A stretch of 64,000 bases of DNA from an uncultured virus (IMG/VR IMGVR_UViG_3300046713_000279) (taxonomy: Duplodnaviria; Heunggongvirae; Uroviricota; Caudoviricetes): the IMG/VR virus record IMGVR_UViG_3300046713_000279; one strand, given 5' to 3'. The notes below the pieces were generated by a model, which saw only the letters and a list, made by a program, of their open reading frames with translations, ran no database searches and was not told where the DNA came from. The translations under genes were made by a program, and so were the position numbers. Each line of letters starts with the position of its first letter. Positions within the stretch are counted from its first letter, which is position 1. Positions 1-64,000 of this stretch are shown here, one piece after another.

Positions 1-295
1 CCAGGCCATGGGGGACGTCATCGGCACCATCACCACGGTGCTCGACGTGGCCAGCGATGCTGCGCTGCCCGAGGTCGTGTGCCGCATCCAGCAGCTCCAG
101 GCGGTCGATCGCGGTCAACCCGTGCCGGTGTGCGCGGAGACGCCGCCCGGCTTGGGTGCGCCCTGGGCCCAGCGCGTGATGCCCGTCCTGCGGGGCTACG
201 TGTACGCCCAGCAGAACCAGTGGGTGTACCCGGTTGCCGTCCTGGCGGCGATCGGCCTGCCGATGTGGATCGGCTACGAACTGGGGAGGAAGTGA
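1..295 (+). CDS. Small membrane protein, probably 5'-truncated (putative virion protein)
   Basis: Frame is open to the window edge; C-terminal hydrophobic segment WVYPVAVLAAIGLPMWIGY followed by RK. Confidence 0.6.
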   Translation, partial: QAMGDVIGTITTVLDVASDAALPEVVCRIQQLQAVDRGQPVPVCAETPPGLGAPWAQRVMPVLRGYVYAQQNQWVYPVAVLAAIGLPMWIGYELGRK

Positions 296-297
296 CC

Positions 298-654
298 ATG
301 AAGACCTCGACGCTCCTGCTTCTCGGTGCGGCTGCCGCTGGCTACTACTTCTACAAGAAGAACGCCTCGGCGACGGCCGCCACGACGTCCGCAGTCACCG
401 CGACCACGGCGGCGTCATCCGGTAGCGACGCCTCGGCAGCGGACGTCGCCGCGGCGACCGATCCTTCGCAGACCGGCGCCAGCGCGATCGTGCCGGCGGT
501 CGTCATCATCCAGCCCGACGACTCCTATGACGCCTACTGGCCGGGCGGCGGGTGGGGGCCCTCGTGGGGCGGCCTCGTGGGTGGCGGTCATGGCCATCAC
601 GGCGGTCATGGCCATCACGGGGGTGGCCATGGTGGGCACGGAGGGCATCACTGA
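298..654 (+). CDS. N-terminally anchored Ala/Thr/Ser-rich protein with Gly/His-rich tail
   Basis: GGAGG RBS upstream; MKTSTLLLLGAAAAGYYFYKK; ends GGHGHHGGHGHHGGGHGGHGGHH; TGATG overlap with next gene. Confidence 0.7.
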   Translation: MKTSTLLLLGAAAAGYYFYKKNASATAATTSAVTATTAASSGSDASAADVAAATDPSQTGASAIVPAVVIIQPDDSYDAYWPGGGWGPSWGGLVGGGHGHHGGHGHHGGGHGGHGGHH

Positions 655-1211
655 TGGCCTACATGCGGGACCAGGACTACAGGACGCGTGGCGTCCGAGC
701 CATCGCGTCCGCCGACAACTCGCCATCGCGCCAGGCCCGGCGAGTGGACATGGCGCAGGCGACGCGCGCCCGAGATCGCGCCATGGCGCGGATCGCGCGA
801 GGCGCGCTGGGCGACCCGCTCACGCCATGGCTGACCCCGGGCGCCACGTACACCGCCTTCACCACCAACGTCGACATCACCCCCAAGCCGACGCCTACCT
901 TCAGCGTCTCGACGGGACCCCACCCGCAACCGACCGATCCGGGCCATATCGGGCCGCCGCCTCACCCGCAGCCCGCGCCGCCGGTATCACCGCCATCGTC
1001 ATCGCCCTCGAGTGGGGGCGGTGCGGGGGGATCAGGCGTCGCAATGGGGCCGGCTCCGGTGTCCGCGCCCATCCCGCCCATCCCGGTGCTCGACACGGGG
1101 GAGCCGGCCCAGACGATCCCCCCGCCCGACAACACCATGCGGAACGTGCTCATCGCCGCCGGGGCAGCGGTGGGCGCCTACTTCCTCTTCATCCGGGGGC
1201 GGTCGCCGTGA
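654..1211 (+). CDS. Pro-rich protein with C-terminal TM anchor (MAY...LG leader family)
   Basis: MAYMRDQ...RGALGD; ends VLIAAGAAVGAYFLFIRGRSP. Confidence 0.7.
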   Translation: MAYMRDQDYRTRGVRAIASADNSPSRQARRVDMAQATRARDRAMARIARGALGDPLTPWLTPGATYTAFTTNVDITPKPTPTFSVSTGPHPQPTDPGHIGPPPHPQPAPPVSPPSSSPSSGGGAGGSGVAMGPAPVSAPIPPIPVLDTGEPAQTIPPPDNTMRNVLIAAGAAVGAYFLFIRGRSP

Positions 1212-1468
1212 GTTACGCCATGCGCAAGACGCCGCGGTCGTCGTTCATGGTCGGACGCCGGGGCATGGGGGCGGCGGTTGCGACCGTCGTCGAGGAGACG
1301 CCGCCGATCATTTCGCCCCCGTTCAACCCGGGGGCCATCATCATTCCCTCCGGCGTGATGCCCATGACGCCGGCGCCCACGACCCCTGTCTCATCGTCGG
1401 GCCTTACTCGGTATGTCCTTTGGGGCGGGCTCGCCTATCTGGCATACTGGCTTTGGTCCAAGGAGTGA
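1208..1468 (+). CDS. Small C-terminally anchored membrane protein (leader family)
   Basis: GTGA overlap; MSYAMRK...RRGMGA; ends YVLWGGLAYLAYWLWSKE. Confidence 0.65.
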   Translation: MSYAMRKTPRSSFMVGRRGMGAAVATVVEETPPIISPPFNPGAIIIPSGVMPMTPAPTTPVSSSGLTRYVLWGGLAYLAYWLWSKE

Positions 1469-1472
1469 CCCC

Positions 1473-1895
1473 ATGGCCTACTACAAGCGCCTCCCCATCT
1501 CGACTCGCGCCGTGCCTCACAGGCGTGCGCTCCTGGGCATGGGGGGCTTCACCGATATAGACCAGTGCTCGACGATCCCGCTGGGGGACCCCTACCGGAA
1601 GCCGGGCAACTACTGCGCGACGCCCGATGGCGGAACCACCACGTTCAACGCGGACGGGACGACCTACCGCGCGCCAGGCTACGCGGTGGACCCAGATCCC
1701 GCCCATCCGGTCGGCACCCCGAGCTCGGGGTCCGGCGGCGGCATCATGGACAGCCTCACCCGCGTACTCACCGGGGCGTTCGCCCCGCCGCCCACGGTCA
1801 TCGTTCCGGGGGCGAGCGGCGGCATGTCCACCGGCACGATGCTGGCGCTGGCCGGCGGAGCGGTGCTGATCGCCGTCATGCTGGCGCGGCGCTGA
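1473..1895 (+). CDS. Small C-terminally anchored membrane protein (leader family)
   Basis: AAGGAG RBS; MAYYKR...LLGMGG; ends MLALAGGAVLIAVMLARR. Confidence 0.7.
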   Translation: MAYYKRLPISTRAVPHRRALLGMGGFTDIDQCSTIPLGDPYRKPGNYCATPDGGTTTFNADGTTYRAPGYAVDPDPAHPVGTPSSGSGGGIMDSLTRVLTGAFAPPPTVIVPGASGGMSTGTMLALAGGAVLIAVMLARR

Positions 1896-1907
1896 AAGGG
1901 GACTGCC

Positions 1908-2171
1908 ATGGCGTACATGCGAAACGACCTCATCGCCCGCACCGGCTACTCCGGGGTGGGGGATTGGTGGGACACTATCAGCAGCGCGGCGGGCGACGTG
2001 CTCAAGGTCTACGGGGCGACGCAGCAGGCCCAGGGCGCCGCAGCGCAGAGCACCCGGGACATGCAGGCGGCGCTGGCCGCGCAGAGCGGGCCCAGCACGA
2101 CCACCATCCTGCTCATCGGGGGGCTGGCGGTGGGAGCGTTCCTGCTACTGAGGCGGAAGAAGCCGGCCTAG
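1908..2171 (+). CDS. Small C-terminally anchored membrane protein (leader family)
   Basis: MAYMRN...YSGVGD; ends ILLIGGLAVGAFLLLRRKK. Confidence 0.75.
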   Translation: MAYMRNDLIARTGYSGVGDWWDTISSAAGDVLKVYGATQQAQGAAAQSTRDMQAALAAQSGPSTTTILLIGGLAVGAFLLLRRKKPA

Positions 2172-2178
2172 TGGGGCG

Positions 2179-2463
2179 TTACCACTCGGTGGAGCAGAGG
2201 AATCCGCGACCGTCCGACATAGCCCATTCCGATGCCGTTCTGGTTGCTTTGTCATCCCATCCCTGCCCGTTCACATTACGGATCGTGATCGGTGTGTCGC
2301 CGGGCACCTCGCTCCACTCGTCGAGCGACCAGCCTTCTTGCTCGAAGGTCGCTCCATAGTGTTGCTCGACGACAACCTGGGCGTCTTGAAGGCTGCGCGC
2401 AACCACCGTATCGGTTTCGTTCGTGAATACACGCAAACCGCCCGGCTCGCTCTCGTTCGTCAT
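2179..2463 (-). CDS. Hypothetical protein
   Basis: GAAAGGAG RBS before ATG at 2463; acidic 94-aa ORF. Confidence 0.6.
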   Translation of the reverse strand: MTNESEPGGLRVFTNETDTVVARSLQDAQVVVEQHYGATFEQEGWSLDEWSEVPGDTPITIRNVNGQGWDDKATRTASEWAMSDGRGFLCSTEW

Positions 2464-2522
2464 TGAACTCCTTTCGGTGGGAAAGGCTACCCGATCCCGG
2501 CGCCCTCCGGCTACCATAGGGC

Positions 2523-2861
2523 ATGGCGTCAGGTGAGATCGTCGTGCCCGAAGACATGCCCCCGGCGGAGATCGTACGGGGGATAGTTGCCTACCTGCGC
2601 AAGGAGGCCGCAGCGTTCGACCACTGCATCTCGGAGGGCGAGGCGCTCGGCGAGGACATGCGCTGGGCCAAGGTGAAGCGGATGTCGGTTGGCGTGATGG
2701 CCGAGCGCGTCGGGCGCGGTGACTGGCTGCGCCAAGCGTCGGCCGATGAAGAAGGGGATCCTCGACGCATCACATTGGACGATGCGAGTTGGCAGAAGTT
2801 CTGCACTGAAATGGAGCATCCCAGCCCGCCGAACGCGGCCCTACGTGCGCTGTTCAAGTGA
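2523..2861 (+). CDS. Hypothetical protein with DUF1778/TacA-like C-terminal segment
   Basis: Ends RRITLDDASWQKFCTEMEHPSPPNAALRALFK. Confidence 0.5.
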   Translation: MASGEIVVPEDMPPAEIVRGIVAYLRKEAAAFDHCISEGEALGEDMRWAKVKRMSVGVMAERVGRGDWLRQASADEEGDPRRITLDDASWQKFCTEMEHPSPPNAALRALFK

Positions 2862-2878
2862 GCCGACCCGAGGATTCC

Positions 2879-3421
2879 ATGTCCAAGACCCTGAACGTCG
2901 ACCTGTCCGACCCCCGCGTACGGGATATGCTGGGCGGTCCATCGTCTCTTGCCAGTGGAAAGCGCGAGGTGGTGCAACTCGCCGGGGACCCGGCCAACCC
3001 GACCCCCGCCGGGCTCCAGTCCACCACCCACCTCACCGGGGGCAAGCAGGAGGTGGTGGTGGTCTACGGGGACCTGCTGATGACCCTGGACGTCTACGCC
3101 CTGCCGGGGGAGCCCATGCGGGTGCAGATCATCTGCCCCCGGTGCCGCAAGCACTCGACCATCCGGGGGGACCAGAAGAAGATCGAGTACGAGCCGACGT
3201 CGCTGAACCCCAGGGCCGCCCTGGTCAAGGCGATGGTCGGTCACTCGCAGGCCGAGCTCGACCTGGTCACGGCCGCGCAGTTCGGACGCCTCTCGATCGA
3301 GCCCTTCGAGTGCGCATGGGAGATCGGCGACGCCCCGCACGTGGCCGGCGCGGTGCACACCGGGGCGTCGCTCTGCCGCCTTCGGCTCGCCATCGAGAAC
3401 AACCGCGCCAGGGAGGTGTGA
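2879..3421 (+). CDS. Hypothetical protein with CxxC
   Basis: GAGGA RBS; CPRC; GC3-biased codons. Confidence 0.6.
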   Translation: MSKTLNVDLSDPRVRDMLGGPSSLASGKREVVQLAGDPANPTPAGLQSTTHLTGGKQEVVVVYGDLLMTLDVYALPGEPMRVQIICPRCRKHSTIRGDQKKIEYEPTSLNPRAALVKAMVGHSQAELDLVTAAQFGRLSIEPFECAWEIGDAPHVAGAVHTGASLCRLRLAIENNRAREV

Positions 3422-3423
3422 GG

Positions 3424-3627
3424 ATGCCTAGAACGCATGGATATCGGCTGGTCAGGAATGCGGTGGTCGACGGGCGGGCGCCCGCTGCCGGCGCGACCAT
3501 CGTTGACCCCCGGACGCTCACGACCGACGCCCTGTATCACACCAAGAAGATCCATTCGAGGGCCGAGTTCCTCGACTTCCTCCGCGATGCGAGCGGGGCG
3601 CTTCCGGACGTAGACAGGGGCCGGTGA
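3424..3627 (+). CDS. Hypothetical protein
   Basis: GGAGG RBS; fills the gap in the operon. Confidence 0.45.
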   Translation: MPRTHGYRLVRNAVVDGRAPAAGATIVDPRTLTTDALYHTKKIHSRAEFLDFLRDASGALPDVDRGR

Positions 3628-3630
3628 GCC

Positions 3631-4497
3631 ATGCCATCGCACGAGCAGGAACTCGAGGGCTACATCCTCCAGGGGATGGCGCACGCGATCTGGGGCCACG
3701 CCTTCATCCAGTGGGCCACCAATGTCGAGCCCCCGTCGGACCTTCACGGCGCGACGTGGGCCGAGGTCACGCCGCCCACGGACCCATCGGCCATGAAGGC
3801 CGCCAAGGAGTTCTCTGCAGGCATCGGAACGCTCAACGATCTGGGTGTGCGCCCGATGGTCAAGATGTTCCTGGCGTCGCGCAGGTACGCGCAGCCGCGG
3901 CGGAGTTCGACCAGGGCAACCGAGGCCGACCAGGCCTTCCAGTTCGGGTCGGACGTGGCCCAGGCGTGTCTGGGGACGCTCGACGTGCCCGAGATCGGCC
4001 AGTACAAACTACCCGAGATGAAGGCCGAGCTAGACGATGATGGAACACACCTGTCCTGGGATGAGGGCTGGTTATGGCACCGCGAGGCCCCCCAACCGAA
4101 CCCCGGCCCTCAGGGGGTTCGGGCGCGCGTGTGGCCCTCGCGTAACCCTGGGCGCGTCGCGCCCGAGGTGCCCCTCCAGCAGTTTGCGGCCGACGTGAAC
4201 GCCGAATTGCCGTATGTCGTGGCCGAGCGGGGAGACGGCGCCAAGGGCCGCTTCGGTGACCGCAAGGTGTTCATCGCAGCTGTGTGGCGCCAACTCCGAA
4301 CATCGCCCGCGTTCGATGGGATGACCCTGGCTAAGTTCAAGGACCGACTCGTCGAAGCGCACAGGCAGCGACTGCTCGAACTCGCGCGTGCAGATCTCGT
4401 CGCAGCCATGGACTCCAGGGAGGTCGCCGAGTCGGAGTGGGTGGATCCGGATGGGGGCCGCTCCTACCACTTCGTGGTCGACCGATCAGTGCCATGA
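3631..4497 (+). CDS. Two-domain hypothetical protein
   Basis: 288 aa; C-terminal domain GRFGDRKVFIAAVWR...FKDRLVEAHRQRLLELARADLVAAMD. Confidence 0.65.
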   Translation: MPSHEQELEGYILQGMAHAIWGHAFIQWATNVEPPSDLHGATWAEVTPPTDPSAMKAAKEFSAGIGTLNDLGVRPMVKMFLASRRYAQPRRSSTRATEADQAFQFGSDVAQACLGTLDVPEIGQYKLPEMKAELDDDGTHLSWDEGWLWHREAPQPNPGPQGVRARVWPSRNPGRVAPEVPLQQFAADVNAELPYVVAERGDGAKGRFGDRKVFIAAVWRQLRTSPAFDGMTLAKFKDRLVEAHRQRLLELARADLVAAMDSREVAESEWVDPDGGRSYHFVVDRSVP

Positions 4498-5108
4498 CGT
4501 ACGCGCGTCTCCGCAGGCCGGCGCTGGGCGCAACCCCGGTCGAGACCCCCGCCCCCCAGCCGGGCAGGCCCCAGCCGCCCATCTACCCGCTTCAGGTGGG
4601 CGACCACGGTGCCTGGCTCGAGGTGCGCTCCACGCCCGCGGATGGCTCCTGCGGCGTCCACGGGTACCCCTGCAAGCATCCTGGCGTGGACGTCGCCGGC
4701 GCGGCCGGCACGTCCGTGGTGGCGCCAGAGAGCGGCGCCGTGGTGGCAGCGGGGAGCGGCGCCTCGGCCCCCTTCGTGGGCTATGGGCCCTGGTTCGTCA
4801 TCATCCAGGGGCAGGAGAGCGACAAGTTCCACCTGCTGGCGCACCTGGACCCCGTAACGGCCTCGATGGCACCCACGGGCACTCAGGTAGTGGCTGGTGA
4901 CCAGGTCGGCATCACGAGCTCGGCCAACCACACCCACTGGGAAGTGCGAGACGAGATGGTGCCGGACTTCGCAGCGGGAGAGGACAACTTCACCAACAAC
5001 GAAGACCCGCTGGCGTGGCTGTCAGGCGCCTCGATGGGGATCTTCGGGACCGCCCTGCTGGTCGGCGGTGCTGCGCTGTTCCTGTGGCTCCTGTTCAGCG
5101 ACGGGTGA
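4494..5108 (+). CDS. M23-family peptidase with C-terminal TM anchor
   Basis: HPGVD (HxxxD) and HTH (HxH) zinc motifs; LAHL; C-terminal TM; MTY...ALGA leader. Confidence 0.85.
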   Translation: MTYARLRRPALGATPVETPAPQPGRPQPPIYPLQVGDHGAWLEVRSTPADGSCGVHGYPCKHPGVDVAGAAGTSVVAPESGAVVAAGSGASAPFVGYGPWFVIIQGQESDKFHLLAHLDPVTASMAPTGTQVVAGDQVGITSSANHTHWEVRDEMVPDFAAGEDNFTNNEDPLAWLSGASMGIFGTALLVGGAALFLWLLFSDG

Positions 5109-5615
5109 TGTCGTAACGACCGACTGCCCGTAGCCCGGGAGTTTGTAAACGCTGCGCATCAAGTTGTCTGTCGTGATGGGGCCGGGCGCCCGGCGCGCCA
5201 CCACGGTCACGACGCCCAGCGGTTCGCCGACGTCGTAGATGGTCCGCATCGGCTCGCCGTCGACAAGGACATCACCGAGTTCGGCACACCCTGAGTAACT
5301 GCCAGGGTTGACGTACGCGCGCGGGAAGTCGCACTCTACGCACGAGGCATGGCCCGCGGCCGTTCGGCACGCTGCCGAGGTGAAGCAGGTCAGTTTCGGT
5401 TCAGCGAACAGCCGCTCTGCCTCGGCCGCCTGTGTGCGCTTCTGGTTGAGCGGGTGGTTGTCCGACCACTCCACCTCGCGCGTCTCGATCGCCAGAACGG
5501 TCGGCGCGATGCAGTGGTTGGGGTAACGCGTGTACTGGAGGTGTTGCGCGACGGCGGCGGCGCCGACCTCGTCGTGATCAACGATGAGCAGCGTGACCCT
5601 GTGAACCTGAACCAT
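5022..5615 (-). CDS. Hypothetical protein
   Basis: GAAAGGGAG RBS before ATG 5615; contains CVECDFPRAY; 3' end overlaps the M23 gene. Confidence 0.5.
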   Translation of the reverse strand: MVQVHRVTLLIVDHDEVGAAAVAQHLQYTRYPNHCIAPTVLAIETREVEWSDNHPLNQKRTQAAEAERLFAEPKLTCFTSAACRTAAGHASCVECDFPRAYVNPGSYSGCAELGDVLVDGEPMRTIYDVGEPLGVVTVVARRAPGPITTDNLMRSVYKLPGYGQSVVTTSPVAEQEPQEQRSTADQQGGPEDPHRGA

Positions 5616-5832
5616 AACTCCCTTTCCTGCAGCCGGTGCCCGGCCTGCAACTGAAGTAGCACCCGTCGTAGTAGACCTGCACGGTGAGGTTGCCCGCGAT
5701 GCGACGCTTCCGGCAGCAGACCGTGCGGATCGGCCGACGCCTGGGGTTGCGGATGATGATGCGTCCGGTGCCGATCTCAACGTGGTAGCGCGTCGCGGAT
5801 TGGTGCGCGGACCTGTAGAGGTGGACCATCAC
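5578..5832 (-). CDS. Small Cys/Arg-rich hypothetical protein
   Basis: Fits the minus-strand block. Confidence 0.4.
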   Translation of the reverse strand: MMVHLYRSAHQSATRYHVEIGTGRIIIRNPRRRPIRTVCCRKRRIAGNLTVQVYYDGCYFSCRPGTGCRKGSYGSGSQGHAAHR

Positions 5833-5835
5833 GGG

Positions 5836-6774
5836 TCAGTCGATGTCCTGCAGATCCACCAGCACGCGCCTGCGCTCGCGCTCCTGGCTGTCCCTCACCT
5901 TGGCGCGGAGCTCGGCGGACCAATGGGCGGAGATGGCGGCGCGATGGCGGGCGGTGAACCACCGTCTGACGGGGAGTTCATCGCCCTGTCGGTATAGCGC
6001 GTCCCAGCCGAGCAAGTCTCGCAGCGTGTATCCGTCGTACACGACGTCGAGCGGGTCGGGCTCCGTGTACCGCTCCTTGACCATCCCGTCGCGCATCGGT
6101 TCGCTGTGGCGCTTGAGGCCGACCCCGGGGCGCGGGATGCGCCGAAGGGTGCCCGGTTCCGCGCAGACATCCAGGCGTCGGCCTCGGTACCATCCATCCT
6201 CGCCTCTGAAGTCGCCGATCTGAATCCGCGCGGTCTCCAACGGGTTCAGCAAGAGCTCGCCCTCGATCCACACCTGGCCGGCGGGATACAGCGGGTTGTC
6301 CCACCGCACGTAGTCGCCGGCCTTCAGCGGGATCTGGTGGGACTGGAACGACCCGTCGCGCAGCATGACGCTGACCGTGCCGAACGGGACGCCGGTGCTC
6401 CCGGTCACCAACATCGCTGTCCCGCCGACGTATACGACGTCCATGTCGAAAGCGTCCGACACGCAGTCGGGGTGCGCGTACGCTCTCGGGTATCCGCACC
6501 CCGTGCAAGACCCACCGCCAGGGTTCCCAGCGGCGCAGCGCCCGCATCCCCGGTTCGCGGCCTTAGTGACCAGCCGCACGGTGCCGAGTCGCGGGAAGAC
6601 GTTCAGACCGGCTCGCAAGGCGTCCTCCGCCGCCGGCCAGTTGTACGCGGTGATGACGGTCATGGCGTCCAGCGTTGCGGTGACGCACCCCTCGCACCAG
6701 CTGTCCGCCAGATTCCACCGCACCAAATCGCCAGCCTTGAAATCTCCCTCCCAGATGTCGCTCAGCTTCGTCAT
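5836..6774 (-). CDS. Hypothetical multi-domain protein
   Basis: GAAAGGAG RBS; two (K)AGDxVRW repeats; CGRC and CTGC motifs. Confidence 0.65.
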   Translation of the reverse strand: MTKLSDIWEGDFKAGDLVRWNLADSWCEGCVTATLDAMTVITAYNWPAAEDALRAGLNVFPRLGTVRLVTKAANRGCGRCAAGNPGGGSCTGCGYPRAYAHPDCVSDAFDMDVVYVGGTAMLVTGSTGVPFGTVSVMLRDGSFQSHQIPLKAGDYVRWDNPLYPAGQVWIEGELLLNPLETARIQIGDFRGEDGWYRGRRLDVCAEPGTLRRIPRPGVGLKRHSEPMRDGMVKERYTEPDPLDVVYDGYTLRDLLGWDALYRQGDELPVRRWFTARHRAAISAHWSAELRAKVRDSQERERRRVLVDLQDID

Positions 6775-6909
6775 GTCGATCTCCTTTCCGCTGTCATGTT
6801 ACCCGATCTCCACGAAGCGCCGCCATGTAGGCGGCCGTACACGGATGTAGAACATGGGCCAACGGGCGGCACTTCCGCTGGGCGTCTGGGTTGTGGCATG
6901 GTGGTGGGC

Positions 6910-7281
6910 ATGAAGACCATGGCGCTCGAGTTCATGCTGTCGTGGGATGCAATTGTTTCTGTCGGACTCCCCGCTCGGCAAGGCGTCTCGCCGGATGGCG
7001 GCGTCCATTCGGTCCGCTGTCGCCTGATCGTGAACGAGATCACCGACACCCAGGTCTTTTGGCGAGACCGTAACGAGCTCGGGGAGGAGGTCTGGCGCGG
7101 AGGCCACGGATACTCGGGGCCCTCGTTGCTGTTCAACCACCTCTGGGTCGAACAAGCGACCATCATCTCCTATGGTCTCTGTCGCCTCGCATCGATGCTC
7201 GTCGGGAGTCCATCGCTCGCGACTCTCGCCACCCGCGAACTCCCCAACGGCGCCATCGTGTTCGACCTCGGCACGGTGTAG
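6910..7281 (+). CDS. Hypothetical protein
   Basis: Protein-like composition from MKTMALEF. Confidence 0.45.
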   Translation: MKTMALEFMLSWDAIVSVGLPARQGVSPDGGVHSVRCRLIVNEITDTQVFWRDRNELGEEVWRGGHGYSGPSLLFNHLWVEQATIISYGLCRLASMLVGSPSLATLATRELPNGAIVFDLGTV

Positions 7282-7487
7282 CCGGTGGCGGCCCTCTACC
7301 AACAATGGCACGTGGTGCTCACTTGGATGGAACCGGATGGGTTCGAGACGACGGGTGTCTGCATGCCTTTCGTCCCTGTTGAGATCGGACAGCCCGGAGC
7401 CATCGATCAGGCCTGCCACTCGTTCGCGGTCGATCTCGCCAAGTGCACCGCGAGAGCAACCGCAGTCGGGGCTCCCTGCGAGAGGCC

Positions 7488-7646
7488 ATGAAGATCACCT
7501 ATCACAAGCCCGCCGCCAGCGGCGTCAACCAACTCATGTACGTCGGCGACGACGCGGCCGTGGAGAGCGCCACGGGTGGCCTGTCCATGCCGGTCAAGGT
7601 CGCGATCGCGGCTGTCGCGGCGTGGCTCCTGCTCTGGAGGAAGTGA
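7488..7646 (+). CDS. Very small C-terminally anchored membrane protein
   Basis: MKITYHK...MYVGDD...VAIAAVAAWLLLWRK; GAGG RBS. Confidence 0.6.
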   Translation: MKITYHKPAASGVNQLMYVGDDAAVESATGGLSMPVKVAIAAVAAWLLLWRK

Positions 7647-7647
7647 G

Positions 7648-8274
7648 ATGTCCGACATCCGCAAAGAATTGGCCAAGCTCTCCAGTGAGTCCGTAGCGCG
7701 CATCTGGGACGCGCTTCATGATTTGAAGGACGGCGCGCTCCACAATGCCTGCCAGGCGATCGTCTGGGACCGTCATGCGACAATGGGCGAAGAATGGCCC
7801 ACATCGAACGCTGACATCGGTCCGATCAGCCTCGTAGTCGAGGGGATTGAGCACGAATGGCAACCCGGCATCCGGTCCCATCGCGTGCGCAGCTACTGCC
7901 GGACCGTGCGAGGAACGAAGCCCGACGATCCCGCCCACAAGGTGGCCCGCGTGCTTGACTGGTCCTACGTCGATGTCCAGGGCCGCGAGCGGCGGTTTTC
8001 GGATATGGAGTGCAGTTGCGGCGCCTCCGGTGACCGCATGCACCTAGGAGTTGTGCGCTGCACTAGCGAAGCCAACGTGTGGCCGGTTGCCACCATTCCC
8101 GGCGTGAACAACGGCCATCCGGTCTTCGTCGTCTGCAAGTACGCCGAGCATGCCCAGGACCCCATGCACGCGCCCAGCGGTAGCGGCGAACGCTGCATCT
8201 GTGGTGGTAGCCTGGGCAAATGGAACGAGTGGGCGGACACCCCTGCCACCGACAAGTACCTGCCCGTGCAGTAG
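7648..8274 (+). CDS. Cys/His-rich hypothetical protein
   Basis: GGAGG RBS; CSCG and CICG motifs. Confidence 0.55.
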   Translation: MSDIRKELAKLSSESVARIWDALHDLKDGALHNACQAIVWDRHATMGEEWPTSNADIGPISLVVEGIEHEWQPGIRSHRVRSYCRTVRGTKPDDPAHKVARVLDWSYVDVQGRERRFSDMECSCGASGDRMHLGVVRCTSEANVWPVATIPGVNNGHPVFVVCKYAEHAQDPMHAPSGSGERCICGGSLGKWNEWADTPATDKYLPVQ

Positions 8275-8289
8275 GGAGACGAGTCGCCC

Positions 8290-8823
8290 ATGGCCCGCCG
8301 TTTCATCCGCTACCTTGCCGCCACCGACTCCTCCCCCATCGGCATGCTGGCCCTGGGGTACCTGAGCGGCCTCCTCCGCATCGCCCCGGTGCGCGTCGGA
8401 TCCATGACGGGGGGCGTGACCGGCCGGTGGGAGCACTACGCGCAGCTGCTGGCCACGCCAATGGATGGGGACTTCGTGAACGTGGTCTGCTGTGCCCCAG
8501 AGCGGTGGACGTGGGAGCAGCGGGTCGTCATGCCCACGCGACGTCCGGACGGCACGGTCGACCCCGCATTCCGGGTAGCCAGCGCCCGCCAGGAGCTCTA
8601 CACGGAGGGCAAGCGCAACGTTCTCCTGCCCGGTCACTATCCGCCAGAGACCCATCTCGTCCTCGCCGCACTTCGCTACGAGGCGCTCGTGGTGCCGGAT
8701 CTCGTCTCGCGCGACTTCTGGTCGAGCATGGCGCGGTCTCGCGACCTTCCGGACAGGGTGACCGTGATCCCGCTCCCCATCACCGACCACGAGGCGCTCC
8801 GCTGCGTGGTCATGCCACCCTGA
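8290..8823 (+). CDS. Hypothetical protein, possibly a glycosyltransferase-like N-terminal domain
   Basis: GGAG RBS; beta-loop-helix start IRYLAATDSSPIGMLALGYL (weak resemblance only). Confidence 0.45.
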   Translation: MARRFIRYLAATDSSPIGMLALGYLSGLLRIAPVRVGSMTGGVTGRWEHYAQLLATPMDGDFVNVVCCAPERWTWEQRVVMPTRRPDGTVDPAFRVASARQELYTEGKRNVLLPGHYPPETHLVLAALRYEALVVPDLVSRDFWSSMARSRDLPDRVTVIPLPITDHEALRCVVMPP

Positions 8824-8852
8824 CTTGCCACTGAAAAGGAGATTGCAACGAG

Positions 8853-9227
8853 ATGGCCATGTACAAGCTCGAGTGCCCCAGATGGGAAGAGGACATCGTG
8901 AGCAGGCGGAGGACACTGATCCACCTGCCGTCCACGCCGACTGACATCGAACCCCGCGTCGGCGACTCGATCATCGCCTTTCCGTATCGGGCTCCAGGTC
9001 CAAGGGTCATGATCGAGATCGTCGAGGTCAGCGCCGTGCCGCTCTGCGAGTCGTCGCTGGGCGACTGGACGCTGCTCAATCTGCCTGCCGATGACTCCGG
9101 TGTTCAAGCGTACCGCACCCGCTGGGACGCCACCAACCCCGACCTGCCCTGGGAGACCAACCCGATCGTGTGGCGCGTCGTGTTCCGCTACCTCCACGAG
9201 CCGGCCGTGTTTGCGCAGGCCACCTGA
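8853..9227 (+). CDS. ASCH/PUA-like protein
   Basis: IEIVEVSAVPL...WDATNP..PWETNPIVWRVVFR resembles the C-terminus of phage ASCH proteins; AAGGAG RBS. Confidence 0.6.
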   Translation: MAMYKLECPRWEEDIVSRRRTLIHLPSTPTDIEPRVGDSIIAFPYRAPGPRVMIEIVEVSAVPLCESSLGDWTLLNLPADDSGVQAYRTRWDATNPDLPWETNPIVWRVVFRYLHEPAVFAQAT

Positions 9228-9235
9228 AGGACACC

Positions 9236-9910
9236 ATGACCACCGAACAGACCGAAGATGAGTTCACCAAGAAGCGGCGCCTCGCCGCGCAGACCGCCGA
9301 GCTCGCGTACGCCGTCACCGGCGTGCGCAATCTCCTGGAGGAGATCCGAGAGGCGTTCCCCCGGGAGACGGAATTCCTGCGCGACGAGGCGATGGTGGAC
9401 GCCATGTCGAGCCTTCTAGATCTCCTGGGGGTGATACTGGGACCGACTCCCGATCACGCGAGCTCGGCCCGTCGCCTGATCGGGATGATGGAGGGTGACC
9501 CGACGTTCGTCGGCGTCGTCGCCAAGATGGAGTCGGCGCTCGACCGCCTCTCGGCGGTTCCCTCCGGCACTATCGGCTCGCTGCCTCCCTGGGCCACCCC
9601 CGCCCCCACGCCGCAGCAGCCGCCCTCGTGGGCCACTATCCAGCGCCTGTTCAAGGAGAACCCCTCGCCGCTCCCCGACCAGGCGCCAGCCATCGCATGC
9701 GGGGTGATGCTCCGCGGGGTGCCGATGACGCTCGAGGGTGCGCTGTCCGAGACGCCCGAGGGAGGACTGCGACTCCTGTCCCGCGGGGCGGCGATCCCGG
9801 GCGGCGGGGTCTCGATGGTCGAGCAGTTCTTCGACTACGAGGACGTCATGGTGGTCGCCGTGCAGCGCAAGGTGACCGTGGACGCGCCGCGCATCATCCA
9901 GTCGTCGTGA
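9236..9910 (+). CDS. Hypothetical protein
   Basis: AAGGA RBS; helical N-terminus, beta-rich C-terminus. Confidence 0.65.
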   Translation: MTTEQTEDEFTKKRRLAAQTAELAYAVTGVRNLLEEIREAFPRETEFLRDEAMVDAMSSLLDLLGVILGPTPDHASSARRLIGMMEGDPTFVGVVAKMESALDRLSAVPSGTIGSLPPWATPAPTPQQPPSWATIQRLFKENPSPLPDQAPAIACGVMLRGVPMTLEGALSETPEGGLRLLSRGAAIPGGGVSMVEQFFDYEDVMVVAVQRKVTVDAPRIIQSS

Positions 9911-10164
9911 CCTCGACGATCTCCGCTCCGCGTCGCAGTAGCAGTCCTGTATCGAGCACGGCCTGCCGCGCAACGTGTACCGCTTGCCTGTGTCGAGGTC
10001 GGTGATGATGCCGTGGTCGCCGGGGCCGCGCCGGGCCTTTGCGCTGTCTCGAACGCTCACGCGGAGCGCGACCCGCTCCCAATTGAGCCACGGTGTCAGG
10101 TAGGGCTTCTGGAGCGGGATTTCGTACCTCGTCTTGTCGGCCGTCATCGGCCACGGCCCCCTGA

Positions 10165-10560
10165 TCACTCGTCACCTTCCTCGTCTTCGTCATCCGCCTC
10201 TTCGTCGTCGTCATCATTGTCGCCGAACCGCTGGTCGAGCGCATCCACCACGCCCTCCTCGACCACGTAGGCCAGATCATCCGTGCGTCCCTGCAGGTAG
10301 GCGGCGTAGGCGGCGTTCGAGTCGCCACCGGCCGCCCTGATCTCATCTTCGTGCTCGGAGACCCAGGCGCGCCGCGCCTTGCCTGCCTCGAGCGGCGCCG
10401 CGGCGCGGAGACACGCAGAGAGCACGGCGTCTCGCAGGGGCGTACCCTTGCGCACCATCTCCTCCACGAGCGCGTCCTCGTCGATGTCGTTCTTGAGGCG
10501 CCGCTTCTCGCACCTGCCCTCCAGGTAGAACTGCCAGTAGTCGCCTTGGATGGTTGCCAT
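10165..10560 (-). CDS. Hypothetical protein with acidic tail
   Basis: Ends DDDDEEADDEDEEGDE. Confidence 0.6.
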   Translation of the reverse strand: MATIQGDYWQFYLEGRCEKRRLKNDIDEDALVEEMVRKGTPLRDAVLSACLRAAAPLEAGKARRAWVSEHEDEIRAAGGDSNAAYAAYLQGRTDDLAYVVEEGVVDALDQRFGDNDDDDEEADDEDEEGDE

Positions 10561-10610
10561 GAGCGGATCATACTTGACGCGGAGCCAGAGCGCGTATAGT
10601 TTTGTAGAAC

Positions 10611-10820
10611 ATGTTGCGGACACCCGATACGGACCCCCCGAGCGAGGGTTCCGACGATCTGACGGACCTGACCATCGGGCTCCACACCAGGATCTCGCCA
10701 GGGGCCGACAGGATGATCGACGAGCGCGCGCGGCAGGACGGCGTCAAGGCGGCCACCTGGGTCCGCCTCAGGATCTACGAGGTGCTGGGGTTGGTGAAGC
10801 CCCGCCGGGGTCGCAAGTGA
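10611..10820 (+). CDS. Small ribbon-helix-helix-like DNA-binding protein
   Basis: LHTRISPGADRMIDERARQDGVKAATWVRLRIYEVL fits the RHH pattern; first gene of a long + operon. Confidence 0.55.
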   Translation: MLRTPDTDPPSEGSDDLTDLTIGLHTRISPGADRMIDERARQDGVKAATWVRLRIYEVLGLVKPRRGRK

Positions 10821-11152
10821 ACCGCCTCCCACCCGGGCAGCGGGCGCAAACGAACGCCCAGCCGCGACAGCAGCCGCCCTGCACCCGCGGGACGGTCGAC
10901 CGCGTCCCGTGTCCCCACTGCGGCCGCCACAACGACTTCCGCGAGCTCGACGGCCAGCAGCTCCTGGACACCGGCCACAAGGTGATCTGCCGCGGCGAGA
11001 ACCAGGGCGAGGGGTGCGGCCAGATCATGGAGGTGGTGGCCATCCAGGTGGTCAAGGTGGTCGCCGTGAGACCGATCCGACTGTCCGACCAGCAACACCG
11101 CCAGGCGCTCACCATGAGCGCGTCGCAACTACAACGCTACTTGAAGGGATGA
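10817..11152 (+). CDS. Zinc-ribbon protein
   Basis: CPHCG ... C..GCG. Confidence 0.55.
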   Translation: MNRLPPGQRAQTNAQPRQQPPCTRGTVDRVPCPHCGRHNDFRELDGQQLLDTGHKVICRGENQGEGCGQIMEVVAIQVVKVVAVRPIRLSDQQHRQALTMSASQLQRYLKG

Positions 11153-11158
11153 ACCGAG

Positions 11159-11380
11159 ATGGCAACCGAGACCGAAGACGAAGCAAGAGAACTCCAGGTC
11201 GACGATCTCTACGAGATCGAGGGCCGCGCCAGGAGGTTCGGCAGCATCGACAGCAAGGATGCCCTCGCGATCCTGGCGCACGCCCAGTGGCAGGCCGACG
11301 AGATCGAGCGTCTCAAGGTCCGGCTCGACCCCTATTTGGACCAGGCCAAAGGCAGCCCGGCCACTGTTCCTGTTCACTGA
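11159..11380 (+). CDS. Hypothetical protein
   Basis: Operon position and codon bias. Confidence 0.5.
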   Translation: MATETEDEARELQVDDLYEIEGRARRFGSIDSKDALAILAHAQWQADEIERLKVRLDPYLDQAKGSPATVPVH

Positions 11381-11387
11381 GGACGCC

Positions 11388-11747
11388 ATGGCGAACGAAC
11401 ATCGCACTGGCCCCATCGGATACAAGTACACGTGCGGCGTGCCGTCCGCGCTGTGCCAGGGAAGTAAGTTCGGCACGTCGTCGGGCCTGACGTCGACCTC
11501 GCAAGCCCATGGCCACGGGCAACCGGAGGAAGCCTTCCGGTGCCGGAAGGCGTACCTCGTGTCCCTGGGGTACGTCCCGGTCGGGAGCCGCGCGCTCCAG
11601 GCGCCGGCTGATCTCGGCGGCGAGGTCCTGGTGCTCACCAAGCCCTGTCGGTTCGGGGGCAAAATGCGCGGCGGCAAGGGATCGCGCTACATGCCCAACG
11701 CCCCGCGGACCATCGGCCGGCGCGGCGGCAACGTCGTATCGTACTGA
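11388..11747 (+). CDS. Basic Cys/His-containing hypothetical protein
   Basis: GAGGA RBS. Confidence 0.55.
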   Translation: MANEHRTGPIGYKYTCGVPSALCQGSKFGTSSGLTSTSQAHGHGQPEEAFRCRKAYLVSLGYVPVGSRALQAPADLGGEVLVLTKPCRFGGKMRGGKGSRYMPNAPRTIGRRGGNVVSY

Positions 11748-11772
11748 AGCACACCAAGGAGTTCATCACGTC

Positions 11773-12051
11773 ATGCCCAAGCCAGACATCGAGTACCACG
11801 TGTCGCTCCGGTCCCCGATCTTCGTGAAGCTGGGGGACAGGCTCATTGCCGTCCGCTCGTTCGACGCGACGCTGACGACGGTGGGCCATATCGACCGACG
11901 ACTCTCGAGCGGCGTCCTGTTCGTGACCGACCGGCTCTGGCCAGCGTTGGGGACCGGCGAGATTCGTGACGGCGTGTCGTTCAAGGCCACCATCGAGGTG
12001 ATCGTCGACAACATCGCCGGCATGGTCCCGCAGCCGTTCGTGGAGCGCTGA
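11773..12051 (+). CDS. Hypothetical protein
   Basis: AAGGAG upstream. Confidence 0.5.
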   Translation: MPKPDIEYHVSLRSPIFVKLGDRLIAVRSFDATLTTVGHIDRRLSSGVLFVTDRLWPALGTGEIRDGVSFKATIEVIVDNIAGMVPQPFVER

Positions 12052-12054
12052 TCG

Positions 12055-12825
12055 ATGTCGGAGACCACCGAGGTCATCATCCTGGCCCAGGGCGCCCTGC
12101 CTCGGCTGGGCGCACACCACGGACCCAGGCAACTGCTGCCGCTGCCAGCCTGCGGGGGTGCCCCCATCCTCTCGCGCACCCTGCGGCAGATCGGCGCCAT
12201 GAGAGGACGGGAGACCGTCACGGTGGTTGCCGGGACGAGCCTGACCGACGCCCTGTTCCAGGTGGCCAAGTGGCCCGTGTACACGGTCTCCGTGGAACTC
12301 CCCGAGCCTGGGAACTCCGCCTTGAAGGGCATCGCTCGCTATCTCGAGTTCCGGGAGACCCAGGGTCGCCGCTACCAGCGCACCATCGTGCTCCTGGGGG
12401 ACGTGGTCTACTCCTGGGCCTGTCTGGAGGCCATCTGGGAGGCGGCGGACGACTATGGCTTCGTGGGCACCCGGAACCTCTCCCTGGCCAAGGGCGAACT
12501 CTGGGGCGCGGCGTGGTCGCGCGCGTATGAGGATTGGATGATGACCAACCTCCGGGATGCCCTGCTCCGTCACCCACCGTTCGACGACGACTACGAGCCT
12601 CATCAACTCCGGCGCTGGATCAGCGGCATGCGGCGAGGCGACATGGCCGACCACATCGCGAGGATGAAGTGGCCGTTTCCTATGAGTGGTCACTGTCCCT
12701 ACACCAGCATCGACGACTACACGCACGACATGGACATCCCGCACGACCTGGTCCTCCTGCCCGACCTGTCGGCCGCCGCCGCGGCAGACGACGCCAAGCA
12801 CGGACTCACCTGGACTCAGCCGTGA
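12055..12825 (+). CDS. Sugar-nucleotidyltransferase-like (NTP transferase fold) protein
   Basis: VIILAQG..PRLG...PRQLLPL...PILSRTLRQ; LLGDVVY; DMDIPHD. Confidence 0.7.
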   Translation: MSETTEVIILAQGALPRLGAHHGPRQLLPLPACGGAPILSRTLRQIGAMRGRETVTVVAGTSLTDALFQVAKWPVYTVSVELPEPGNSALKGIARYLEFRETQGRRYQRTIVLLGDVVYSWACLEAIWEAADDYGFVGTRNLSLAKGELWGAAWSRAYEDWMMTNLRDALLRHPPFDDDYEPHQLRRWISGMRRGDMADHIARMKWPFPMSGHCPYTSIDDYTHDMDIPHDLVLLPDLSAAAAADDAKHGLTWTQP

Positions 12826-12919
12826 ACTGGCGGGTCTGGCTCTCGATCATCGGCTGCATCATCATCGTCTGGGGCTGGTGGCCTTCACGCCCCGAACAAC
12901 AGTCCAGTGGAAAGTCCTC

Positions 12920-13156
12920 ATGAAGATCCGACAGCACATCGATTCGTTACTCTGGCCGCACGTGAAGCAGCGCTGGGTGTACGCGATCCTGATGATCGCC
13001 TACTTTGTGGGAATCGCCGCCTCTGCCCTGCTCCATCCGCTGTGGTTCGTGGTCGCCTGCGACCTGACTAGCCTGGTGCTTGCCATCGTGACCCTGGACT
13101 CGCGCGACAGGTACGTCATGTGGCGAGATGCCCATGTGCGCAGGAGGTCACGGTGA
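12920..13156 (+). CDS. Two-TM membrane protein
   Basis: Two hydrophobic segments; preceded by a 33-aa TM ORF at 12822-12923. Confidence 0.5.
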   Translation: MKIRQHIDSLLWPHVKQRWVYAILMIAYFVGIAASALLHPLWFVVACDLTSLVLAIVTLDSRDRYVMWRDAHVRRRSR

Positions 13157-13599
13157 TCGACGTCGTCACCGACCTCCTGGGCAAGCGGGTCACCGTGAGC
13201 ATGTGGCTTTACGGCGGCCCCGACTCCAGCAAGGGTGAGATGGTCCGCCTCATCACCGGGATCGTCCGGGCACTCGGAGCCCACAGCGACTGCTTCATGG
13301 TGCTGGTGCAGACCGAGATCGCCCACCGGGGTACCCGCAAGGTCGGCGCGCTCACCATGTTCTCCATCGGCCCCAGGGGTGGGGTGGAGGTGGTCCCGGA
13401 GCCTGACGTGTCCCCGGACATGCTTCAGTACCGCGCGCTGGAGGTTCGACTACGGAAGGCCAGAGCGGACAGGGCCACCGAGGCCCAGGAGCAGGTCATC
13501 CTGGACGAGATGGAACAGCTCTGGTGGAAGCTGTCACAGGGCGAGCGGGATGTGCTGGACCGCGAGGGCCCGACCTGCGACCCGCCCACGAAGTCATGA
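13153..13599 (+). CDS. Hypothetical protein
   Basis: GGAGG RBS; GTGA and ATGA overlaps. Confidence 0.55.
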   Translation: MIDVVTDLLGKRVTVSMWLYGGPDSSKGEMVRLITGIVRALGAHSDCFMVLVQTEIAHRGTRKVGALTMFSIGPRGGVEVVPEPDVSPDMLQYRALEVRLRKARADRATEAQEQVILDEMEQLWWKLSQGERDVLDREGPTCDPPTKS

Positions 13600-14759
13600 C
13601 GACCCGGCGCTCCATGATCGACCCCGCCATCTCCGCCTACTACACCGGGGACGTACGCGCGCTGCTCAAGCGGCTACCGGATGGCTGCGTGCAGTGCTGC
13701 GTGACCTCGGTGCCCTACTGGGGTCTCCGATCGTACCTCGATGACGACGACCCGATGAAAGAGTTCGAGATAGGGGACGAGGACACGCCAGAGGAGTACG
13801 TGGCAGTCATGGTGGATGTGTTCAAGGAAGTCCGGCGGGTGCTGCGGGATGACGGGACGTTGTGGCTCAACCTGGGGGACTGCTACGCGGGCTCGAGTTC
13901 GGGACCACAGGGCGAGAGCGGGCAGATGGCCAACCGCACGGTGGTCAAGCACCGAGGCATGCGGAGTCGCACCAAGGGCATTGACCCGAAGAACAAGCGC
14001 AAGGGGCCGGGCAGCAACGACGCACCGAACCGCCGCCGCCATGCCACGCTCAAGCACAAGGACCTCGTCGGCATCCCCTGGATGACCGCCTTCGCGCTGC
14101 GCGATGCCGGCTGGTACCTGCGCATGGACAACATATGGGCGAAACCGAATCCCATGCCCGAGTCGGTGACCGATCGGACCACGAAGGCGCACGAGTATCT
14201 GTTCCACTTCAGCAAGAGCGAGTCGTACTACTACGCCAACGGGGCCATCGCCGAGCCTGTCTCGTGGAACGGTCAGCATCGCAACGTCATCGGCCCCGAC
14301 GCCAGCCACATGCCGGGCGCGCCGCAGCATACCGGACTCCGCAAGTACAAGAGCGGCGACAGGGAGCGAGAAGAGGACTCGACTCGCAACAAGCGCTCCG
14401 TCTGGACGGTGCGCGATGTCGACCGGCTGAAGTTCGCTGAGGACCAGGCGGCGGCGTGGTCAGCGCTGGCCACGTACATCCGTGAACACCCGCACGGCAA
14501 GAACTCGGTGTGGCCCGTCACCCCGCAACCCTACGCCGGCGCCCACTTCGCCACCTTCCCGCCCGATCTGATCGAGCCCTGCATCCTGGCCTGCTCTCGT
14601 CCTGGTGACCTGGTGCTGGACCCGTTCTTCGGGTCGGGCACCACCGGCATGGTCGCCGAGAAGCACGAGCGGCTGTGGATCGGATTCGACATCAACCCCA
14701 AGTACGCCGAGCTCGCCAAGGAGCGGACGGCGCAACGCAGCTTGCCGCTGTCACGTTGA
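13596..14759 (+). CDS. DNA N4-C/N6-A methyltransferase, beta class
   Basis: TSVPYWG (motif IV variant); IWAKPNPMPES; HFATFP; LDPFFGSGTT (motif I). Confidence 0.92.
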   Translation: MTTRRSMIDPAISAYYTGDVRALLKRLPDGCVQCCVTSVPYWGLRSYLDDDDPMKEFEIGDEDTPEEYVAVMVDVFKEVRRVLRDDGTLWLNLGDCYAGSSSGPQGESGQMANRTVVKHRGMRSRTKGIDPKNKRKGPGSNDAPNRRRHATLKHKDLVGIPWMTAFALRDAGWYLRMDNIWAKPNPMPESVTDRTTKAHEYLFHFSKSESYYYANGAIAEPVSWNGQHRNVIGPDASHMPGAPQHTGLRKYKSGDREREEDSTRNKRSVWTVRDVDRLKFAEDQAAAWSALATYIREHPHGKNSVWPVTPQPYAGAHFATFPPDLIEPCILACSRPGDLVLDPFFGSGTTGMVAEKHERLWIGFDINPKYAELAKERTAQRSLPLSR

Positions 14760-14770
14760 AGGAGTTCATC

Positions 14771-15727
14771 ATGGCCGACCTGAAGATCGCCAAGCCATCC
14801 ACGGACGCTGAGAAGAAGACCCAGACCACCACGGACACGTGGGAGTTCACGGCCGCCACCGCCAAGACCTGGAAGTCTCCGCCGTTCCAGCGCCCCCTGC
14901 GGGTGAACGACAAGGTCACCACGGCGGCCGCCGAGATCAAGCAGGACGGCGGGGTCATCTCGGGGACCTTCACGATCGGAATCTTCGAGGGCGACCGCTG
15001 GCTCGTGGACGGCCAGCATCGCCGGGAGGCGTTCTACCTGAGCGGCTGTCCGGTCGGGTTCGTCGACGTGCGCATCATCCACTTCAAGACCATGGCCGAC
15101 ATGGCCGACGAGTTCGTCCGGGTGAACAGCCGCCTGGTGAACCTCAAGCCCGACGACATCGTGCGCGGCATGGAGGCGTCCTGCGAGGCCATCGCGAAGC
15201 TGCGCAAGAAGTGCAGCTACGTGGGCTACGACAACGTGCGCCGGAATGACCGCTCTCCGGTCATCGCCATGTCGCAGCTCCTGCGCTGCTGGAACGGCTC
15301 GGCGAACGACACGCCCAGGACGGGCGGCGTGTCGGCCGCGCAGTTGGCCGAGCAGTTCACGATGGACGACTGCGAGCAGTTGGCCCAGTTCCTGGACAGC
15401 GCGTACACCGCCTGGGGTCGAGAGGCGACGAACCACCGCCTGTGGTCCAGCCTCAACCTGACCTTGTGCATGTGGGTCTACCGGCGGATCCACCTGACGG
15501 CCTACTCGGCCAAGACCCAGCGGGTGGACAAGGAACTGTTCACCAAGTGCCTCATGAGCGTGTCCGCGGCGGAACTCTACGTGGCGTGGCTCATGGGTCG
15601 CGGGCTCAACACGCGCGACCTGGCGCCAGCGTACGCCCGCCTGAAGGGGCTGTTCTCGAGCCGCATCGAGAGCGAGACCGGCAAGAAGGCGTACATGCCT
15701 GCGCCGACCTGGTCATCACACGGGTAG
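14771..15727 (+). CDS. ParB-like DGQHR-domain protein
   Basis: FQRPL...WLVDGQHRREA...FVRVN; AAGGAG RBS. Confidence 0.75.
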   Translation: MADLKIAKPSTDAEKKTQTTTDTWEFTAATAKTWKSPPFQRPLRVNDKVTTAAAEIKQDGGVISGTFTIGIFEGDRWLVDGQHRREAFYLSGCPVGFVDVRIIHFKTMADMADEFVRVNSRLVNLKPDDIVRGMEASCEAIAKLRKKCSYVGYDNVRRNDRSPVIAMSQLLRCWNGSANDTPRTGGVSAAQLAEQFTMDDCEQLAQFLDSAYTAWGREATNHRLWSSLNLTLCMWVYRRIHLTAYSAKTQRVDKELFTKCLMSVSAAELYVAWLMGRGLNTRDLAPAYARLKGLFSSRIESETGKKAYMPAPTWSSHG

Positions 15728-15762
15728 AGCAACTGGTATTAGGCCAAGCCCTGGGAGAGACG

Positions 15763-16641
15763 ATGATGACCACCCCGCGCAAGATGGAGACGGCCACGCT
15801 CCTGCAGTTGCCGCTCGGCGAGGACTCCAGCCTGGTGGAGCACGTCAAGGAACTCCGGCCGCTCACCGACCTCATCTTGCCGGAGGAGCCTCGCGGCGCG
15901 CTCGACCGCGTCATGGCCGAGAACTACGCGGCGGCGGCGCTCATGGGGCGCGGTCTCCGCCCGGCGAACCGGATCCTCTTCCGCGGGCCGCCCGGCTGCG
16001 GAAAGACGGTGGCGGCCGGCGGCCTAGCGCTGGCACTGGGCATCCCGTTCGCTGTGACGCGGCTGGATGGCATCATCACCGGGTACATGGGGTCCACGGC
16101 CAAGCAACTCCGCAAGGTGTTCGACTTCGCCAGGAACCAGGCCCCGATGGTGTTGTTCCTGGACGAGATCGACGCGCTCGGACGAACCCGGGACGACAGA
16201 AGCAGCCACGACGTCACCGAGATGAAGCGCGTCACCAACTCGCTCCTGGTCATGCTCGAGGAGTTCGCGGTCCAGGCAGGGCCAAGTCCCTCGCTGGTGA
16301 TCGCCGCGACCAACCACGAGGCGATACTGGATCCCGCACTGGAGCGTCGGTTCGACAAGATCGTGACCTTCCCGAGGCCCACAGGTGTGCAGGCCGCAGC
16401 GCTCCTGAAGCGCCTAGTGGAGCGCCACGACACCCGGACGGTCACCAAGCTGTCGCCGCCTGGGTGGAAGGCGTGGCCCCGCTGGCTGGCAGGCATGTCG
16501 TTCGCCGACGTCGAACGGCTGGCGCTTGACGCTGTAAAGTCGACCGTGATGGACGAGACGCTCAGCATCGAGCGGGCGCTGCTGATGGCGATGGGGGACC
16601 AGAAGGGCCGCGCGGCGGCCGGGGCGGGCAGGAAGCGATGA
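15763..16641 (+). CDS. AAA+ ATPase
   Basis: Walker A GPPGCGKT; Walker B LFLDEID; AATN; DPALERRFD. Confidence 0.92.
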   Translation: MMTTPRKMETATLLQLPLGEDSSLVEHVKELRPLTDLILPEEPRGALDRVMAENYAAAALMGRGLRPANRILFRGPPGCGKTVAAGGLALALGIPFAVTRLDGIITGYMGSTAKQLRKVFDFARNQAPMVLFLDEIDALGRTRDDRSSHDVTEMKRVTNSLLVMLEEFAVQAGPSPSLVIAATNHEAILDPALERRFDKIVTFPRPTGVQAAALLKRLVERHDTRTVTKLSPPGWKAWPRWLAGMSFADVERLALDAVKSTVMDETLSIERALLMAMGDQKGRAAAGAGRKR

Positions 16642-17666
16642 GCCGCATCATCACGCTGCCAGCGGAGGCCGTTGGTCTCCACATCGTGGCCTCGGTCAGC
16701 GGTGGCAAGGATTCCACGGCCCTGATCCTGGCCCTGCTCGAGGCCGTGGAACGCGGAGAGATCCCGTGCCACCTGCTGCGCTTCGCGTTCGCTGACACCG
16801 GGTGGGAGGCGCCTGAGACCTACGTCTACCTGGACTACCTACGCGAGACGCTCGACATCGAGATCGTGGTGGTTGGTGTCGAGGGTGGCATGCGCGCCCG
16901 CATCGCCTATCGCGCTAGTTTCCCCGGTCGGATGCAGCGGTGGTGCACGAGCGAGCTCAAGATCGATCCTCTGCGGGCGTACCACGATCGGCTGACCGAG
17001 GAGACCGGCGCTGAGACCGTGAGCGCGATGGGGGTGCGAGCCGCCGAGAGCGCGGCCCGCGCCAAGATGGTCGAGTGGGAGGATGAGCCCGAGGGCAAGA
17101 GCTCGTGGGGTGGCTACGTGTGGCGCCCGCTCCTGCAGTGGACCATCGAGGATGTGCTCACCATCCACAACCGGCACGGCGTCAAGGTCAACCCGCTCTA
17201 CCAGCGGGGCCACAACCGCGTGGGTTGCTACCCGTGCATCTTCGCCAGCAAGGAGGAGATCGCGCTGATCGCCGAGCACAGCCCCGAACGCATCGACGAG
17301 ATCCGCCAGCTCGAGGCGGACATGGGAAGTCTTCGGCGAGAGCGAAACGCTGAGCAGCCCGGCCGCTACGCGCACCCGGACGACGCCAACTTCTTCCAGA
17401 CCCGGAGGCAGGGGTTCGGGGGTATCGACGCCGTGGTGAAGTGGGCGCGCACCGACCACGGCGGACGGCAGTTCCCGCTGTTCGCGCCGGCGCCGCAGGG
17501 TGGCTGCATGCGCTGGGGCATCTGCGACATGCCCGACGAGCGAGGGTTCAGCCAGCAGCATCGTGATGCCGAGGCGAGCGCCAGCGCAAAGCACAAGGAG
17601 TGGGCACAGGCCGCCAAGCTCGTCATGGACGAACGCGCTCAGCGCGCTGATTCGGACGACGAGTGA
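16638..17666 (+). CDS. PAPS-reductase-family (PP-loop) protein
   Basis: SVSGGKDS; ADTGWE; RWCTSELK; GVRAAES; RVGCYPC. Confidence 0.9.
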   Translation: MSRIITLPAEAVGLHIVASVSGGKDSTALILALLEAVERGEIPCHLLRFAFADTGWEAPETYVYLDYLRETLDIEIVVVGVEGGMRARIAYRASFPGRMQRWCTSELKIDPLRAYHDRLTEETGAETVSAMGVRAAESAARAKMVEWEDEPEGKSSWGGYVWRPLLQWTIEDVLTIHNRHGVKVNPLYQRGHNRVGCYPCIFASKEEIALIAEHSPERIDEIRQLEADMGSLRRERNAEQPGRYAHPDDANFFQTRRQGFGGIDAVVKWARTDHGGRQFPLFAPAPQGGCMRWGICDMPDERGFSQQHRDAEASASAKHKEWAQAAKLVMDERAQRADSDDE

Positions 17667-18205
17667 TGCGCTGGCGCGAGTCATGGCGAGCGGACCCGGC
17701 CGGGCGCCGCATCGCTGACAACCACTACAACCGCCAGAAGGTCGGCGCCGACCAGTTTGTGCCACCAGGGCGGTGCGTGGTGCTGGTCATCCACGACCAC
17801 CAGGTGGACGCCGCCGCGCTGTGGGTGACCTCGTGGCCGTTCAGCGAGTACGTGAAGCACGCGTGGCCCGGGGCCTGGGTGTGCTCGGCGTTCCGCAACC
17901 AGCGGCGTGACCTCTTCCTGTCCTCGGACCTGATCATCGAGGCGCTCGCCGCCACGCGGTTCTACTGGGACCCGCCGCCCCAGGGCATCATCACGTTCAT
18001 CGACCCCGCGAAGACGAAGCACAAGCGGGACCCTGGCCGGTGCTTCCGCAAGGCGGGGTTCCACGTGTCCGGGAAGGCCCCTGCCAGGGGCCCGGTGTGC
18101 ATCTGTGACGGTAAGCCACCCCGGACAGAGGGCGGCCTTGTGGCGGCTCCACATGGCGTCGTCGAGGTTTCCAGCGGCATGCTCGCCGCTGGGGGCGCAG
18201 GCTAG
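17666..18205 (+). CDS. Phage protein, putatively Mom-like/GNAT fold
   Basis: ADNHYNRQK..QFVPPGR; CSAFRN; ITFID; PGRCFRKAGF. Confidence 0.5.
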   Translation: MRWRESWRADPAGRRIADNHYNRQKVGADQFVPPGRCVVLVIHDHQVDAAALWVTSWPFSEYVKHAWPGAWVCSAFRNQRRDLFLSSDLIIEALAATRFYWDPPPQGIITFIDPAKTKHKRDPGRCFRKAGFHVSGKAPARGPVCICDGKPPRTEGGLVAAPHGVVEVSSGMLAAGGAG

Positions 18206-18243
18206 CCTAGGGCTCGGGTGAATCGAACACGGGAGATCACGCG

Positions 18244-18897
18244 ATGGAGACCACCGACAACGTCATCCACATCCACCACGAGGCCGACTGGTCGTCCAAG
18301 GCGCTGGTGTCCTGGTGGGACGGAATAAACAATATTGACGGCCACGAGGCCGCTGTCGATGCGGTGCTGCTGTGGGCCGACACCTCGAGGGACATCCACC
18401 TGTGCCTGCCACCGGATGTTGCGCTCCGCGCAGTCCGACTGGCGACGCGAGGGCGTGCGAAGTGGGAGTACGACGAGGTGCTCTCGCGGCCTGTTCCCGG
18501 CCGCGTGCTGGCCCCGTGGTCCGAGCGCCAGTCGACCACCAAACGACATGATCCGACCGACGCGTGGCTATTCGACTCGGACCTGGCCACCAAGAGCGGA
18601 CCGGGCGCTCCACGCTGGCGGATCCCGCTGGGTTGGGTCGAGAACGTGGCGATCGCCATGTGCAACAACACGTACGACGGGAAGGTCCATCCGAGTACCT
18701 CTGTGCTCATCGACGTCGGCGCGCCGCATCGTGACCCTTGCTGCTGCGGTAACCCGCTGTTCCACGCCCATGGTTGCCCGCAATCCGGGACCTTCCCCAG
18801 GATCGGACGGCTCGCCATCAACCTGAAGCGCGTCGAGGGGTTCATCGAGACCATGCGGGCGGCGCGGACCTCGGCGGAACGGATTTTCGTCCCGTGA
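18244..18897 (+). CDS. Hypothetical protein
   Basis: GGAG RBS; 217-aa ORF. Confidence 0.55.
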   Translation: METTDNVIHIHHEADWSSKALVSWWDGINNIDGHEAAVDAVLLWADTSRDIHLCLPPDVALRAVRLATRGRAKWEYDEVLSRPVPGRVLAPWSERQSTTKRHDPTDAWLFDSDLATKSGPGAPRWRIPLGWVENVAIAMCNNTYDGKVHPSTSVLIDVGAPHRDPCCCGNPLFHAHGCPQSGTFPRIGRLAINLKRVEGFIETMRAARTSAERIFVP

Positions 18898-19255
18898 CCG
18901 ATGACGACCTCCCACGCCCGATTCCGGGCTCGGCTCGTGTGATCCGCGAGAACGGCCACATGATCACTATGGGAGAGCCTCGAGCACGCCACGGCATACG
19001 CCGACGGGCGGCGCCCAAAAGGCTTTATCGTGACCGGGCGGCGCTGGAGGCCCAGGGGATGTCGTTCCGGGAGCCATGATGCAGAGGTTCCTGCACGAAC
19101 TGGCGGCGCGTCACGGGGTCACGGCCGAGGATCTGATCGAGGCGTGGAATGAGCGCGCGGCCATCCGTGAGCACCTCGCAGGGTTCACCAGACGCGCGGC
19201 CGAGGTGTTCGCGGTCGGGGACCCTGGCGCTGTTCGACGCCCCATCATCCGGCGC

Positions 19256-19292
19256 TTGACTCAGGTGATACTAAATCCTAATTTAGTATCAC
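19256..19292 (+). promoter_or_regulatory. Sigma70-like promoter overlapped by a perfect 12-bp inverted repeat
   Basis: TTGACT at 19256, 17-bp spacer, TAATTT at 19279; GTGATACTAAAT-ccta-ATTTAGTATCAC at 19265-19292; AAGGAG RBS at about 19318. Confidence 0.7.
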
Positions 19293-19330
19293 GGTTCCTG
19301 CATAACCACGTGAGTTCAAGGAGTTAGAGC

Positions 19331-19642
19331 ATGTCCAAGAGGTTCGTTCTGGAGTTCTCCGTCGATGCGTATGGTCGTACGGTCGACGGGCCGATCTTTC
19401 CCGAGGCCAGGAGGTTCCGGGTCCTCGTCGCCGAGCAGGTCCGGGCGTACCTGGAGACGCCGGATGACTTCGGTGGTCTCCAGTGGTCGCAATTGGTGCT
19501 CGTCGACGGCGATCCGCTGAGCGCGAGCGGCATCATCGCCCTGGCCATGCGGGGCTACATCAACGCCGAGCACCGGATCTTCGAGCGGCTTCCCAACGGG
19601 GACGAGATCATCAAGCTCGGCACCATCAAGAGGGAGGCGTAG
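19331..19642 (+). CDS. Hypothetical protein
   Basis: AAGGAG RBS; lies downstream of the promoter. Confidence 0.65.
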   Translation: MSKRFVLEFSVDAYGRTVDGPIFPEARRFRVLVAEQVRAYLETPDDFGGLQWSQLVLVDGDPLSASGIIALAMRGYINAEHRIFERLPNGDEIIKLGTIKREA

Positions 19643-19645
19643 GCC

Positions 19646-20233
19646 ATGATCAACAGGGTCCATTTCGAGTACCGCCAGGAGGGCCATGCGCGCCGGGTGA
19701 TCGCCGCGCCAGCGCTGCGCCCCGTCCCCGCCTTTGAGAGGTTCGACGTCGGCGACGGTCGCTGGCACCAGGACGCGCTCCAGCACATCCCGCCTGATCT
19801 GCTCATGGCGATCGGCCACCTGCTGTCGGGCACGACCAACGCCGTGGTCGAGGACGACAGGCTGACGATCTTCCTCGGTGATATCCCGGTCACGCGCGCA
19901 TCAGGGCGAGGCGTCGACCCCAAGCAAGCCGCAACCGCTGTCGGTCAGGCCGTCTCGCGCACCCGGATCCTCCGGGTGGGTGCCACCTTGCCAGTGGAGC
20001 TAGAGGAGGACGAAGCGGGGGTGATCGAGGCGGCCATCCGCGACAAGTTCATGCCCGAGCGGATGAAAGGGTTCCCGCAGCCAGCATCGCGACTGCTCGA
20101 GAAGATGCATCGCGTCCTGGACAAGTTCCGCGACAAGCGGATCGCGGACGAGGAGTTGGCGGCATCGCTCACCGACGAGGAGCGCGAGATCATCCGCGCC
20201 CGGCGCGCCAACACGGACAGGATGGAGAGGTAG
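19646..20233 (+). CDS. Hypothetical protein
   Basis: GGAGG RBS; 195 aa. Confidence 0.6.
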   Translation: MINRVHFEYRQEGHARRVIAAPALRPVPAFERFDVGDGRWHQDALQHIPPDLLMAIGHLLSGTTNAVVEDDRLTIFLGDIPVTRASGRGVDPKQAATAVGQAVSRTRILRVGATLPVELEEDEAGVIEAAIRDKFMPERMKGFPQPASRLLEKMHRVLDKFRDKRIADEELAASLTDEEREIIRARRANTDRMER

Positions 20234-20412
20234 ACCATGGAGCGACTCACCGAAGGACGCTGGAAGGCGATCGTTGCCCTGAGCGCGATCCCGGCTCGCC
20301 ACGCTGGGTCCGGCTGCAACTGCAACGAGTGCCTCCGCGCCGAGGCCTTGCCCGAGTTGATCGCGGAGATCGAGCAGTTGCGGAACCTGGTCGGCAGAAG
20401 CTGGCGGCCGGC

Positions 20413-20559
20413 ATGACCAACCGCGAGATCGCGGAGCACCTGGAGATCAGCATCAAGACCGTCGATACCCATCGCGGCCATGTCCTGAAGAAGCTCGGGT
20501 TGCGCAACAACTCCGAGCTCACCCGGTTCGCGGTCAAGCACGGCTACACGGCGCTCTAG
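20413..20559 (+). CDS. Stand-alone LuxR-type HTH
   Basis: MTNREIAEHLEISIKTVDTHRGHVLKKLGLRNNSELTRFA. Confidence 0.85.
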   Translation: MTNREIAEHLEISIKTVDTHRGHVLKKLGLRNNSELTRFAVKHGYTAL

Positions 20560-20567
20560 GAGGCACC

Positions 20568-21533
20568 ATGTCCAAGATCGATGTGAACACAATCACCCTC
20601 GCCGAATGGCGGGCGAAGGCTGCGGAGTTGTTCGGCCCCTGCAATCTGGACTGGCGGTTCATCTGCCCGTCGTGCGGCCATGTTGCCAGCGTCCAGGATT
20701 GGGAAGATGCCGACGCACCGGCGACTGCCGCGGCGTTCTCGTGCGTCGGGCGATGGAGCGGCGCCGCCCGGGAAGCGTTCGGCAAGGGCGATGGCCCGTG
20801 CAATTACGCCGGCGGTGGGCTGTTCCGGCTGAACCCCGTCGCCGTCGTGGACCCCGACGGGCACGTGATGCACGTGTTCGCGTTCGCCGAACCCGGCATC
20901 CGGCCCCGCACGCGGTGGCGCATGATCGACCAGTACAACGAGGACCGCACCGGCTGGGCGCGGTTCTCGGACGACATGACGATGCGGTACCACCTCGGCC
21001 GGCTGGTCAGCGCCCGCGCCAGTGGACTCGGTGGCGAGGTTGTCTGGCGCGAGGTTGTCTGGCAGGCACTACAGTCCGGATCGCCCGCGCCGTACGGTCT
21101 CGAGATTGCCTGCTTCCTGCTACTCAATCCAAGTGACGCGACCGCGTTCAAGCCGGACCCGACTGTCACCGAGTGCGTGAAGTTCACACGCCGCTGGGGG
21201 CACGACATCACATGGGTGGTCAACCAGCACGCGTTCCGCTCGCCGTATCCGACCGACCTGAAGAAGCGGGCATGCGGAGCGCGCGGCGACGACGCGGTCA
21301 ACGCCGGAGCCATCCTGCAGGCGTGTCGGCATGCCGGCATCGTGATCGCGGGCTGGGGGAACGACGGAACGCTCGACCGTCGGGACGTCGCTGTCCGACG
21401 GCTACTCGCCGAGCAGGGCGTCAAGCTGCACCACCTTGGCATGACCATCTTCGACAATCCGAAGCACCCGCTTGCGCGCGGCAAGCACCGCATCCCGGCT
21501 GACCAGCAGCCCATTCCATGGAGCACAACATGA
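20568..21533 (+). CDS. Fusion of VVA0879-like and DUF1643 domains
   Basis: N-terminal WRFICPSCGH..FSCVGRW..CNYAGGGLF; C-terminal LLNPSDA..DPTV..AGWG..PKHPL. Confidence 0.7.
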   Translation: MSKIDVNTITLAEWRAKAAELFGPCNLDWRFICPSCGHVASVQDWEDADAPATAAAFSCVGRWSGAAREAFGKGDGPCNYAGGGLFRLNPVAVVDPDGHVMHVFAFAEPGIRPRTRWRMIDQYNEDRTGWARFSDDMTMRYHLGRLVSARASGLGGEVVWREVVWQALQSGSPAPYGLEIACFLLLNPSDATAFKPDPTVTECVKFTRRWGHDITWVVNQHAFRSPYPTDLKKRACGARGDDAVNAGAILQACRHAGIVIAGWGNDGTLDRRDVAVRRLLAEQGVKLHHLGMTIFDNPKHPLARGKHRIPADQQPIPWSTT

Positions 21534-22154
21534 ACCGCCTCCTGCTCACCGCCATCCTGGCCGTTCTCTTGTGGTGCGGCATCGAGCTTCACGACCTCAA
21601 CCACGCACGGCGCCGTGAGGGGACGGCGAGTCCCAGGACGAGCGGCACCACAGTGTTCTACTACGTGCCGGACGGCACGTGCATCACCGTGCCGAACCCA
21701 GAAGGAGATCAGGAACGCCATGCCCAGTGAACTCGGCCAAGAACCGAATACGGACGCGGATCTCATCGTGAGCGCGATCGACCGGATGGGCGACAAGATC
21801 GTCGCCTACTACATGAAGTCCGTCGACCTCATGGAGCGGATATACGCGGACCAGTTGCGCACGTCAGCGCCCACGGTCAACGTCGTCGAGGAGCAACAGG
21901 AACCGGACCACCTACCACGTGGGCGGTCTCCTGTGCAACGAGGGGCACTCCCCCGGCGGCGTTGTGTCGATCACGGCGAACCGACATCCGCTCATGGCAG
22001 ACGTCGCCATTGTCGTCGGTTCACCCAGCGCTACCCCACTACCCGACGCCACCCTGTCCAAGATCGACGGCTGGGCCATGAGCGTGGAGACGGCCAGGCA
22101 ACTGGTTGCCACTATCCAGGCTGCCATCCGTGACGTCGAGGAGGGAGACCGAAC

Positions 22155-22409
22155 ATGAAGAACTGGTACTGGTTCGACACGGCATACGCCACGCTCCTCG
22201 TCATAGCTGGGATAGCAGCCATCGTGTTCATTGTGTATGGCATCAGCGACTGCTCAGCTCAGCAGCGATGCGAGGATCTCGGCGGCCGGGTCGAAAAGTA
22301 CGAATGCCAAACGGTGTGGGTCACCACATCGTGTGGGTCCGATTGCATTATCACCTTGCCGACCGGGACGTGCAAGTGGCGCTGCGTTGGACCACCGACC
22401 GAGCGCTGA
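22155..22409 (+). CDS. Small TM protein with Cys-rich domain
   Basis: N-terminal TM followed by 7 Cys. Confidence 0.55.
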   Translation: MKNWYWFDTAYATLLVIAGIAAIVFIVYGISDCSAQQRCEDLGGRVEKYECQTVWVTTSCGSDCIITLPTGTCKWRCVGPPTER

Positions 22410-22444
22410 TGACGTACACTCCGTGACGAAAAAGGAGAACCGAG

Positions 22445-23647
22445 ATGGGACACCAAGACGACAAGATTGAAGAGCTCGAGCGAGAGCTCGCCCGCGCCCG
22501 CCATCTACTGCGCTGCATCGGCGACACGATGGGCATAGAGTTCGAGCCACCCACGACCAATTCGGAGGTGATACAGGAGCATCATCGGTTCCTGGAAGCG
22601 TTCGCCCCGATGTTTAAGGCGTATCGGACGCAGAATCCGACCCCTGCGAAGTCGAACCCTAGGCCAGCCGCGCCGGGCTCCTGGGACACCCACGACGAGG
22701 AGGTCGACGCGCAGATCGACCGCCTGGAGGCGCAGGGGCTCACCCAGGCGCGCGAACCGGGCGCTGGCACGGTGTCCGTGGGGAACAGCCCCGAGTTAAG
22801 GCTGACCCACTCTCCGACCGGCCATCAACACGGGGTCACGTCCGACATCATCCTCAATGAACAGATCCAGGCGATCGCTCACGAGCTCGGCCTGAACATG
22901 GACGAGATGCCGCTCTCTGAGGCGCTTTCCGCCATTCTCGAGGAGATCGTCCGCGTCAAGAACCAGGGCGCCGACGTCGAGGCCGAGTCCGGCAGCAAGT
23001 TCCTGTCCGCCGGCAAGTCCCTGGGCCAGGCGATCGCCCATGACCACGCCCAGGCGGCTGAGCTCCGGGACGGCGTCGCCCAGGCGCGCACCATCGTCGC
23101 CCGACTTGCGGCTGTCATGCAGATCGGAACGTGGGACAAGGATGGCACCGAGCTCCTGGAGAGGGCCCAGAGGTGGGAGGGGTGGAAGTATCATCTCATG
23201 CAGCGGGTCAAGGCGCTGAGGAGTGCCCCAGAGCATAAGGCGAACGCCCTGGAGCGAGGTACCTACGAGGCGGTCGCCGTCGAGCTCCAGCGGCAACTCG
23301 ACCGCCTGCTATCCCCGAAGGAACTGCAGAACTGGCTCAAGGCCCTCGAGAAGGCCGGCGCAGCGGTGAAGGTGGACGCCGGTCCGCCGGTGCCGCCCTA
23401 CCCGTTCGAGTTCCGGCCCAGCGATGGTGGAGTGATCGGCCGCGCCATCGACGAAAGCCTGAGTCTGGACCCGGACCCGCCGGCCCCCGCGCTCCGTGAG
23501 CGCCTCATCGAGATGAGCAAGGTGTTCGATGGCATCGGCAATTCCCAGGTGTCCGCCGAGGAGTTCGCCCGCACCATGAACCTGGTCATCCTGCCCATCC
23601 TGGCGCGCCAGCGAGCCGCCCAGAAGGTTCCAGGCGATGAAGGCTAA
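22445..23647 (+). CDS. Helical hypothetical protein
   Basis: AAGGAG RBS; 400 aa. Confidence 0.65.
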   Translation: MGHQDDKIEELERELARARHLLRCIGDTMGIEFEPPTTNSEVIQEHHRFLEAFAPMFKAYRTQNPTPAKSNPRPAAPGSWDTHDEEVDAQIDRLEAQGLTQAREPGAGTVSVGNSPELRLTHSPTGHQHGVTSDIILNEQIQAIAHELGLNMDEMPLSEALSAILEEIVRVKNQGADVEAESGSKFLSAGKSLGQAIAHDHAQAAELRDGVAQARTIVARLAAVMQIGTWDKDGTELLERAQRWEGWKYHLMQRVKALRSAPEHKANALERGTYEAVAVELQRQLDRLLSPKELQNWLKALEKAGAAVKVDAGPPVPPYPFEFRPSDGGVIGRAIDESLSLDPDPPAPALRERLIEMSKVFDGIGNSQVSAEEFARTMNLVILPILARQRAAQKVPGDEG

Positions 23648-24146
23648 GTTCACGCGCAGGTCCGAGGGTCAACTGGGCATCCTATTCGAGCCGGAAACCT
23701 TCGACGAGCAACTCCTGCTCGAGATCTTCACGCGGAATTCCTGCTCCGGTGAGTTCCGGTTCTCGTCATGGGAGCACAACCAAGCTCGGACCTTGCGCGA
23801 GGGACTGACGGCGTGCTGGGGCGAGATCGTTGCCCAGAGGGTGCCCGAGGATGCCAGCCGCCCCGCCGAGTAACGGCCTCCCGGTGCCGCGGATGTCCGC
23901 CACCCTCGTGTTCGACGGCGAGGGCCCGGGCTGTTTCGTGATCGGCCATCAGGATCCAACTGCGCGAAAGCCCAAGGTCGAGCGTCGCCGGTGCCACTGT
24001 ACGACCTGCGGCATGCCGGGACACAACAGCCGCAGTCCCAAGTGTCCCGGCAGGGTCGCGGATGGATCCTCTTAGCGTTCCACTGTCAACTCCCTCTTGA
24101 CGGATCGATGTCCTGCATGCAACGTGAGCATCAAGGAGATCTCGCG

Positions 24147-24509
24147 ATGCTGACCAGCCATGACCTCAACCACCTACGGACCCTCGCCGCCTCGGTGAAC
24201 CAGCCACAGCCCAGCGCGGCAATGCTGGGCGCGAAGGGCGCTGCCAGCGCGCTCTCAGGCGTCGTTCGGCTGGTGGCCACCAGGCACGGCCTGGGCGTCA
24301 TGCAGCGCTCCTGCGCGAAGCTGGCGCTCCTGGGCACGCCTGTGGGGCCGGCGCCCGGCGAAGCGACTGGAGAGGCCACCGAGCTCTTGGCGGCGGCAGC
24401 AGACGGGCTGGCTGCGGTCGCGGGCCGGGACAACGCGCGCGCCGCCCTGGCGTTCTGGGCCTGCGAGAGCGACCCCGCGGTGTGGCGGGACGTCGCGGCG
24501 GCCGCCTGA
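24147..24509 (+). CDS. Ala-rich hypothetical protein
   Basis: AAGGAG RBS. Confidence 0.5.
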   Translation: MLTSHDLNHLRTLAASVNQPQPSAAMLGAKGAASALSGVVRLVATRHGLGVMQRSCAKLALLGTPVGPAPGEATGEATELLAAAADGLAAVAGRDNARAALAFWACESDPAVWRDVAAAA

Positions 24510-24890
24510 TGCGCGTCACGTGCGGCGCCTGTCGCGCTGAAGAGGACGCCGCCACGCTACGCGGTAGCCCCGAAGGGTTCCGGCTCACCCTCAAGGAACC
24601 CTGGAGGACCAGGAACGCCAAGATCATGGGTGGCGTGTCCGGAGCCATGGTGACCCTGTGCTCCGACGCCTGCGAGCAGCGCTACGGCAAGGCGGTCGGC
24701 TTCTTCGACCGGTCGTAGTTCGGGACACGCTCGGATCGCGCCCGGGTGAACGGCGTGGAAAGGCCCCTCTTACCGCCCGCGTCGCCTGCAGGACTCAGCG
24801 GGATGACGGTCTCCGAGGGCTCACGGGTCTGCTTCACTTGCTCTGCTACCCGCTCAGCCGAGGGCTCGGACGTTGCCCTATTGGGCCAGG

Positions 24891-24963
24891 TTGCGAGCGG
24901 CAGGACTTGCACCTGCGACCTTCGGGTTATGAGCCCGACGAGCTGCTACTGCTCCACGCCGCA
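24891..24963 (-). tRNA. tRNA-Met(CAT), initiator-like, degenerate
   Basis: Reverse strand reads TGCGGCGTGGAGCAGTAGCAGCTCGTCGGGCTCATAACCCGAAGGTCGCAGGTGCAAGTCCTGCCGCTCGCAA; the anticodon arm TCGGG-CTCATAA-CCCGA is that of tRNA-fMet. Confidence 0.85.
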
Positions 24964-25011
24964 TCATGAGTGATCGCCTACTACCGGGGCGCCGGTTCGG
25001 TTCGTCTCCTT

Positions 25012-25398
25012 TCAGTCGTGCAGCTTGACGTAGATCTCGAGGCTCGGCGTCGCCGTCGCTCCGTGGGTGTTCGTGATGGTGATCGTGAAGTCGGCTGCGG
25101 TCGTTCCGGTCTTGACGGTGGCCGTCGGGATGGCGGTCGCCGTGCCGACCGCCGCTGGCTGGCTGCTCACGTCGATGGCGTCCTGGAACGACACCAGACC
25201 CGGGACGTTGCTGAACTCGTACACCTGCGGCTGGAACGACACGGGCAGGATGATCGCGCCCACGGGCGGCGCCACCGCACCGTGGAGAACGATGACGCCC
25301 GAGGCGCCGGCCGCCAGCGACAGGCCGTTCTCGCCGGGGGAGATCCGCACGATGCGGTCAGAGATCTGCTTGACGATCGCGGATCCGGTGAATGCCAT
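25012..25398 (-). CDS. Beta-rich putative virion protein (LEIYV family, minimal member)
   Basis: Paralogous to 53316-54341 and 54387-54824. Confidence 0.7.
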   Translation of the reverse strand: MAFTGSAIVKQISDRIVRISPGENGLSLAAGASGVIVLHGAVAPPVGAIILPVSFQPQVYEFSNVPGLVSFQDAIDVSSQPAAVGTATAIPTATVKTGTTAADFTITITNTHGATATPSLEIYVKLHD

Positions 25399-25520
25399 GG
25401 GATGACCGTACTACCCATGGCAGAGGAGTTCAAGTATGCTCGCTCTCGCATCCCTGCCTACCGAGGATGCCCAAGACCGTAGACCCGGGTCCCGCGAGGG
25501 CTGCAACCGGCTTGGGGCGC

Positions 25521-26345
25521 CTAGCCCGTTCGGTCCTGCTCCGCCTGCCGCTTGGCATGCTCGACATCCGCATCGCTGGGCCCGCCGCCCAGGTCACCGG
25601 CGAGGTCTGGGAGCTCGGCGTCCGTGATGGCATCATCGGCCAGCGCCTCGCCGTCCTCGAGCGTGGCGACCTTGAGCGGCGACGGCAGGGGCTTGGGCGG
25701 CACCGCCCGCGGCGCGCCCAGCCGGACCACGACCGGCCGGTGAGACACGGTCAGGTCCGGTGGTGGCGGGCCTTGGCGCGGCGGGGTTTGCCGCACGGTG
25801 ACATCCATCGGCACGCGGCGCTTCTGCGCGATGACCTGCGCCACGGCGTCGTCCGCCGCCGATCGCGCCTGGGCGACCGGTGGCGCCAGCGACCGGCACT
25901 CCACGACGTCGTTCTTGTGGACGCGAGCGGGCGGCCTGCGGTCCTGGCCGTTGACCAGGAGTTGGTGGCCGCTGGGGATCTTGGTGATCGTGCCGTCCGC
26001 TGCCAGGGTCGTGGCGGTCATCGCCGAGGCCACCTGGTAGTCGGTGCCGCGGATAGGTTGGGCCGACTCGACACGCTGCGGCGCCGGTTCGGTCGGGACC
26101 GAGAGGTCGTCGGTGACCTCGGCCTCCGGTCTTGGCATCGGCTCGACGATCATCCCCCGGATCTTCTGCGTGAACGTGATGTGGTCGCGCAGCTTGGTGG
26201 CATCGCCGTACGTCAGGCCCTGCCCTTCGCCATCGCCTCGCACGATGGGCGGATCGCCATCGCGATCGCGGACGCGGTACCGGGTGCCGTCCTCGGGCGG
26301 CCGGCGGTTGGTGGGGGTTGCGGACGGAAGCGGGCTTCTGCTCAT
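25521..26345 (-). CDS. Pro-rich hypothetical protein
   Basis: GGAG upstream; 274 aa. Confidence 0.5.
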   Translation of the reverse strand: MSRSPLPSATPTNRRPPEDGTRYRVRDRDGDPPIVRGDGEGQGLTYGDATKLRDHITFTQKIRGMIVEPMPRPEAEVTDDLSVPTEPAPQRVESAQPIRGTDYQVASAMTATTLAADGTITKIPSGHQLLVNGQDRRPPARVHKNDVVECRSLAPPVAQARSAADDAVAQVIAQKRRVPMDVTVRQTPPRQGPPPPDLTVSHRPVVVRLGAPRAVPPKPLPSPLKVATLEDGEALADDAITDAELPDLAGDLGGGPSDADVEHAKRQAEQDRTG

Positions 26346-26445
26346 GGTGGTGGGGACTCCTCTCCCCTGTGAATGCCTTCATGCCACTTTTCGGGCATCG
26401 ACCTTGGCGATGGGCGGGCGGCCATCGTAGGCGACGGGCGAGTTA

Positions 26446-28242
26446 CTAGCGTTGGAAGAGCCTACTACCGCTGCATCCGCCGGTACCGGCGCCAGTCACG
26501 TCATCGCCACCAGGCGTGGTCAGGCCACTGGCCACGTTGATCACGAACGGCGTCTGTAGATCATATTGGTTAAAGGTGGGCACGTTGCCGCGGAAGTCCG
26601 CCCAGGTCCGGGCCGGTAGCGTTCCGACGATCATATCCCCCCCGACACCGCTGATGAGCGTGGCATTGTCGGTCACGCGCACCACCCCGCCATCCTGGAT
26701 GTGAACGCCTGAGCCACCGTTGCCGGTTCCGGTCAGGTTGGTGACGATTGCGTTGTTGGTATTGCCCACTACGTGAAGCCCATCGCCCACACTGTTGGTC
26801 ACCGTGACGTTGAGGATGAAGATCGCCGCGTTGCCAACGCAACGGATCCCATCGCCTGTCGATGTGTCGATGCTGACGTTCTGGATGCCGAAGTTGGGGC
26901 TGGGGATATTCCCGATGAACGAGTCGTTAGACACCGGAGCGCAGCCGATCAGCGCGCAGTCGAAGAGATCCATGATTGGGCCGTCCAGGAACAGCCCAGC
27001 GTTCAGGAAGACGCTCTCGAACGCGGTGAACGACGAACTGGTACACGCAGCCCTAAGGCGGATGGTGGTCGAGTGGAGGGCGATCTGGGCGGCGATCGAT
27101 GCCGAGACGAGGCCGTCGATCACACAGAGCTCGAAGAACGGGTTCGGCGTGTTCTGGACATAGAGCCCAACCACCGCCGGGTTATCGCTGCATTTGAAAT
27201 GGATGCCTTGGAAGTTGATCGACGACACGTTCGAGCATTGGATCGCGCCGGTCGGAAGTGCGGACACTGCCGGCGCTGGCGCCTGAAAGGTGACGGACGG
27301 CTCCACGATCTGCAAGACCTCGCCAGCAGCCAGGACCAGCGCTCCGTTGCCACCGTTGAAACGCGCGGCGGTATTACAGAGGAAGAGGTGCGTGGCGTCC
27401 GAGCCCGCGATGCAGCAGGTCGAGTTCTGGAACCCTACCGCGGTGCGGATGACGTGGCGACCGCGCAGAGCATTGGCCGCCCACGAGGCCCTGGGCGCTG
27501 CGATTGTGAGCGTGGCTAGGCTGGTAGCGGGGTCGGTCGAGATCACCCCGCCATCACCCGCACTGACCACTGCATCGGCCGGCGGAATCCCTGTGAGCAG
27601 TTGCGGCGCTGCACGGATCGTCACCCCGTTGTTCACGAAGTAGTAGGGGAAGGCGGGCGTCTGCACGTAAGCGAACCGGGCCGCAGGCGACGCGATCACC
27701 GGGAACTGGTAGCCCCTGGGCAAGGTCTCGACGCCGATCCCGGTCGGGTCGACGACGTAGTGCACGCCTCCCAGGATGATGTTAGGCACATCCTGGATCG
27801 CTCGAAAGAACGTCCGGTAGGGATTGCCGATCGTACCATCACCCGTGACATCGTTGCCGGTCAGGCGAGCGAAGATGACCACCTCGGCGACCGGCACGGG
27901 GAACGGTCCTGCGCTACCGCTGGGGCTCCCCAGCACGAAGGGCCTGGGTACCATTCCCTGCTGGAACGTGCCGTCATCGGGCCGGAGTCCGAATGAGCGC
28001 GTCACCGGGTGGATTAACTGGCACATGACAAGGCAGTTGCCGCTCGCGCTCCCCGTGTTTTTCAGCGTGATGTTGAGGTTGTCGGTGACCGTCACCTCGA
28101 ACGCATCGTCGAACTGCGGAAGCACGACATCCGGTACCTGGGGCCCGAAGCCACCGACCGCGATGCCGTGCGGCAGGGTCAGCGTCCCTCCGATGGGGAT
28201 CGCTGTGAAGGTGAGCATGCTGTATAGCTTGTCGGTCGCCAT
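26446..28242 (-). CDS. Putative spike/fibre with parallel beta-helix C-terminus (MATDKL family)
   Basis: Shared N-module; GND..GDGT..NPYRT motif; repeated GDG[IL]/GSGV beta-helix-like turns. Confidence 0.7.
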   Translation of the reverse strand: MATDKLYSMLTFTAIPIGGTLTLPHGIAVGGFGPQVPDVVLPQFDDAFEVTVTDNLNITLKNTGSASGNCLVMCQLIHPVTRSFGLRPDDGTFQQGMVPRPFVLGSPSGSAGPFPVPVAEVVIFARLTGNDVTGDGTIGNPYRTFFRAIQDVPNIILGGVHYVVDPTGIGVETLPRGYQFPVIASPAARFAYVQTPAFPYYFVNNGVTIRAAPQLLTGIPPADAVVSAGDGGVISTDPATSLATLTIAAPRASWAANALRGRHVIRTAVGFQNSTCCIAGSDATHLFLCNTAARFNGGNGALVLAAGEVLQIVEPSVTFQAPAPAVSALPTGAIQCSNVSSINFQGIHFKCSDNPAVVGLYVQNTPNPFFELCVIDGLVSASIAAQIALHSTTIRLRAACTSSSFTAFESVFLNAGLFLDGPIMDLFDCALIGCAPVSNDSFIGNIPSPNFGIQNVSIDTSTGDGIRCVGNAAIFILNVTVTNSVGDGLHVVGNTNNAIVTNLTGTGNGGSGVHIQDGGVVRVTDNATLISGVGGDMIVGTLPARTWADFRGNVPTFNQYDLQTPFVINVASGLTTPGGDDVTGAGTGGCSGSRLFQR

Positions 28243-28390
28243 GTTCGACGCTTTCCCCCCGGAAAGAAGGATTCAGTGACAAGCGTACACCTCGGCGCGA
28301 GGCTCATGGAGTGTTTTCGATCGCCAGCGTGTCCGACCATCTTGTGTGCCCAGGCGTCGCGGACGCGCCATGATAGAACGGCAAGAGGGT

Positions 28391-28747
28391 TCAGAGCCCA
28401 GTGCCGATGTTGGCAGCGCCCCGTTTGAAGATCCACTTCCAGATGAAGGTCGCCAGCGGGATCGAGAGCGTAGCGGCGATCTGCAGCCACTTCTGGAGCT
28501 CGGCCTTCTGCAGCGTGGCCACACCCGCCTGGAGTTGTCCCATCACGTTGGCTTGCCACTGTAATGTCGCCGGGTCCGGGAGGGTTGGCACCGACACCAC
28601 TGGGTTGGTCGGGGTTGGGATCGGCGGTGGGGTTGCGTCATCACCCAGCGACCCCAGGCCGAACGGCACACGCGGCCGTCGCATGAGCGGGAACGAGGTC
28701 GACACCCCGGAGAGTGGCCGTCGTGGTTGCTTGAGGAAGTACGACAT
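28391..28747 (-). CDS. C-terminally anchored membrane protein (leader family)
   Basis: GGAGG RBS; MSYFLK...GLGSLGDD; TM WLQIAATLSIPLATFIWKWIFKR. Confidence 0.7.
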   Translation of the reverse strand: MSYFLKQPRRPLSGVSTSFPLMRRPRVPFGLGSLGDDATPPPIPTPTNPVVSVPTLPDPATLQWQANVMGQLQAGVATLQKAELQKWLQIAATLSIPLATFIWKWIFKRGAANIGTGL

Positions 28748-28756
28748 GACCGCCTC

Positions 28757-29404
28757 CTAGTTGGCGTTGGCGAACACGCCCAGGTTGGCCGTTCCGATGG
28801 CGTCATCGATCGCTAGATCCGAGACATCGCCCGTGGCCGGCGGAGACTGCTGAGGGGCGCTCTGCGGCGGCAGCGGGCCGATCTTCATCGACCCCTGTCC
28901 CTGCGAACCGCTGTACCGGCCGGCATCGTAGCTGTCGTTGTACGTGAACTCGTTGGGGTCCTCGTTGGTCGGCTGTAGTTGGAGCTGGGCCAGTTGCCGG
29001 TCGGGCGCCGAAATCGCGCTCTGGGTCGCGCTGGCTGCAACCTCAGGCGTCGCGTCGGAGACGACCCACCCCAGGAGGTTCGGGGCGTAGATCTGGAGGA
29101 GCGACTGAGCGGCCGCGATCGCGGAGCCGACCACGATCGGCGTGTGCCACTTCTCCAGGAACTTCCACTTGTGCGCCAGGAACCATGCGGCCAGGAACGA
29201 GCCGACCGAGGCCACCGCGCCAGCGTGCTTGCCCCAGGATGGCGCCCGCTGCGCAACCTGAGTCATGGCTACCCGCGTCACGAACCGAGTGGCCGCGAAT
29301 CCTCCGAACCCGGGCACCACGAACTCCACCAGGTCCGTGAACAGCGGCGGGTTCGCCTTGAAGGCCTTCTTGACGTACCGGCGGTGCAGTCGGGATCTCG
29401 CCAT
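28757..29404 (-). CDS. Multi-TM membrane protein with basic N-terminus
   Basis: MARSRLHRRYVKKAFKANP followed by about three hydrophobic segments. Confidence 0.7.
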   Translation of the reverse strand: MARSRLHRRYVKKAFKANPPLFTDLVEFVVPGFGGFAATRFVTRVAMTQVAQRAPSWGKHAGAVASVGSFLAAWFLAHKWKFLEKWHTPIVVGSAIAAAQSLLQIYAPNLLGWVVSDATPEVAASATQSAISAPDRQLAQLQLQPTNEDPNEFTYNDSYDAGRYSGSQGQGSMKIGPLPPQSAPQQSPPATGDVSDLAIDDAIGTANLGVFANAN

Positions 29405-29483
29405 GTTGCTCCGTGGCGCGGGCCCGGAAAAGAACGCGCCTTCAGGCAACAGGGTACCCGCGTGCCGGTGGGACTACAAGGGG

Positions 29484-29750
29484 TCAGCCTTTCGCCATGC
29501 CACTGCGAGGCGACCACGTGCCCGGCGGCGGACGCTCGGGTGCGATGGCGGCCAGGATCGCGCGGTGAACCTTGCCCTGCATGGAGGCGAGGCTCTCGTG
29601 CATGTCCTGCTTGCTGTCGAAGATGCCCGCGATCTGATCGTCGGACGTGCTGGCCTTGAGCTCCTGCACGGCGTCGGACAGGAGTGCAATCTCGCGCCTC
29701 TCCAGCACGATGGTGATGGTGACTTCGATTTTCCTGGGATCTGTGCTCAT
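29484..29750 (-). CDS. Hypothetical protein
   Basis: AAGGAG RBS. Confidence 0.55.
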   Translation of the reverse strand: MSTDPRKIEVTITIVLERREIALLSDAVQELKASTSDDQIAGIFDSKQDMHESLASMQGKVHRAILAAIAPERPPPGTWSPRSGMAKG

Positions 29751-30361
29751 CGGATCTCCTTACTTCAGCCTGGGGCTTCGGTCGATCTGGCCGCGCTTCA
29801 GTGCTACCCAGGCGGCGCCCGCCTGCGCGCTGGCGCCCTCGGCGATGGCCAGGGTGTCCTCATCATTTGCTTGGTACGTGTTCAGGACCGCCATCTCGGG
29901 TACGGGCGGACCCTCGACGAGCCTTCGTATCACCCGGAGTCGTGCCCTTCGCTGACGGTCGGTCATCATCGCGCGCTCCTCTGGTTCGGTTGCCGCTACC
30001 CGGACGCACGATGCTTCCGGTGGTACGGATCTCCTCGATGTGCCGCAGTACCTCGGCGACCAGGTCCGGCGACCGCGGGGTCTTGGTGGCATCGGGCCCC
30101 AGGCAGCGCGCGCAGAGGTCGTACTCGCCACCCTGCATGTCCATCACCACGCGCACGGTGCCCAGGATGGTGCCCTGGCAGTTGCCGCAGTTGCTCATCG
30201 CGGTGGCCCGCACCAAAGAACCATCGGACCGAAGAGGACCTCGAGCGGAACGCCCATCCGTTTAAGGACCCTGAACCAGCGCTTGATCGCCTTCGTGGAG
30301 GACCCGGCCCCTCGGTTGGCATCGCGGCGGCGGTGCCGCCTATGGCTGCGCTGGCGCCTCA

Positions 30362-30721
30362 TCAGTTCGCCTGCCCCCGGAACCGCTCGACTGGAATCCG
30401 GCCGCCCCATTTCTTGGCCACCCTGCGGAAGCAGAGGTAGCAGATCGGTCGCGCGGTCCAGTCGGCGCCGTCATGGGGCCTGGTTGGTTCCACGCTACCA
30501 TCGGAGTTGATGGCCAGCCCTGTGACGTGCCGGCCCAGCGGGTCGCCGCCGATCGCGACCTCCGGCGGCGGCATCAACCTCTGGCCGCAGCGGCAGACCT
30601 GGGGTGCGAAACGCGGCTTCTTGTCCTCGCGGGTCTGATAGGTCTCCCCGCAGCCGTCGCACATGACGTGGCCCTGCCACTTCGTCTGGCCGTGGGTCCC
30701 GCAGGCCAGCAGGCGCACCAT
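30362..30721 (-). CDS. Zn-finger hypothetical protein
   Basis: CDGCG, CRCG and CYLC motifs. Confidence 0.5.
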   Translation of the reverse strand: MVRLLACGTHGQTKWQGHVMCDGCGETYQTREDKKPRFAPQVCRCGQRLMPPPEVAIGGDPLGRHVTGLAINSDGSVEPTRPHDGADWTARPICYLCFRRVAKKWGGRIPVERFRGQAN

Positions 30722-30722
30722 G

Positions 30723-31163
30723 TCACCACTCATCGGGGCACTTGCACACGATGGCGCCGGTGGTCGCGTCCCGATGACAGCCGTGCTTGCCGTAGTCGGG
30801 ATCGGCGTACTCCAGGATGATCTCGGCATCGGTATCCAGGTGCTGCTCCAGGGAGGCGCCGGAGCGGTCGATGGAGCCATCCGCCCTCTTGCTGCCCGCG
30901 AGGAACGTGCCGAGCAACCCGCATCCGAACACGCCGCGCTCCGTGAGGAGCAGGGTGCCCGAATGCGTCGGGTAGTCGGAGTCGGCACGATCGGGATCCC
31001 GCCACGCTCCATGGCGATGGCTGCTAATCTTGACCTTCCATGCCTTCCACGTCAGGTTCACCGGGTGCCACGTGAACGTGGCGTCGCCTCCGGTCCCCTT
31101 CTTGACCAGAGCCGCCGCTCCCCTGAGAAGCCCCTCGTCACCGTTCGCCTTGATCACCTTCAT
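30723..31163 (-). CDS. Hypothetical protein
   Basis: AAGGAG RBS. Confidence 0.55.
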   Translation of the reverse strand: MKVIKANGDEGLLRGAAALVKKGTGGDATFTWHPVNLTWKAWKVKISSHRHGAWRDPDRADSDYPTHSGTLLLTERGVFGCGLLGTFLAGSKRADGSIDRSGASLEQHLDTDAEIILEYADPDYGKHGCHRDATTGAIVCKCPDEW

Positions 31164-31176
31164 CGCGATCTCCTTG

Positions 31177-32109
31177 TCAGTGCATCCTATACGACACGTT
31201 GGTCACCCTGCCATCCCAGCAGGCCCTGCATCCTCTGCACATGTTCACGTCCGCGTCGATGGCGCGACACACGATGGCGCCCCTCCGCTTTACCGGCGGT
31301 GCCTCGTTCTTCCTGTGCGTGGTCGAGGTCGGCAGGTGGGCGATCTCGGGCGGGACCTTCGCCGCCTTGCCCACGTAGTGCGCCGACAGTCGCACCGCGA
31401 GGTTCTCCGGGATCTTCCCGCCAGAGCGCAGGTACTCCACGACGTCGTCGTACTCGCGGGTCGGGATCCAGTGACGAACATCCGGCGTGGCCTCGGCCAC
31501 CGCGCAGATCGCTGCCAGATGCCACGCCCCGTGCAGATCCCCGCTGTCATGCCAGCGGAAAGCCGGCTCGCCACCGAGGTCGACGTAGTCCCTGATGAGG
31601 CAGATCATCGCCTCCACCCAGTACGGGTGATGGATCCCGGCCTCACGCCGCTCGCGCGCCACGATGGCCGGTCGCCAGGTGCGGTAGAAGTTCTTCCGCG
31701 CATAGCAGCCGTGGCACGTCGACGTCGGATCGCCCGCTAGCTCCGAGCCGACGCGGCACCGGAAGGCGTCCAGCCCGTACGCCGCCCCGGGCATCTTGCT
31801 CGGCTGCCCCAGTGACCCGGCGATGCCCTCCGCGTCGCGCGGCGACATGCGGGACGCCAGGTGGAGTCGTAGGTCGAGCGGTCGGATCATCGGCCGCGTC
31901 TCGATCCGCACCGGCCGGTCCCCGGGGTATCGCCCTCCCCCGTTGATGGTCTCGCACGCTGGGACCATAGTGGTGCCGTCGCCCAGATCGACCGCCGCAG
32001 CGTGCCTGGAGCGCCGACGACCACACCAGATGCACCGGGGCTCGTCGAAGTCGGCGACGGCCGGTAGTGATGGCGCGTCCACGACCGGCAGATAGATGCG
32101 GCGCTTCAT
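31177..32109 (-). CDS. GP88-family phage protein
   Basis: SKMPG..C..GS....STCHGCYA; FRWHDSGD; HWIPTRE; PENLAVRLSA; CRGCRACW. Confidence 0.8.
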   Translation of the reverse strand: MKRRIYLPVVDAPSLPAVADFDEPRCIWCGRRRSRHAAAVDLGDGTTMVPACETINGGGRYPGDRPVRIETRPMIRPLDLRLHLASRMSPRDAEGIAGSLGQPSKMPGAAYGLDAFRCRVGSELAGDPTSTCHGCYARKNFYRTWRPAIVARERREAGIHHPYWVEAMICLIRDYVDLGGEPAFRWHDSGDLHGAWHLAAICAVAEATPDVRHWIPTREYDDVVEYLRSGGKIPENLAVRLSAHYVGKAAKVPPEIAHLPTSTTHRKNEAPPVKRRGAIVCRAIDADVNMCRGCRACWDGRVTNVSYRMH

Positions 32110-32275
32110 CAGTTGTCCACCGCCTACCGTACAACAACTTGGTCACCGAGGGGTGGCCTCCTTTCGCCCGGGTACAAAGGAAGACGGCGCCGTCCTACCT
32201 TGTGGCCGACCTGAGGCCTTTCGGCACCCCCGGGAATGGGGGACACTGCCCAGACCCCAACCAGAGGTCCGGCCG

Positions 32276-32857
32276 ATGTCGCGCGATAGGCTTGCCAGTA
32301 TGGTCTCGTTCACCGGCGTGCCGATCGGCGGCACGAGCACACTGGCGCACGGCCTGACCCTGAACGGCGTCTCGGTCGTCCCCGACCTGGTGTTCTTGCA
32401 GTATCCCACCAGCTTCGAGCTCGCGGCCTCGACAGTGCTTACCATCACATTGCGGAACACGGCCAACACCGTCGGCGACTGTCTCGCCTACGTGTCGGCC
32501 ATTCATCCGGCGATTCGCCTGCTGGGACTCCAACCCGATGACGGCCTGATGACTCAGGGCATGACGCCGCGCCCATTCTGCCCGGGGAGCCCGAACGCTG
32601 GCGGGGGCGGGGGCGGGACCGCTCAGGCCTTCGACTACACGGTCACCGGCGTGGAGCCGGACAGGTCGGCGATCACGATCACGATCCCCAGCGCCATGGC
32701 CGACGCGAACTACGAGGTGATAGCCACCATCCAGGGCGGACCGGCCCTGGCGGGGATCGGCGTCTCGGGCAAGACGGCCGCCGACTTCGTCCTCGATGCC
32801 ACTGGCAATCTCCCCGTCGGGGAGGTGATAGGCTTCATCGTTCTTCCCAAGACGTAG
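32276..32857 (+). CDS. Putative spike/fibre subunit (MATDKL family)
   Basis: Shared N-module ending PDDGLMTQGMTPRPFCPGSPN, then a Gly linker and small beta domain. Confidence 0.7.
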   Translation: MSRDRLASMVSFTGVPIGGTSTLAHGLTLNGVSVVPDLVFLQYPTSFELAASTVLTITLRNTANTVGDCLAYVSAIHPAIRLLGLQPDDGLMTQGMTPRPFCPGSPNAGGGGGGTAQAFDYTVTGVEPDRSAITITIPSAMADANYEVIATIQGGPALAGIGVSGKTAADFVLDATGNLPVGEVIGFIVLPKT

Positions 32858-32867
32858 GAGACCCTTC

Positions 32868-33512
32868 ATGGCCAAGCCCTTCCTCGCACAAGTCATCCAG
32901 GAGGTCACGATCCAGATCGTCACCGCCGATGGCGGCTCCGGCAAGATCGTGCTGGATCAAACGCTGGGACCCGGAAACGATACAGTGCAGGTCACCACTG
33001 ACCTGTTCTCCAAGGGTATCTTGCTGCAGAACGACGCGTTGGCGTTCATTCGGATGCGCGGCGGGAACGGCGAATGGAACCTCCTGAATGGAAACTTGGC
33101 GCTCAACACGAGCCAACTCCTGGCGTTCGGGTCGGGGAATCTCCGACAGAACATGGTCACCGTTAACAATTCGGTAGTACTCAATCCCGCCAACGCCAAC
33201 TACAACGAGTTCAACAATACCTCGGTGGGCGGCTTGAACGTGGTGTCCCGTGTCGACCTGTTCCCGGATGGCGCAGGGACGACAATCCAGTCCGTCATCC
33301 TTGATCCGGGCAACCCGAACCCAGATGGGCGACAGATCTGGTGGCAGAACATCGGCGCCACCAACCTGACCTTCGCAAACCTCTCAGGAGCAGGGACGGT
33401 GGGCGGGCTGATCCTGTGCCCCAACGGGTCCGACTTCGTGGTGAGACCCGGCGGCGGCGTCAGTATGATGTTCGATGAGCCGTCAAACCTGTGGTTCGTG
33501 CGGGCGGCGTGA
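32868..33512 (+). CDS. Asn/Gly-rich beta-strand protein, putative structural
   Basis: AGGAG RBS; composition. Confidence 0.6.
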   Translation: MAKPFLAQVIQEVTIQIVTADGGSGKIVLDQTLGPGNDTVQVTTDLFSKGILLQNDALAFIRMRGGNGEWNLLNGNLALNTSQLLAFGSGNLRQNMVTVNNSVVLNPANANYNEFNNTSVGGLNVVSRVDLFPDGAGTTIQSVILDPGNPNPDGRQIWWQNIGATNLTFANLSGAGTVGGLILCPNGSDFVVRPGGGVSMMFDEPSNLWFVRAA

Positions 33513-33517
33513 GATCT

Positions 33518-34813
33518 TCAGTCGGTCACGTACCAAGTGTTCACGCCGTCGCTGGTGACCGCGGTATGGAAGTTCGCCCCGGTGAGCACGAGCGTCGCCG
33601 CGCCATCGATGTTGTCGCCACCGCCAGCGGTCAGAGTGACAAGGAGGATGCTCGCGGTGGCGTTCTTGAGCCGGATGGTCTGCCCGGGGACGTCTGCGGC
33701 TGCCGGAAGGGTCACGGCGAACGCGCCACCCGTCGGGTCTACGAGAACCAGTTGGGTTGGCGCCGTGGTGGTCAGGGGCGTATTCGCGACCAGGACCGCG
33801 GTCGGAAAGTTGCGCGTCCGCGTCGCGTTGGTGACGTTGAACGTGCCCAGCACGCCGGGCTGCGCCTGGGAGAGCAGCGCCAGACCGCTGGCCGCTGCGA
33901 CGAGGTTGAGCGTTGAACCCACGATGGACGCCAGGGTCGAGCCATTGATCAACGACTCCGAGCCCTGCACGAAGATGCTCAGGGTCACGGCCGCCGCGAC
34001 GTTGACCACGGCATGCGTGATCAAGAAGAGTCCGGCGTTGTCGCCGATGAAGAACTGGGCATCGCCGGTGACGCTAAATAGCGCGCCTGTTCCGCTGGAG
34101 AACATCTCGGCGCCGTGGTCGATGACGACGGTATCGATCTGCGGCGGCGCCTCCCCGAAGTCCGCGATCGGCGGCGTGGCTCCGGTGAAGCGAAGATGGA
34201 GCCGCCCATCGAAGGTGCGGAGCCTGGTGAAGCTCGCGCCCTCCGGGATCTGGACCTGGACGATGCTGTCCGGGACGGTGCTCCACGTCACCCCCTCCAT
34301 CGCGTACGGCCCGCCCGCCGGGATGATGATGGGGCTCACCACGCTGTCATCGAACTGCAGGACGCGCTCACCCTGCAGGAGCGCGAGTCTGGCCAGCACA
34401 TCCGCCCAGGTCGTCACCACATTCTCTGCCGCGACGCCGCCCGGCCGGAACACCACCACGTACGAGCCGACGGGACCTCCTGCGCCGCCGCTGTTGGGAC
34501 TCCCCGGAACGAAGGGCCTGGGCGTCAGGCCCTGGGTCATCAGGCCATCGTCGGGGGAGAGCCCCAGGAGCCGCTCGACCGGGTGGATCGCGAAGACCCA
34601 CACCAGGCAGTTCCCGACCGCGTTGGCCGTGTTGCGGATCGTGATCGTTGTGGCCGTCTGGGCGACGAACTCGAAGTTGACGGGGAACTGCAGGAGCCAG
34701 AGGTCCGGCTGGACCGGGGTGTCCCGCAAGATCAGGCCGTGGGGAAGGGTAGCGGTCCCACCCAGGGGGACGGCCACGAAGGATAGGATGCTGTAGAGCT
34801 TGTCCGTCGCCAT
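33518..34813 (-). CDS. Putative spike/fibre (MATDKL family)
   Basis: Shared N-module; C-terminal VDPTGGAFAVTLPAA..GQTIRLKN..SDGVNTWYV fibre-like domain. Confidence 0.7.
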   Translation of the reverse strand: MATDKLYSILSFVAVPLGGTATLPHGLILRDTPVQPDLWLLQFPVNFEFVAQTATTITIRNTANAVGNCLVWVFAIHPVERLLGLSPDDGLMTQGLTPRPFVPGSPNSGGAGGPVGSYVVVFRPGGVAAENVVTTWADVLARLALLQGERVLQFDDSVVSPIIIPAGGPYAMEGVTWSTVPDSIVQVQIPEGASFTRLRTFDGRLHLRFTGATPPIADFGEAPPQIDTVVIDHGAEMFSSGTGALFSVTGDAQFFIGDNAGLFLITHAVVNVAAAVTLSIFVQGSESLINGSTLASIVGSTLNLVAAASGLALLSQAQPGVLGTFNVTNATRTRNFPTAVLVANTPLTTTAPTQLVLVDPTGGAFAVTLPAAADVPGQTIRLKNATASILLVTLTAGGGDNIDGAATLVLTGANFHTAVTSDGVNTWYVTD

Positions 34814-34865
34814 GGTGGAGCAAGCCTACCAGCGCCCATCCGGAACCGTGAGATATTTCTGCGGA

Positions 34866-35414
34866 TCAGCCCGCACCCTTCGGAGAATCGTCCTTGTCGA
34901 TGGTCTTCTTGAGCAACCACTGCGCTGCCGTGTGGAAGATGACGATGCCCTCCGGGCGCATGAAGCCGGGCGCTGCGATGCTCCCCTCCGACTTCAACTT
35001 GAGGAGCAGCAGGTTGACATCAAGCGCATCGAACGGCCCACGCCACAGCACCGGGACGACATCGCAACAAGCCGGCCGCGTCGTCACCTCCGCCCAGCGG
35101 TGCACATTGAACAGGGATAACCGCTTCTCCTTGAGATCGTAACGTCGGCCGATGCCAGCACCCCACCATTCTCCGAAGTGGCTACCGGGACCGAGCGCGA
35201 GCAGATCGTCACGGTGATCGGCGACCCAACGCGCGAAACCGAAGTTGTCATCCTCAGGGGTGATCCACCGCGATCGCGATCCAGCGAAGACCTCCGTCAT
35301 CGTGTCGTTGATGTAGATCTGGGCATTGGTACCGTCGATCTTCTCGGTGACAACGACTTCGCGCGAGTAGCGAGAGATCTTGGGGAACTCCACGAACGGG
35401 ATTTCAGGATGCAT
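34866..35414 (-). CDS. RNA ligase family (Rnl2-like adenylation domain)
   Basis: TEKIDGTNA (KxDG); GEWWG; LFNV; PEGIV. Confidence 0.85.
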   Translation of the reverse strand: MHPEIPFVEFPKISRYSREVVVTEKIDGTNAQIYINDTMTEVFAGSRSRWITPEDDNFGFARWVADHRDDLLALGPGSHFGEWWGAGIGRRYDLKEKRLSLFNVHRWAEVTTRPACCDVVPVLWRGPFDALDVNLLLLKLKSEGSIAAPGFMRPEGIVIFHTAAQWLLKKTIDKDDSPKGAG

Positions 35415-35809
35415 CACGGATTCTCCTTCCGGTTTCCACTGGAAACCTGCTCATCGTACCTCGTCTGGTGCTTTCCGATCATGATGTTCAGCCAGACCCT
35501 CATCCCGTTCTGGCTCCACCCCTTGAAGGCGCCCGAGAAGTCGGTTCGCTCCCGGTGGTGGTTCCGGCAGAGCGGGATGCAGGTGCGGTCGTCGGCCTTC
35601 TGTCCGATCCCGCGTCGACCGGCGTGGTCAGCCTCCACGTTGCCGTAACAGGGCGTCGTGGCGAACGACCGAGCGCAGCAGGCCTGCCATCGAACCCAGC
35701 CCATGTACGCCCCATCGCGCGGCCGGCGCCGATACTTGGTGTTGCTGCGCGACCGCATCCACGTCTTGCGACGCGGAGGGCCAGAACGTTTGAGCGAAGT
35801 GCGCTTCAT
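35414..35809 (-). CDS. DUF968/HNH-like protein
   Basis: YMGWVRWQACC..EADH..G.GQKADDRTCIPLCRNHH. Confidence 0.65.
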   Translation of the reverse strand: MKRTSLKRSGPPRRKTWMRSRSNTKYRRRPRDGAYMGWVRWQACCARSFATTPCYGNVEADHAGRRGIGQKADDRTCIPLCRNHHRERTDFSGAFKGWSQNGMRVWLNIMIGKHQTRYDEQVSSGNRKENP

Positions 35810-36597
35810 ATCCGCATCGGCATGACGAAGAACTTCACACCTACCGTGCTCTCGAACACCATCGCGCCCAAGTGGTCTTTGCTCCACGCTACGAGCTTGA
35901 CGCCTTCGCTCGCCCCGCCTCCAGATGTCGTCGCATGATGGACGTCGGCGATCGCCGCCAGGTAGGCTGGGTTCAGACCGTAGCCCACCGGGCTGTCGGA
36001 CTCCGCATGAGTGTGTTGCTCTACCACATACTCGTAGTTCGGGAAGCCCTTCGCGTACGCTGCTGGCGCGACTATGGAGACCCTGCGGGTCCCGTCGCTG
36101 GGTCCGATCCCCAGGCGCACCGTGCTCGGCCCGTCGGCAAGCGCGGGCGTCGATGGGGGCCCGGGCTCGATGGTGATCTCTTTGCGGCCGTGGCTGCGAT
36201 CGACCCTCATCGCTCGCTGCGCAGCCACGGCCGCAAAGAGATAGTCACGGTCGACACCGAGCGTCATGCCGAAGGTCTCGCACGGCACGATCACCATGTG
36301 CATCGCGTCCAGCGCGACCATGACGCCCTTGGCAAACAATACCTGGCGGATATGCGGACGGCTGTCGTCGGGACTGGTCCATTTGGCGACAGCCTCGAGC
36401 ACGTTGCTGGGGACGGAAATCACGGCATGCTTGGTCACGGACGTTGGCGGTGGATTCTCTTGCACGGTGTCATCTCCTTGTAGTTCTGCGCGCTCTGGAC
36501 ACGGACAACCAACGCAGATGAACGCGAGCTCGCGTCCAGCGTGCTGATGTCCGCACTTCGGGCACTTCGTAGCCTGCACGGTGAACGTCGAGATCAT
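35806..36597 (-). CDS. Sliding-clamp (beta-clamp)-like protein with N-terminal Zn ribbon
   Basis: DDSRPHI..V; VALD; FPNYEYVV; GLNPAYL; FVMPMRI. Confidence 0.6.
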   Translation of the reverse strand: MISTFTVQATKCPKCGHQHAGRELAFICVGCPCPERAELQGDDTVQENPPPTSVTKHAVISVPSNVLEAVAKWTSPDDSRPHIRQVLFAKGVMVALDAMHMVIVPCETFGMTLGVDRDYLFAAVAAQRAMRVDRSHGRKEITIEPGPPSTPALADGPSTVRLGIGPSDGTRRVSIVAPAAYAKGFPNYEYVVEQHTHAESDSPVGYGLNPAYLAAIADVHHATTSGGGASEGVKLVAWSKDHLGAMVFESTVGVKFFVMPMRI

Positions 36598-37637
36598 GGC
36601 GTCATCTCCTTGGTGCTGGGGAACGCTCGGTGCTGGACGCCATCGAGGTAGGGGAGGCCGATGATGCCACCGGCCTTGCGCTTCGACCCAGGGCCAGCGG
36701 TGATGATGTCGGTGAAGCGCGTGCGGTCGGTCGGGGACACGGCCTTGATGATCTCGGGCGGCGAGCTCGACGGCGCAACGCATCCCTTCTTGACCTCCCT
36801 GGCCTGCTTCAGGAAGAACGGCACCCCGGCCTCCTTGCACAGGTCGCGCAGGGACCTGTACCAGTCGGGCTCGGCAGAGCGCGCGCCAGGCCCGCTCTCG
36901 CAGCCCGTGACCAGCCAGAGTTCGCCGCGCTTGCAGGCGAAGTCGGCCAGCATGTGGGTCATGTCGATGCCGCTGAGCAGCGGCTCGGCGCTGAACCACC
37001 ACACGGCAGCGGGGCAACCAAACAGGTCGGGCCAGCGCTCGTCGAAGGCTGGTTGGTTCTCTGCGCTGATACCGAGATGAACGTTAGGAAGTGGCCATGC
37101 CGTGCCGAACCTCTCCGCTGTGGGGAGATCGCCGTCGAATGGGTCATCGGCATCGCCCCAGATATCACCTGCGCAGGCTTCCCATGCACAGGTGAGTAGC
37201 GCGCTTGGACCGAAGCGCATCAGGTCCTGACTGTTGCCGTGTTGCTCGGCCCACGCGAACCACTCCCTCATCCGCCTCGCCCGCTTGGTGAGGACCTGGA
37301 AGGTGTGCTGTGGGCATGCCGCCATCACCCCGAACACGGCCGCGATCTCCTCGTTGGTGAACTCCTCGTAGAAGAGGTCAGACATCGAGTTCACGAAGAT
37401 CCGACGTGGCTTCTTCCAGTGCAGCGGCTTGGCCAACTTTCCAGCGTCAAGTCTGCCGTTCCCCGTCCAGATGGCTCGCTTGTTCTTCCCGATGGTCACG
37501 AGGCCGTGGTAGCGCTCACCGGGCTTGGCGAACCTGCCAGCGAACCGCATGGCATAACAATTTGCACACCCGGGTGAGCACACCTTGCAGCCATCGGTAG
37601 GGTTCCACGTCTCATCCGTCCACTCGATGTCTGACAT
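36594..37637 (-). CDS. DUF5131 (phage Gp37/Gp68) protein
   Basis: IEWTDETWNP..GC..CSPGCANCYA; IFVNSMSDLF; FQVLTKR; SAEPLL; GCESG; FFLKQ. Confidence 0.9.
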   Translation of the reverse strand: MSDIEWTDETWNPTDGCKVCSPGCANCYAMRFAGRFAKPGERYHGLVTIGKNKRAIWTGNGRLDAGKLAKPLHWKKPRRIFVNSMSDLFYEEFTNEEIAAVFGVMAACPQHTFQVLTKRARRMREWFAWAEQHGNSQDLMRFGPSALLTCAWEACAGDIWGDADDPFDGDLPTAERFGTAWPLPNVHLGISAENQPAFDERWPDLFGCPAAVWWFSAEPLLSGIDMTHMLADFACKRGELWLVTGCESGPGARSAEPDWYRSLRDLCKEAGVPFFLKQAREVKKGCVAPSSSPPEIIKAVSPTDRTRFTDIITAGPGSKRKAGGIIGLPYLDGVQHRAFPSTKEMTP

Positions 37638-38488
37638 CACGCCTCCTTCCTGAAAGAGTACGCCCAGGGGTTCTGGTCCCAGGGCGAGGGACCCTTGGGG
37701 AAGCTGAACCAGTTCGGCCCACCATGCAGGCGGTTCCAGTAGTTACCGAAGGCCATGCGCGGCGTGTAGAGGCATCGATGCTCGGTCGTCGAAGGCCCGT
37801 AGTGCCAACCAGGGAAGCCAAGGCCGCCCGGCCCATGCTGCGTGAACGTCACCCCTTCGGCCTCCGCATCCTCATCGGTGATGTCCTGCAGGCGCATCAG
37901 GCGAGCCTGGATGGGGGTGAGGTTGGTGCGCGAGGCCCAGCGGGGCATGAAGATCGACGGCGTCCACTTCGTGACCCTGATCCGCATGACCTCGTCACCG
38001 TTGTTCACGTAGTCGAACGAACCATCCTCGTCGCACGTCGCGCGGTAGGCAACGCACTGCGGTGACATGCTGGTCCGATTGCCGACGGCGAACTGCGCGT
38101 GGGTCTCGCGCACCCACAGCCGTTGCTCGCCCACCGGGGTGACGGTCCAGATCTTCCTGTCCTTGCCGTGGTCAGCGAGGTGCGTGGTGCCGTCAACCAG
38201 CGGACACCGGAAGTGGAACTCGCCAGGCTTGAGCCCGAAGACGACGCCAACATCGAGGTGAGCGGACACCGCACCCTGGGAGTTCAACTTGGCGCGGTGC
38301 CGACCTTTCCTGGCGACCATCCGGTAGCTCGCCGGCATGATGTCCCACAGATCGGATCGCAACTCGGCGGGGACGTCCACGCTCAACCGCTCCAGATCAG
38401 CGATCCTCCGGGTCTGGGTCTTCGTGCCGGCCATCACCATGGGAATGGAGGGGCCGGAGAATATGATGGGGCGCTCCTTCACGGACAC
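37637..38488 (-). CDS. ASCH-like phage protein
   Basis: KERPIIFS...GTKTQTRR; LWVRET; WTPSIFMPRWASR; RLQDITDEDAEAEG. Confidence 0.8.
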   Translation of the reverse strand: MSVKERPIIFSGPSIPMVMAGTKTQTRRIADLERLSVDVPAELRSDLWDIMPASYRMVARKGRHRAKLNSQGAVSAHLDVGVVFGLKPGEFHFRCPLVDGTTHLADHGKDRKIWTVTPVGEQRLWVRETHAQFAVGNRTSMSPQCVAYRATCDEDGSFDYVNNGDEVMRIRVTKWTPSIFMPRWASRTNLTPIQARLMRLQDITDEDAEAEGVTFTQHGPGGLGFPGWHYGPSTTEHRCLYTPRMAFGNYWNRLHGGPNWFSFPKGPSPWDQNPWAYSFRKEA

Positions 38489-38799
38489 CTCGCGAACTCT
38501 TCTGCCACCACCGCCTGGAACGCCCAGCGATCGTCATCGGGGAGCACCCTGCGGATATTCTTGCTGTGCCAACCCCGCTTGCTGAACTCGCGTTGCAGGC
38601 GTCTTGCAATGCGCCGGGCGTCGGAGAGCGCTAGGTCCGCGCATAGGTCGTTCAGACTCAGCCCGGTAGGGACATGCGTGACCGTGAACCCATCGTACTT
38701 GTACCGATGATAGGCCCATGTGCCGAGCACCGTGGCTGATACGCGGACCCGGATCGGCTTCTCCCTCGGGCCAACGAGGATGGTGACTACGCCCTTCAC
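38479..38799 (-). CDS. Hypothetical protein
   Basis: FTVTHVPTGL motif; operon position. Confidence 0.5.
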   Translation of the reverse strand: MKGVVTILVGPREKPIRVRVSATVLGTWAYHRYKYDGFTVTHVPTGLSLNDLCADLALSDARRIARRLQREFSKRGWHSKNIRRVLPDDDRWAFQAVVAEEFARCP

Positions 38800-39225
38800 T
38801 CACGCACCTTGTCCAGCGCAGCATCGTACGCATGGCGGCAGCGGATCTCCTCCTTGTCCTGCGCCTCGCTCCTGCGCCTCGCTCTCGGCCGACATGGAAT
38901 CAGGGAAGGCCGACTGGTAGAGGATGTGGCGGGTCTTCGCCGCTGTCTTCTTGGCTTTGCGGTACGCCAGCGCCGCGGCGGCGATCTCCAGGAGCACGGG
39001 CGCGGCGTTGCGGAGAGCAGCGACGCCGTCAAGATTGGCGCGATAGGGAAAGTTCGGGTTGGCTTGCACGACAACGCGGCCATCGTTCGTGAAGTCGGCA
39101 TCCGGCGCGCCGGTCAGCACACAGTCGGACTGCCAGCGGCTCTCAGCGCTGTACCATGGTGTGCGGTCAATCTCTTGCTCTCGTTGCTGCAACTCCGCGA
39201 TGCTCGGCCTGTCGTCGTTGCTCAT
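38800..39225 (-). CDS. Hypothetical protein
   Basis: GGAG RBS; ATGA overlap. Confidence 0.5.
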   Translation of the reverse strand: MSNDDRPSIAELQQREQEIDRTPWYSAESRWQSDCVLTGAPDADFTNDGRVVVQANPNFPYRANLDGVAALRNAAPVLLEIAAAALAYRKAKKTAAKTRHILYQSAFPDSMSAESEAQERGAGQGGDPLPPCVRCCAGQGA

Positions 39226-39728
39226 GTTCTCCCCCATGTTGTCCATCTCGTCAGGTGAGCGAACACCTTGGTGAACCTCTCCGGCCTGGGGCCGAAGTAG
39301 GTCAGCGCCAACTCGAACCTGCAACTATCACGCTTCTGACCTGCTTCATCGGCGAACGGGTCCAGGAATGAGATCCGCTTGAGCGCCAGGATTCGCGGGT
39401 TACATCTAGGCGTGGCGCACATATTGACCCACCACTTGGTGGACGGGGTGAACATGGACAGTCGGACGTGCTCTCGAAGATTCCCGTATCGGAGTTCACG
39501 CAGCATCTTGTCGGTCCACGCACCGGCCTGCGAGTACGGGTCGTTCTGGTAGCCGGTGCGCTTGGCCGTCCGCCAGGAGCGGACCAGCCCGCCGTAGGTC
39601 AGCGCCACGACCGCGCGGATGATGGAGCGGTCGTTCGAGCACGGGTCGATGCCCACCGGCCCCCCGTAGAACTCCTCGAGCGGGTCGGCGATCTCCGCCG
39701 GCGAGCACCACCAGTCCGAGGTGGCCAT
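39222..39728 (-). CDS. Phage Dam-like N6-adenine methyltransferase (divergent)
   Basis: DWWCSP; IDPCS; YQNDPYS (NPPY variant); STKWW; RISF. Confidence 0.65.
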
Positions 39729-40580
39729 CTAGGTCGCGTCCATCGCCCAGCCCAGTTCGTCGGTGCCCGTCGGGGCAACAACCCCCAGTCCGTTCGTGTA
39801 CGCATCACGGATGCCGACGGTGTATTGCTGGGGGTCCGCCTTGATCCACTGCTGAGCGGTTGCGAAGAAGTGGATCAAGGCGTCCCTGGCGGCCCAGGCG
39901 TCCCAGGCGTCCCTGGCGGCCCTGGCGGCCCAGGCGTCCCTGGCGTCCCTGGCGTCCCATGCGTCCCTGGCGGCCCATGCGTCCCTGGCGGCCCTGGCGT
40001 CCCTGGCGTCCCATGCGTCCCATGCGTCTCTGGCGGCCCTGGCGTCCCTGGCGTCCCTGGCGTCCCATGCGTCCCTGCCGTCCCAGGCGGCACTAAACCG
40101 TCGCAATGTCCACGACAGACCGCGTGCTACCAGCGCCACCTGTAGTCCGCGCTCGACGGCAGCGTCGTCATGACTCGGTCGGGCCAGCGCGCCACGCCAC
40201 GCCAGTTGCTCGGTTGCCATCACCTCGTGCTGATGGCTGAACCACTTCCGGGCCAGCGCACGGATCGCGTCGTCCACGGCCAGTTCCGCTGTGATGGTCC
40301 AGGAGGCAGCGCGCATCTTGTCGCCTCGGGTAACGACCGCTCCGGTGGTCTCGACCGAGAACAGACGCGAAGGACGACCCGTCGGCCAGAACCCCGCGAT
40401 GCGGAGCGCATCCTCGGCGGTACTGCACGCGTTCCATCCGGCGGCGCACTCCTCATCGGAGGTGTTTACGTCCACCGGGGGCAGGATGTAGGGTAAGGAG
40501 CCATTCCAGACGGGATCCCCGCCCTGCACTGGGGGTCGCAAGTCGGAGGTGAACACCTTGAAAGCACGGGTCGTCGTCAT
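39729..40580 (-). CDS. Protein with [DA]-A-[RW] tripeptide repeat
   Basis: GAAAGGA RBS; repeat tract inside the ORF. Confidence 0.7.
39879..40091. repeat. 9-bp tandem repeat, about 23 degenerate copies (GCGTCCCTG/GCGGCCCTG/GCGTCCCAT)
   Basis: Directly visible in the sequence. Confidence 0.95.
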
Positions 40581-40923
40581 TTCATCGATCCTTTCCGCTG
40601 GCAAGTAGCCACCGAACCAGCCCCTGTGCGGCTCTCATACCTCGCGCAAGTCGGCGCACCTCCTTGGCGCTCGCTGCCGCTTGCGCGAGGGCAGCGTCAC
40701 GCTCGACCTCAAGTTCACGGATCCGCTTGTGGAGCGGGAACCTGATGCTCTCGAGCTCGTTGCGGAGGTCCCGATTGGCCTGCTGCGCCTCCACTAACTG
40801 ATTGCGTCGTTTGGGTGCCATCATGAACTCGGTGGCGTCGGCGCGGTGGCCATGAACACGTGGGGTCGAGGGAATTCCCGACACACCGGCCACCGCGACG
40901 ACGCGTCTACGTTTGTAGCACAA

Positions 40924-41385
40924 TCAATCCAGCTCGAGCAACGAGTACCGGATCACCGAGCCGTCTCTGGTGTCCTCCGCTGGGGTGGGAAGTACGACAT
41001 CGGGGTTGCGCTTGGCGAGATCGGCGCGGGCGGCATCCCGCTCCCGGATGGCGGCGTCTCGAGCAATCGTCGCGCGTACCTCTCGCTCCACGGCCAGGTC
41101 GCGTTCCGCGCCAGCGTTGTCGACACGCTCATCCGCGAGCCGGGCGGACCGGATCGCGTTCTCGGCGCGATGACGCATCTGCTGGTAGAAGATCGTCTGC
41201 CGTCGCTCCCCTTCCTGCGCTGCGGCCAGCGCTAACCGGAGCTCGGCGATCTGTGCCCGCTGCCGGGATCCAATGGTCTCCTGCCCTGAGGCAGCACACG
41301 CCCGATGCATCACCTCGGTGCCGAACACCCGGACGTCGTTGCGGGTCACGATCGGCTGCAGGCAGATCGCGCAGGTGGCTGGCAC
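40924..41385 (-). CDS. Zn-finger plus coiled-coil protein
   Basis: CAIC..HRAC followed by a helical region. Confidence 0.55.
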   Translation of the reverse strand: MPATCAICLQPIVTRNDVRVFGTEVMHRACAASGQETIGSRQRAQIAELRLALAAAQEGERRQTIFYQQMRHRAENAIRSARLADERVDNAGAERDLAVEREVRATIARDAAIRERDAARADLAKRNPDVVLPTPAEDTRDGSVIRYSLLELD

Positions 41386-41387
41386 GG

Positions 41388-41753
41388 CTACCCGAGACGG
41401 ATGCGAATGGCCTCGATGGTCTGGCAGTCGTCCGCGTGATCGTCCACTGCTGGATTGCCTCCGAGCGCCGCGAGGCTGCAGACCTTACAGTTCAGATCAA
41501 GGCCGACGCGCAGGGCTGCCTTGGTGACCAGATCCACCGGAACCACTGGGGTGGACGGCGGAGATGATGGCCCGCGGGAACGAACGAACATAACTCGCCC
41601 GACCGTGTCGTGGACGGCGCTCAGCGTGTCCGCATCAAGTCCGGCGCACAACGCCTGGACGCATCCTACCGCCATCGTCGAGTCAAGGTGGGGTAAGAGT
41701 TGGGCTACGGCAGAGCCGACGACCTCTGGATGTGGGCTCCCCATGGTGGTCAT
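41388..41753 (-). CDS. Hypothetical protein
   Basis: CKVC..H...C motif. Confidence 0.5.
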   Translation of the reverse strand: MTTMGSPHPEVVGSAVAQLLPHLDSTMAVGCVQALCAGLDADTLSAVHDTVGRVMFVRSRGPSSPPSTPVVPVDLVTKAALRVGLDLNCKVCSLAALGGNPAVDDHADDCQTIEAIRIRLG

Positions 41754-41770
41754 CTCGTTTCGATCTCCCT

Positions 41771-42874
41771 TCAGGTCACCGAGTCTGCCATGGCCTTGGC
41801 CCGCACGTCACGTAGGTCCAGCGTCCGTCTGGCCTTGCTTACCTCGGCTACGATGTCGCACCCCACCAGCCACCGGACGCTCATCCGCTGGCCTGAAATC
41901 GCGCTGTACTCGCGCAGGAGCGCGAAATCGGCAAGGGTCAGCCCTGCGGTGGCGGCCCAGGTCGAGATCATCGCGCCCAGGGCGTTCTGGTGCGTTTTGT
42001 CGAACGCCGGGTCCCACCTGCCCTGGGACATCTCGCGGATGACCTCGGCTGCGGTGAACGGTGGCACCAGCGCCAGCACGGGCCGTGCCCCTCTCCCCCG
42101 CTCCCCCTCTCCGGAGAAGATCAGATCCTCCGGGATCCGGGATCCGGGATCCGGGATCCTGTTGGTATCCGATACGGTATCGGATACAGTTTCCGGACCC
42201 TTGATTTCTTTCGGTTGACGCACAACGGCAGAGTTATCCACAGCGGGCTGTGGATGCTGTGGATAACTAGACTCACCCTGCGGGGCGATACCGTTTCCAG
42301 ACCCTGAAGCAACCGAGGAAGGAGGGAAGAGGGAGGGCTGAACGGAGGTCCCTGTGTCGGAATCGGCCAGACGTCGGACGCCTCGGCGGCGTGGTTGCGG
42401 AACCACGATCGTGGAAAACGTCTCCTGCCACGCGGACTGATGATGCGGGCTCATGGCCTTGCCGGATGCCCGGGACCCTTCATCGCAGATCCACGCCAGA
42501 AGCCTCACGTGGCTGTCCCGAACCGGGCAAGCGGGCACGGTCTTGAACTTCGTCCACCATCCCAGGATCACCTTGCCGTTGGAGGGGTACTCGCCGGCGT
42601 CGGGCAGTTCGCAGAGCCGCAACACCCGGAATTTGGCGTCGTACTCCACAAGATCGCGCTGGAGCAGTGTGTCCAGCGCGTCGATGACATCGTCAGGCGG
42701 CAAGCGGGCAGCGTCTGCCATGGAGGGGATGCCGCCGTGCCAGAGGCCGGGTACGTGCCGCTTGGCCTCCGCCGAGGTGTACAGGGCCAGCCACAAGACG
42801 CGCGGCAACGGGGCGAGTTCGGTCCACGGCTCCCAGTCCCAGAGAGAGGAGCCGAGCCGGGTGAAGGCGGTCAT
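41771..42874 (-). CDS. Putative replication initiator (replisome-organiser-like)
   Basis: N-terminus FTRLGSSLWDWEPWTEL...RVLWLALYT followed by a wHTH-like segment; central linker carries origin-like repeats. Confidence 0.65.
   Translation of the reverse strand: MTAFTRLGSSLWDWEPWTELAPLPRVLWLALYTSAEAKRHVPGLWHGGIPSMADAARLPPDDVIDALDTLLQRDLVEYDAKFRVLRLCELPDAGEYPSNGKVILGWWTKFKTVPACPVRDSHVRLLAWICDEGSRASGKAMSPHHQSAWQETFSTIVVPQPRRRGVRRLADSDTGTSVQPSLFPPSSVASGSGNGIAPQGESSYPQHPQPAVDNSAVVRQPKEIKGPETVSDTVSDTNRIPDPGSRIPEDLIFSGEGERGRGARPVLALVPPFTAAEVIREMSQGRWDPAFDKTHQNALGAMISTWAATAGLTLADFALLREYSAISGQRMSVRWLVGCDIVAEVSKARRTLDLRDVRAKAMADSVT
42119..42268. promoter_or_regulatory. Putative replication origin
   Basis: DnaA boxes TTATCCACA at 42234-42242 and TGTGGATAA at 42258-42266; (CCGGGAT)4 at 42130-42157; 11-bp inverted repeat at 42165-42187. 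Confidence 0.75.
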
Positions 42875-43485
42875 TTCTTCCTCGGTGCCAAGGGGTACAG
42901 TGACCGCCATAGCTTCACGAACTCGTCCCAGGTCTCGACATAGCCGTTGACCTTGGTCGCAAACAGTCGCGCTTCGATCTGCGTCATCCAGTCGGTCAGA
43001 ACCGCACCCGGCGGATGACCATGTACGCCCTGGCGCACCCGCCAGCGGTGAGACTCCGGCGGCGCCTTGGGTAGCGGCTTGGCCCTCTTGCGGGGCGCCG
43101 GACCGGGCGGTGTCATCACTCGCTTGGGTTGAGGGAACAGCAGCATCGTGCGGCCGTGCTCGTTGTGGTCGTGGCAATAGTTCTTGTCGGCGTCGATGGT
43201 TGGAGCGCACTCGAGGCACAGCGGCCGATCGCAGGTACGCCCCTCGTCACCAAGCGGAAAATCGCACAGCGCCTCGGACACCCCGCCGCAGTGGAAGCAT
43301 GGCGGCCCGAACGAGCCGCACAGGAATCCTGATACGCGCCCGACAGTCGGGTCTCCGACGGACTCTCTCGCCTCGACACTCTCAATCGCCCCGTCGATGA
43401 ACGGCTCCTTGCCGAGGGTTCGCATCGCGTCACTGAGCCTTGGAAACCTCGTCGGGTAGCAGTGGCTGGTCTTCTCTTCATCCAT
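42871..43485 (-). CDS. Cys-rich hypothetical protein
   Basis: CFHCG..LCDFP...TCDRPLC..C...YCHDH. Confidence 0.6.
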   Translation of the reverse strand: MDEEKTSHCYPTRFPRLSDAMRTLGKEPFIDGAIESVEARESVGDPTVGRVSGFLCGSFGPPCFHCGGVSEALCDFPLGDEGRTCDRPLCLECAPTIDADKNYCHDHNEHGRTMLLFPQPKRVMTPPGPAPRKRAKPLPKAPPESHRWRVRQGVHGHPPGAVLTDWMTQIEARLFATKVNGYVETWDEFVKLWRSLYPLAPRKK

Positions 43486-43755
43486 CGACTTGCCCCGCTG
43501 AGCCGTCGAACGGTGCCGGGAAGTCAGGATCGTCACGACCGTGGTCGGGGTCGTACGTCCCATTGATCATGTCCAACCCGACCTCCAGAAGCCCCCACCA
43601 GTAGAGGAAGTCAGCGAGCACATGCATGCGCCACATGCGGATCACCCTACGCCAAACCGAGCGCGCATCGTGCGGTCTCATCACGGCGAGCGCGTTATGC
43701 TGCACCCTGCTCAGGTGGACAGCGCCACCTGTAGCGTGGCCGATCCCCGGTGACG

Positions 43756-44499
43756 CTACAGGTCAACTACCGCGACGTGGCCGGGGTCGGTGATGACCCA
43801 GTGGTCGCCGTCCGGCCGGTGGACCAGTCCCAGGTTCCCGGCGTGGATGTCGCCGAAGAAGATCTGCTGCGCGCGGTAGACCTCGACCAGGCCATCGCCG
43901 AGCTCGCGCAGTTCGGGCACCTTCGTTTGGCGCGCCATCGCCTCGCAGGTCTCCAGCCACGCCGCGATCGAGCGTCGCATAACCTCGTGCGGGCGGCCGC
44001 CGCCGATCTCGCCGTTGATCGCCCTGTAGGCCAGTTGAGCCGCTTGGTGCTGCTTGCTGATGAGATCGTGTGCCTCGTCGCCCTTGTCCTCATCGCCCGT
44101 CGTCTCGTCAAGAAACTCGGAGATCTTGCCAACGTAGTCCGCGCTCTCTCTCCAGAGCAGGTAAACCTGGGATCCCTTCTTGTCCACCGCGCCCTCCGGC
44201 CGGCTCACCGTGTAATAGCGGACGCAGATCGGCCGCTCGAGTGTCGGGGCCAGATTGGCGGCGAACTCCGCCTCCGTGTCGTCTGCCGTGAGTTTGAGCA
44301 CCACCTTGTCGTCGAGCGTCGGGTAGACGCATCCGTAGGCGCCGCAACCGTATTCCCTGATGCTGGCCTCGACCCCATCGCCGCCGATCGGCACCATGTC
44401 CTGCAGTCGCGGCATCCAGCGCGCCGGGATCCCCTGGCCCCGCAGCGATCCGTAGGTGTCGGCCACGATCTTGGTGGCCCAGGGTGGGTTCGGGGCCAT
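43756..44499 (-). CDS. Protein-kinase-like protein
   Basis: GCGAYGCVY glycine loop; VLKLT; DIHAGN; ITDPG. Confidence 0.75.
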   Translation of the reverse strand: MAPNPPWATKIVADTYGSLRGQGIPARWMPRLQDMVPIGGDGVEASIREYGCGAYGCVYPTLDDKVVLKLTADDTEAEFAANLAPTLERPICVRYYTVSRPEGAVDKKGSQVYLLWRESADYVGKISEFLDETTGDEDKGDEAHDLISKQHQAAQLAYRAINGEIGGGRPHEVMRRSIAAWLETCEAMARQTKVPELRELGDGLVEVYRAQQIFFGDIHAGNLGLVHRPDGDHWVITDPGHVAVVDL

Positions 44500-44542
44500 G
44501 CGAGCAGCAGGGCAGCGCATGGTGGTATCCTACAGCCACGCG

Positions 44543-45391
44543 ATGGAGATCACCGATCGAAACCTTGGCAAGTTCGAGGCGTGGCTTCTTGAGCGTGGTC
44601 GCACCCAGGGGACAGCGGATGCCTACGTTATCAACCTCCGAAGCTGCGCCGCCGACCGGCGCGGCATCACTCACCGCCTGGTCGCCGGCGATCTCGCTCC
44701 GAACTCCCTCCGCACCAACCTGGCCGCTCTCCGGTCCTGGGCGGTGTTCATCGAGGACCCCAAGCTGAGCAAGCGCCTGGGGGACATCCGCCTGCCACCG
44801 GCGCGCCGTATTCACACCAAGCAGCCCCTGGGCATGGAGACGTGGCGGTCGCTGATCAAGCACCTGAAGATCTGCGAAGTACCGTCGGAGGCCATGCGGC
44901 AGGTACTGCTCCTCATGGCGATCCGCGGCTTCCGGTCGGGGGACGTACTGCGCCTCCGGCGAACCGAGATCCTGCGCGCGCTTGCCACCGGCAAGCTGGT
45001 CTACGAAGGCAAGGGGCGCAAGCGCATCGAGTTCGACACAAAGCCCTTCCGGGCGCAGCTCGAGGCCCTGGCACAGATCAAGGGCTGGGAGCGCGTGCGC
45101 GACCTCATCGCCAAGTCCGCCGACCCCAAGGTGGCGAGCGTCAAGGTCTGGCGGGCGGCCAGGCGCGCGGCGAAGGAACTGGGCATCCCCGACATGAACC
45201 CCCACAGGTTCCGGCACACCTTCGCGACGCGCTACCTCGAGCAACTCCGCGGTGACCCCAACGCCATCATCAAGCTGCAGAAGTTCATGGGCTGGGAGTC
45301 CATGAACACGGCCGCTCGCTACGTGGACGCCGTATCACAGGACGAGCTCGACGAGATCGGGGCAGGGCTCGTGTCCGGGCTCTTGGACTGA
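44543..45391 (+). CDS. Tyrosine recombinase/integrase
   Basis: GFRSGD (R); KG; HRFRH (HxxR); MGW; TAARY (catalytic Y). Confidence 0.9.
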   Translation: MEITDRNLGKFEAWLLERGRTQGTADAYVINLRSCAADRRGITHRLVAGDLAPNSLRTNLAALRSWAVFIEDPKLSKRLGDIRLPPARRIHTKQPLGMETWRSLIKHLKICEVPSEAMRQVLLLMAIRGFRSGDVLRLRRTEILRALATGKLVYEGKGRKRIEFDTKPFRAQLEALAQIKGWERVRDLIAKSADPKVASVKVWRAARRAAKELGIPDMNPHRFRHTFATRYLEQLRGDPNAIIKLQKFMGWESMNTAARYVDAVSQDELDEIGAGLVSGLLD

Positions 45392-45954
45392 GGGACCGCC
45401 GGGCGACCAGCCCGGATCCGGGGTAGGGGCGAGCGCATGCTCTCCTCAGACGGCCCGATGGTAGCGTAGCACGGACAGCGGCTACCGGGGCCGATCCGCC
45501 TCGCAGAGATGGCACGGCCCAGTGGGCACGGTCCAGCATTCACAGTCTGGGCACTGTCGCGTGTGACCGAGGCGCAGGGCGACGCGCCGATTGGTGTCGC
45601 GAACCACTGCCTGGACAGCCTCCCAGGTGCCCTGGATGTCATCTTCGGTCCAGCCCCCTTCGCGCGCCATCGAGACATCAAGCGAAGCACAGAAGATACC
45701 GATCGAACTCGTTTCGCCGGTTATGGGCATGTCGCCGAACGTAGCACGGGCAGCGGCTCTACTTGATGCATGCAGGGCCCGCCTCCCCCAACCGAAGGAG
45801 GCGACGTTCCCAGGTGATGCCTGGGTCAGATCCCCCGTCCCTAGGATCTCCCCAGGGCGCCATGTTCAAGCCGCTACCCGTAGCGTGTAGCATAACGCAT
45901 CACCTCCACTGGTTGGGTGGATCAGTGCGTCCGGATTGGGTACCCTGATCGTCG

Positions 45955-46335
45955 ATGCCACCCTCATCGAGATCTGCCGTCGCGTCCGACGATCCCCCGA
46001 TCGTTCCTCCTACATCGGACGCCAAGTGGGTGGATCTAGACCCACCCCTGCGCAACTCCGATGGGCTGGTGGTGATCTTCTCCCAGTGCCGCTGGGACGG
46101 ACGGCTCACGTTCTCGGTTCAGCGAGAGTTCAAGCGGTTCAACCACAAGACCGGAACGACCGAGATCATCAAGACCTCCTTCGTGCCTGAGGGGCTCATG
46201 GCCTCCTATGCGGCCATCCTTAACCTGGCCATCGCGCACGTCGAGAAACTCAAGGAGCAGCGGCTCGCGGGAAGGCTCCCCTTCCCGGAGGGTGGCATGG
46301 AGGAGTCCAAGAGGCACCGGCCACCAGCCGGATGA
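45955..46335 (+). CDS. Hypothetical protein
   Basis: 126 aa; ATGA overlap with the next gene. Confidence 0.55.
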   Translation: MPPSSRSAVASDDPPIVPPTSDAKWVDLDPPLRNSDGLVVIFSQCRWDGRLTFSVQREFKRFNHKTGTTEIIKTSFVPEGLMASYAAILNLAIAHVEKLKEQRLAGRLPFPEGGMEESKRHRPPAG

Positions 46336-46928
46336 CGGCGTGCATCGCGCCCGGCTCCGGCGGGCGCCCGGGCGGGCGCTGCGGTGAGCCAAGGGAGCCT
46401 GGGAGCCTCTTCTGCCGCACCCACGAGGCAGCCCCCGCCCCCCAGCGCGGCGGCTGGCTCTCAGCCGAGCGGCGGAGACGGAAGATGGCGGCGCACCAGG
46501 ACCAGCGACTCGACGCCTCGAACGTGGCCACCCGGCTCTGGGTCGGCGGTATGCCACCGTTCGACCGCGATCTTCCCGACTTCGACCTCCTGGTGCTTTG
46601 CGCCCAGGAGATCCAGCCGAGCGAGGTCGCCTTCCATGGGAAGGTGCTCCGCTGCCCGCTGCCCGACGGCGCCCTGAACCACCAGGAGCTCGCGCGCGCG
46701 GTGCTGTCGGCCAAGGCGGTCGGCGACGCCCTGCTGAAGGGCCAGCGCGTACTGGTGACCTGCGCCATGGGCCTCAACCGCTCGGCGCTGGTCGCCGCCT
46801 TGGCCATGGCTCGCGCCACCAAGATGACCGCACCGGAGATCGTCGGCCGGATCCGCCAGCGCAGGAGCGCGAACGCGCTCTACAACACGTACTTCCAGGA
46901 GCTCATTAGGCGCCTGGTCCGGCGCTAG
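46332..46928 (+). CDS. Dual-specificity/tyrosine phosphatase-like protein
   Basis: VLVTCAMGLNRS (CX5R); LPD; N-terminal CCCH-like finger. Confidence 0.85.
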   Translation: MTACIAPGSGGRPGGRCGEPREPGSLFCRTHEAAPAPQRGGWLSAERRRRKMAAHQDQRLDASNVATRLWVGGMPPFDRDLPDFDLLVLCAQEIQPSEVAFHGKVLRCPLPDGALNHQELARAVLSAKAVGDALLKGQRVLVTCAMGLNRSALVAALAMARATKMTAPEIVGRIRQRRSANALYNTYFQELIRRLVRR

Positions 46929-47287
46929 ATCACCGGCGCGTACCACCGGCATGCATCATCGTCGGCGCGACCGATAGCGCCGATGTGCTCGCCATCGAAC
47001 CAGCGAAAGATCCAGACGCTCCACACCATGCGACCACCGGGCACCGGGTAACTCGCTCCCATGAAGGGATCGAAGTTCGAGTCGACGATGATGCGGACAC
47101 CGACCGGGGCCGGGACGATCGTGGGCACCTCGTACGGATCGTCGACCGACACCATCATCGCCTCGTAGGTGAGGCAAGGCGCCTCCACGGGTAGGTCCTG
47201 AACGCTCCCGTTGACGTCGTCACCGCAGGACGCGAAAAGAATGAACACTAAAGCCGCGATCCTCATGCCCATGCCCATCTCCTTCAA
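46925..47287 (-). CDS. Putative lipoprotein
   Basis: MRIAALVFILFASC lipobox-like sequence. Confidence 0.5.
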   Translation of the reverse strand: MKEMGMGMRIAALVFILFASCGDDVNGSVQDLPVEAPCLTYEAMMVSVDDPYEVPTIVPAPVGVRIIVDSNFDPFMGASYPVPGGRMVWSVWIFRWFDGEHIGAIGRADDDACRWYAPVI

Positions 47288-47637
47288 AATCCGATGATCA
47301 CGTTATAGGTCGCCAGAAGGAATGCGGCCTGCGTGTTAGTGATTCCTCCCGATGATTGGAGAAAACTTGCCATCCAGCATAGCCGATACACGAATTCGGC
47401 CGCCTGGGTGAGTTGATCGATCGGGACGTTGGTGGCGGGCATGGGCGCAGCCAGCGCAGCGATCAGGGTGAGCCAGTTGCTCACCGGATTCGAGTTGGGC
47501 GCGGCCTCGGGGAAAGTATCGATAGTGGTCTGCCAGAATATAGTGAGCGTCGACTGGAGTCCGTTGGCTAGCCAGCGGATGTGTAGGTTGTCGTAGGCCT
47601 GTCCAGCGGCCTGGGCGAGGGATGTCGCGGTAGCCAT
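47284..47637 (-). CDS. Hypothetical protein, putative structural
   Basis: Operon with beta-rich genes; hydrophobic helices. Confidence 0.6.
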   Translation of the reverse strand: MATATSLAQAAGQAYDNLHIRWLANGLQSTLTIFWQTTIDTFPEAAPNSNPVSNWLTLIAALAAPMPATNVPIDQLTQAAEFVYRLCWMASFLQSSGGITNTQAAFLLATYNVIIGF

Positions 47638-47640
47638 GTT

Positions 47641-48429
47641 CTATACCCCCACCGCATCCGACATGACGATGCGGAGCGGAGCGGGGCCGGCCAGCGTGAG
47701 GCTGAACATGAGCGCGTCGAACACTCCGACAGATTGCGCCGTGATGATCACCGTGACGGAGGCGCCCGCCGCGACTGCTGCAGGCGCATGGATCACCGTC
47801 TCCTGGGTGTATGGGTTGGATGTGTCGTCCTGAGTGATCGCGTAATTGATGCCTTTGATGCCGAACGTGTTGGGGATCAAGGCGTCGCGATTGGTAAACT
47901 GGACGTAGCAGTATTTTCGCCCGTAGTACGGGATGACGAGATACCCCGTGCCACCCACGATGTTGTAGTTCTGGAAGACAAAGGACTTGTCCGACCTAGG
48001 CGGGGCGAGCGATGTCTGCAAGGCAAAATACTGGACGATGTCGAGTTCAGGCGCCACGAACTCGATGGTATCGGTCAGCGGAGCGAAGCCCCGCGGCCGG
48101 AAGTTCGGGTCGTAGATGTCGTCCGCCCAGAACATGATCCTGCCGGGCCGGTTCGCCGGGGTGAACGTCGCGTCGTTGCGCGCGTTGAGCGCGCCCACGA
48201 ACGACCTGGTGGGAGAGATCGTCATCGTCTGCAGGAACGTCGGTTGCACCTGGTCATCGAAGTACGCGACGTTGACGTTGGCGATGTCGCTGTTGGGGCC
48301 GATGCAGACCGCGTGGCAACTCTGGGTCGACTGGTAGATGTCACCTGGCGACGAGAGCGGGGTGAACAGGCGGAAGAATCCGTAGTTATTGACGGCGTAG
48401 GGGTCGGCCTGCGGCTGGGGGAAGGACAC
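47641..48429 (-). CDS. Beta-rich putative virion protein
   Basis: 262 aa; aromatic- and beta-strand-rich. Confidence 0.6.
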   Translation of the reverse strand: MSFPQPQADPYAVNNYGFFRLFTPLSSPGDIYQSTQSCHAVCIGPNSDIANVNVAYFDDQVQPTFLQTMTISPTRSFVGALNARNDATFTPANRPGRIMFWADDIYDPNFRPRGFAPLTDTIEFVAPELDIVQYFALQTSLAPPRSDKSFVFQNYNIVGGTGYLVIPYYGRKYCYVQFTNRDALIPNTFGIKGINYAITQDDTSNPYTQETVIHAPAAVAAGASVTVIITAQSVGVFDALMFSLTLAGPAPLRIVMSDAVGV

Positions 48430-48909
48430 CTAGCCCACCTTTCCACTGGAAAGCATCGTCGCGGCTCCGGCCGGAACAACGCCCGAGGCGGCGCCCGCCA
48501 GACCCGTGAGAGTCTCGAGCCACGGGTAGGCCTCGACGACCATGCTGACCGGGTTCACGCCTGTCGCCGCGATGTAAAGCCGGTTGCCCTTGGCGATGTC
48601 GAAGAACGTGGCCCTTCCGGTCTCGAGCAGTTGGCCACGCCCTGAGAGCACCGGCGTCAGGTTGGCGTGCTGTCCCACGGCGACTGGGCCGGCCGTCTTC
48701 AGCGTGAGCGTCACCCTGGCCCACATTCGATCACCGTTGTAGAGCACGAACGACCCGCCGGCCTTGGTGAGGTAGGTGCTGACCTCGATCCGGTTCTCGG
48801 CCCCGCCGGTGGTCACCGCAGGTGCACGAACTTGCGCCACCGAGGGATGCAGGGAGACTGGCGCGAGCTTGCCGCCGCCAACGGGGACTCTGGAGGGTGG
48901 TACTGGCAC
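48430..48909 (-). CDS. Beta-rich putative virion protein
   Basis: GAGGTG RBS; alternating beta-strand pattern. Confidence 0.6.
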   Translation of the reverse strand: MPVPPSRVPVGGGKLAPVSLHPSVAQVRAPAVTTGGAENRIEVSTYLTKAGGSFVLYNGDRMWARVTLTLKTAGPVAVGQHANLTPVLSGRGQLLETGRATFFDIAKGNRLYIAATGVNPVSMVVEAYPWLETLTGLAGAASGVVPAGAATMLSSGKVG

Positions 48910-48912
48910 AAG

Positions 48913-49647
48913 TCACCTCGTCAGGAGGAAGTACCCGAAGATCAAAGCTCCGGTAACGATGAGGAGAGTACCAGAAAGTGGTTCCGTGAAGTAGGGGAGC
49001 GCATCATCCGGGACGGTGTAGGGCCCTGCGGGCGGGTCGGGGATCAGGATCGGTTGACCGCTCAGGCCGGACGAGACCGCCTGGCCGATGGCCCACTGCC
49101 GGTCGATGTCGATCACTCGGGCGGCAACCTTGGCTGCGCTCTGGGAGCCCAACGGAACGCCGCCGCTCGAGGCGACCCACCGCACGATGTCGTGATAGAC
49201 GTCACCCGTCGTCAGGCCACCCTGCGCCGCCTGAGTGAGTTGCGCGAGCTGGTGCGATCCCGCGCGCCCGACCGCGAACGCCAGCCGCGCCAGCTTCCAC
49301 GAGTCGTCACCGCCGAGCACGACCGAGTCCGGGAGGGCCAAGTACCAGTAGACAGCCTCGAGCTCGTACTCCAGGACCCCGATGGCGATGTTCGACTCGG
49401 GGTCCGAACGAGCGCTGGGGTCGTAGCCGAACAGTGCCGGCACGTACGACGCCACCTGCAGGTATCCGACCTCGCCCAGCGTTGGGTCACCCGGCGAGCC
49501 GAAGTTCCCTCCGCTCTCGTGCAGGATGATCGAGGCGAGCCAGCCCGCTGGCAGACCGCCGCGGTACCGATCGATCCACACGCCAAGCTGGGCGTAAATC
49601 GCCTTCGCGCGCGCCACGTCGCCGTCGAAGTTCGGATCGGTCGCCAC
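48913..49647 (-). CDS. Lysozyme-like/lytic transglycosylase with C-terminal TM anchor
   Basis: ILHESGGN (catalytic ES); GYLQV; DPESNI; C-terminal TM LLIVTGALIFGYFLLTR. Confidence 0.75.
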   Translation of the reverse strand: MATDPNFDGDVARAKAIYAQLGVWIDRYRGGLPAGWLASIILHESGGNFGSPGDPTLGEVGYLQVASYVPALFGYDPSARSDPESNIAIGVLEYELEAVYWYLALPDSVVLGGDDSWKLARLAFAVGRAGSHQLAQLTQAAQGGLTTGDVYHDIVRWVASSGGVPLGSQSAAKVAARVIDIDRQWAIGQAVSSGLSGQPILIPDPPAGPYTVPDDALPYFTEPLSGTLLIVTGALIFGYFLLTR

Positions 49648-49675
49648 GGGCGGAGCGTAGCGCGGCGACCGCGGC

Positions 49676-50260
49676 CTAGTCCAGCGCCGCCATCAGCACA
49701 TCTCGGGCCAAGTTGATGTTCGCCATCTTCTTCGTCGACCCGCCGTGGTCCGGGTGGTGCTTCTTGACGAGGGCGCGGTGCCGCGCCTTGATCTGGTCCG
49801 CGTCGAGCGGGTCGTCCGGCCCGAACCCCATCACCTGCCGAGCGGCCGCCCTGGCCTTGCGGAGATCGGCCTCGGGGTCATGCTGCGGTGAGGCCTGTCG
49901 GTGTCCACCGGCATGCGGGATGTTCCAGTGCCACGGGCGGCCGGCGCCCGACTGCGCGCGCCGGTGTGCCGCGTCTTCTGAGACCCCGGAGATGTCCGGC
50001 CGGTAGTTGCCCCCGATTCCCGCCACCCACTGGTTCAGGAACGCCTCAGCGGCCCCCAGCGTCGCCTCGCCGTTGATGGGTCTGCCCTGCAGCCAGTCGC
50101 TCACGGTATCCAGCAGCACGCGCACCGGGGGCTTGGGACGGGCCAGTTCGGCCATCGCCAGGCGGTGGGGCCTGCAGAGCGGCGGGTCGCCGTCGCCGTC
50201 CATCGGGCAACGCCGGGACCCCTCTTTGTAGGTGCACCGCTGGGTCTTCGGACGCGCCAT
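49676..50260 (-). CDS. C-terminal J-domain protein with N-terminal CCCH finger
   Basis: IKARHRALVKKHHPDHGG..MANINLARDVL. Confidence 0.8.
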   Translation of the reverse strand: MARPKTQRCTYKEGSRRCPMDGDGDPPLCRPHRLAMAELARPKPPVRVLLDTVSDWLQGRPINGEATLGAAEAFLNQWVAGIGGNYRPDISGVSEDAAHRRAQSGAGRPWHWNIPHAGGHRQASPQHDPEADLRKARAAARQVMGFGPDDPLDADQIKARHRALVKKHHPDHGGSTKKMANINLARDVLMAALD

Positions 50261-50266
50261 GGTGGA

Positions 50267-50716
50267 TCAGAGGATGGCGCCGCCGACCCTCACCGGGGCC
50301 CAGCGGAGCTCGCGAGCTGCGCTGGAGAACGCTGCCCGAACCATGACCGGATCCGGCCCAGCGGTCAGCGCCGAAACGCCGGGTGTTGGCGCAGCGACCG
50401 CGGCAATGGCCGCCAGCGCACCAGCGATGGCGCATCGTCCCAGGTTCGACTTCACCGGCGTGAGATCGGCAAGGATCGTCGCCTTGAGGGTGGCGAGGTC
50501 GGGCGGAGTGGTGCCCGAGAGCCACGCCTGCACCCTGGCCGACGCGAAGGTCTCGGCGTCCGCGAGCGCCGCCGGATCGATGCTGCTCGTCTCGCAGTTG
50601 AACGCAGTGACCACACCGGCAGTTGTGGCCTGGCTGGCCTGGGTGCATGCCTGATACATGCCCAGGATGAACACCAGGGCGAGGGGGACCCCTAGAAAGG
50701 CAAGATAGGGCTTCAC
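50267..50716 (-). CDS. Secreted or membrane protein
   Basis: N-terminal signal or TM segment. Confidence 0.55.
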   Translation of the reverse strand: MKPYLAFLGVPLALVFILGMYQACTQASQATTAGVVTAFNCETSSIDPAALADAETFASARVQAWLSGTTPPDLATLKATILADLTPVKSNLGRCAIAGALAAIAAVAAPTPGVSALTAGPDPVMVRAAFSSAARELRWAPVRVGGAIL

Positions 50717-50974
50717 GTGGACTCTTCTTTCTCGGGCGGATCGCCCAGGATGACGATGCTGGGGTTGGGCGCGTTGATGGCCGCAGCACGCGCCTTCTCT
50801 CGCTCGGCGAGGCCGCGGTTCACAGGCGGCACCATGCTCGCCCGACGTTGGTTGTAGTCGTGCGGGATCAGCGGCCGGGGACCGAACACGCCATCGAAGT
50901 CGAGCGGCGGCGCGGTCCACGGATCCATCGAAGAACGCCGCCCCGCCAGATTCTCGAACACGTGAGGCACGGCC

Positions 50975-51274
50975 CTACCCTGCCTTCGGCGGCGTGGCCG
51001 TCGGTGTTGGGGGCGCCGCATTGGCCATGGCGCGAATGAGGCCGCCTAACGCTTCGCCTTGATGTCCGCCGGCCTGCTTGGGTTGAGACGACGCGAGACC
51101 CACAGCACCTGTCACCGTCTTCGCCGCAGCGTACGTGACGAACAGCCACTTGGTGTAGTCGAGCCACTGGTCCACCGTGATGATGCTCATGCCTGTCATC
51201 ACGGTGGCGGCGGCGATGAGCGCGACCGCGACTAAGCCGCGCTCGCTTTTCCAGAGATCCAGGAGAGCTCCCAT
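50975..51274 (-). CDS. Two-TM holin-like protein
   Basis: SERGLVAVALIAAATV...QWLDYTKWLFVTYAA; lies upstream of the lysozyme-like gene. Confidence 0.5.
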   Translation of the reverse strand: MGALLDLWKSERGLVAVALIAAATVMTGMSIITVDQWLDYTKWLFVTYAAAKTVTGAVGLASSQPKQAGGHQGEALGGLIRAMANAAPPTPTATPPKAG

Positions 51275-51404
51275 GTGCGACATCCTCACACGGGCACCGC
51301 TAGATCTCAAGCCGGCGCCGCCGCAGCGAAAGGTTGCGCGACCGGGCCGCACACATCTCGACAGGAAGCCCGGTCGCGCTTTGCGCGGAGGATTCCGCGC
51401 GAAG

Positions 51405-52775
51405 CTACTTGCCCTTGCGCCTCTTGGCGGGCCTGTCCGGCTTGGTGCCGGTGGCGTGGTTGATGTACTGGTGCCACTGCTTGGGCAGTGCCGCCATGTC
51501 CAGGCGGCCGGATGCCACCAGGACGCCCAGGATCACACCCTTCACCAGGTCGTGCGTGGGCGGCTTCTTGTCGGACATCGCTACGATGTCGTCGATGATG
51601 ACGCCCTGCATCGGCTTGGGCCTGGGCGCAGGCTTCGGATCCTGGGTGGGCGGTGCGGACAGCGGGAGATCGGCCTGCTGTTGTTCCTTGACCGCAGCGC
51701 CCTTCTTGCCCTTCTTGGCGTCTCTCGCGGCCTGCTTGTCGGCCTTGTTCTTGGCCTTCGCCGCCGCCTTGTCCGCCTTGTCCTTGTCGCGCTTCGCCTG
51801 AGCGTCGCGCCGGGCGATCTCCTTCTGCTCCTTGGCGGACCGGCGCGCCTCGCCCTTGTCGCCGCCCTGGCGGGCCTCGGTGGCCTTGGCGGCGTGCTCG
51901 TCTTGCTTGTCCTTGTCCTTGACCCCGGCCAGGTCGCGAAAGGTCTCCTCCGAGATCTCGCCGTTGCGCCACCGCTCAAGCAGCTTGGCGCCCGCCGCCT
52001 TGCGGGCAGCAAGGATCTTGGAGACCCAGGACTCGGACCGGCCGATGATGCCCCCGATCGTGGCCATCGTGGTGACAGTGCCGGTATTGGGGTCATTGCT
52101 GGCGCGGAGGCCCTCGGCGCTCACGCTGAGCTCGTAGGCGGACAGCCCCTGGCGCAGGGTGACGATCGCCAGAACCTCTCGCAGGTACCGTTGAGCGAGC
52201 ATCTGAGACCACTCGACCGGCTCGGGCTCCCGGTCGATGACAGGAACGAGCACACCGTCCGCCTGTTTCTCCCCGGCGTACGCGACGCGTGTCGCCAGGT
52301 ACCGCCGCTGGCCGTCCAGCACCAGCTGCTCCACCTTCCTTCCGACCTTGATCTGGACGACGCGAAGCGGCTCGTCAATACCAGCGAACATATTCTTCTC
52401 GTCGGTGACGGTCTTGCGAGCGATGTCGTCCGCAAGCGCTCGGATGTCGGGATCCTCGAGTCCCGTGAAGATGCGAGGGTTCTTCCAGAACTTGCGCTCC
52501 AGGTGGAGTTCCCCCAGGGGGACCCAGCGCCGCTCCTGGGGGCTACCCTCGGGGTGGACGGGGGTGCCGTCCTCGAGCTCGTCGGGTTCCGCAGCCTGGC
52601 TGGTGTCGGCGGCCGGGATCTCGTTGTCGTCTTCCGCCGCCGCGTCCACTTCGACGCCAGGGTCGGGCTCGCCCACCGCTTGCTCCTCCTCGGGCTCGTC
52701 GTCCTCGTAGTGCGTCTCGGTGTCCTCGTACGACTCCTCGCTGGGATCGGGGTCCAGAAACTCGGGGCTGCGCAT
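51405..52775 (-). CDS. ParB-like protein with acidic N-terminus and Lys/Ala-rich C-terminus
   Basis: NPR; IRALADDI; EPLRV; LVLDGQRRYLA; HTH IGGIIGRSESWVSKIL. Confidence 0.8.
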   Translation of the reverse strand: MRSPEFLDPDPSEESYEDTETHYEDDEPEEEQAVGEPDPGVEVDAAAEDDNEIPAADTSQAAEPDELEDGTPVHPEGSPQERRWVPLGELHLERKFWKNPRIFTGLEDPDIRALADDIARKTVTDEKNMFAGIDEPLRVVQIKVGRKVEQLVLDGQRRYLATRVAYAGEKQADGVLVPVIDREPEPVEWSQMLAQRYLREVLAIVTLRQGLSAYELSVSAEGLRASNDPNTGTVTTMATIGGIIGRSESWVSKILAARKAAGAKLLERWRNGEISEETFRDLAGVKDKDKQDEHAAKATEARQGGDKGEARRSAKEQKEIARRDAQAKRDKDKADKAAAKAKNKADKQAARDAKKGKKGAAVKEQQQADLPLSAPPTQDPKPAPRPKPMQGVIIDDIVAMSDKKPPTHDLVKGVILGVLVASGRLDMAALPKQWHQYINHATGTKPDRPAKRRKGK

Positions 52776-53315
52776 CGGTCGATCTCCTATCGGTGGTGGG
52801 GAAGCAAGAGTTGGCAGGGCCCACGGCGATGAGGGGGAGCCGTGGTCCTTTGCGTCGGCGGTGGGGTGCTACCGCTTCGTGGGCTACTGCCATTGCCGGC
52901 CCTTGGCGACTTACCACCTCGGGCAAGGAATCATCTCGTCACCCCTCATCTCGTTGCTGAACATCATGCACATCAGGCTTTCCACTGGCAAGGCCTGGGA
53001 ACGTCTCCTCACATGGACTGGTCGACCTGGCTACCTCCACGACCAACGCCCACGAGCCGGTCCAGACGTCGGCATCGTCTGGGACTCCGGCGAGTCGCAG
53101 GGCGTACGACCCCGACCGCCAGAACTACAGCGTCTCGCTGCGCAGCGATCCCCGAGCCCTGACGGCCCTGCTCAAGGTTCTGCCCGAGAACATCGCCCCG
53201 CTTCCGCTGGTCTGGGTCCACCTGGACGGCCTGCTCACGCGCCCGGTCTGCTGAGTTTTCCAGCGGCATCCCCACGGCCATGCGTGATACCGTCCTCATC
53301 TTCTAGGAGGATGAC

Positions 53316-54341
53316 ATGCCGTTCGCAGGAACACCGATCGTCACACAGGTAAGCGACAACCTGTGCAGGATCACGGGGGTCTCTGTTCTGGGATCTCAGA
53401 CTGGCTCGATCGGTCTGCACGAATTTCCGGTGACGGGCATCGGGACGCGCCCGGACATTCGGTTGCCGGCGTCGTTCCGCCCTCGCACGTACGAGTACGG
53501 CAACGCGGCGGCCCATCTGGTATCGCTGCAGGACTCGATTCAGGTGTGGTCGAACTACGTCGAGCCGGGCGCCATCATCGCGCCCGTCCTGATCCAGAAG
53601 GACGGGACCACGCCCGAAGCTTTCGTGGCCATCTTCGCCTATCCGGTGTCGGGGCCATCGACCGTTCTTCGGAACGCTCAGGCGTTCGCGGTGCTCGGCG
53701 GAACCGCCGTGAACAACGTTGGGGCGACGGCGGTCACCGGAGACATCGGGGTGTCCCCAGGGGCCATCGTGACCGGGTTCCCGCCGGGAACCGTCACCGA
53801 CGGGACGATCGAGGTCGACACGCCGCTGGCGCAGCAGGCGCATATCGACGCCACCGACGCTTTTGCCAACCTGGCCGCGCGTACTCCGACGCAGGACCTG
53901 ACCGGCATGAACCTGGGTGGCCTGGTGCTCACGCCGGGGGTCTACAAGTTCACGGGTGCCGCGCAACTCACCGGCGCCCTCACCCTCGACGCGGAAAACA
54001 ACGCGTCGGCGTCGTTCGTGTTCCAGATCGGCACCACGATGACCTTCGACGCCGCGTCCACGGTCGCGCTCATCAACGTGAGCACCCTGAACGTTGCGGC
54101 CGGAAACCTGCTTCTATGGCAGGTTGGCACCACCGTGTCCATTGGTGCCGGAGCAGCGCTCACGGGGTCCATCGTGGCCGCCGGTGACATCACGGCGGGC
54201 GCAGCCGCGACGGTGACCGATGGTCGTCTGCTGTCGCTGGGCGGGGCCGTGACGCTCGATACCGACACGCTGGCCATCCCGCCCGCGCTCGCCGAGGGGC
54301 TGACGACGGGCGAGCTCGAGATCTACGTCGGGTTCCACTGA
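53316..54341 (+). CDS. LEIYV-family protein with inserted ice-binding (DUF3494) domain
   Basis: FAVLGGTAV..TGDIGVSPG..LGGLVLTPGVY..LTLDA..FVFQIG..WQVG..GRLL. Confidence 0.85.
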   Translation: MPFAGTPIVTQVSDNLCRITGVSVLGSQTGSIGLHEFPVTGIGTRPDIRLPASFRPRTYEYGNAAAHLVSLQDSIQVWSNYVEPGAIIAPVLIQKDGTTPEAFVAIFAYPVSGPSTVLRNAQAFAVLGGTAVNNVGATAVTGDIGVSPGAIVTGFPPGTVTDGTIEVDTPLAQQAHIDATDAFANLAARTPTQDLTGMNLGGLVLTPGVYKFTGAAQLTGALTLDAENNASASFVFQIGTTMTFDAASTVALINVSTLNVAAGNLLLWQVGTTVSIGAGAALTGSIVAAGDITAGAAATVTDGRLLSLGGAVTLDTDTLAIPPALAEGLTTGELEIYVGFH

Positions 54342-54386
54342 CCTGCCGTGGACCCGCCTGACCCTCCTCGCGTATGGTCTGGCTCC

Positions 54387-54824
54387 ATGGCATTCCTTGG
54401 AACTCCAATCGGCGAACTCGTCACCCCCAACCTCTTCCGCATCACCGGCGTGAGCCTAGCCGCCCAGGCGTCCGCGACCATCGGACTCGCTGGCGCGAGC
54501 GAAACCCATCCGGCTGGTATCATTCTTCCTCCCGGCTTCCTGCCACCGTCGTTTCAGGGTCAGCCGGTCGATCTGGCATCGGGCATCCGCGTGAGCATCG
54601 CCCCTGTGAGCGGGGCGCCGGGGCCCTTCACGAACCTGCCACCCTCGATCGAGAAGACCGGCGCGACACCTTCGGACTTCCAGATCCTCATCACCAACAC
54701 CAAGGTCGATCTGACCACCCAGACGCTGGAGATCTACGTCGAGTCGCTGTCGTCCGCCGCGGCAGGGGCGCGGACCGTCAACATCATCGGGCCCCTCATC
54801 GGGGGCGACGAGTCCGTCGGCTAG
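54387..54824 (+). CDS. Beta-rich putative virion protein (LEIYV family)
   Basis: MAFLGTP..FRITGVSLAA..IILP..KTG.T..F.I.ITNT...LEIYV. Confidence 0.7.
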   Translation: MAFLGTPIGELVTPNLFRITGVSLAAQASATIGLAGASETHPAGIILPPGFLPPSFQGQPVDLASGIRVSIAPVSGAPGPFTNLPPSIEKTGATPSDFQILITNTKVDLTTQTLEIYVESLSSAAAGARTVNIIGPLIGGDESVG

Positions 54825-54944
54825 ACGGCGCGCTGTGATACCCTAGGCGGATGCGTTTTCACGCAAGTCGAAAGCGCGTGGTCCAGAGATCAGGCAAATC
54901 TCGTACCGGATGCTGGCTGCCACCGTCTTGGCAGGGTCCGGCAT

Positions 54945-55637
54945 CTACGCACCCCCCAACTCGACCTCGGCATCGTGCAGCGCCACGTTGAGCTCTGCAG
55001 CGCGCTCGTGGGTGCCGCCAACGTCGGGGTGAGCGGTGCGGATGTGTTCGCGGTGCCGCTGAGCGATCAGGCGGAGGCACAGGGCGCGGTCGGCGTGGGC
55101 AGATCTCTTGTTGACGCGGTCCACGATGTCGTGACCGGCTCCGCGCGTGGCCCACGCGGGCGACAGATCGCGGAACACATCGCGCCAGGACTTCGTGGGG
55201 CTGGAGGCTTGGTTTGGAGCCATCTCCTGCTCTGCCCCTGGCGGCAGCGCCGCGAACCCCGAGAACGCTCGGGTCACCATGTCCGCCGCGCCCCAGTCGC
55301 CGATCTTCCTGATCGCCTCCACGGTCTTGCCGATGGCGCGCAGGTTGGCGGCAGCGGTGGACCAGCGGTCGCAGGCGAACACGCGCTCCGCGCCATCGAC
55401 AACGCACCAGACCGCGATGCCAGGGTCATCCGCCTTGCCGCTGGCATACGGCAGACCACGGCTGTTCGTAGGCAAGTCGGAGGTTATGACCACGTTGGAG
55501 GCCTTCATCAGGCGGAGATCATACAGGAGGTCCTGGACGCCCTCGGTCAAGGTGACCCTGAACAGGGCGCGCTCTCGCTTGGTGGGGTCGATGCGGGCCC
55601 AGCCAGCGGGCCACTGCAACGGGAAGGGTTGGCGCAT
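54945..55637 (-). CDS. J-domain protein (phage type)
   Basis: PLQWPAGW..; FACDRW; AFSGFAALP; HPDVGG. Confidence 0.8.
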   Translation of the reverse strand: MRQPFPLQWPAGWARIDPTKRERALFRVTLTEGVQDLLYDLRLMKASNVVITSDLPTNSRGLPYASGKADDPGIAVWCVVDGAERVFACDRWSTAAANLRAIGKTVEAIRKIGDWGAADMVTRAFSGFAALPPGAEQEMAPNQASSPTKSWRDVFRDLSPAWATRGAGHDIVDRVNKRSAHADRALCLRLIAQRHREHIRTAHPDVGGTHERAAELNVALHDAEVELGGA

Positions 55638-55915
55638 CACCGCAACTCCGGGAAGCAATGCGGGTGGACGACCTCTTCCGAGCCGTCCTCCATCCGCACC
55701 TTCACCGCCTGGCCCGGCAGATGTCCCAGGTAGGTGACCTTGGTGCCAGCGTGGACCATCGCCCCGCTATCGCTGATGCACGGGCGGTCGCTGGTCATAG
55801 AGAGATCGGCCGAGAAATTGCGTCTCACCGGCACAATGATCGGTCGCACCAGCTTGCGCACCTTTGGCTGCGGAACCTCGCCCTCAGGGGGTGTCTTCTC
55901 GGGATGCTTCGTCAC
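55637..55915 (-). CDS. Hypothetical protein
   Basis: AAGGAG RBS; TGATG overlap. Confidence 0.55.
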   Translation of the reverse strand: MTKHPEKTPPEGEVPQPKVRKLVRPIIVPVRRNFSADLSMTSDRPCISDSGAMVHAGTKVTYLGHLPGQAVKVRMEDGSEEVVHPHCFPELR

Positions 55916-56337
55916 GTCGATCTCCTTTGATGCGCCGCTGCCACGCTGCGGCCTGCGGGTCGGGCCTGGGTCGGTCGCTCTGCCACCGGGCCCGTCCCGT
56001 AGCAGGTCTGTACTTGAGACGCGCCAGCACGAGCACTGTATCCCAGAGGTCGCCCAGAACGCCAGCCAGAGGCCAGAGGACGGCGCGCAGGAACGCCCAG
56101 TAGCTTCTCACCTGATCCCCAACTTCTGCCGCGCGGTGGTCTGGTTCATGCCCCCAATGCGATTCCGCTCGGCGGGGGTCAGGCGCTTGTAGGTAGGGTA
56201 GGTCACCAGACCCATTGTGGCCTTTTCGAGCGTGGCGACGCCCTCCCATGCCACCTGACCGAGCTCGGCCTGGGCGACCAGCGCGGTGACCTCGTCCGGT
56301 ATGACCAGTTCCCACGCCAAGGCGATCGTGTCCACGG

Positions 56338-56706
56338 TCACCGCTCCTTGATGGGGAGCCAGGCGGCGATCTGCCTGTCGATCGGCACAGATGGGTCGGA
56401 CAGGTTGACGATCCAGATCCAATTGCTGCGACGCGCCAACGACGCTGAACCCGTGACGCACTCCTGTCCCGCCGCGATCGAGTCGGCAATCAGATCGGTC
56501 GGAGCGCCCGCCATGAACCCGGCCAGGACGAAGAACCTGGATTCGGCGGGGTGCCGGAGCGTCAGGTCGAAGTCCTGGGTGAGTTGGCGGCCGACCTGGA
56601 CCGGGATCCCGACCATGGTGGCCGAGTCGACCAGCGTTGTCTCGTCATCGACAACGATCGTCTCGTCATCGTGGATGACTGGGATCATGACATTGCGTGT
56701 GCGCAT
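56338..56706 (-). CDS. Hypothetical protein
   Basis: GAGG RBS. Confidence 0.5.
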   Translation of the reverse strand: MRTRNVMIPVIHDDETIVVDDETTLVDSATMVGIPVQVGRQLTQDFDLTLRHPAESRFFVLAGFMAGAPTDLIADSIAAGQECVTGSASLARRSNWIWIVNLSDPSVPIDRQIAAWLPIKER

Positions 56707-57191
56707 ACAACAACCTCGGTGGAAAATGTAGAACAGGACGCACGCAGGAAAGGTGGAGCGAAGTGAGGCGGCCTATCAGCCACTGCGTGGCACGCGGACT
56801 ACCATCGCGCCGTGGAACCACGCCCAGGGCGCACGGCGGTTGATATACGCGGTCGCATGCTTCTCCTGCTGGAATCGCATTGCCTCACCCATCGCCCCCC
56901 CATGTGAGGAACGTGGTCCGCGGAACAGCGATCCGTTGCGGAACTCGATGACGAATGATGGCCGAGGGGCGTTGATGGCGGTCACCTTGCGCACTTCGGC
57001 CAGAGCCTGACGCATGGCGGCCTTCTTCGTGCGCTTGTACCCACAAGGGCCATGCGCACACGCGTACCACCAGCCGATTCGGCGATTATGGAACAGCACG
57101 GATGCGAGCATTTGACCAGTCCCGTCGCCGAGGGTGCCGACGAGGTAGTGATGGCGCCCAGTCCTTCCCCACTTGCGAGAAGAAAAGATCG

Positions 57192-57887
57192 TCACAGCAC
57201 GTACTCCCTGCTCAGACGCCGTCCCGCCCACAGGACGGTCACCAGGGCAGACCGCTCGTAGGTCATCCCTCCGCACTTCTTGCAGGTCCCCCGGTGCTCC
57301 CGTGCCTCGAAGGACACCGCCTCCGCACTGGCGCCCTTCATCCACGGGTGCCCCTGGACCTCGGCGGCGATCTCGTGGATGCGACAGAGGGTGCGGTACT
57401 CCGCTTGCGTGAGGCAGGGGCCCGGCAGGGTCTCCCATGTCACCAGGGCGGACGCGTCCTTGGGGATCTTGGGGACGGGCTGCAAGCACGTCCAGACGCC
57501 GCGGGTGTCGGTGGGGTGCGGGATGTCCGCGAACACCATCGGCCGGCGCTTCTCGAGCATCCCGAACGGCCGGAACAACTCGGCCCGAGCGATGCCTAGG
57601 AGCTCCTCCTCCGGCAGGACGCACTCCGTCCACCGCGTGCGCTGGTCGAACGTGCCGCAGGACCTGACCGTCTCATGCTCCTGCCAAGCGTGGCGGTTGC
57701 CGAGTTCCTCGAGCTCGAGGTCAGACAGTCGGGTGACGTTGACGGTGTGCAGGTGCTCGGGGCGGACCCCGGGCCGGCGCAGCGCGGCGCTCCTGGCCTG
57801 CTGCTCGGCGGAGTCCATGTCGGCGGCGTCGATAGGCAGGCGAAGCCGGAGCGTGATGTCAGCGTGGTAGCGGTTGACGATGGTCAT
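57192..57887 (-). CDS. Hypothetical protein
   Basis: GGAG RBS; C-terminal CKKCG. Confidence 0.55.
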   Translation of the reverse strand: MTIVNRYHADITLRLRLPIDAADMDSAEQQARSAALRRPGVRPEHLHTVNVTRLSDLELEELGNRHAWQEHETVRSCGTFDQRTRWTECVLPEEELLGIARAELFRPFGMLEKRRPMVFADIPHPTDTRGVWTCLQPVPKIPKDASALVTWETLPGPCLTQAEYRTLCRIHEIAAEVQGHPWMKGASAEAVSFEAREHRGTCKKCGGMTYERSALVTVLWAGRRLSREYVL

Positions 57888-57964
57888 GTGGTCTCCATGC
57901 ATGGCTCCAGCGGTCCCGCACGGGCACGTGCACCGCACGTGCCCATAGAGGACGCTCCAGCGAA

Positions 57965-58264
57965 TCAGAGCGACTTGACTCCCCCGACCGCGACGCGGAT
58001 GTCGAACGTGGCCCACGCCTCCTTGCCGGTCCACTTCGCGGTGGCCGGACCGCCGGTGCTCGTGAACCCGCCCTTGCCTAAGGCGGCGACGATGGAGAGG
58101 GCGAGATCGCCCGCCCGCACGAGGTCGTCCGCCTCGATCGGGAAGGTGTGCCAATCGCCCGCCTCCTGGTCGCCCTTGTAGGTGCTCGAGATGCGCTCGG
58201 GGGAGCGGGATTGGAGTTGTGACTCGATGATCGTCCGTGCCATCTGAACTCGGTCGCTTGCCAT
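57965..58264 (-). CDS. Hypothetical protein
   Basis: GGAG RBS. Confidence 0.5.
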   Translation of the reverse strand: MASDRVQMARTIIESQLQSRSPERISSTYKGDQEAGDWHTFPIEADDLVRAGDLALSIVAALGKGGFTSTGGPATAKWTGKEAWATFDIRVAVGGVKSL

Positions 58265-58673
58265 GGTGATCTCCGTTCTGGTTCTGGTGAAAGCCTGAAG
58301 CGGTCCCGCGGAGGCGCGTGTGCAGGCCACGTGCCGCCAGGGGATGCTCAGGCTGCTGCGATGCCGCGCCGCCGGTGGTAGGTCTGGAACCGAGCGGCGC
58401 GCTTGGCCATCGCCTCGCCGTGGTAGGTGTTGAACATCGTCGGTGCCCGTGCGGTGGCACGTGAGGCACTTCCATGTCGGGTAGGTACTCATGGGGCACT
58501 CCAGGCAACGTCAATGAACGCGACGGATGTCGAATCCTGACCTTCGAGCCATACGTGAGCCTGATGAAACGCCCACGTCGGATCCGCTGGTGTGCCAGCG
58601 TGACCCTTGCGCTCCTCCCATCTGCGCAGCGGGCGCACTGGCATCCCGTAGCGGTTATGGGGGTAGCGCGGCA

Positions 58674-59060
58674 TCACAGCCACCTGTGCTTGAGGGCGTA
58701 GCCGCCATCGCGATCCGCCGTCCCATTACGGATTCCGTGCGGCTTGGGGGTGCCCTGGGGCCAGAGCGTGTGGCCGAGGCTGTAGACGAGATGAAAGCCC
58801 ATATCCATGCCGCCGCCGCCAGCGATCAGTCCTCCATGTTTGTTGTCGATCCGGTAGTTGAGCGCGTCGCGCGCCCAGCCATCGATCTTGACGATCTCAC
58901 CCTTGCGGGCGATGCAGAGCGAGATCGAGCGGGACATTCCGGATCTGGCGCAGTGCGTTAGCACCGTGTACACGGTATCGCCCGGCCGCAGCATCTTCTT
59001 GAGGTAGCGGATCGCCTCGGTCCGCTCCGCTTCCCGTGCCTTCGTACGCTTGGTACCCAT
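58674..59060 (-). CDS. Conserved-looking phage hypothetical protein
   Basis: AAGGAG RBS; VYTVL.H..RSGMSR.I; GGGMDMGFHLVYSL. Confidence 0.7.
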   Translation of the reverse strand: MGTKRTKAREAERTEAIRYLKKMLRPGDTVYTVLTHCARSGMSRSISLCIARKGEIVKIDGWARDALNYRIDNKHGGLIAGGGGMDMGFHLVYSLGHTLWPQGTPKPHGIRNGTADRDGGYALKHRWL

Positions 59061-59149
59061 GGTCTATCTCCTTCGGCCCCCAAGGGGCTCGTGGTTGGCT
59101 CTGTATCGCCGCACCGATGCAGGATCGGTGCGAGCTGGACAGCGGCAAG

Positions 59150-61584
59150 CTACAGCTTGCGGATCTCTTCCGGGGTCTGCCCGATGCACGCGGCGTGCTT
59201 GCGCTCGCTGTGGGTGATTCCAAGCCAGCAACACGAACACCGCGAGTCGTACCCGGGCCCCTCACCGTAGGTGGCCATGTTGCGACGCGTCGAATAGTCG
59301 GCGTGGCTCTCGACCATGGTGCGCTCGGCGAGTGCCCGCGAGCCGTCCTTCGGCTGGTAGGTCTCCAGGCGCCAGGGGCCCTCGAAACCAGCCACGGTGG
59401 AGCGACCGTACTTGTAGGTGAGTGTGATAAGGCGGTTCAAGGCGTCCGCCCGAGCTCACCCACCGAAGGAACGCACGCCACCTCTGGCAGGAACCACTCG
59501 TAACGCCCCACGTCCACTCGAACGATCTTGCCCTGGGAATCGCGGCGCGACTCGCGACGACGGATGGCCACGTGCGCCGTGCGAGCCTGCTCACGCTCCC
59601 ACGTGTAGCGCGTCGCCTCCACCGTCTTCACCGGGAGGAGTTCACGGGCGCGCTCACGCGCGGTGTCGAGGTCGGCGCCGAGGTTGTACTCGGTCGGCTG
59701 TCGGTTGTGAGAGTGAGGCCACTCATAGGCCCAAATTGTGGCGATGTAGGTGTGCTTGCGCTTGCGCATGGGTTACTCCGTGAGATACGGGACACTGCCC
59801 GCGCGCGCGGCGAACCACTGCACGAGTTGGTCCGCCGTGCGATCGCCAGGAACCGGATCGGGCCATGCGAGAGTCCAGCCGAGATCGGGAACCTCGCCCT
59901 CCGCGAACGCTTCGATCTGTAGCGGGCGGTAGTACACGTGCAGCGTGGAGAAATCGCCACGCATCAGGCGTGCATGCGCGGCGCGCGCGGCGCGATCTAC
60001 ATCGTTAATGTGGAATTGCGCGTGGAATTGCGCGTAACTGCGAGTTGGCATGTCGTACCTCCAAGAGGTGTCAAGGTGGATCAAGTCGCGGTGTCTGGCC
60101 ATCCTGCCAGTGGAATGCCTGACAGGATCGACGGGCGTCGCGCCTCAGAGCAGGTGCAGACCGCATGCCCAGTACGCCAGCGCCACGACAAGCGCCATGA
60201 GCGCAACGCTTGCCAGTGCCCAACCTCGCTCCGGTCGGGGTCGCATGTCGATGTCGGCGGTAACCCGGGTCGGCACACCCTGCCGCCTGGCGCGGCGCGC
60301 CATGAGGATGCAGGAAGGCCTGAGCGGGGTAGCGTGGCGACGGGTCAGAAACAGGCGCTGGAGTCGGTGGCCGGCGAATCCGTGCGCCGTGTAGCGCGCG
60401 AGGCGACGCGCCAGAAGGCGCACGTGTACGCCGGTACCGACACCGCTTGCGACCACGATTACCCCGCCCGAACCGGATGCGATGAGCGCTTGCATTAGTA
60501 GATCCTACACCGCACGGCACCCGGCATGCCCATCTCGACCACGTGCGTTATCGGTCCGCGGACCCACCGTGCCTGCTGCTCGTCATGCTCTCGCTGGCAC
60601 TGCCGCGACAGTGCCAGGAAGGTCGCGCCGCACATCTCGCACGCACAGCACGCCTCGATACGGTCGATGTGCCACTGATCGCAGTACTCCGCCTGCGAGC
60701 AGTACAGATCTCCGTAGATGCGTTGCCTGTGAGCGTCGTCGATCAGCGGATTCTTGTCGTTGCACCGGACGCAACGAGCGCGCGTACCGTATCCCGTGTG
60801 ACCGTAGAACCCGACCGTAGCGTCCCTTGCGCTCGGGATGTACGCCTCGGTACTCACTGGAGGGTCCCATCGCTGGTGATGTAGGTACCCGAACCCTGGA
60901 GATCCGCGCGCATGCTGCACATCCCGTCGCCATGGCCAGCGAGATACCCGGACAGCCACATGCTGGCCATGAGCGCTGACTTGGCCGGTACGTGGACATG
61001 CCACCACGTGGTGGGGCCGCTGTCCACGCGGAGGTTTTCGACCGTAGCGGCGATCTCTCCCTTCGTGGTGAGCAGGTGGGCGATTCGGCGCGCTTGCTCC
61101 TCGCCGAACGTGCCCAGGGAGACATTGACAGGCTTGCGTGCCATGGCTATCGCGCTCCTCGGTAGGGTTGGAGGTCGGACTCGTCGATCTGGACGCCCGC
61201 AACGGTCGTATCCAGCGCAGCGCACTCCAGATCCATCTTCCCATCGTACACGGCGAGCACCGTGTACACCCTCCCGGTCTCGAAGCACTCCCCCGGGGCC
61301 GTGGCGATGAGTTTGTCGCCCACCGTGACCGCCGCCTCCGCGACGCGGTGGAGGCTGCTATCCCACCGTACGCCGAATGGGTACAGCACGGGATGCTTGT
61401 CATCGCCGAACGTGCAGCACGCCACGTGGACGGACACCGCGTCCGGGTCGGGGCTGTCAGTGGGAAACGCCAGCGTGTTAGCCCACGCTCTCGCGTCATT
61501 TCGGGCCAGGACGATCCCCCGGTGCCCATCGCGGTAGTCGCAACGGACCGGAGTACCCGGCGCCAGTGTGTCAGTGTGCCCCAT
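59150..61584 (-). other. Cluster of about 7 small coupled hypothetical ORFs (59150-59440, 59437-59769, 59773-60102, 60145-60495, 60495-60857, 60854-61144, 61147-61584)
   Basis: Co-oriented with overlapping stop/start codons; begins next to the 61.6-61.9 kb control region. Confidence 0.55.
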
Positions 61585-61967
61585 GGGCCTAGCCTATCTA
61601 CCCGCCAAGCGGGTGTCAGGGTCCCGGCGGGAATCGCCGGGTCGGAAAGAGGTAGTGCAGGGGCCTTGCCAGTGGAAAGTCCGGCCCACTCCGGATGCCT
61701 TGCCTGAGCTTAGGCCTCCGGAGTGGTGGAAAGTGGGGGAAAACCTACCAGCTGGGGTGTCGGATCTGGTCGATTTCTGACACTCCGGAGTGGCTTCTGA
61801 CGGGCAGTTGGGGCACCTCACGCTCCGGCTTTGGCCTCCGGAGTGGGGTCTGGACGCCCCGTTTCCTGGCCCATGGGCTACAGACCCCAGATCGACATGC
61901 GCGGAAAGCCCGCCGAAACCCCACCCCGAGTCCACTAGAACCCCACGGGAACGCGCATGATGCCCGA
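61585..61967. promoter_or_regulatory. Divergent intergenic control region with repeated palindromes
   Basis: CTCCGGAGTGG at 61716, 61783 and 61836; GGCCTTGCCAGTGGAAAG at 61662. Confidence 0.55.
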
Positions 61968-62780
61968 ATGAAGACCCAAGACCCTCACTCCGAGCTCCAG
62001 GACGGGTTCGAGGTGGCTCCCCTGCCGCCCATCGGGCCCGATGGAGCGCCCCAGATCCCACCCCAGCGCACCGATCCTCCCGCCAGACCCTCCCTGTGCC
62101 AGGCCGGACCCTGCCAGCGCTACCACAGGCTCGTGGTCCAGGTGGATGCGGCGAACCCTGGCGCGGTTCGGGTGCCCATCGCGCTTCCGGAGGGGACCCC
62201 AGGGGCGGAACTGACCGCGGACGGGACGGTCTACCGCGCGCCAGCTGCGTTCCACGTCCAGACGCACCACTACTGCTACCCGGACACGGGGATCGAGATG
62301 CCCCTGGGTGCGCTCCCGGTGGTGGAGTGCAACCGGTGGGACCCCGACATCGATGTCGACGGCTTCTGGCCGGAGGATGGCATCCGGCCCGCCTCGCGCC
62401 GGAATGCCTTCCTGGCTTCACCCGCGGGTTTGACCTATCGCGACGCGGTCGCCTGCTGGGAAGAGGCGCGCGCCGCCGAGCAGACCGAGGCAGCGGAGGC
62501 CGAGCGGCTGATCGCCCGGTCTATGGACGAGACCCCGACCATCGCCTGCCAGGTGTGCGGCAAGAGGTTCGAGGAGCACGAGGTCGACGTCCAGATGCGC
62601 TGCCGATCGTGCGTCGGAGCCAGCCTGCAGCCTCGAGCCAACTTGCGCTACACGTCGCCGCACAAGTTCGCTCCAGGCAAGTTCAAGCGTGGTGACCGGG
62701 GCGGACAGCAGCCCGAGGAAACGTGCGACGTTTGCGGCTACGACCCCAGGAACGTTATCCACCACACGGAGACCCCATGA
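61968..62780 (+). CDS. Cys-rich hypothetical protein
   Basis: CQVCG, CRSC and CDVCG motifs; start position uncertain. Confidence 0.55.
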   Translation: MKTQDPHSELQDGFEVAPLPPIGPDGAPQIPPQRTDPPARPSLCQAGPCQRYHRLVVQVDAANPGAVRVPIALPEGTPGAELTADGTVYRAPAAFHVQTHHYCYPDTGIEMPLGALPVVECNRWDPDIDVDGFWPEDGIRPASRRNAFLASPAGLTYRDAVACWEEARAAEQTEAAEAERLIARSMDETPTIACQVCGKRFEEHEVDVQMRCRSCVGASLQPRANLRYTSPHKFAPGKFKRGDRGGQQPEETCDVCGYDPRNVIHHTETP

Positions 62781-63220
62781 GCATCGAGACCCTGAAGGAT
62801 GACCTGAAGGCCGTCATCAGCGCCCTGCCGAGCGGCCCCCTGACCACGGCCGCCGACATGGCGGGGTACCTGAAGAACAACCTCCTGCCTCTTATCGAGA
62901 CCGTCGTGAACGAGATGGAGGAGATGGACGGGTCCATCGAAGATCTTGTCGTCCACGGCCAGGACGTGATCCACGAGGAGACGGCGGCCGTGTTCATGGG
63001 CCTCATCACGAGCGGCATGACGATGGCCAAGGAGCTCGAGGACCTGGCCGCCAAGACCGGGGACAGCAAGCGGCTCCAGCCGCTCATCAAGGAGTGGCGC
63101 GAGCTCGCCGAGCAGGGCGCCGAACTGCTCGAGGACATCACGATCCCGGACCCCGATGCGGATGACCCTGACGAGACACCGGCGGTCCAGTCCACCCCGC
63201 CGCCGGGAGCCCAGGCGTGA
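62777..63220 (+). CDS. Acidic helical hypothetical protein
   Basis: GGAG RBS; ATGA overlap. Confidence 0.65.
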   Translation: MSIETLKDDLKAVISALPSGPLTTAADMAGYLKNNLLPLIETVVNEMEEMDGSIEDLVVHGQDVIHEETAAVFMGLITSGMTMAKELEDLAAKTGDSKRLQPLIKEWRELAEQGAELLEDITIPDPDADDPDETPAVQSTPPPGAQA

Positions 63221-64000
63221 AGGCCCCTCGAGCGAGCGTCGCGGAGGTCTCCGACACCCCGGAGGAGGATGCCGAGCTTGCGCCCGAGGGCGAGGGGGTG
63301 ACGGAGGAGTCGGTTGCCGCCGCTGCGCCCAAGAAGCCAGCGACGCCGCCGGTCCCCAGGCTGACCAAGCCGATGCAGGAGATCAAGCTCGGCGAGGATC
63401 AGGCGCTGAAGGACTACCTGGACATGCTGGGGCCGGACGGCTCCATTCGCGTCCGGATCAACCGAGAGGCACCGAAGACCGTTCGGGTGAACGGTCGCGA
63501 CTACCCGACCGCCGGACATCTCGACACGGTAAACGAGTGCATCGACGAGGAGTGGCTCAGGGAGCAGTACGGCGGCGGCACATACAAGCTGACCATCACC
63601 TCCCGGCGCCAGACCGAGGGGGGCTCGTTCAAGTACGCGGGCCACCGGCAGGTCGTCGTCGCAGGTGACCCGAAGATCGAGAAGCTCCCCACCAACGCCG
63701 TGGCCGCGACGCCGAGCGGCCCTGCGCCGGCCCCGGAATCAGCGGGCATGGTGAAGGAGGTGATGGGACTCCTGAAGGACGAACTGGGCCACGCTCGCGA
63801 GGCCAAGCCGCAGGGCATCGACCCCGCCGTGCAGATGGTCATCGACCAACTCCGCGATGACGCCAAACGGCGCGACGCCCAGATGGACAAGCTCCAGCAG
63901 CAGCTCGACCAGGCGAGACACCAGAAGCCTCCCGAGGACCCGTTCCGGGAGAAGATGCTCGACAAACTCATCGACGGGGACTCGGCGCGAGTCACCGCGC
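63217..64000 (+). CDS. Large coiled-coil protein, 3'-truncated (absent from the ORF track)
   Basis: GTGA overlap; frame open to the window end; MKAPRASV...EQYGGGTYKL...QMDKLQQQLDQA. Confidence 0.7.
   Translation, partial: MKAPRASVAEVSDTPEEDAELAPEGEGVTEESVAAAAPKKPATPPVPRLTKPMQEIKLGEDQALKDYLDMLGPDGSIRVRINREAPKTVRVNGRDYPTAGHLDTVNECIDEEWLREQYGGGTYKLTITSRRQTEGGSFKYAGHRQVVVAGDPKIEKLPTNAVAATPSGPAPAPESAGMVKEVMGLLKDELGHAREAKPQGIDPAVQMVIDQLRDDAKRRDAQMDKLQQQLDQARHQKPPEDPFREKMLDKLIDGDSARVTA

Follow-up and report, generated by a model that had tools for sequence, protein, structure and literature searches.

Circular genomes that probably belong to an undescribed group of tailless bacterial viruses with a membrane

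The stretch of 64,000 bases analysed here (the window, taken at its full length) probably covers about five sixths of the circular dsDNA genome of a tailless bacterial virus that contains a membrane and belongs to an undescribed lineage. We give this reading, which is drawn from sequence and predicted structure alone, a probability of roughly 0.68. The group is widespread and apparently undescribed, no description of it having been found in the literature searched. The initial annotation had proposed a large lipid-containing tailless bacterial virus from the window itself, and this is supported by complete relatives: an arc of their genome outside the window encodes two adjacent predicted jelly-roll proteins whose best structural matches are capsid proteins of viruses with an internal membrane.

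The window and its circular relatives

A codon-bias gene caller finds 106 genes in the window at 64-71% G+C (107 in a second run), the virus-like gene density remarked on initially. About three quarters of the products match nothing in Pfam-A or PHROGs, PHROGs being matched by 25 of the 106. Searches of all 106 proteins against both collections give no terminase, portal, HK97-type capsid, head-maturation or true tail family, as had been noticed by eye. The only "tail" rows come from an M23 domain, which resembles peptidase domains inside tape-measure proteins, and from gene g050 (a 0-stretch match, E 5.9e-4). Both window ends fall within genes.

Six complete circular relatives of 72.7-88.4 kb, with 110-146 genes each, are collinear with the window and were used as stand-ins for its own flanks. 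All six have terminal overlaps of 90-265 bp; for four of them IMG/VR lists direct terminal repeats, with a CheckV rating of 100% complete. IMG/VR holds 15 relatives as viral contigs, and similar genome sizes recur in many contigs of the family beside the six complete genomes. Two relatives, G004 and G005, have same-order matches for 71 of 107 window genes at a mean identity of 68-70%, leaving an unmatched arc of 12.7 and 14.2 kb, respectively; in two MAG contigs the arc measures 12.3 and 12.6 kb. Thirteen families present in 6/6 complete genomes and missing from the window all map to this 12-14 kb arc, which forms a single operon with the two window ends. As predicted from these alignments, the window is about five sixths of a circle of roughly 76-78 kb. 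The presence of capsid genes in this element, outside the window, is inferred from synteny with the relatives.

Three relatives were scanned genome-wide by profile search without a hit to terminase, portal, tail, relaxase or type IV secretion families. Neither arrangement that the initial annotation had set against its own reading, flanks in which terminase, portal and HK97 capsid are encoded, or else conjugation genes without a capsid, is seen in them. Capsid families are likewise missing by profile from the window, from the module of two relatives and the rest of both genomes, and from 111 of 114 proteins of relative G006. The scan covered proteins of at least 60 aa in the first relative and of at least 170 aa in the second, apart from three boundary-crossing genes of these two and three genes of G006. 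No polymerase family was found in the relatives scanned by profile. The initial annotation had also suggested searching the flanks for an FtsK/HerA-type packaging ATPase. A HerA-like ATPase is present in two relatives and missing from the window and from 5/5 IMG/VR genomes; relative G007 is devoid of Walker A motifs, and G006 has none of canonical form. No conserved P-loop ATPase was thus found in the family by profile and motif searches, on which the absence of a portal is likewise based, a minority of the core proteins having been folded.

Candidate virion genes

The genes with predicted virion roles lie in the following segments.

61968-64000, +: start of the main operon, g104 (61968-62780), g105 (62777-63220, acidic) and g106 (63217-64000); core, 7/7 genomes
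1-5108, +: end of the same operon by synteny with relatives, g001 (2-295), g003, g005, g006, g009 (2879-3421, core), g011 and g012
4494-5108, +: g012, tail-anchored M23 peptidase with an M-x-Y leader (Pfam Peptidase_M23)
7488-7646, +: g015, 52-aa tail-anchored core protein; family in 7/7 genomes
25012-29404, −: spike/membrane island, g048 (family A N-domain only), g049, g050, g051 and g052 (paralogy, family clustering)
32276-34813, both strands: spike family B, g058 (32276-32857, +) and g060 (33518-34813, −) with g059 in between (paralogy)
47284-51274, −: second conserved late block, g080-g087; core, 6-7 of 7 genomes
48913-49647, −: g083, putative tail-anchored SLT lytic transglycosylase (motif, ESM Atlas)
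53048-55915, no single strand: capsid-paralogue remnant, g089 (53316-54341), g090 (54387-54824), g091 and g092 (tblastn, paralogy)

At least five separate structural islands had been described, at 0-5, 25-29, 32-35, 47-51 and 53-55 kb. Each of these five does hold such genes, but they are less scattered than claimed, as the main virion operon spans the window ends and has most of its length outside. Its opening genes g104-g106 have no Pfam or PHROG match. The window end cuts g106, leaving 261 N-terminal aa of a coiled-coil protein whose full length, from alignment with relatives of 574 and 569 aa, is about 550-590 aa and which we read as scaffold-like. The families of the operon end are found in 5-7 of 7 genomes; g001 is the C-terminal part of a tail-anchored protein truncated by the window start, while g003, g005 and g006 are tail-anchored with an M-x-Y leader. 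This leader begins 4 of the 7 tail-anchored proteins counted among 107 by the criterion used here, versus about 4% expected by chance; other window proteins have internal hydrophobic stretches, in keeping with the small transmembrane proteins reported initially. The family of g015 has a C-terminal hydrophobic stretch in 6/7 members, and g015 is 91-97% identical to its counterparts in G004 and G005.

In 6/6 relatives the arc encodes a 191-aa jelly roll, a second jelly roll adjacent to it, a protamine-like membrane protein, a transglutaminase-like protease and about ten tail-anchored proteins. The search for a jelly-roll capsid protein recommended for the flanks, run on the six relatives, thus yields two adjacent single jelly rolls. 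The 191-aa protein is 93% identical in two genomes that have 53 proteins in common at a median identity of 40%, and its family comprises 592 clusters at 90% identity and 241 at 50%. Its AlphaFold2 model is a jelly roll (pLDDT 89.3, pTM 0.83) for which the capsid chain 6oj0_T of Sulfolobus polyhedral virus 1 (SPV1) is the sole match with Z of at least 8 among 48,161 chains (Z 8.5, rmsd 3.8 Å over 135 aa), followed by HCIV-1 (6.6), P23-77 VP17 (6.3) and HHIV-2 (6.3). A second comparison gives Z of 8.9 for SPV1, 7.2 for P23-77, 6.8 for HHIV-2, 6.7 for STIV, 6.6 for HCIV-1 and 6.5 for SH1. The adjacent 206-aa protein is modelled as an N-terminal helix followed by a jelly roll (pLDDT 77.7); it too matches 6oj0_T best (Z 7.9, rmsd 3.0 Å over 122 aa; next HHIV-2, 6.8). 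A best Z of 7-8 is, as the VIA tool itself cautions, what models lacking a true match typically give, and non-viral jelly rolls (PHM, nucleoplasmin, GOLD domains) reach Z 5-6.6 within the same match lists. With Foldseek, neither model has a PDB match at E <= 0.001; the top rows for the second are mixed (lambda gpJ fibre, calicivirus capsid, haemagglutinin), and PRD1 P3 occurs in weak rows (E 6e-3). The two proteins have no sequence similarity to each other, nor either of them to PDB chains, for which profile searches were empty. We consider them capsid candidates with moderate fold scores.

The protamine-like protein (449 aa) has 43% Lys+Arg and 0% Asp+Glu in its N-terminal 230 aa. The arc protease, with invariant Cys, His and Asp and a score of 0.97 to Transglut_core and Peptidase_C93 clusters of the Atlas, reads as a transglutaminase-like cysteine protease of maturation type.

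Both peptidoglycan hydrolases described initially as membrane-anchored at their C-terminus are retained. Gene g012 matches Peptidase_M23 (E 3e-11; 43.8 bits, the cut-off being 28.7) and has its hydrophobic stretch at residues 178-196 of 204. The lysozyme-like product, g083, has this stretch at residues 223-241 of 244; we read it as a lytic transglycosylase of SLT type. Its family keeps the motif HESGGN...G..Q invariant in 6/6 members, SLT clusters account for 25 of its 30 ESM Atlas matches (top score 0.96), and Pfam SLT is matched by only 2/6 members, at best E 0.015. In the same block g084 has a weakly DnaJ-like C-terminus.

The beta-rich spike-like paralogues resolve into two families. In family A, g048, g089 and g090 have in common an N-terminal domain of about 105-125 aa, g089 continuing into an Ice_binding beta-solenoid (151 bits, E 4.5e-44, Pfam). 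In family B, g050, g058 and g060 have a common N-terminal domain of about 107-126 aa with 49-65% identity; g050 (598 aa) joins it to a beta-helix (Pfam Beta_helix, E 5.6e-5, under the cut-off). Beside them g051 has an M-S-Y leader and g052 is paralogous to the membrane domain at the C-terminus of the protamine-like protein. A tblastn search of the capsid family against the window, together with the stop-to-stop frames there, shows a C-terminal remnant of a capsid-protein paralogue at 53048-53248 (+), and g092 (55637-55915, −) has the capsid-protein motif KLVRPIIVPVRRNFSA.

Maintenance and modification genes

Genes for maintenance, modification and accessory functions lie in the following segments.

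13614-18205, +: DNA-modification and accessory cluster, N6/N4 DNA methylase g029, g030, AAA ATPase g031, PAPS-reductase-like g032 and g033 (Pfam, PHROGs)
24892-24962, −: tRNA-Met(CAU)-like gene with an initiator-type anticodon stem and a bulged acceptor stem (Rfam RF00005, 52.1 bits, E 2.6e-8)
34866-39728, −: RNA ligase g061, HNH/DUF968 g062, RusA-like g063, DUF5131 g064, Dam-like methylase g068 (Pfam, PHROGs)
43756-45391: divergent core pair, g075 (43756-44499, −) and tyrosine recombinase g076 (44519-45391, +)
51405-52775, −: g088, ParB-like protein; core, 7/7 genomes

Gene g076 matches Phage_integrase (E 2e-14, Pfam), occurs in 7/7 genomes and is 84-85% identical in G004 and G005. The layout of g088 is an N-terminal ParB/Srx-type motif, an HTH and a lysine-rich linker; the blocks NPR...DGQRR and RSESWVSK are invariant in 28 sequences, and the "peri" homologue gives weak ParB_N and HTH_ParB matches (E 1e-4). 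The qualifier temperate, given initially, is unproven: its only grounds are the core recombinase and the ParB-like protein, and no integrated copy was seen. A ParB, a recombinase and numerous methylases would be just as typical of a plasmid. Genes g064 and g068 are core (7/7 genomes), while g031 is found in only 4/7 genomes and is therefore not core. The relatives add the DNA-modification genes DpdA, Mom and QueD. The tRNA-like gene is the one found by Rfam, ARAGORN finding none in the window; the slot beside the g048-family gene holds a tRNA-Arg in relatives.

Alternative readings, known systems and proposed biology

A non-viral plasmid-like element, kept by ParB and recombinase and using jelly-roll and tail-anchored proteins for a surface or vesicle structure, a lectin/adhesin system or a protein compartment, would account for the circular relatives, the maintenance core and the lack of a packaging enzyme; jelly rolls are also common in non-viral proteins, as the match lists illustrate, and viral calls in IMG/VR are automatic. 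We nevertheless regard it as unlikely. In the genomes scanned by profile these genes are not accompanied by a relaxase, a coupling protein or type IV secretion genes, the narrow size range of the six complete genomes fits a head-full or capsid constraint, and the extremely conserved small jelly roll adjoins a second one that best matches the same viral capsid chain. The protamine-like protein, the maturation-type protease, the wall hydrolases and the depolymerase-like spikes with swapped C-termini argue against it too, as do anti-restriction DNA-modification genes typical of viruses. It is still less probable that this is a real virus of pleomorphic or enveloped type, a nucleoprotein in a membrane vesicle with the jelly rolls as spikes or matrix, comparable to plasmaviruses and pleolipoviruses. 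Such viruses likewise have no packaging ATPase, many membrane proteins and a basic DNA-binding membrane protein would suit them, and the jelly-roll fold by itself is no proof of a lattice. However, the conservation of the 191-aa protein is the behaviour of a tightly packed lattice protein, both jelly rolls best match capsomer proteins of icosahedral membrane viruses, and the known prokaryotic examples have genomes of about 7-16 kb.

A very divergent tailed phage with its hallmarks past profile detection seems about equally improbable. Its portal and terminase would be the operon proteins of 560-590 aa: the two large genes (products of 543-611 and 550-590 aa) have positions reminiscent of a head module, about three quarters of the window proteins are without a match, and DUF5131, GP88, RNA ligase and RusA-like genes are accessory genes in common with tailed actinophages. 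Yet the one of about 575 aa lacks a conserved P-loop and is a coiled coil of low complexity, the one of about 560 aa has a C-terminal membrane anchor in 5/6 genomes, and no protein with a canonical Walker A motif occurs in two of the complete genomes, terminases being usually the easiest phage proteins to detect. Furthermore, no tail, tape-measure, baseplate or head-tail connector family occurs in the three genomes scanned, and the most conserved protein is the 191-aa jelly roll.

We thus privilege the tailless, membrane-containing virus, for which the initial annotation had taken PRD1 as model. PRD1 and other tectiviruses do have an internal membrane rich in small membrane proteins, as well as vertex spikes and wall hydrolases carried in the virion. 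In PRD1, however, the capsid protein is a double jelly roll, packaging relies on an ATPase, the polymerase is protein-primed and the genome is linear and of 15 kb, whereas this family has single jelly rolls (191 and 206 aa) and a circular genome with no conserved ATPase or polymerase family found. The likeness is instead to SPV1 and to viruses of sphaerolipovirus type. SPV1 (Portogloboviridae), with a circular dsDNA genome of 20 kb and 45 genes and a hyperthermophilic archaeal host, builds its shell from two single jelly-roll proteins, VP4 (hexamers) and VP10 (pentamers), over an inner membrane in which many small proteins sit, while its DNA is wound into a core by a basic protein; its assigned functions include a glycosyltransferase, a methyltransferase and DNA-binding proteins, and no packaging enzyme (PMC8459092). 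The family resembles it in circular dsDNA, two single jelly rolls (here candidates), small membrane proteins and a basic protein, and SPV1 is the best structural match of both models. The family differs in genome size and gene number, in neighbours that look bacterial, in the lack of sequence similarity and in having M23, SLT, ParB and recombinase genes, a set missing from SPV1 as far as its profile text says (PMC8459092). We make no claim of common descent, because Z values of 7.9-8.9 are too low. Sphaerolipovirus-type viruses have no tail but an internal membrane and two different major capsid proteins, each a single jelly roll, whose genes are neighbours; simuloviruses are temperate episomes (PMC12642351, PMC12643093). 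Their capsids of two vertical single jelly rolls (Thermus phage P23-77; haloarchaeal SH1, HHIV-2, HCIV-1) score Z 5.6-7.2 against both models; their genomes are smaller (16-31 kb) and no sequence similarity was found. They have a conserved packaging ATPase gene adjoining the capsid genes, in contrast to this family. The plasmid-prophages N15 and P1 are alike in having a partition-type ParB and a site-specific recombinase among core genes, but they are tailed phages; here no ParA-type ATPase motif was seen and an episomal prophage state is a proposal only.

In the biology that we propose for the family, the two jelly-roll proteins would form an icosahedral shell over a membrane bearing the tail-anchored proteins. 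The protamine-like protein would condense DNA against this membrane, and the particle would therefore assemble around the genome, as proposed for SPV1, instead of DNA being pumped into a head made beforehand. The M23 peptidase and the SLT transglycosylase, both tail-anchored, may be carried in the virion membrane to open the cell wall at entry or exit, and the paralogues with a common N-terminal domain and variable beta-helix or beta-solenoid C-termini could be exchangeable vertex spikes. Methylases and other modification genes would protect the DNA from host restriction, while the ParB-like protein and the tyrosine recombinase may keep the genome in the cell as a low-copy circular episome or in integrated form.

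Gene content of the window

The 64,000 bases (64-71% G+C, no N) hold 106 genes according to a codon-bias gene caller and 107 in a second run, mostly short and densely packed. The first gene lacks a start and the last a stop, so that the record extends past both ends. Megablast against 50,697 phage records finds no close DNA relative and matches only a tRNA-like stretch. A haloarchaeal origin, hinted at by a few weak DUF matches, is ruled out by a median protein pI of 6.4. Searches of Pfam-A and PHROGs, with any PHROG match in 25 of the 106 proteins, led to the following assignments.

4494-5108, g012: M23 peptidase (wall hydrolase)
g031: AAA ATPase
g076: tyrosine recombinase (recombination)
g089: spike-like protein, Ice_binding beta-solenoid
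g050: spike-like protein, weak beta-helix
DNA modification: an N6/N4 DNA methylase and a Dam-like methylase
Other enzymes: PAPS-reductase-like, RNA ligase, HNH/DUF968, RusA-like and dual-specificity phosphatase proteins
Families of unknown function: DUF1643, GP88 and DUF5131

None of the 106 proteins matches a terminase, portal, HK97-type capsid, protease-scaffold, genuine tail, relaxase or type IV secretion family; the PHROGs rows labelled "tail" are only matches of the M23 domain to peptidase domains within tape-measure proteins. The initial annotation had noted from the sequence that terminase, portal, HK97 capsid and tail genes are missing, and the profile searches bear it out. The top-scoring unknown gene, g088, codes for a ParB-like protein with an invariant NPR...DGQRR motif and a helix-turn-helix block (28 sequences).

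Both wall hydrolases carry a hydrophobic stretch close to their carboxyl terminus, at residues 178-196 of 204 in g012 and 223-241 of 244 in the transglycosylase-like g083 (48913-49647), in agreement with the C-terminal membrane anchors first proposed for them. The g083 family has an invariant HESGGN...G..Q block. Its Pfam SLT matches are weak (two of six members, best E 0.015), and 25 of the 30 ESM Atlas neighbours of g083 are SLT clusters, with a top score of 0.96. An M-x-Y start is found in four of the seven tail-anchored proteins of the window, including the M23 peptidase, with about 4% expected by chance. The beta-rich, spike-like paralogues that had been proposed also exist: they form two families, g048/g089/g090 and g050/g058/g060, whose members have in common about 105-125 aa of N-terminal domain but diverge at the C-terminus, an arrangement expected of exchangeable receptor-binding proteins.

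At 24892-24962 (-) lies a tRNA-Met(CAU)-like gene. Three G-C pairs give it an initiator-type anticodon stem, and a single base bulges out of the acceptor stem; it scores 52 bits in Rfam and is rejected by ARAGORN. Its slot, adjoining a g048-family gene, is occupied by tRNA-Arg(ACG) in two relatives.

Circular relatives and the arc missing from the window

Homologues of g088 led to relatives of the whole element. Eleven of 56 lie on contigs of 69-84 kb, and scanning a single genome for each species gave two loci, on metagenome-assembled contigs of 72,801 and 88,678 bases (hereafter myxo and peri). Both are syntenic with the window, the sequence at their start recurs at their end, and in both 12.3-12.6 kb of additional sequence separates the genes corresponding to the last and first of the window. 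IMG/VR contributes 15 further relatives, ten close (on contigs from 22.9 to 86.4 kb in length, of which eight measure 75.6-86.4 kb) and five distant (95-179 kb). Four complete IMG/VR genomes were used for comparison; they have direct terminal repeats listed and are 100% complete according to CheckV. Terminal overlaps of 90-265 bp occur in all six complete relatives, as in assemblies of circles, and support circular genomes.

The window is collinear with two of the complete IMG/VR relatives, G004 and G005, with 71 of 107 genes matched at a mean identity of 68% and 70%, respectively; a stretch of 12.7 kb in G004 and 14.2 kb in G005 is missing from it. Clustering of the window with the six complete relatives yields 52 families present in at least five of the seven gene sets, and the 13 families found in all six relatives and not in the window all map to this arc. 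The exact 52 bases of the window end are absent from the viral and metagenome contig sets searched. Collinearity and the missing arc together indicate that the window most likely belongs to an element of about 76-78 kb whose capsid genes would lie just outside it.

Among 45 proteins in and around the arc of both metagenome-assembled contigs, Pfam and PHROGs match only an M23 peptidase and a DUF1508 protein, weak noise aside. About 12 arc proteins have a C-terminal hydrophobic stretch, with a few basic residues after it. A protein of 449 aa is protamine-like, with 43% Lys+Arg and no acidic residue in its N-terminal 230 aa, and is a membrane protein. A family of 219-aa proteins has invariant Cys140, His178 and Asp195, and its ESM Atlas neighbours are Transglut_core and Peptidase_C93 clusters, mostly viral (top score 0.97). 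Two adjacent proteins of about 200 aa each are beta-rich. The protamine-like family has one short and one long, basic-extended paralogue per complete genome, and g052 of the window (28757-29404, -) falls into a cluster with the membrane domain that forms the C-terminal part of the relatives' protamine-like virion protein.

Elsewhere in their genomes, relatives among the two metagenome-assembled contigs and G006, another complete IMG/VR relative, code for a sliding clamp, DpdA, Mom, QueD-like, cytosine methylase and GH25 lysozyme proteins. Depolymerase-like beta-helix proteins of 676-1312 aa and histone-deacetylase-like genes are also found in relatives, and an Acb2/Tad1 hairpin domain is weakly matched in myxo (L006:329-820, E 7e-5) and in G006 (L040:11256-12500, E 5e-7). 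As judged from sequence, the DpdA, Mom, QueD-like, histone-deacetylase-like and Acb2/Tad1-like genes are a rich repertoire of anti-defence and DNA-modification functions. A Myxococcales genome bin contains one of the relatives, but the capsid gene is present in only two of 401 sampled genomes from the phylum to which that bin belongs.

Jelly-roll capsid candidates

The first of the two adjacent beta-rich arc proteins, 191-long, shares 93% identity between myxo and peri, against a median of 40% over their 53 common proteins. Public data hold 681 candidates that form 592 clusters at 90% identity and 241 at 50%, many on contigs of 70-104 kb. Its AlphaFold2 model, built from 56 sequences, is a jelly roll (pLDDT 89.3, pTM 0.83). 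Foldseek finds no PDB match at E <= 0.001, and its top rows are almost all viral jelly-roll capsids: TYMV (2.4e-3), Sulfolobus polyhedral virus 1 (SPV1; 4e-3), PRD1 P3 (6e-3) and SH1 (1.3e-2). Over 48,161 representative chains, VIA-align gives a Z of at least 8 only for the SPV1 capsid chain 6oj0_T (Z 8.5, rmsd 3.8 A over 135 residues); next come satellite panicum mosaic virus (6.9), HCIV-1 (6.6), P23-77 VP17 (6.3) and HHIV-2 (6.3), Z values of this range being common according to the tool's own note. A second look at the top 1000 Foldseek rows gives SPV1 8.9, P23-77 7.2, HHIV-2 6.8, STIV 6.7, HCIV-1 6.6 and SH1 6.5, again in that range. In BFVD two unnamed entries match at 7.5e-4 and the others are generic small-virus capsids.

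The second protein, of about 206 aa, is modelled with lower confidence (pLDDT 77.7; 14 sequences, including distant forms of 316-321 aa) as an N-terminal helix and a jelly roll. Its best VIA match is also 6oj0_T (Z 7.9, rmsd 3.0 A, 122 residues), ahead of HHIV-2 (6.8) and several double jelly-roll capsids; Foldseek gives an unspecific list with no PDB match at E <= 0.001. Profile searches against PDB sequences return nothing for the first protein, coiled-coil noise only for the second, and are empty or noise for two other family alignments. The predicted jelly-roll fold of both candidates is secure; kinship with SPV1 is not. The two genes are adjacent in all six complete genomes and in the distant relatives examined. 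A paralogous origin of the pair was rejected because hhalign detects no similarity between them.

The distant IMG/VR contigs of 95-179 kb (L026-L030) encode a 250-aa version of the first jelly roll with 28-29% identity, followed in L026, L027 and L029 by a 315-321-aa version of the second. PHROG head and tail families are absent within 20 kb around the jelly rolls of L026 and L029, the two scanned. The pairing of jelly rolls in these contigs implies that the design reaches genomes twice as large. Some family members have about 235 aa inserted into one loop of the jelly roll. A 482-aa homologue, P0222, was considered as a double jelly-roll fusion, which was rejected: it contains a single jelly roll lengthened by such an insertion. 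Compared to L015:6105-6677, the insertion falls at query residues ~118-124, in the least confident loop of the model, where a capsid protein could be expected to bear a surface-exposed tower.

Two short stretches of the window resemble these proteins. At 53048-53248 (+), a run of 67 aa shares 51-64% identity with the C-terminal end of a capsid paralogue (230-251 aa) of G004, G006 and G007 (a further complete IMG/VR relative), within a 97-aa stop-to-stop frame directly upstream of the spike gene g089. This looks like a remnant of the paralogue, which is possibly a vertex protein. At 55637-55915 (-), the 92-aa product of g092 carries KLVRPIIVPVRRNFSA, which nearly reproduces a strand conserved in the 191-aa capsid protein (50% identity over 38 aa); g092 is kept in G004 and G005 at 74-80%.

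Packaging, architecture and alternative readings

The search for packaging, tail and conjugation genes was extended to the relatives by running Pfam on 128 proteins from the rest of the two metagenome-assembled contigs (those of at least 60 aa on the first and at least 170 aa on the second, less three genes crossing the boundaries of fetched pieces), and Pfam and PHROGs on 111 of the 114 proteins of G006. No terminase, portal, capsid, tail or conjugation family is matched in either set, and no relaxase, coupling protein or VirB4-type ATPase in the window or in three complete relatives. The 52 core families include no P-loop protein; a Walker A motif is absent from G007 and has no canonical form in G006. 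Only myxo (L005:14958-17066) and peri (L010:17906-19987) code for a HerA/DUF87 ATPase, of about 700 aa. It was rejected as packaging enzyme since neither the window nor any of five IMG/VR genomes has it and one genome carries it fused to a D12 adenine methyltransferase. Its presence in only two of the seven genomes compared, and not in the one further record, G003, points to a probable role in defence or counter-defence. The AAA ATPase g031 was likewise rejected, being present in only four of the seven. The initial annotation had named the flanking sequence as the place to search for a double or single jelly-roll capsid protein and an FtsK/HerA-type ATPase: in the relatives single jelly rolls are encoded there, with no conserved ATPase and no double jelly roll among the two proteins folded.

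SPV1 (Portogloboviridae) has a 20-kb circular dsDNA genome. Two single jelly-roll proteins make up its outer shell, beneath which lies an inner membrane rich in small membrane proteins, and a basic protein winds the DNA into a core; a packaging enzyme is not among its assigned functions (PMC8459092). It offers the closest architecture, in a likeness that is at fold level only and read from capsid genes of the relatives, not of the window. For the relatives, circularity of the genome is supported, and a protamine-like membrane protein is encoded that may condense the DNA. SPV1 differs in the domain of its host, which is archaeal, in a genome four times smaller and in having no sequence similarity to the family. 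Sphaerolipovirus-type viruses, whose two single jelly-roll capsid proteins stand vertically, also have the two capsid genes adjacent (P23-77, HHIV-2, HCIV-1 and SH1, at Z 5.6-7.2), but their conserved FtsK/HerA packaging ATPase has no conserved counterpart in this family. PRD1 and the other Tectiviridae combine a double jelly-roll capsid protein with a packaging ATPase, a protein-primed polymerase and a linear genome bounded by terminal repeats. In this family the complete relatives are circular, neither enzyme is matched in the relatives scanned, and the capsid candidates, the two proteins folded, are single jelly rolls of 191 and 206 aa.

We favour, at a probability of roughly two in three, a tailless, membrane-containing virus with a jelly-roll shell. 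The lipid-containing tailless lineage first proposed is supported by the relatives' jelly rolls and by the lack of tailed-phage and conjugation genes, and its PRD1 model gives way to SPV1. A non-viral, plasmid-like element is unlikely: by profile search the family has none of the relaxase, coupling protein or VirB4-type ATPase of conjugative plasmids and ICEs, and its arc encodes the two jelly rolls. A pleomorphic virus is less probable still. Nearly all known bacterial dsDNA viruses above ~45 kb are tailed phages. Profile searches of the window and of three relatives find no large terminase or tail genes, the "tail" rows in the relatives again being matches of the M23 domain to peptidase domains of tape-measure proteins. 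The arc of the relatives, standing in for the flanks of the window, matches no terminase, portal, HK97 or conjugation profile and encodes two single jelly rolls; no portal or HK97-fold capsid is matched by profile, and the two core proteins folded are both jelly rolls. A hidden tailed phage is the least probable reading.

For the virus with a membrane and a jelly-roll shell, we put forward a more far-reaching proposal, tentatively and as rather doubtful. These would be the first bacterial viruses to enclose genomes of 72-88 kb, up to ~180 kb in the distant relatives, without a packaging motor, by protamine-like condensation, a two-jelly-roll shell and maturation through a leader and a protease. 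The tail-anchored protamine-like protein would condense the DNA onto the membrane, the shell of two single jelly-roll proteins would close over this DNA-membrane core, and a common N-terminal leader together with the transglutaminase-like protease would sort and mature a dozen membrane proteins. Known membrane-containing tailless bacterial viruses are small (10-45 kb) and use a packaging ATPase. A full-text literature search, with most subscription journals and parts of PMC outside its reach, returned no description of such a virus group.

The family is common, as the 592 clusters of its capsid protein (90% identity) in public data show. If the proposal is true, it would form a new high-rank lineage in which the SPV1-type architecture, until now confined to a single family of archaeal viruses, occurs in bacteria at four times the genome size, and would provide a second, bacterial system for motor-free genome encapsidation. 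A jelly-roll shell over a membrane without a motor would overturn the assumed upper size of tailless viruses and would give a name to a large slice of metagenomic viral "dark matter", and the kinship of archaeal and bacterial single jelly-roll capsid lineages would become testable.
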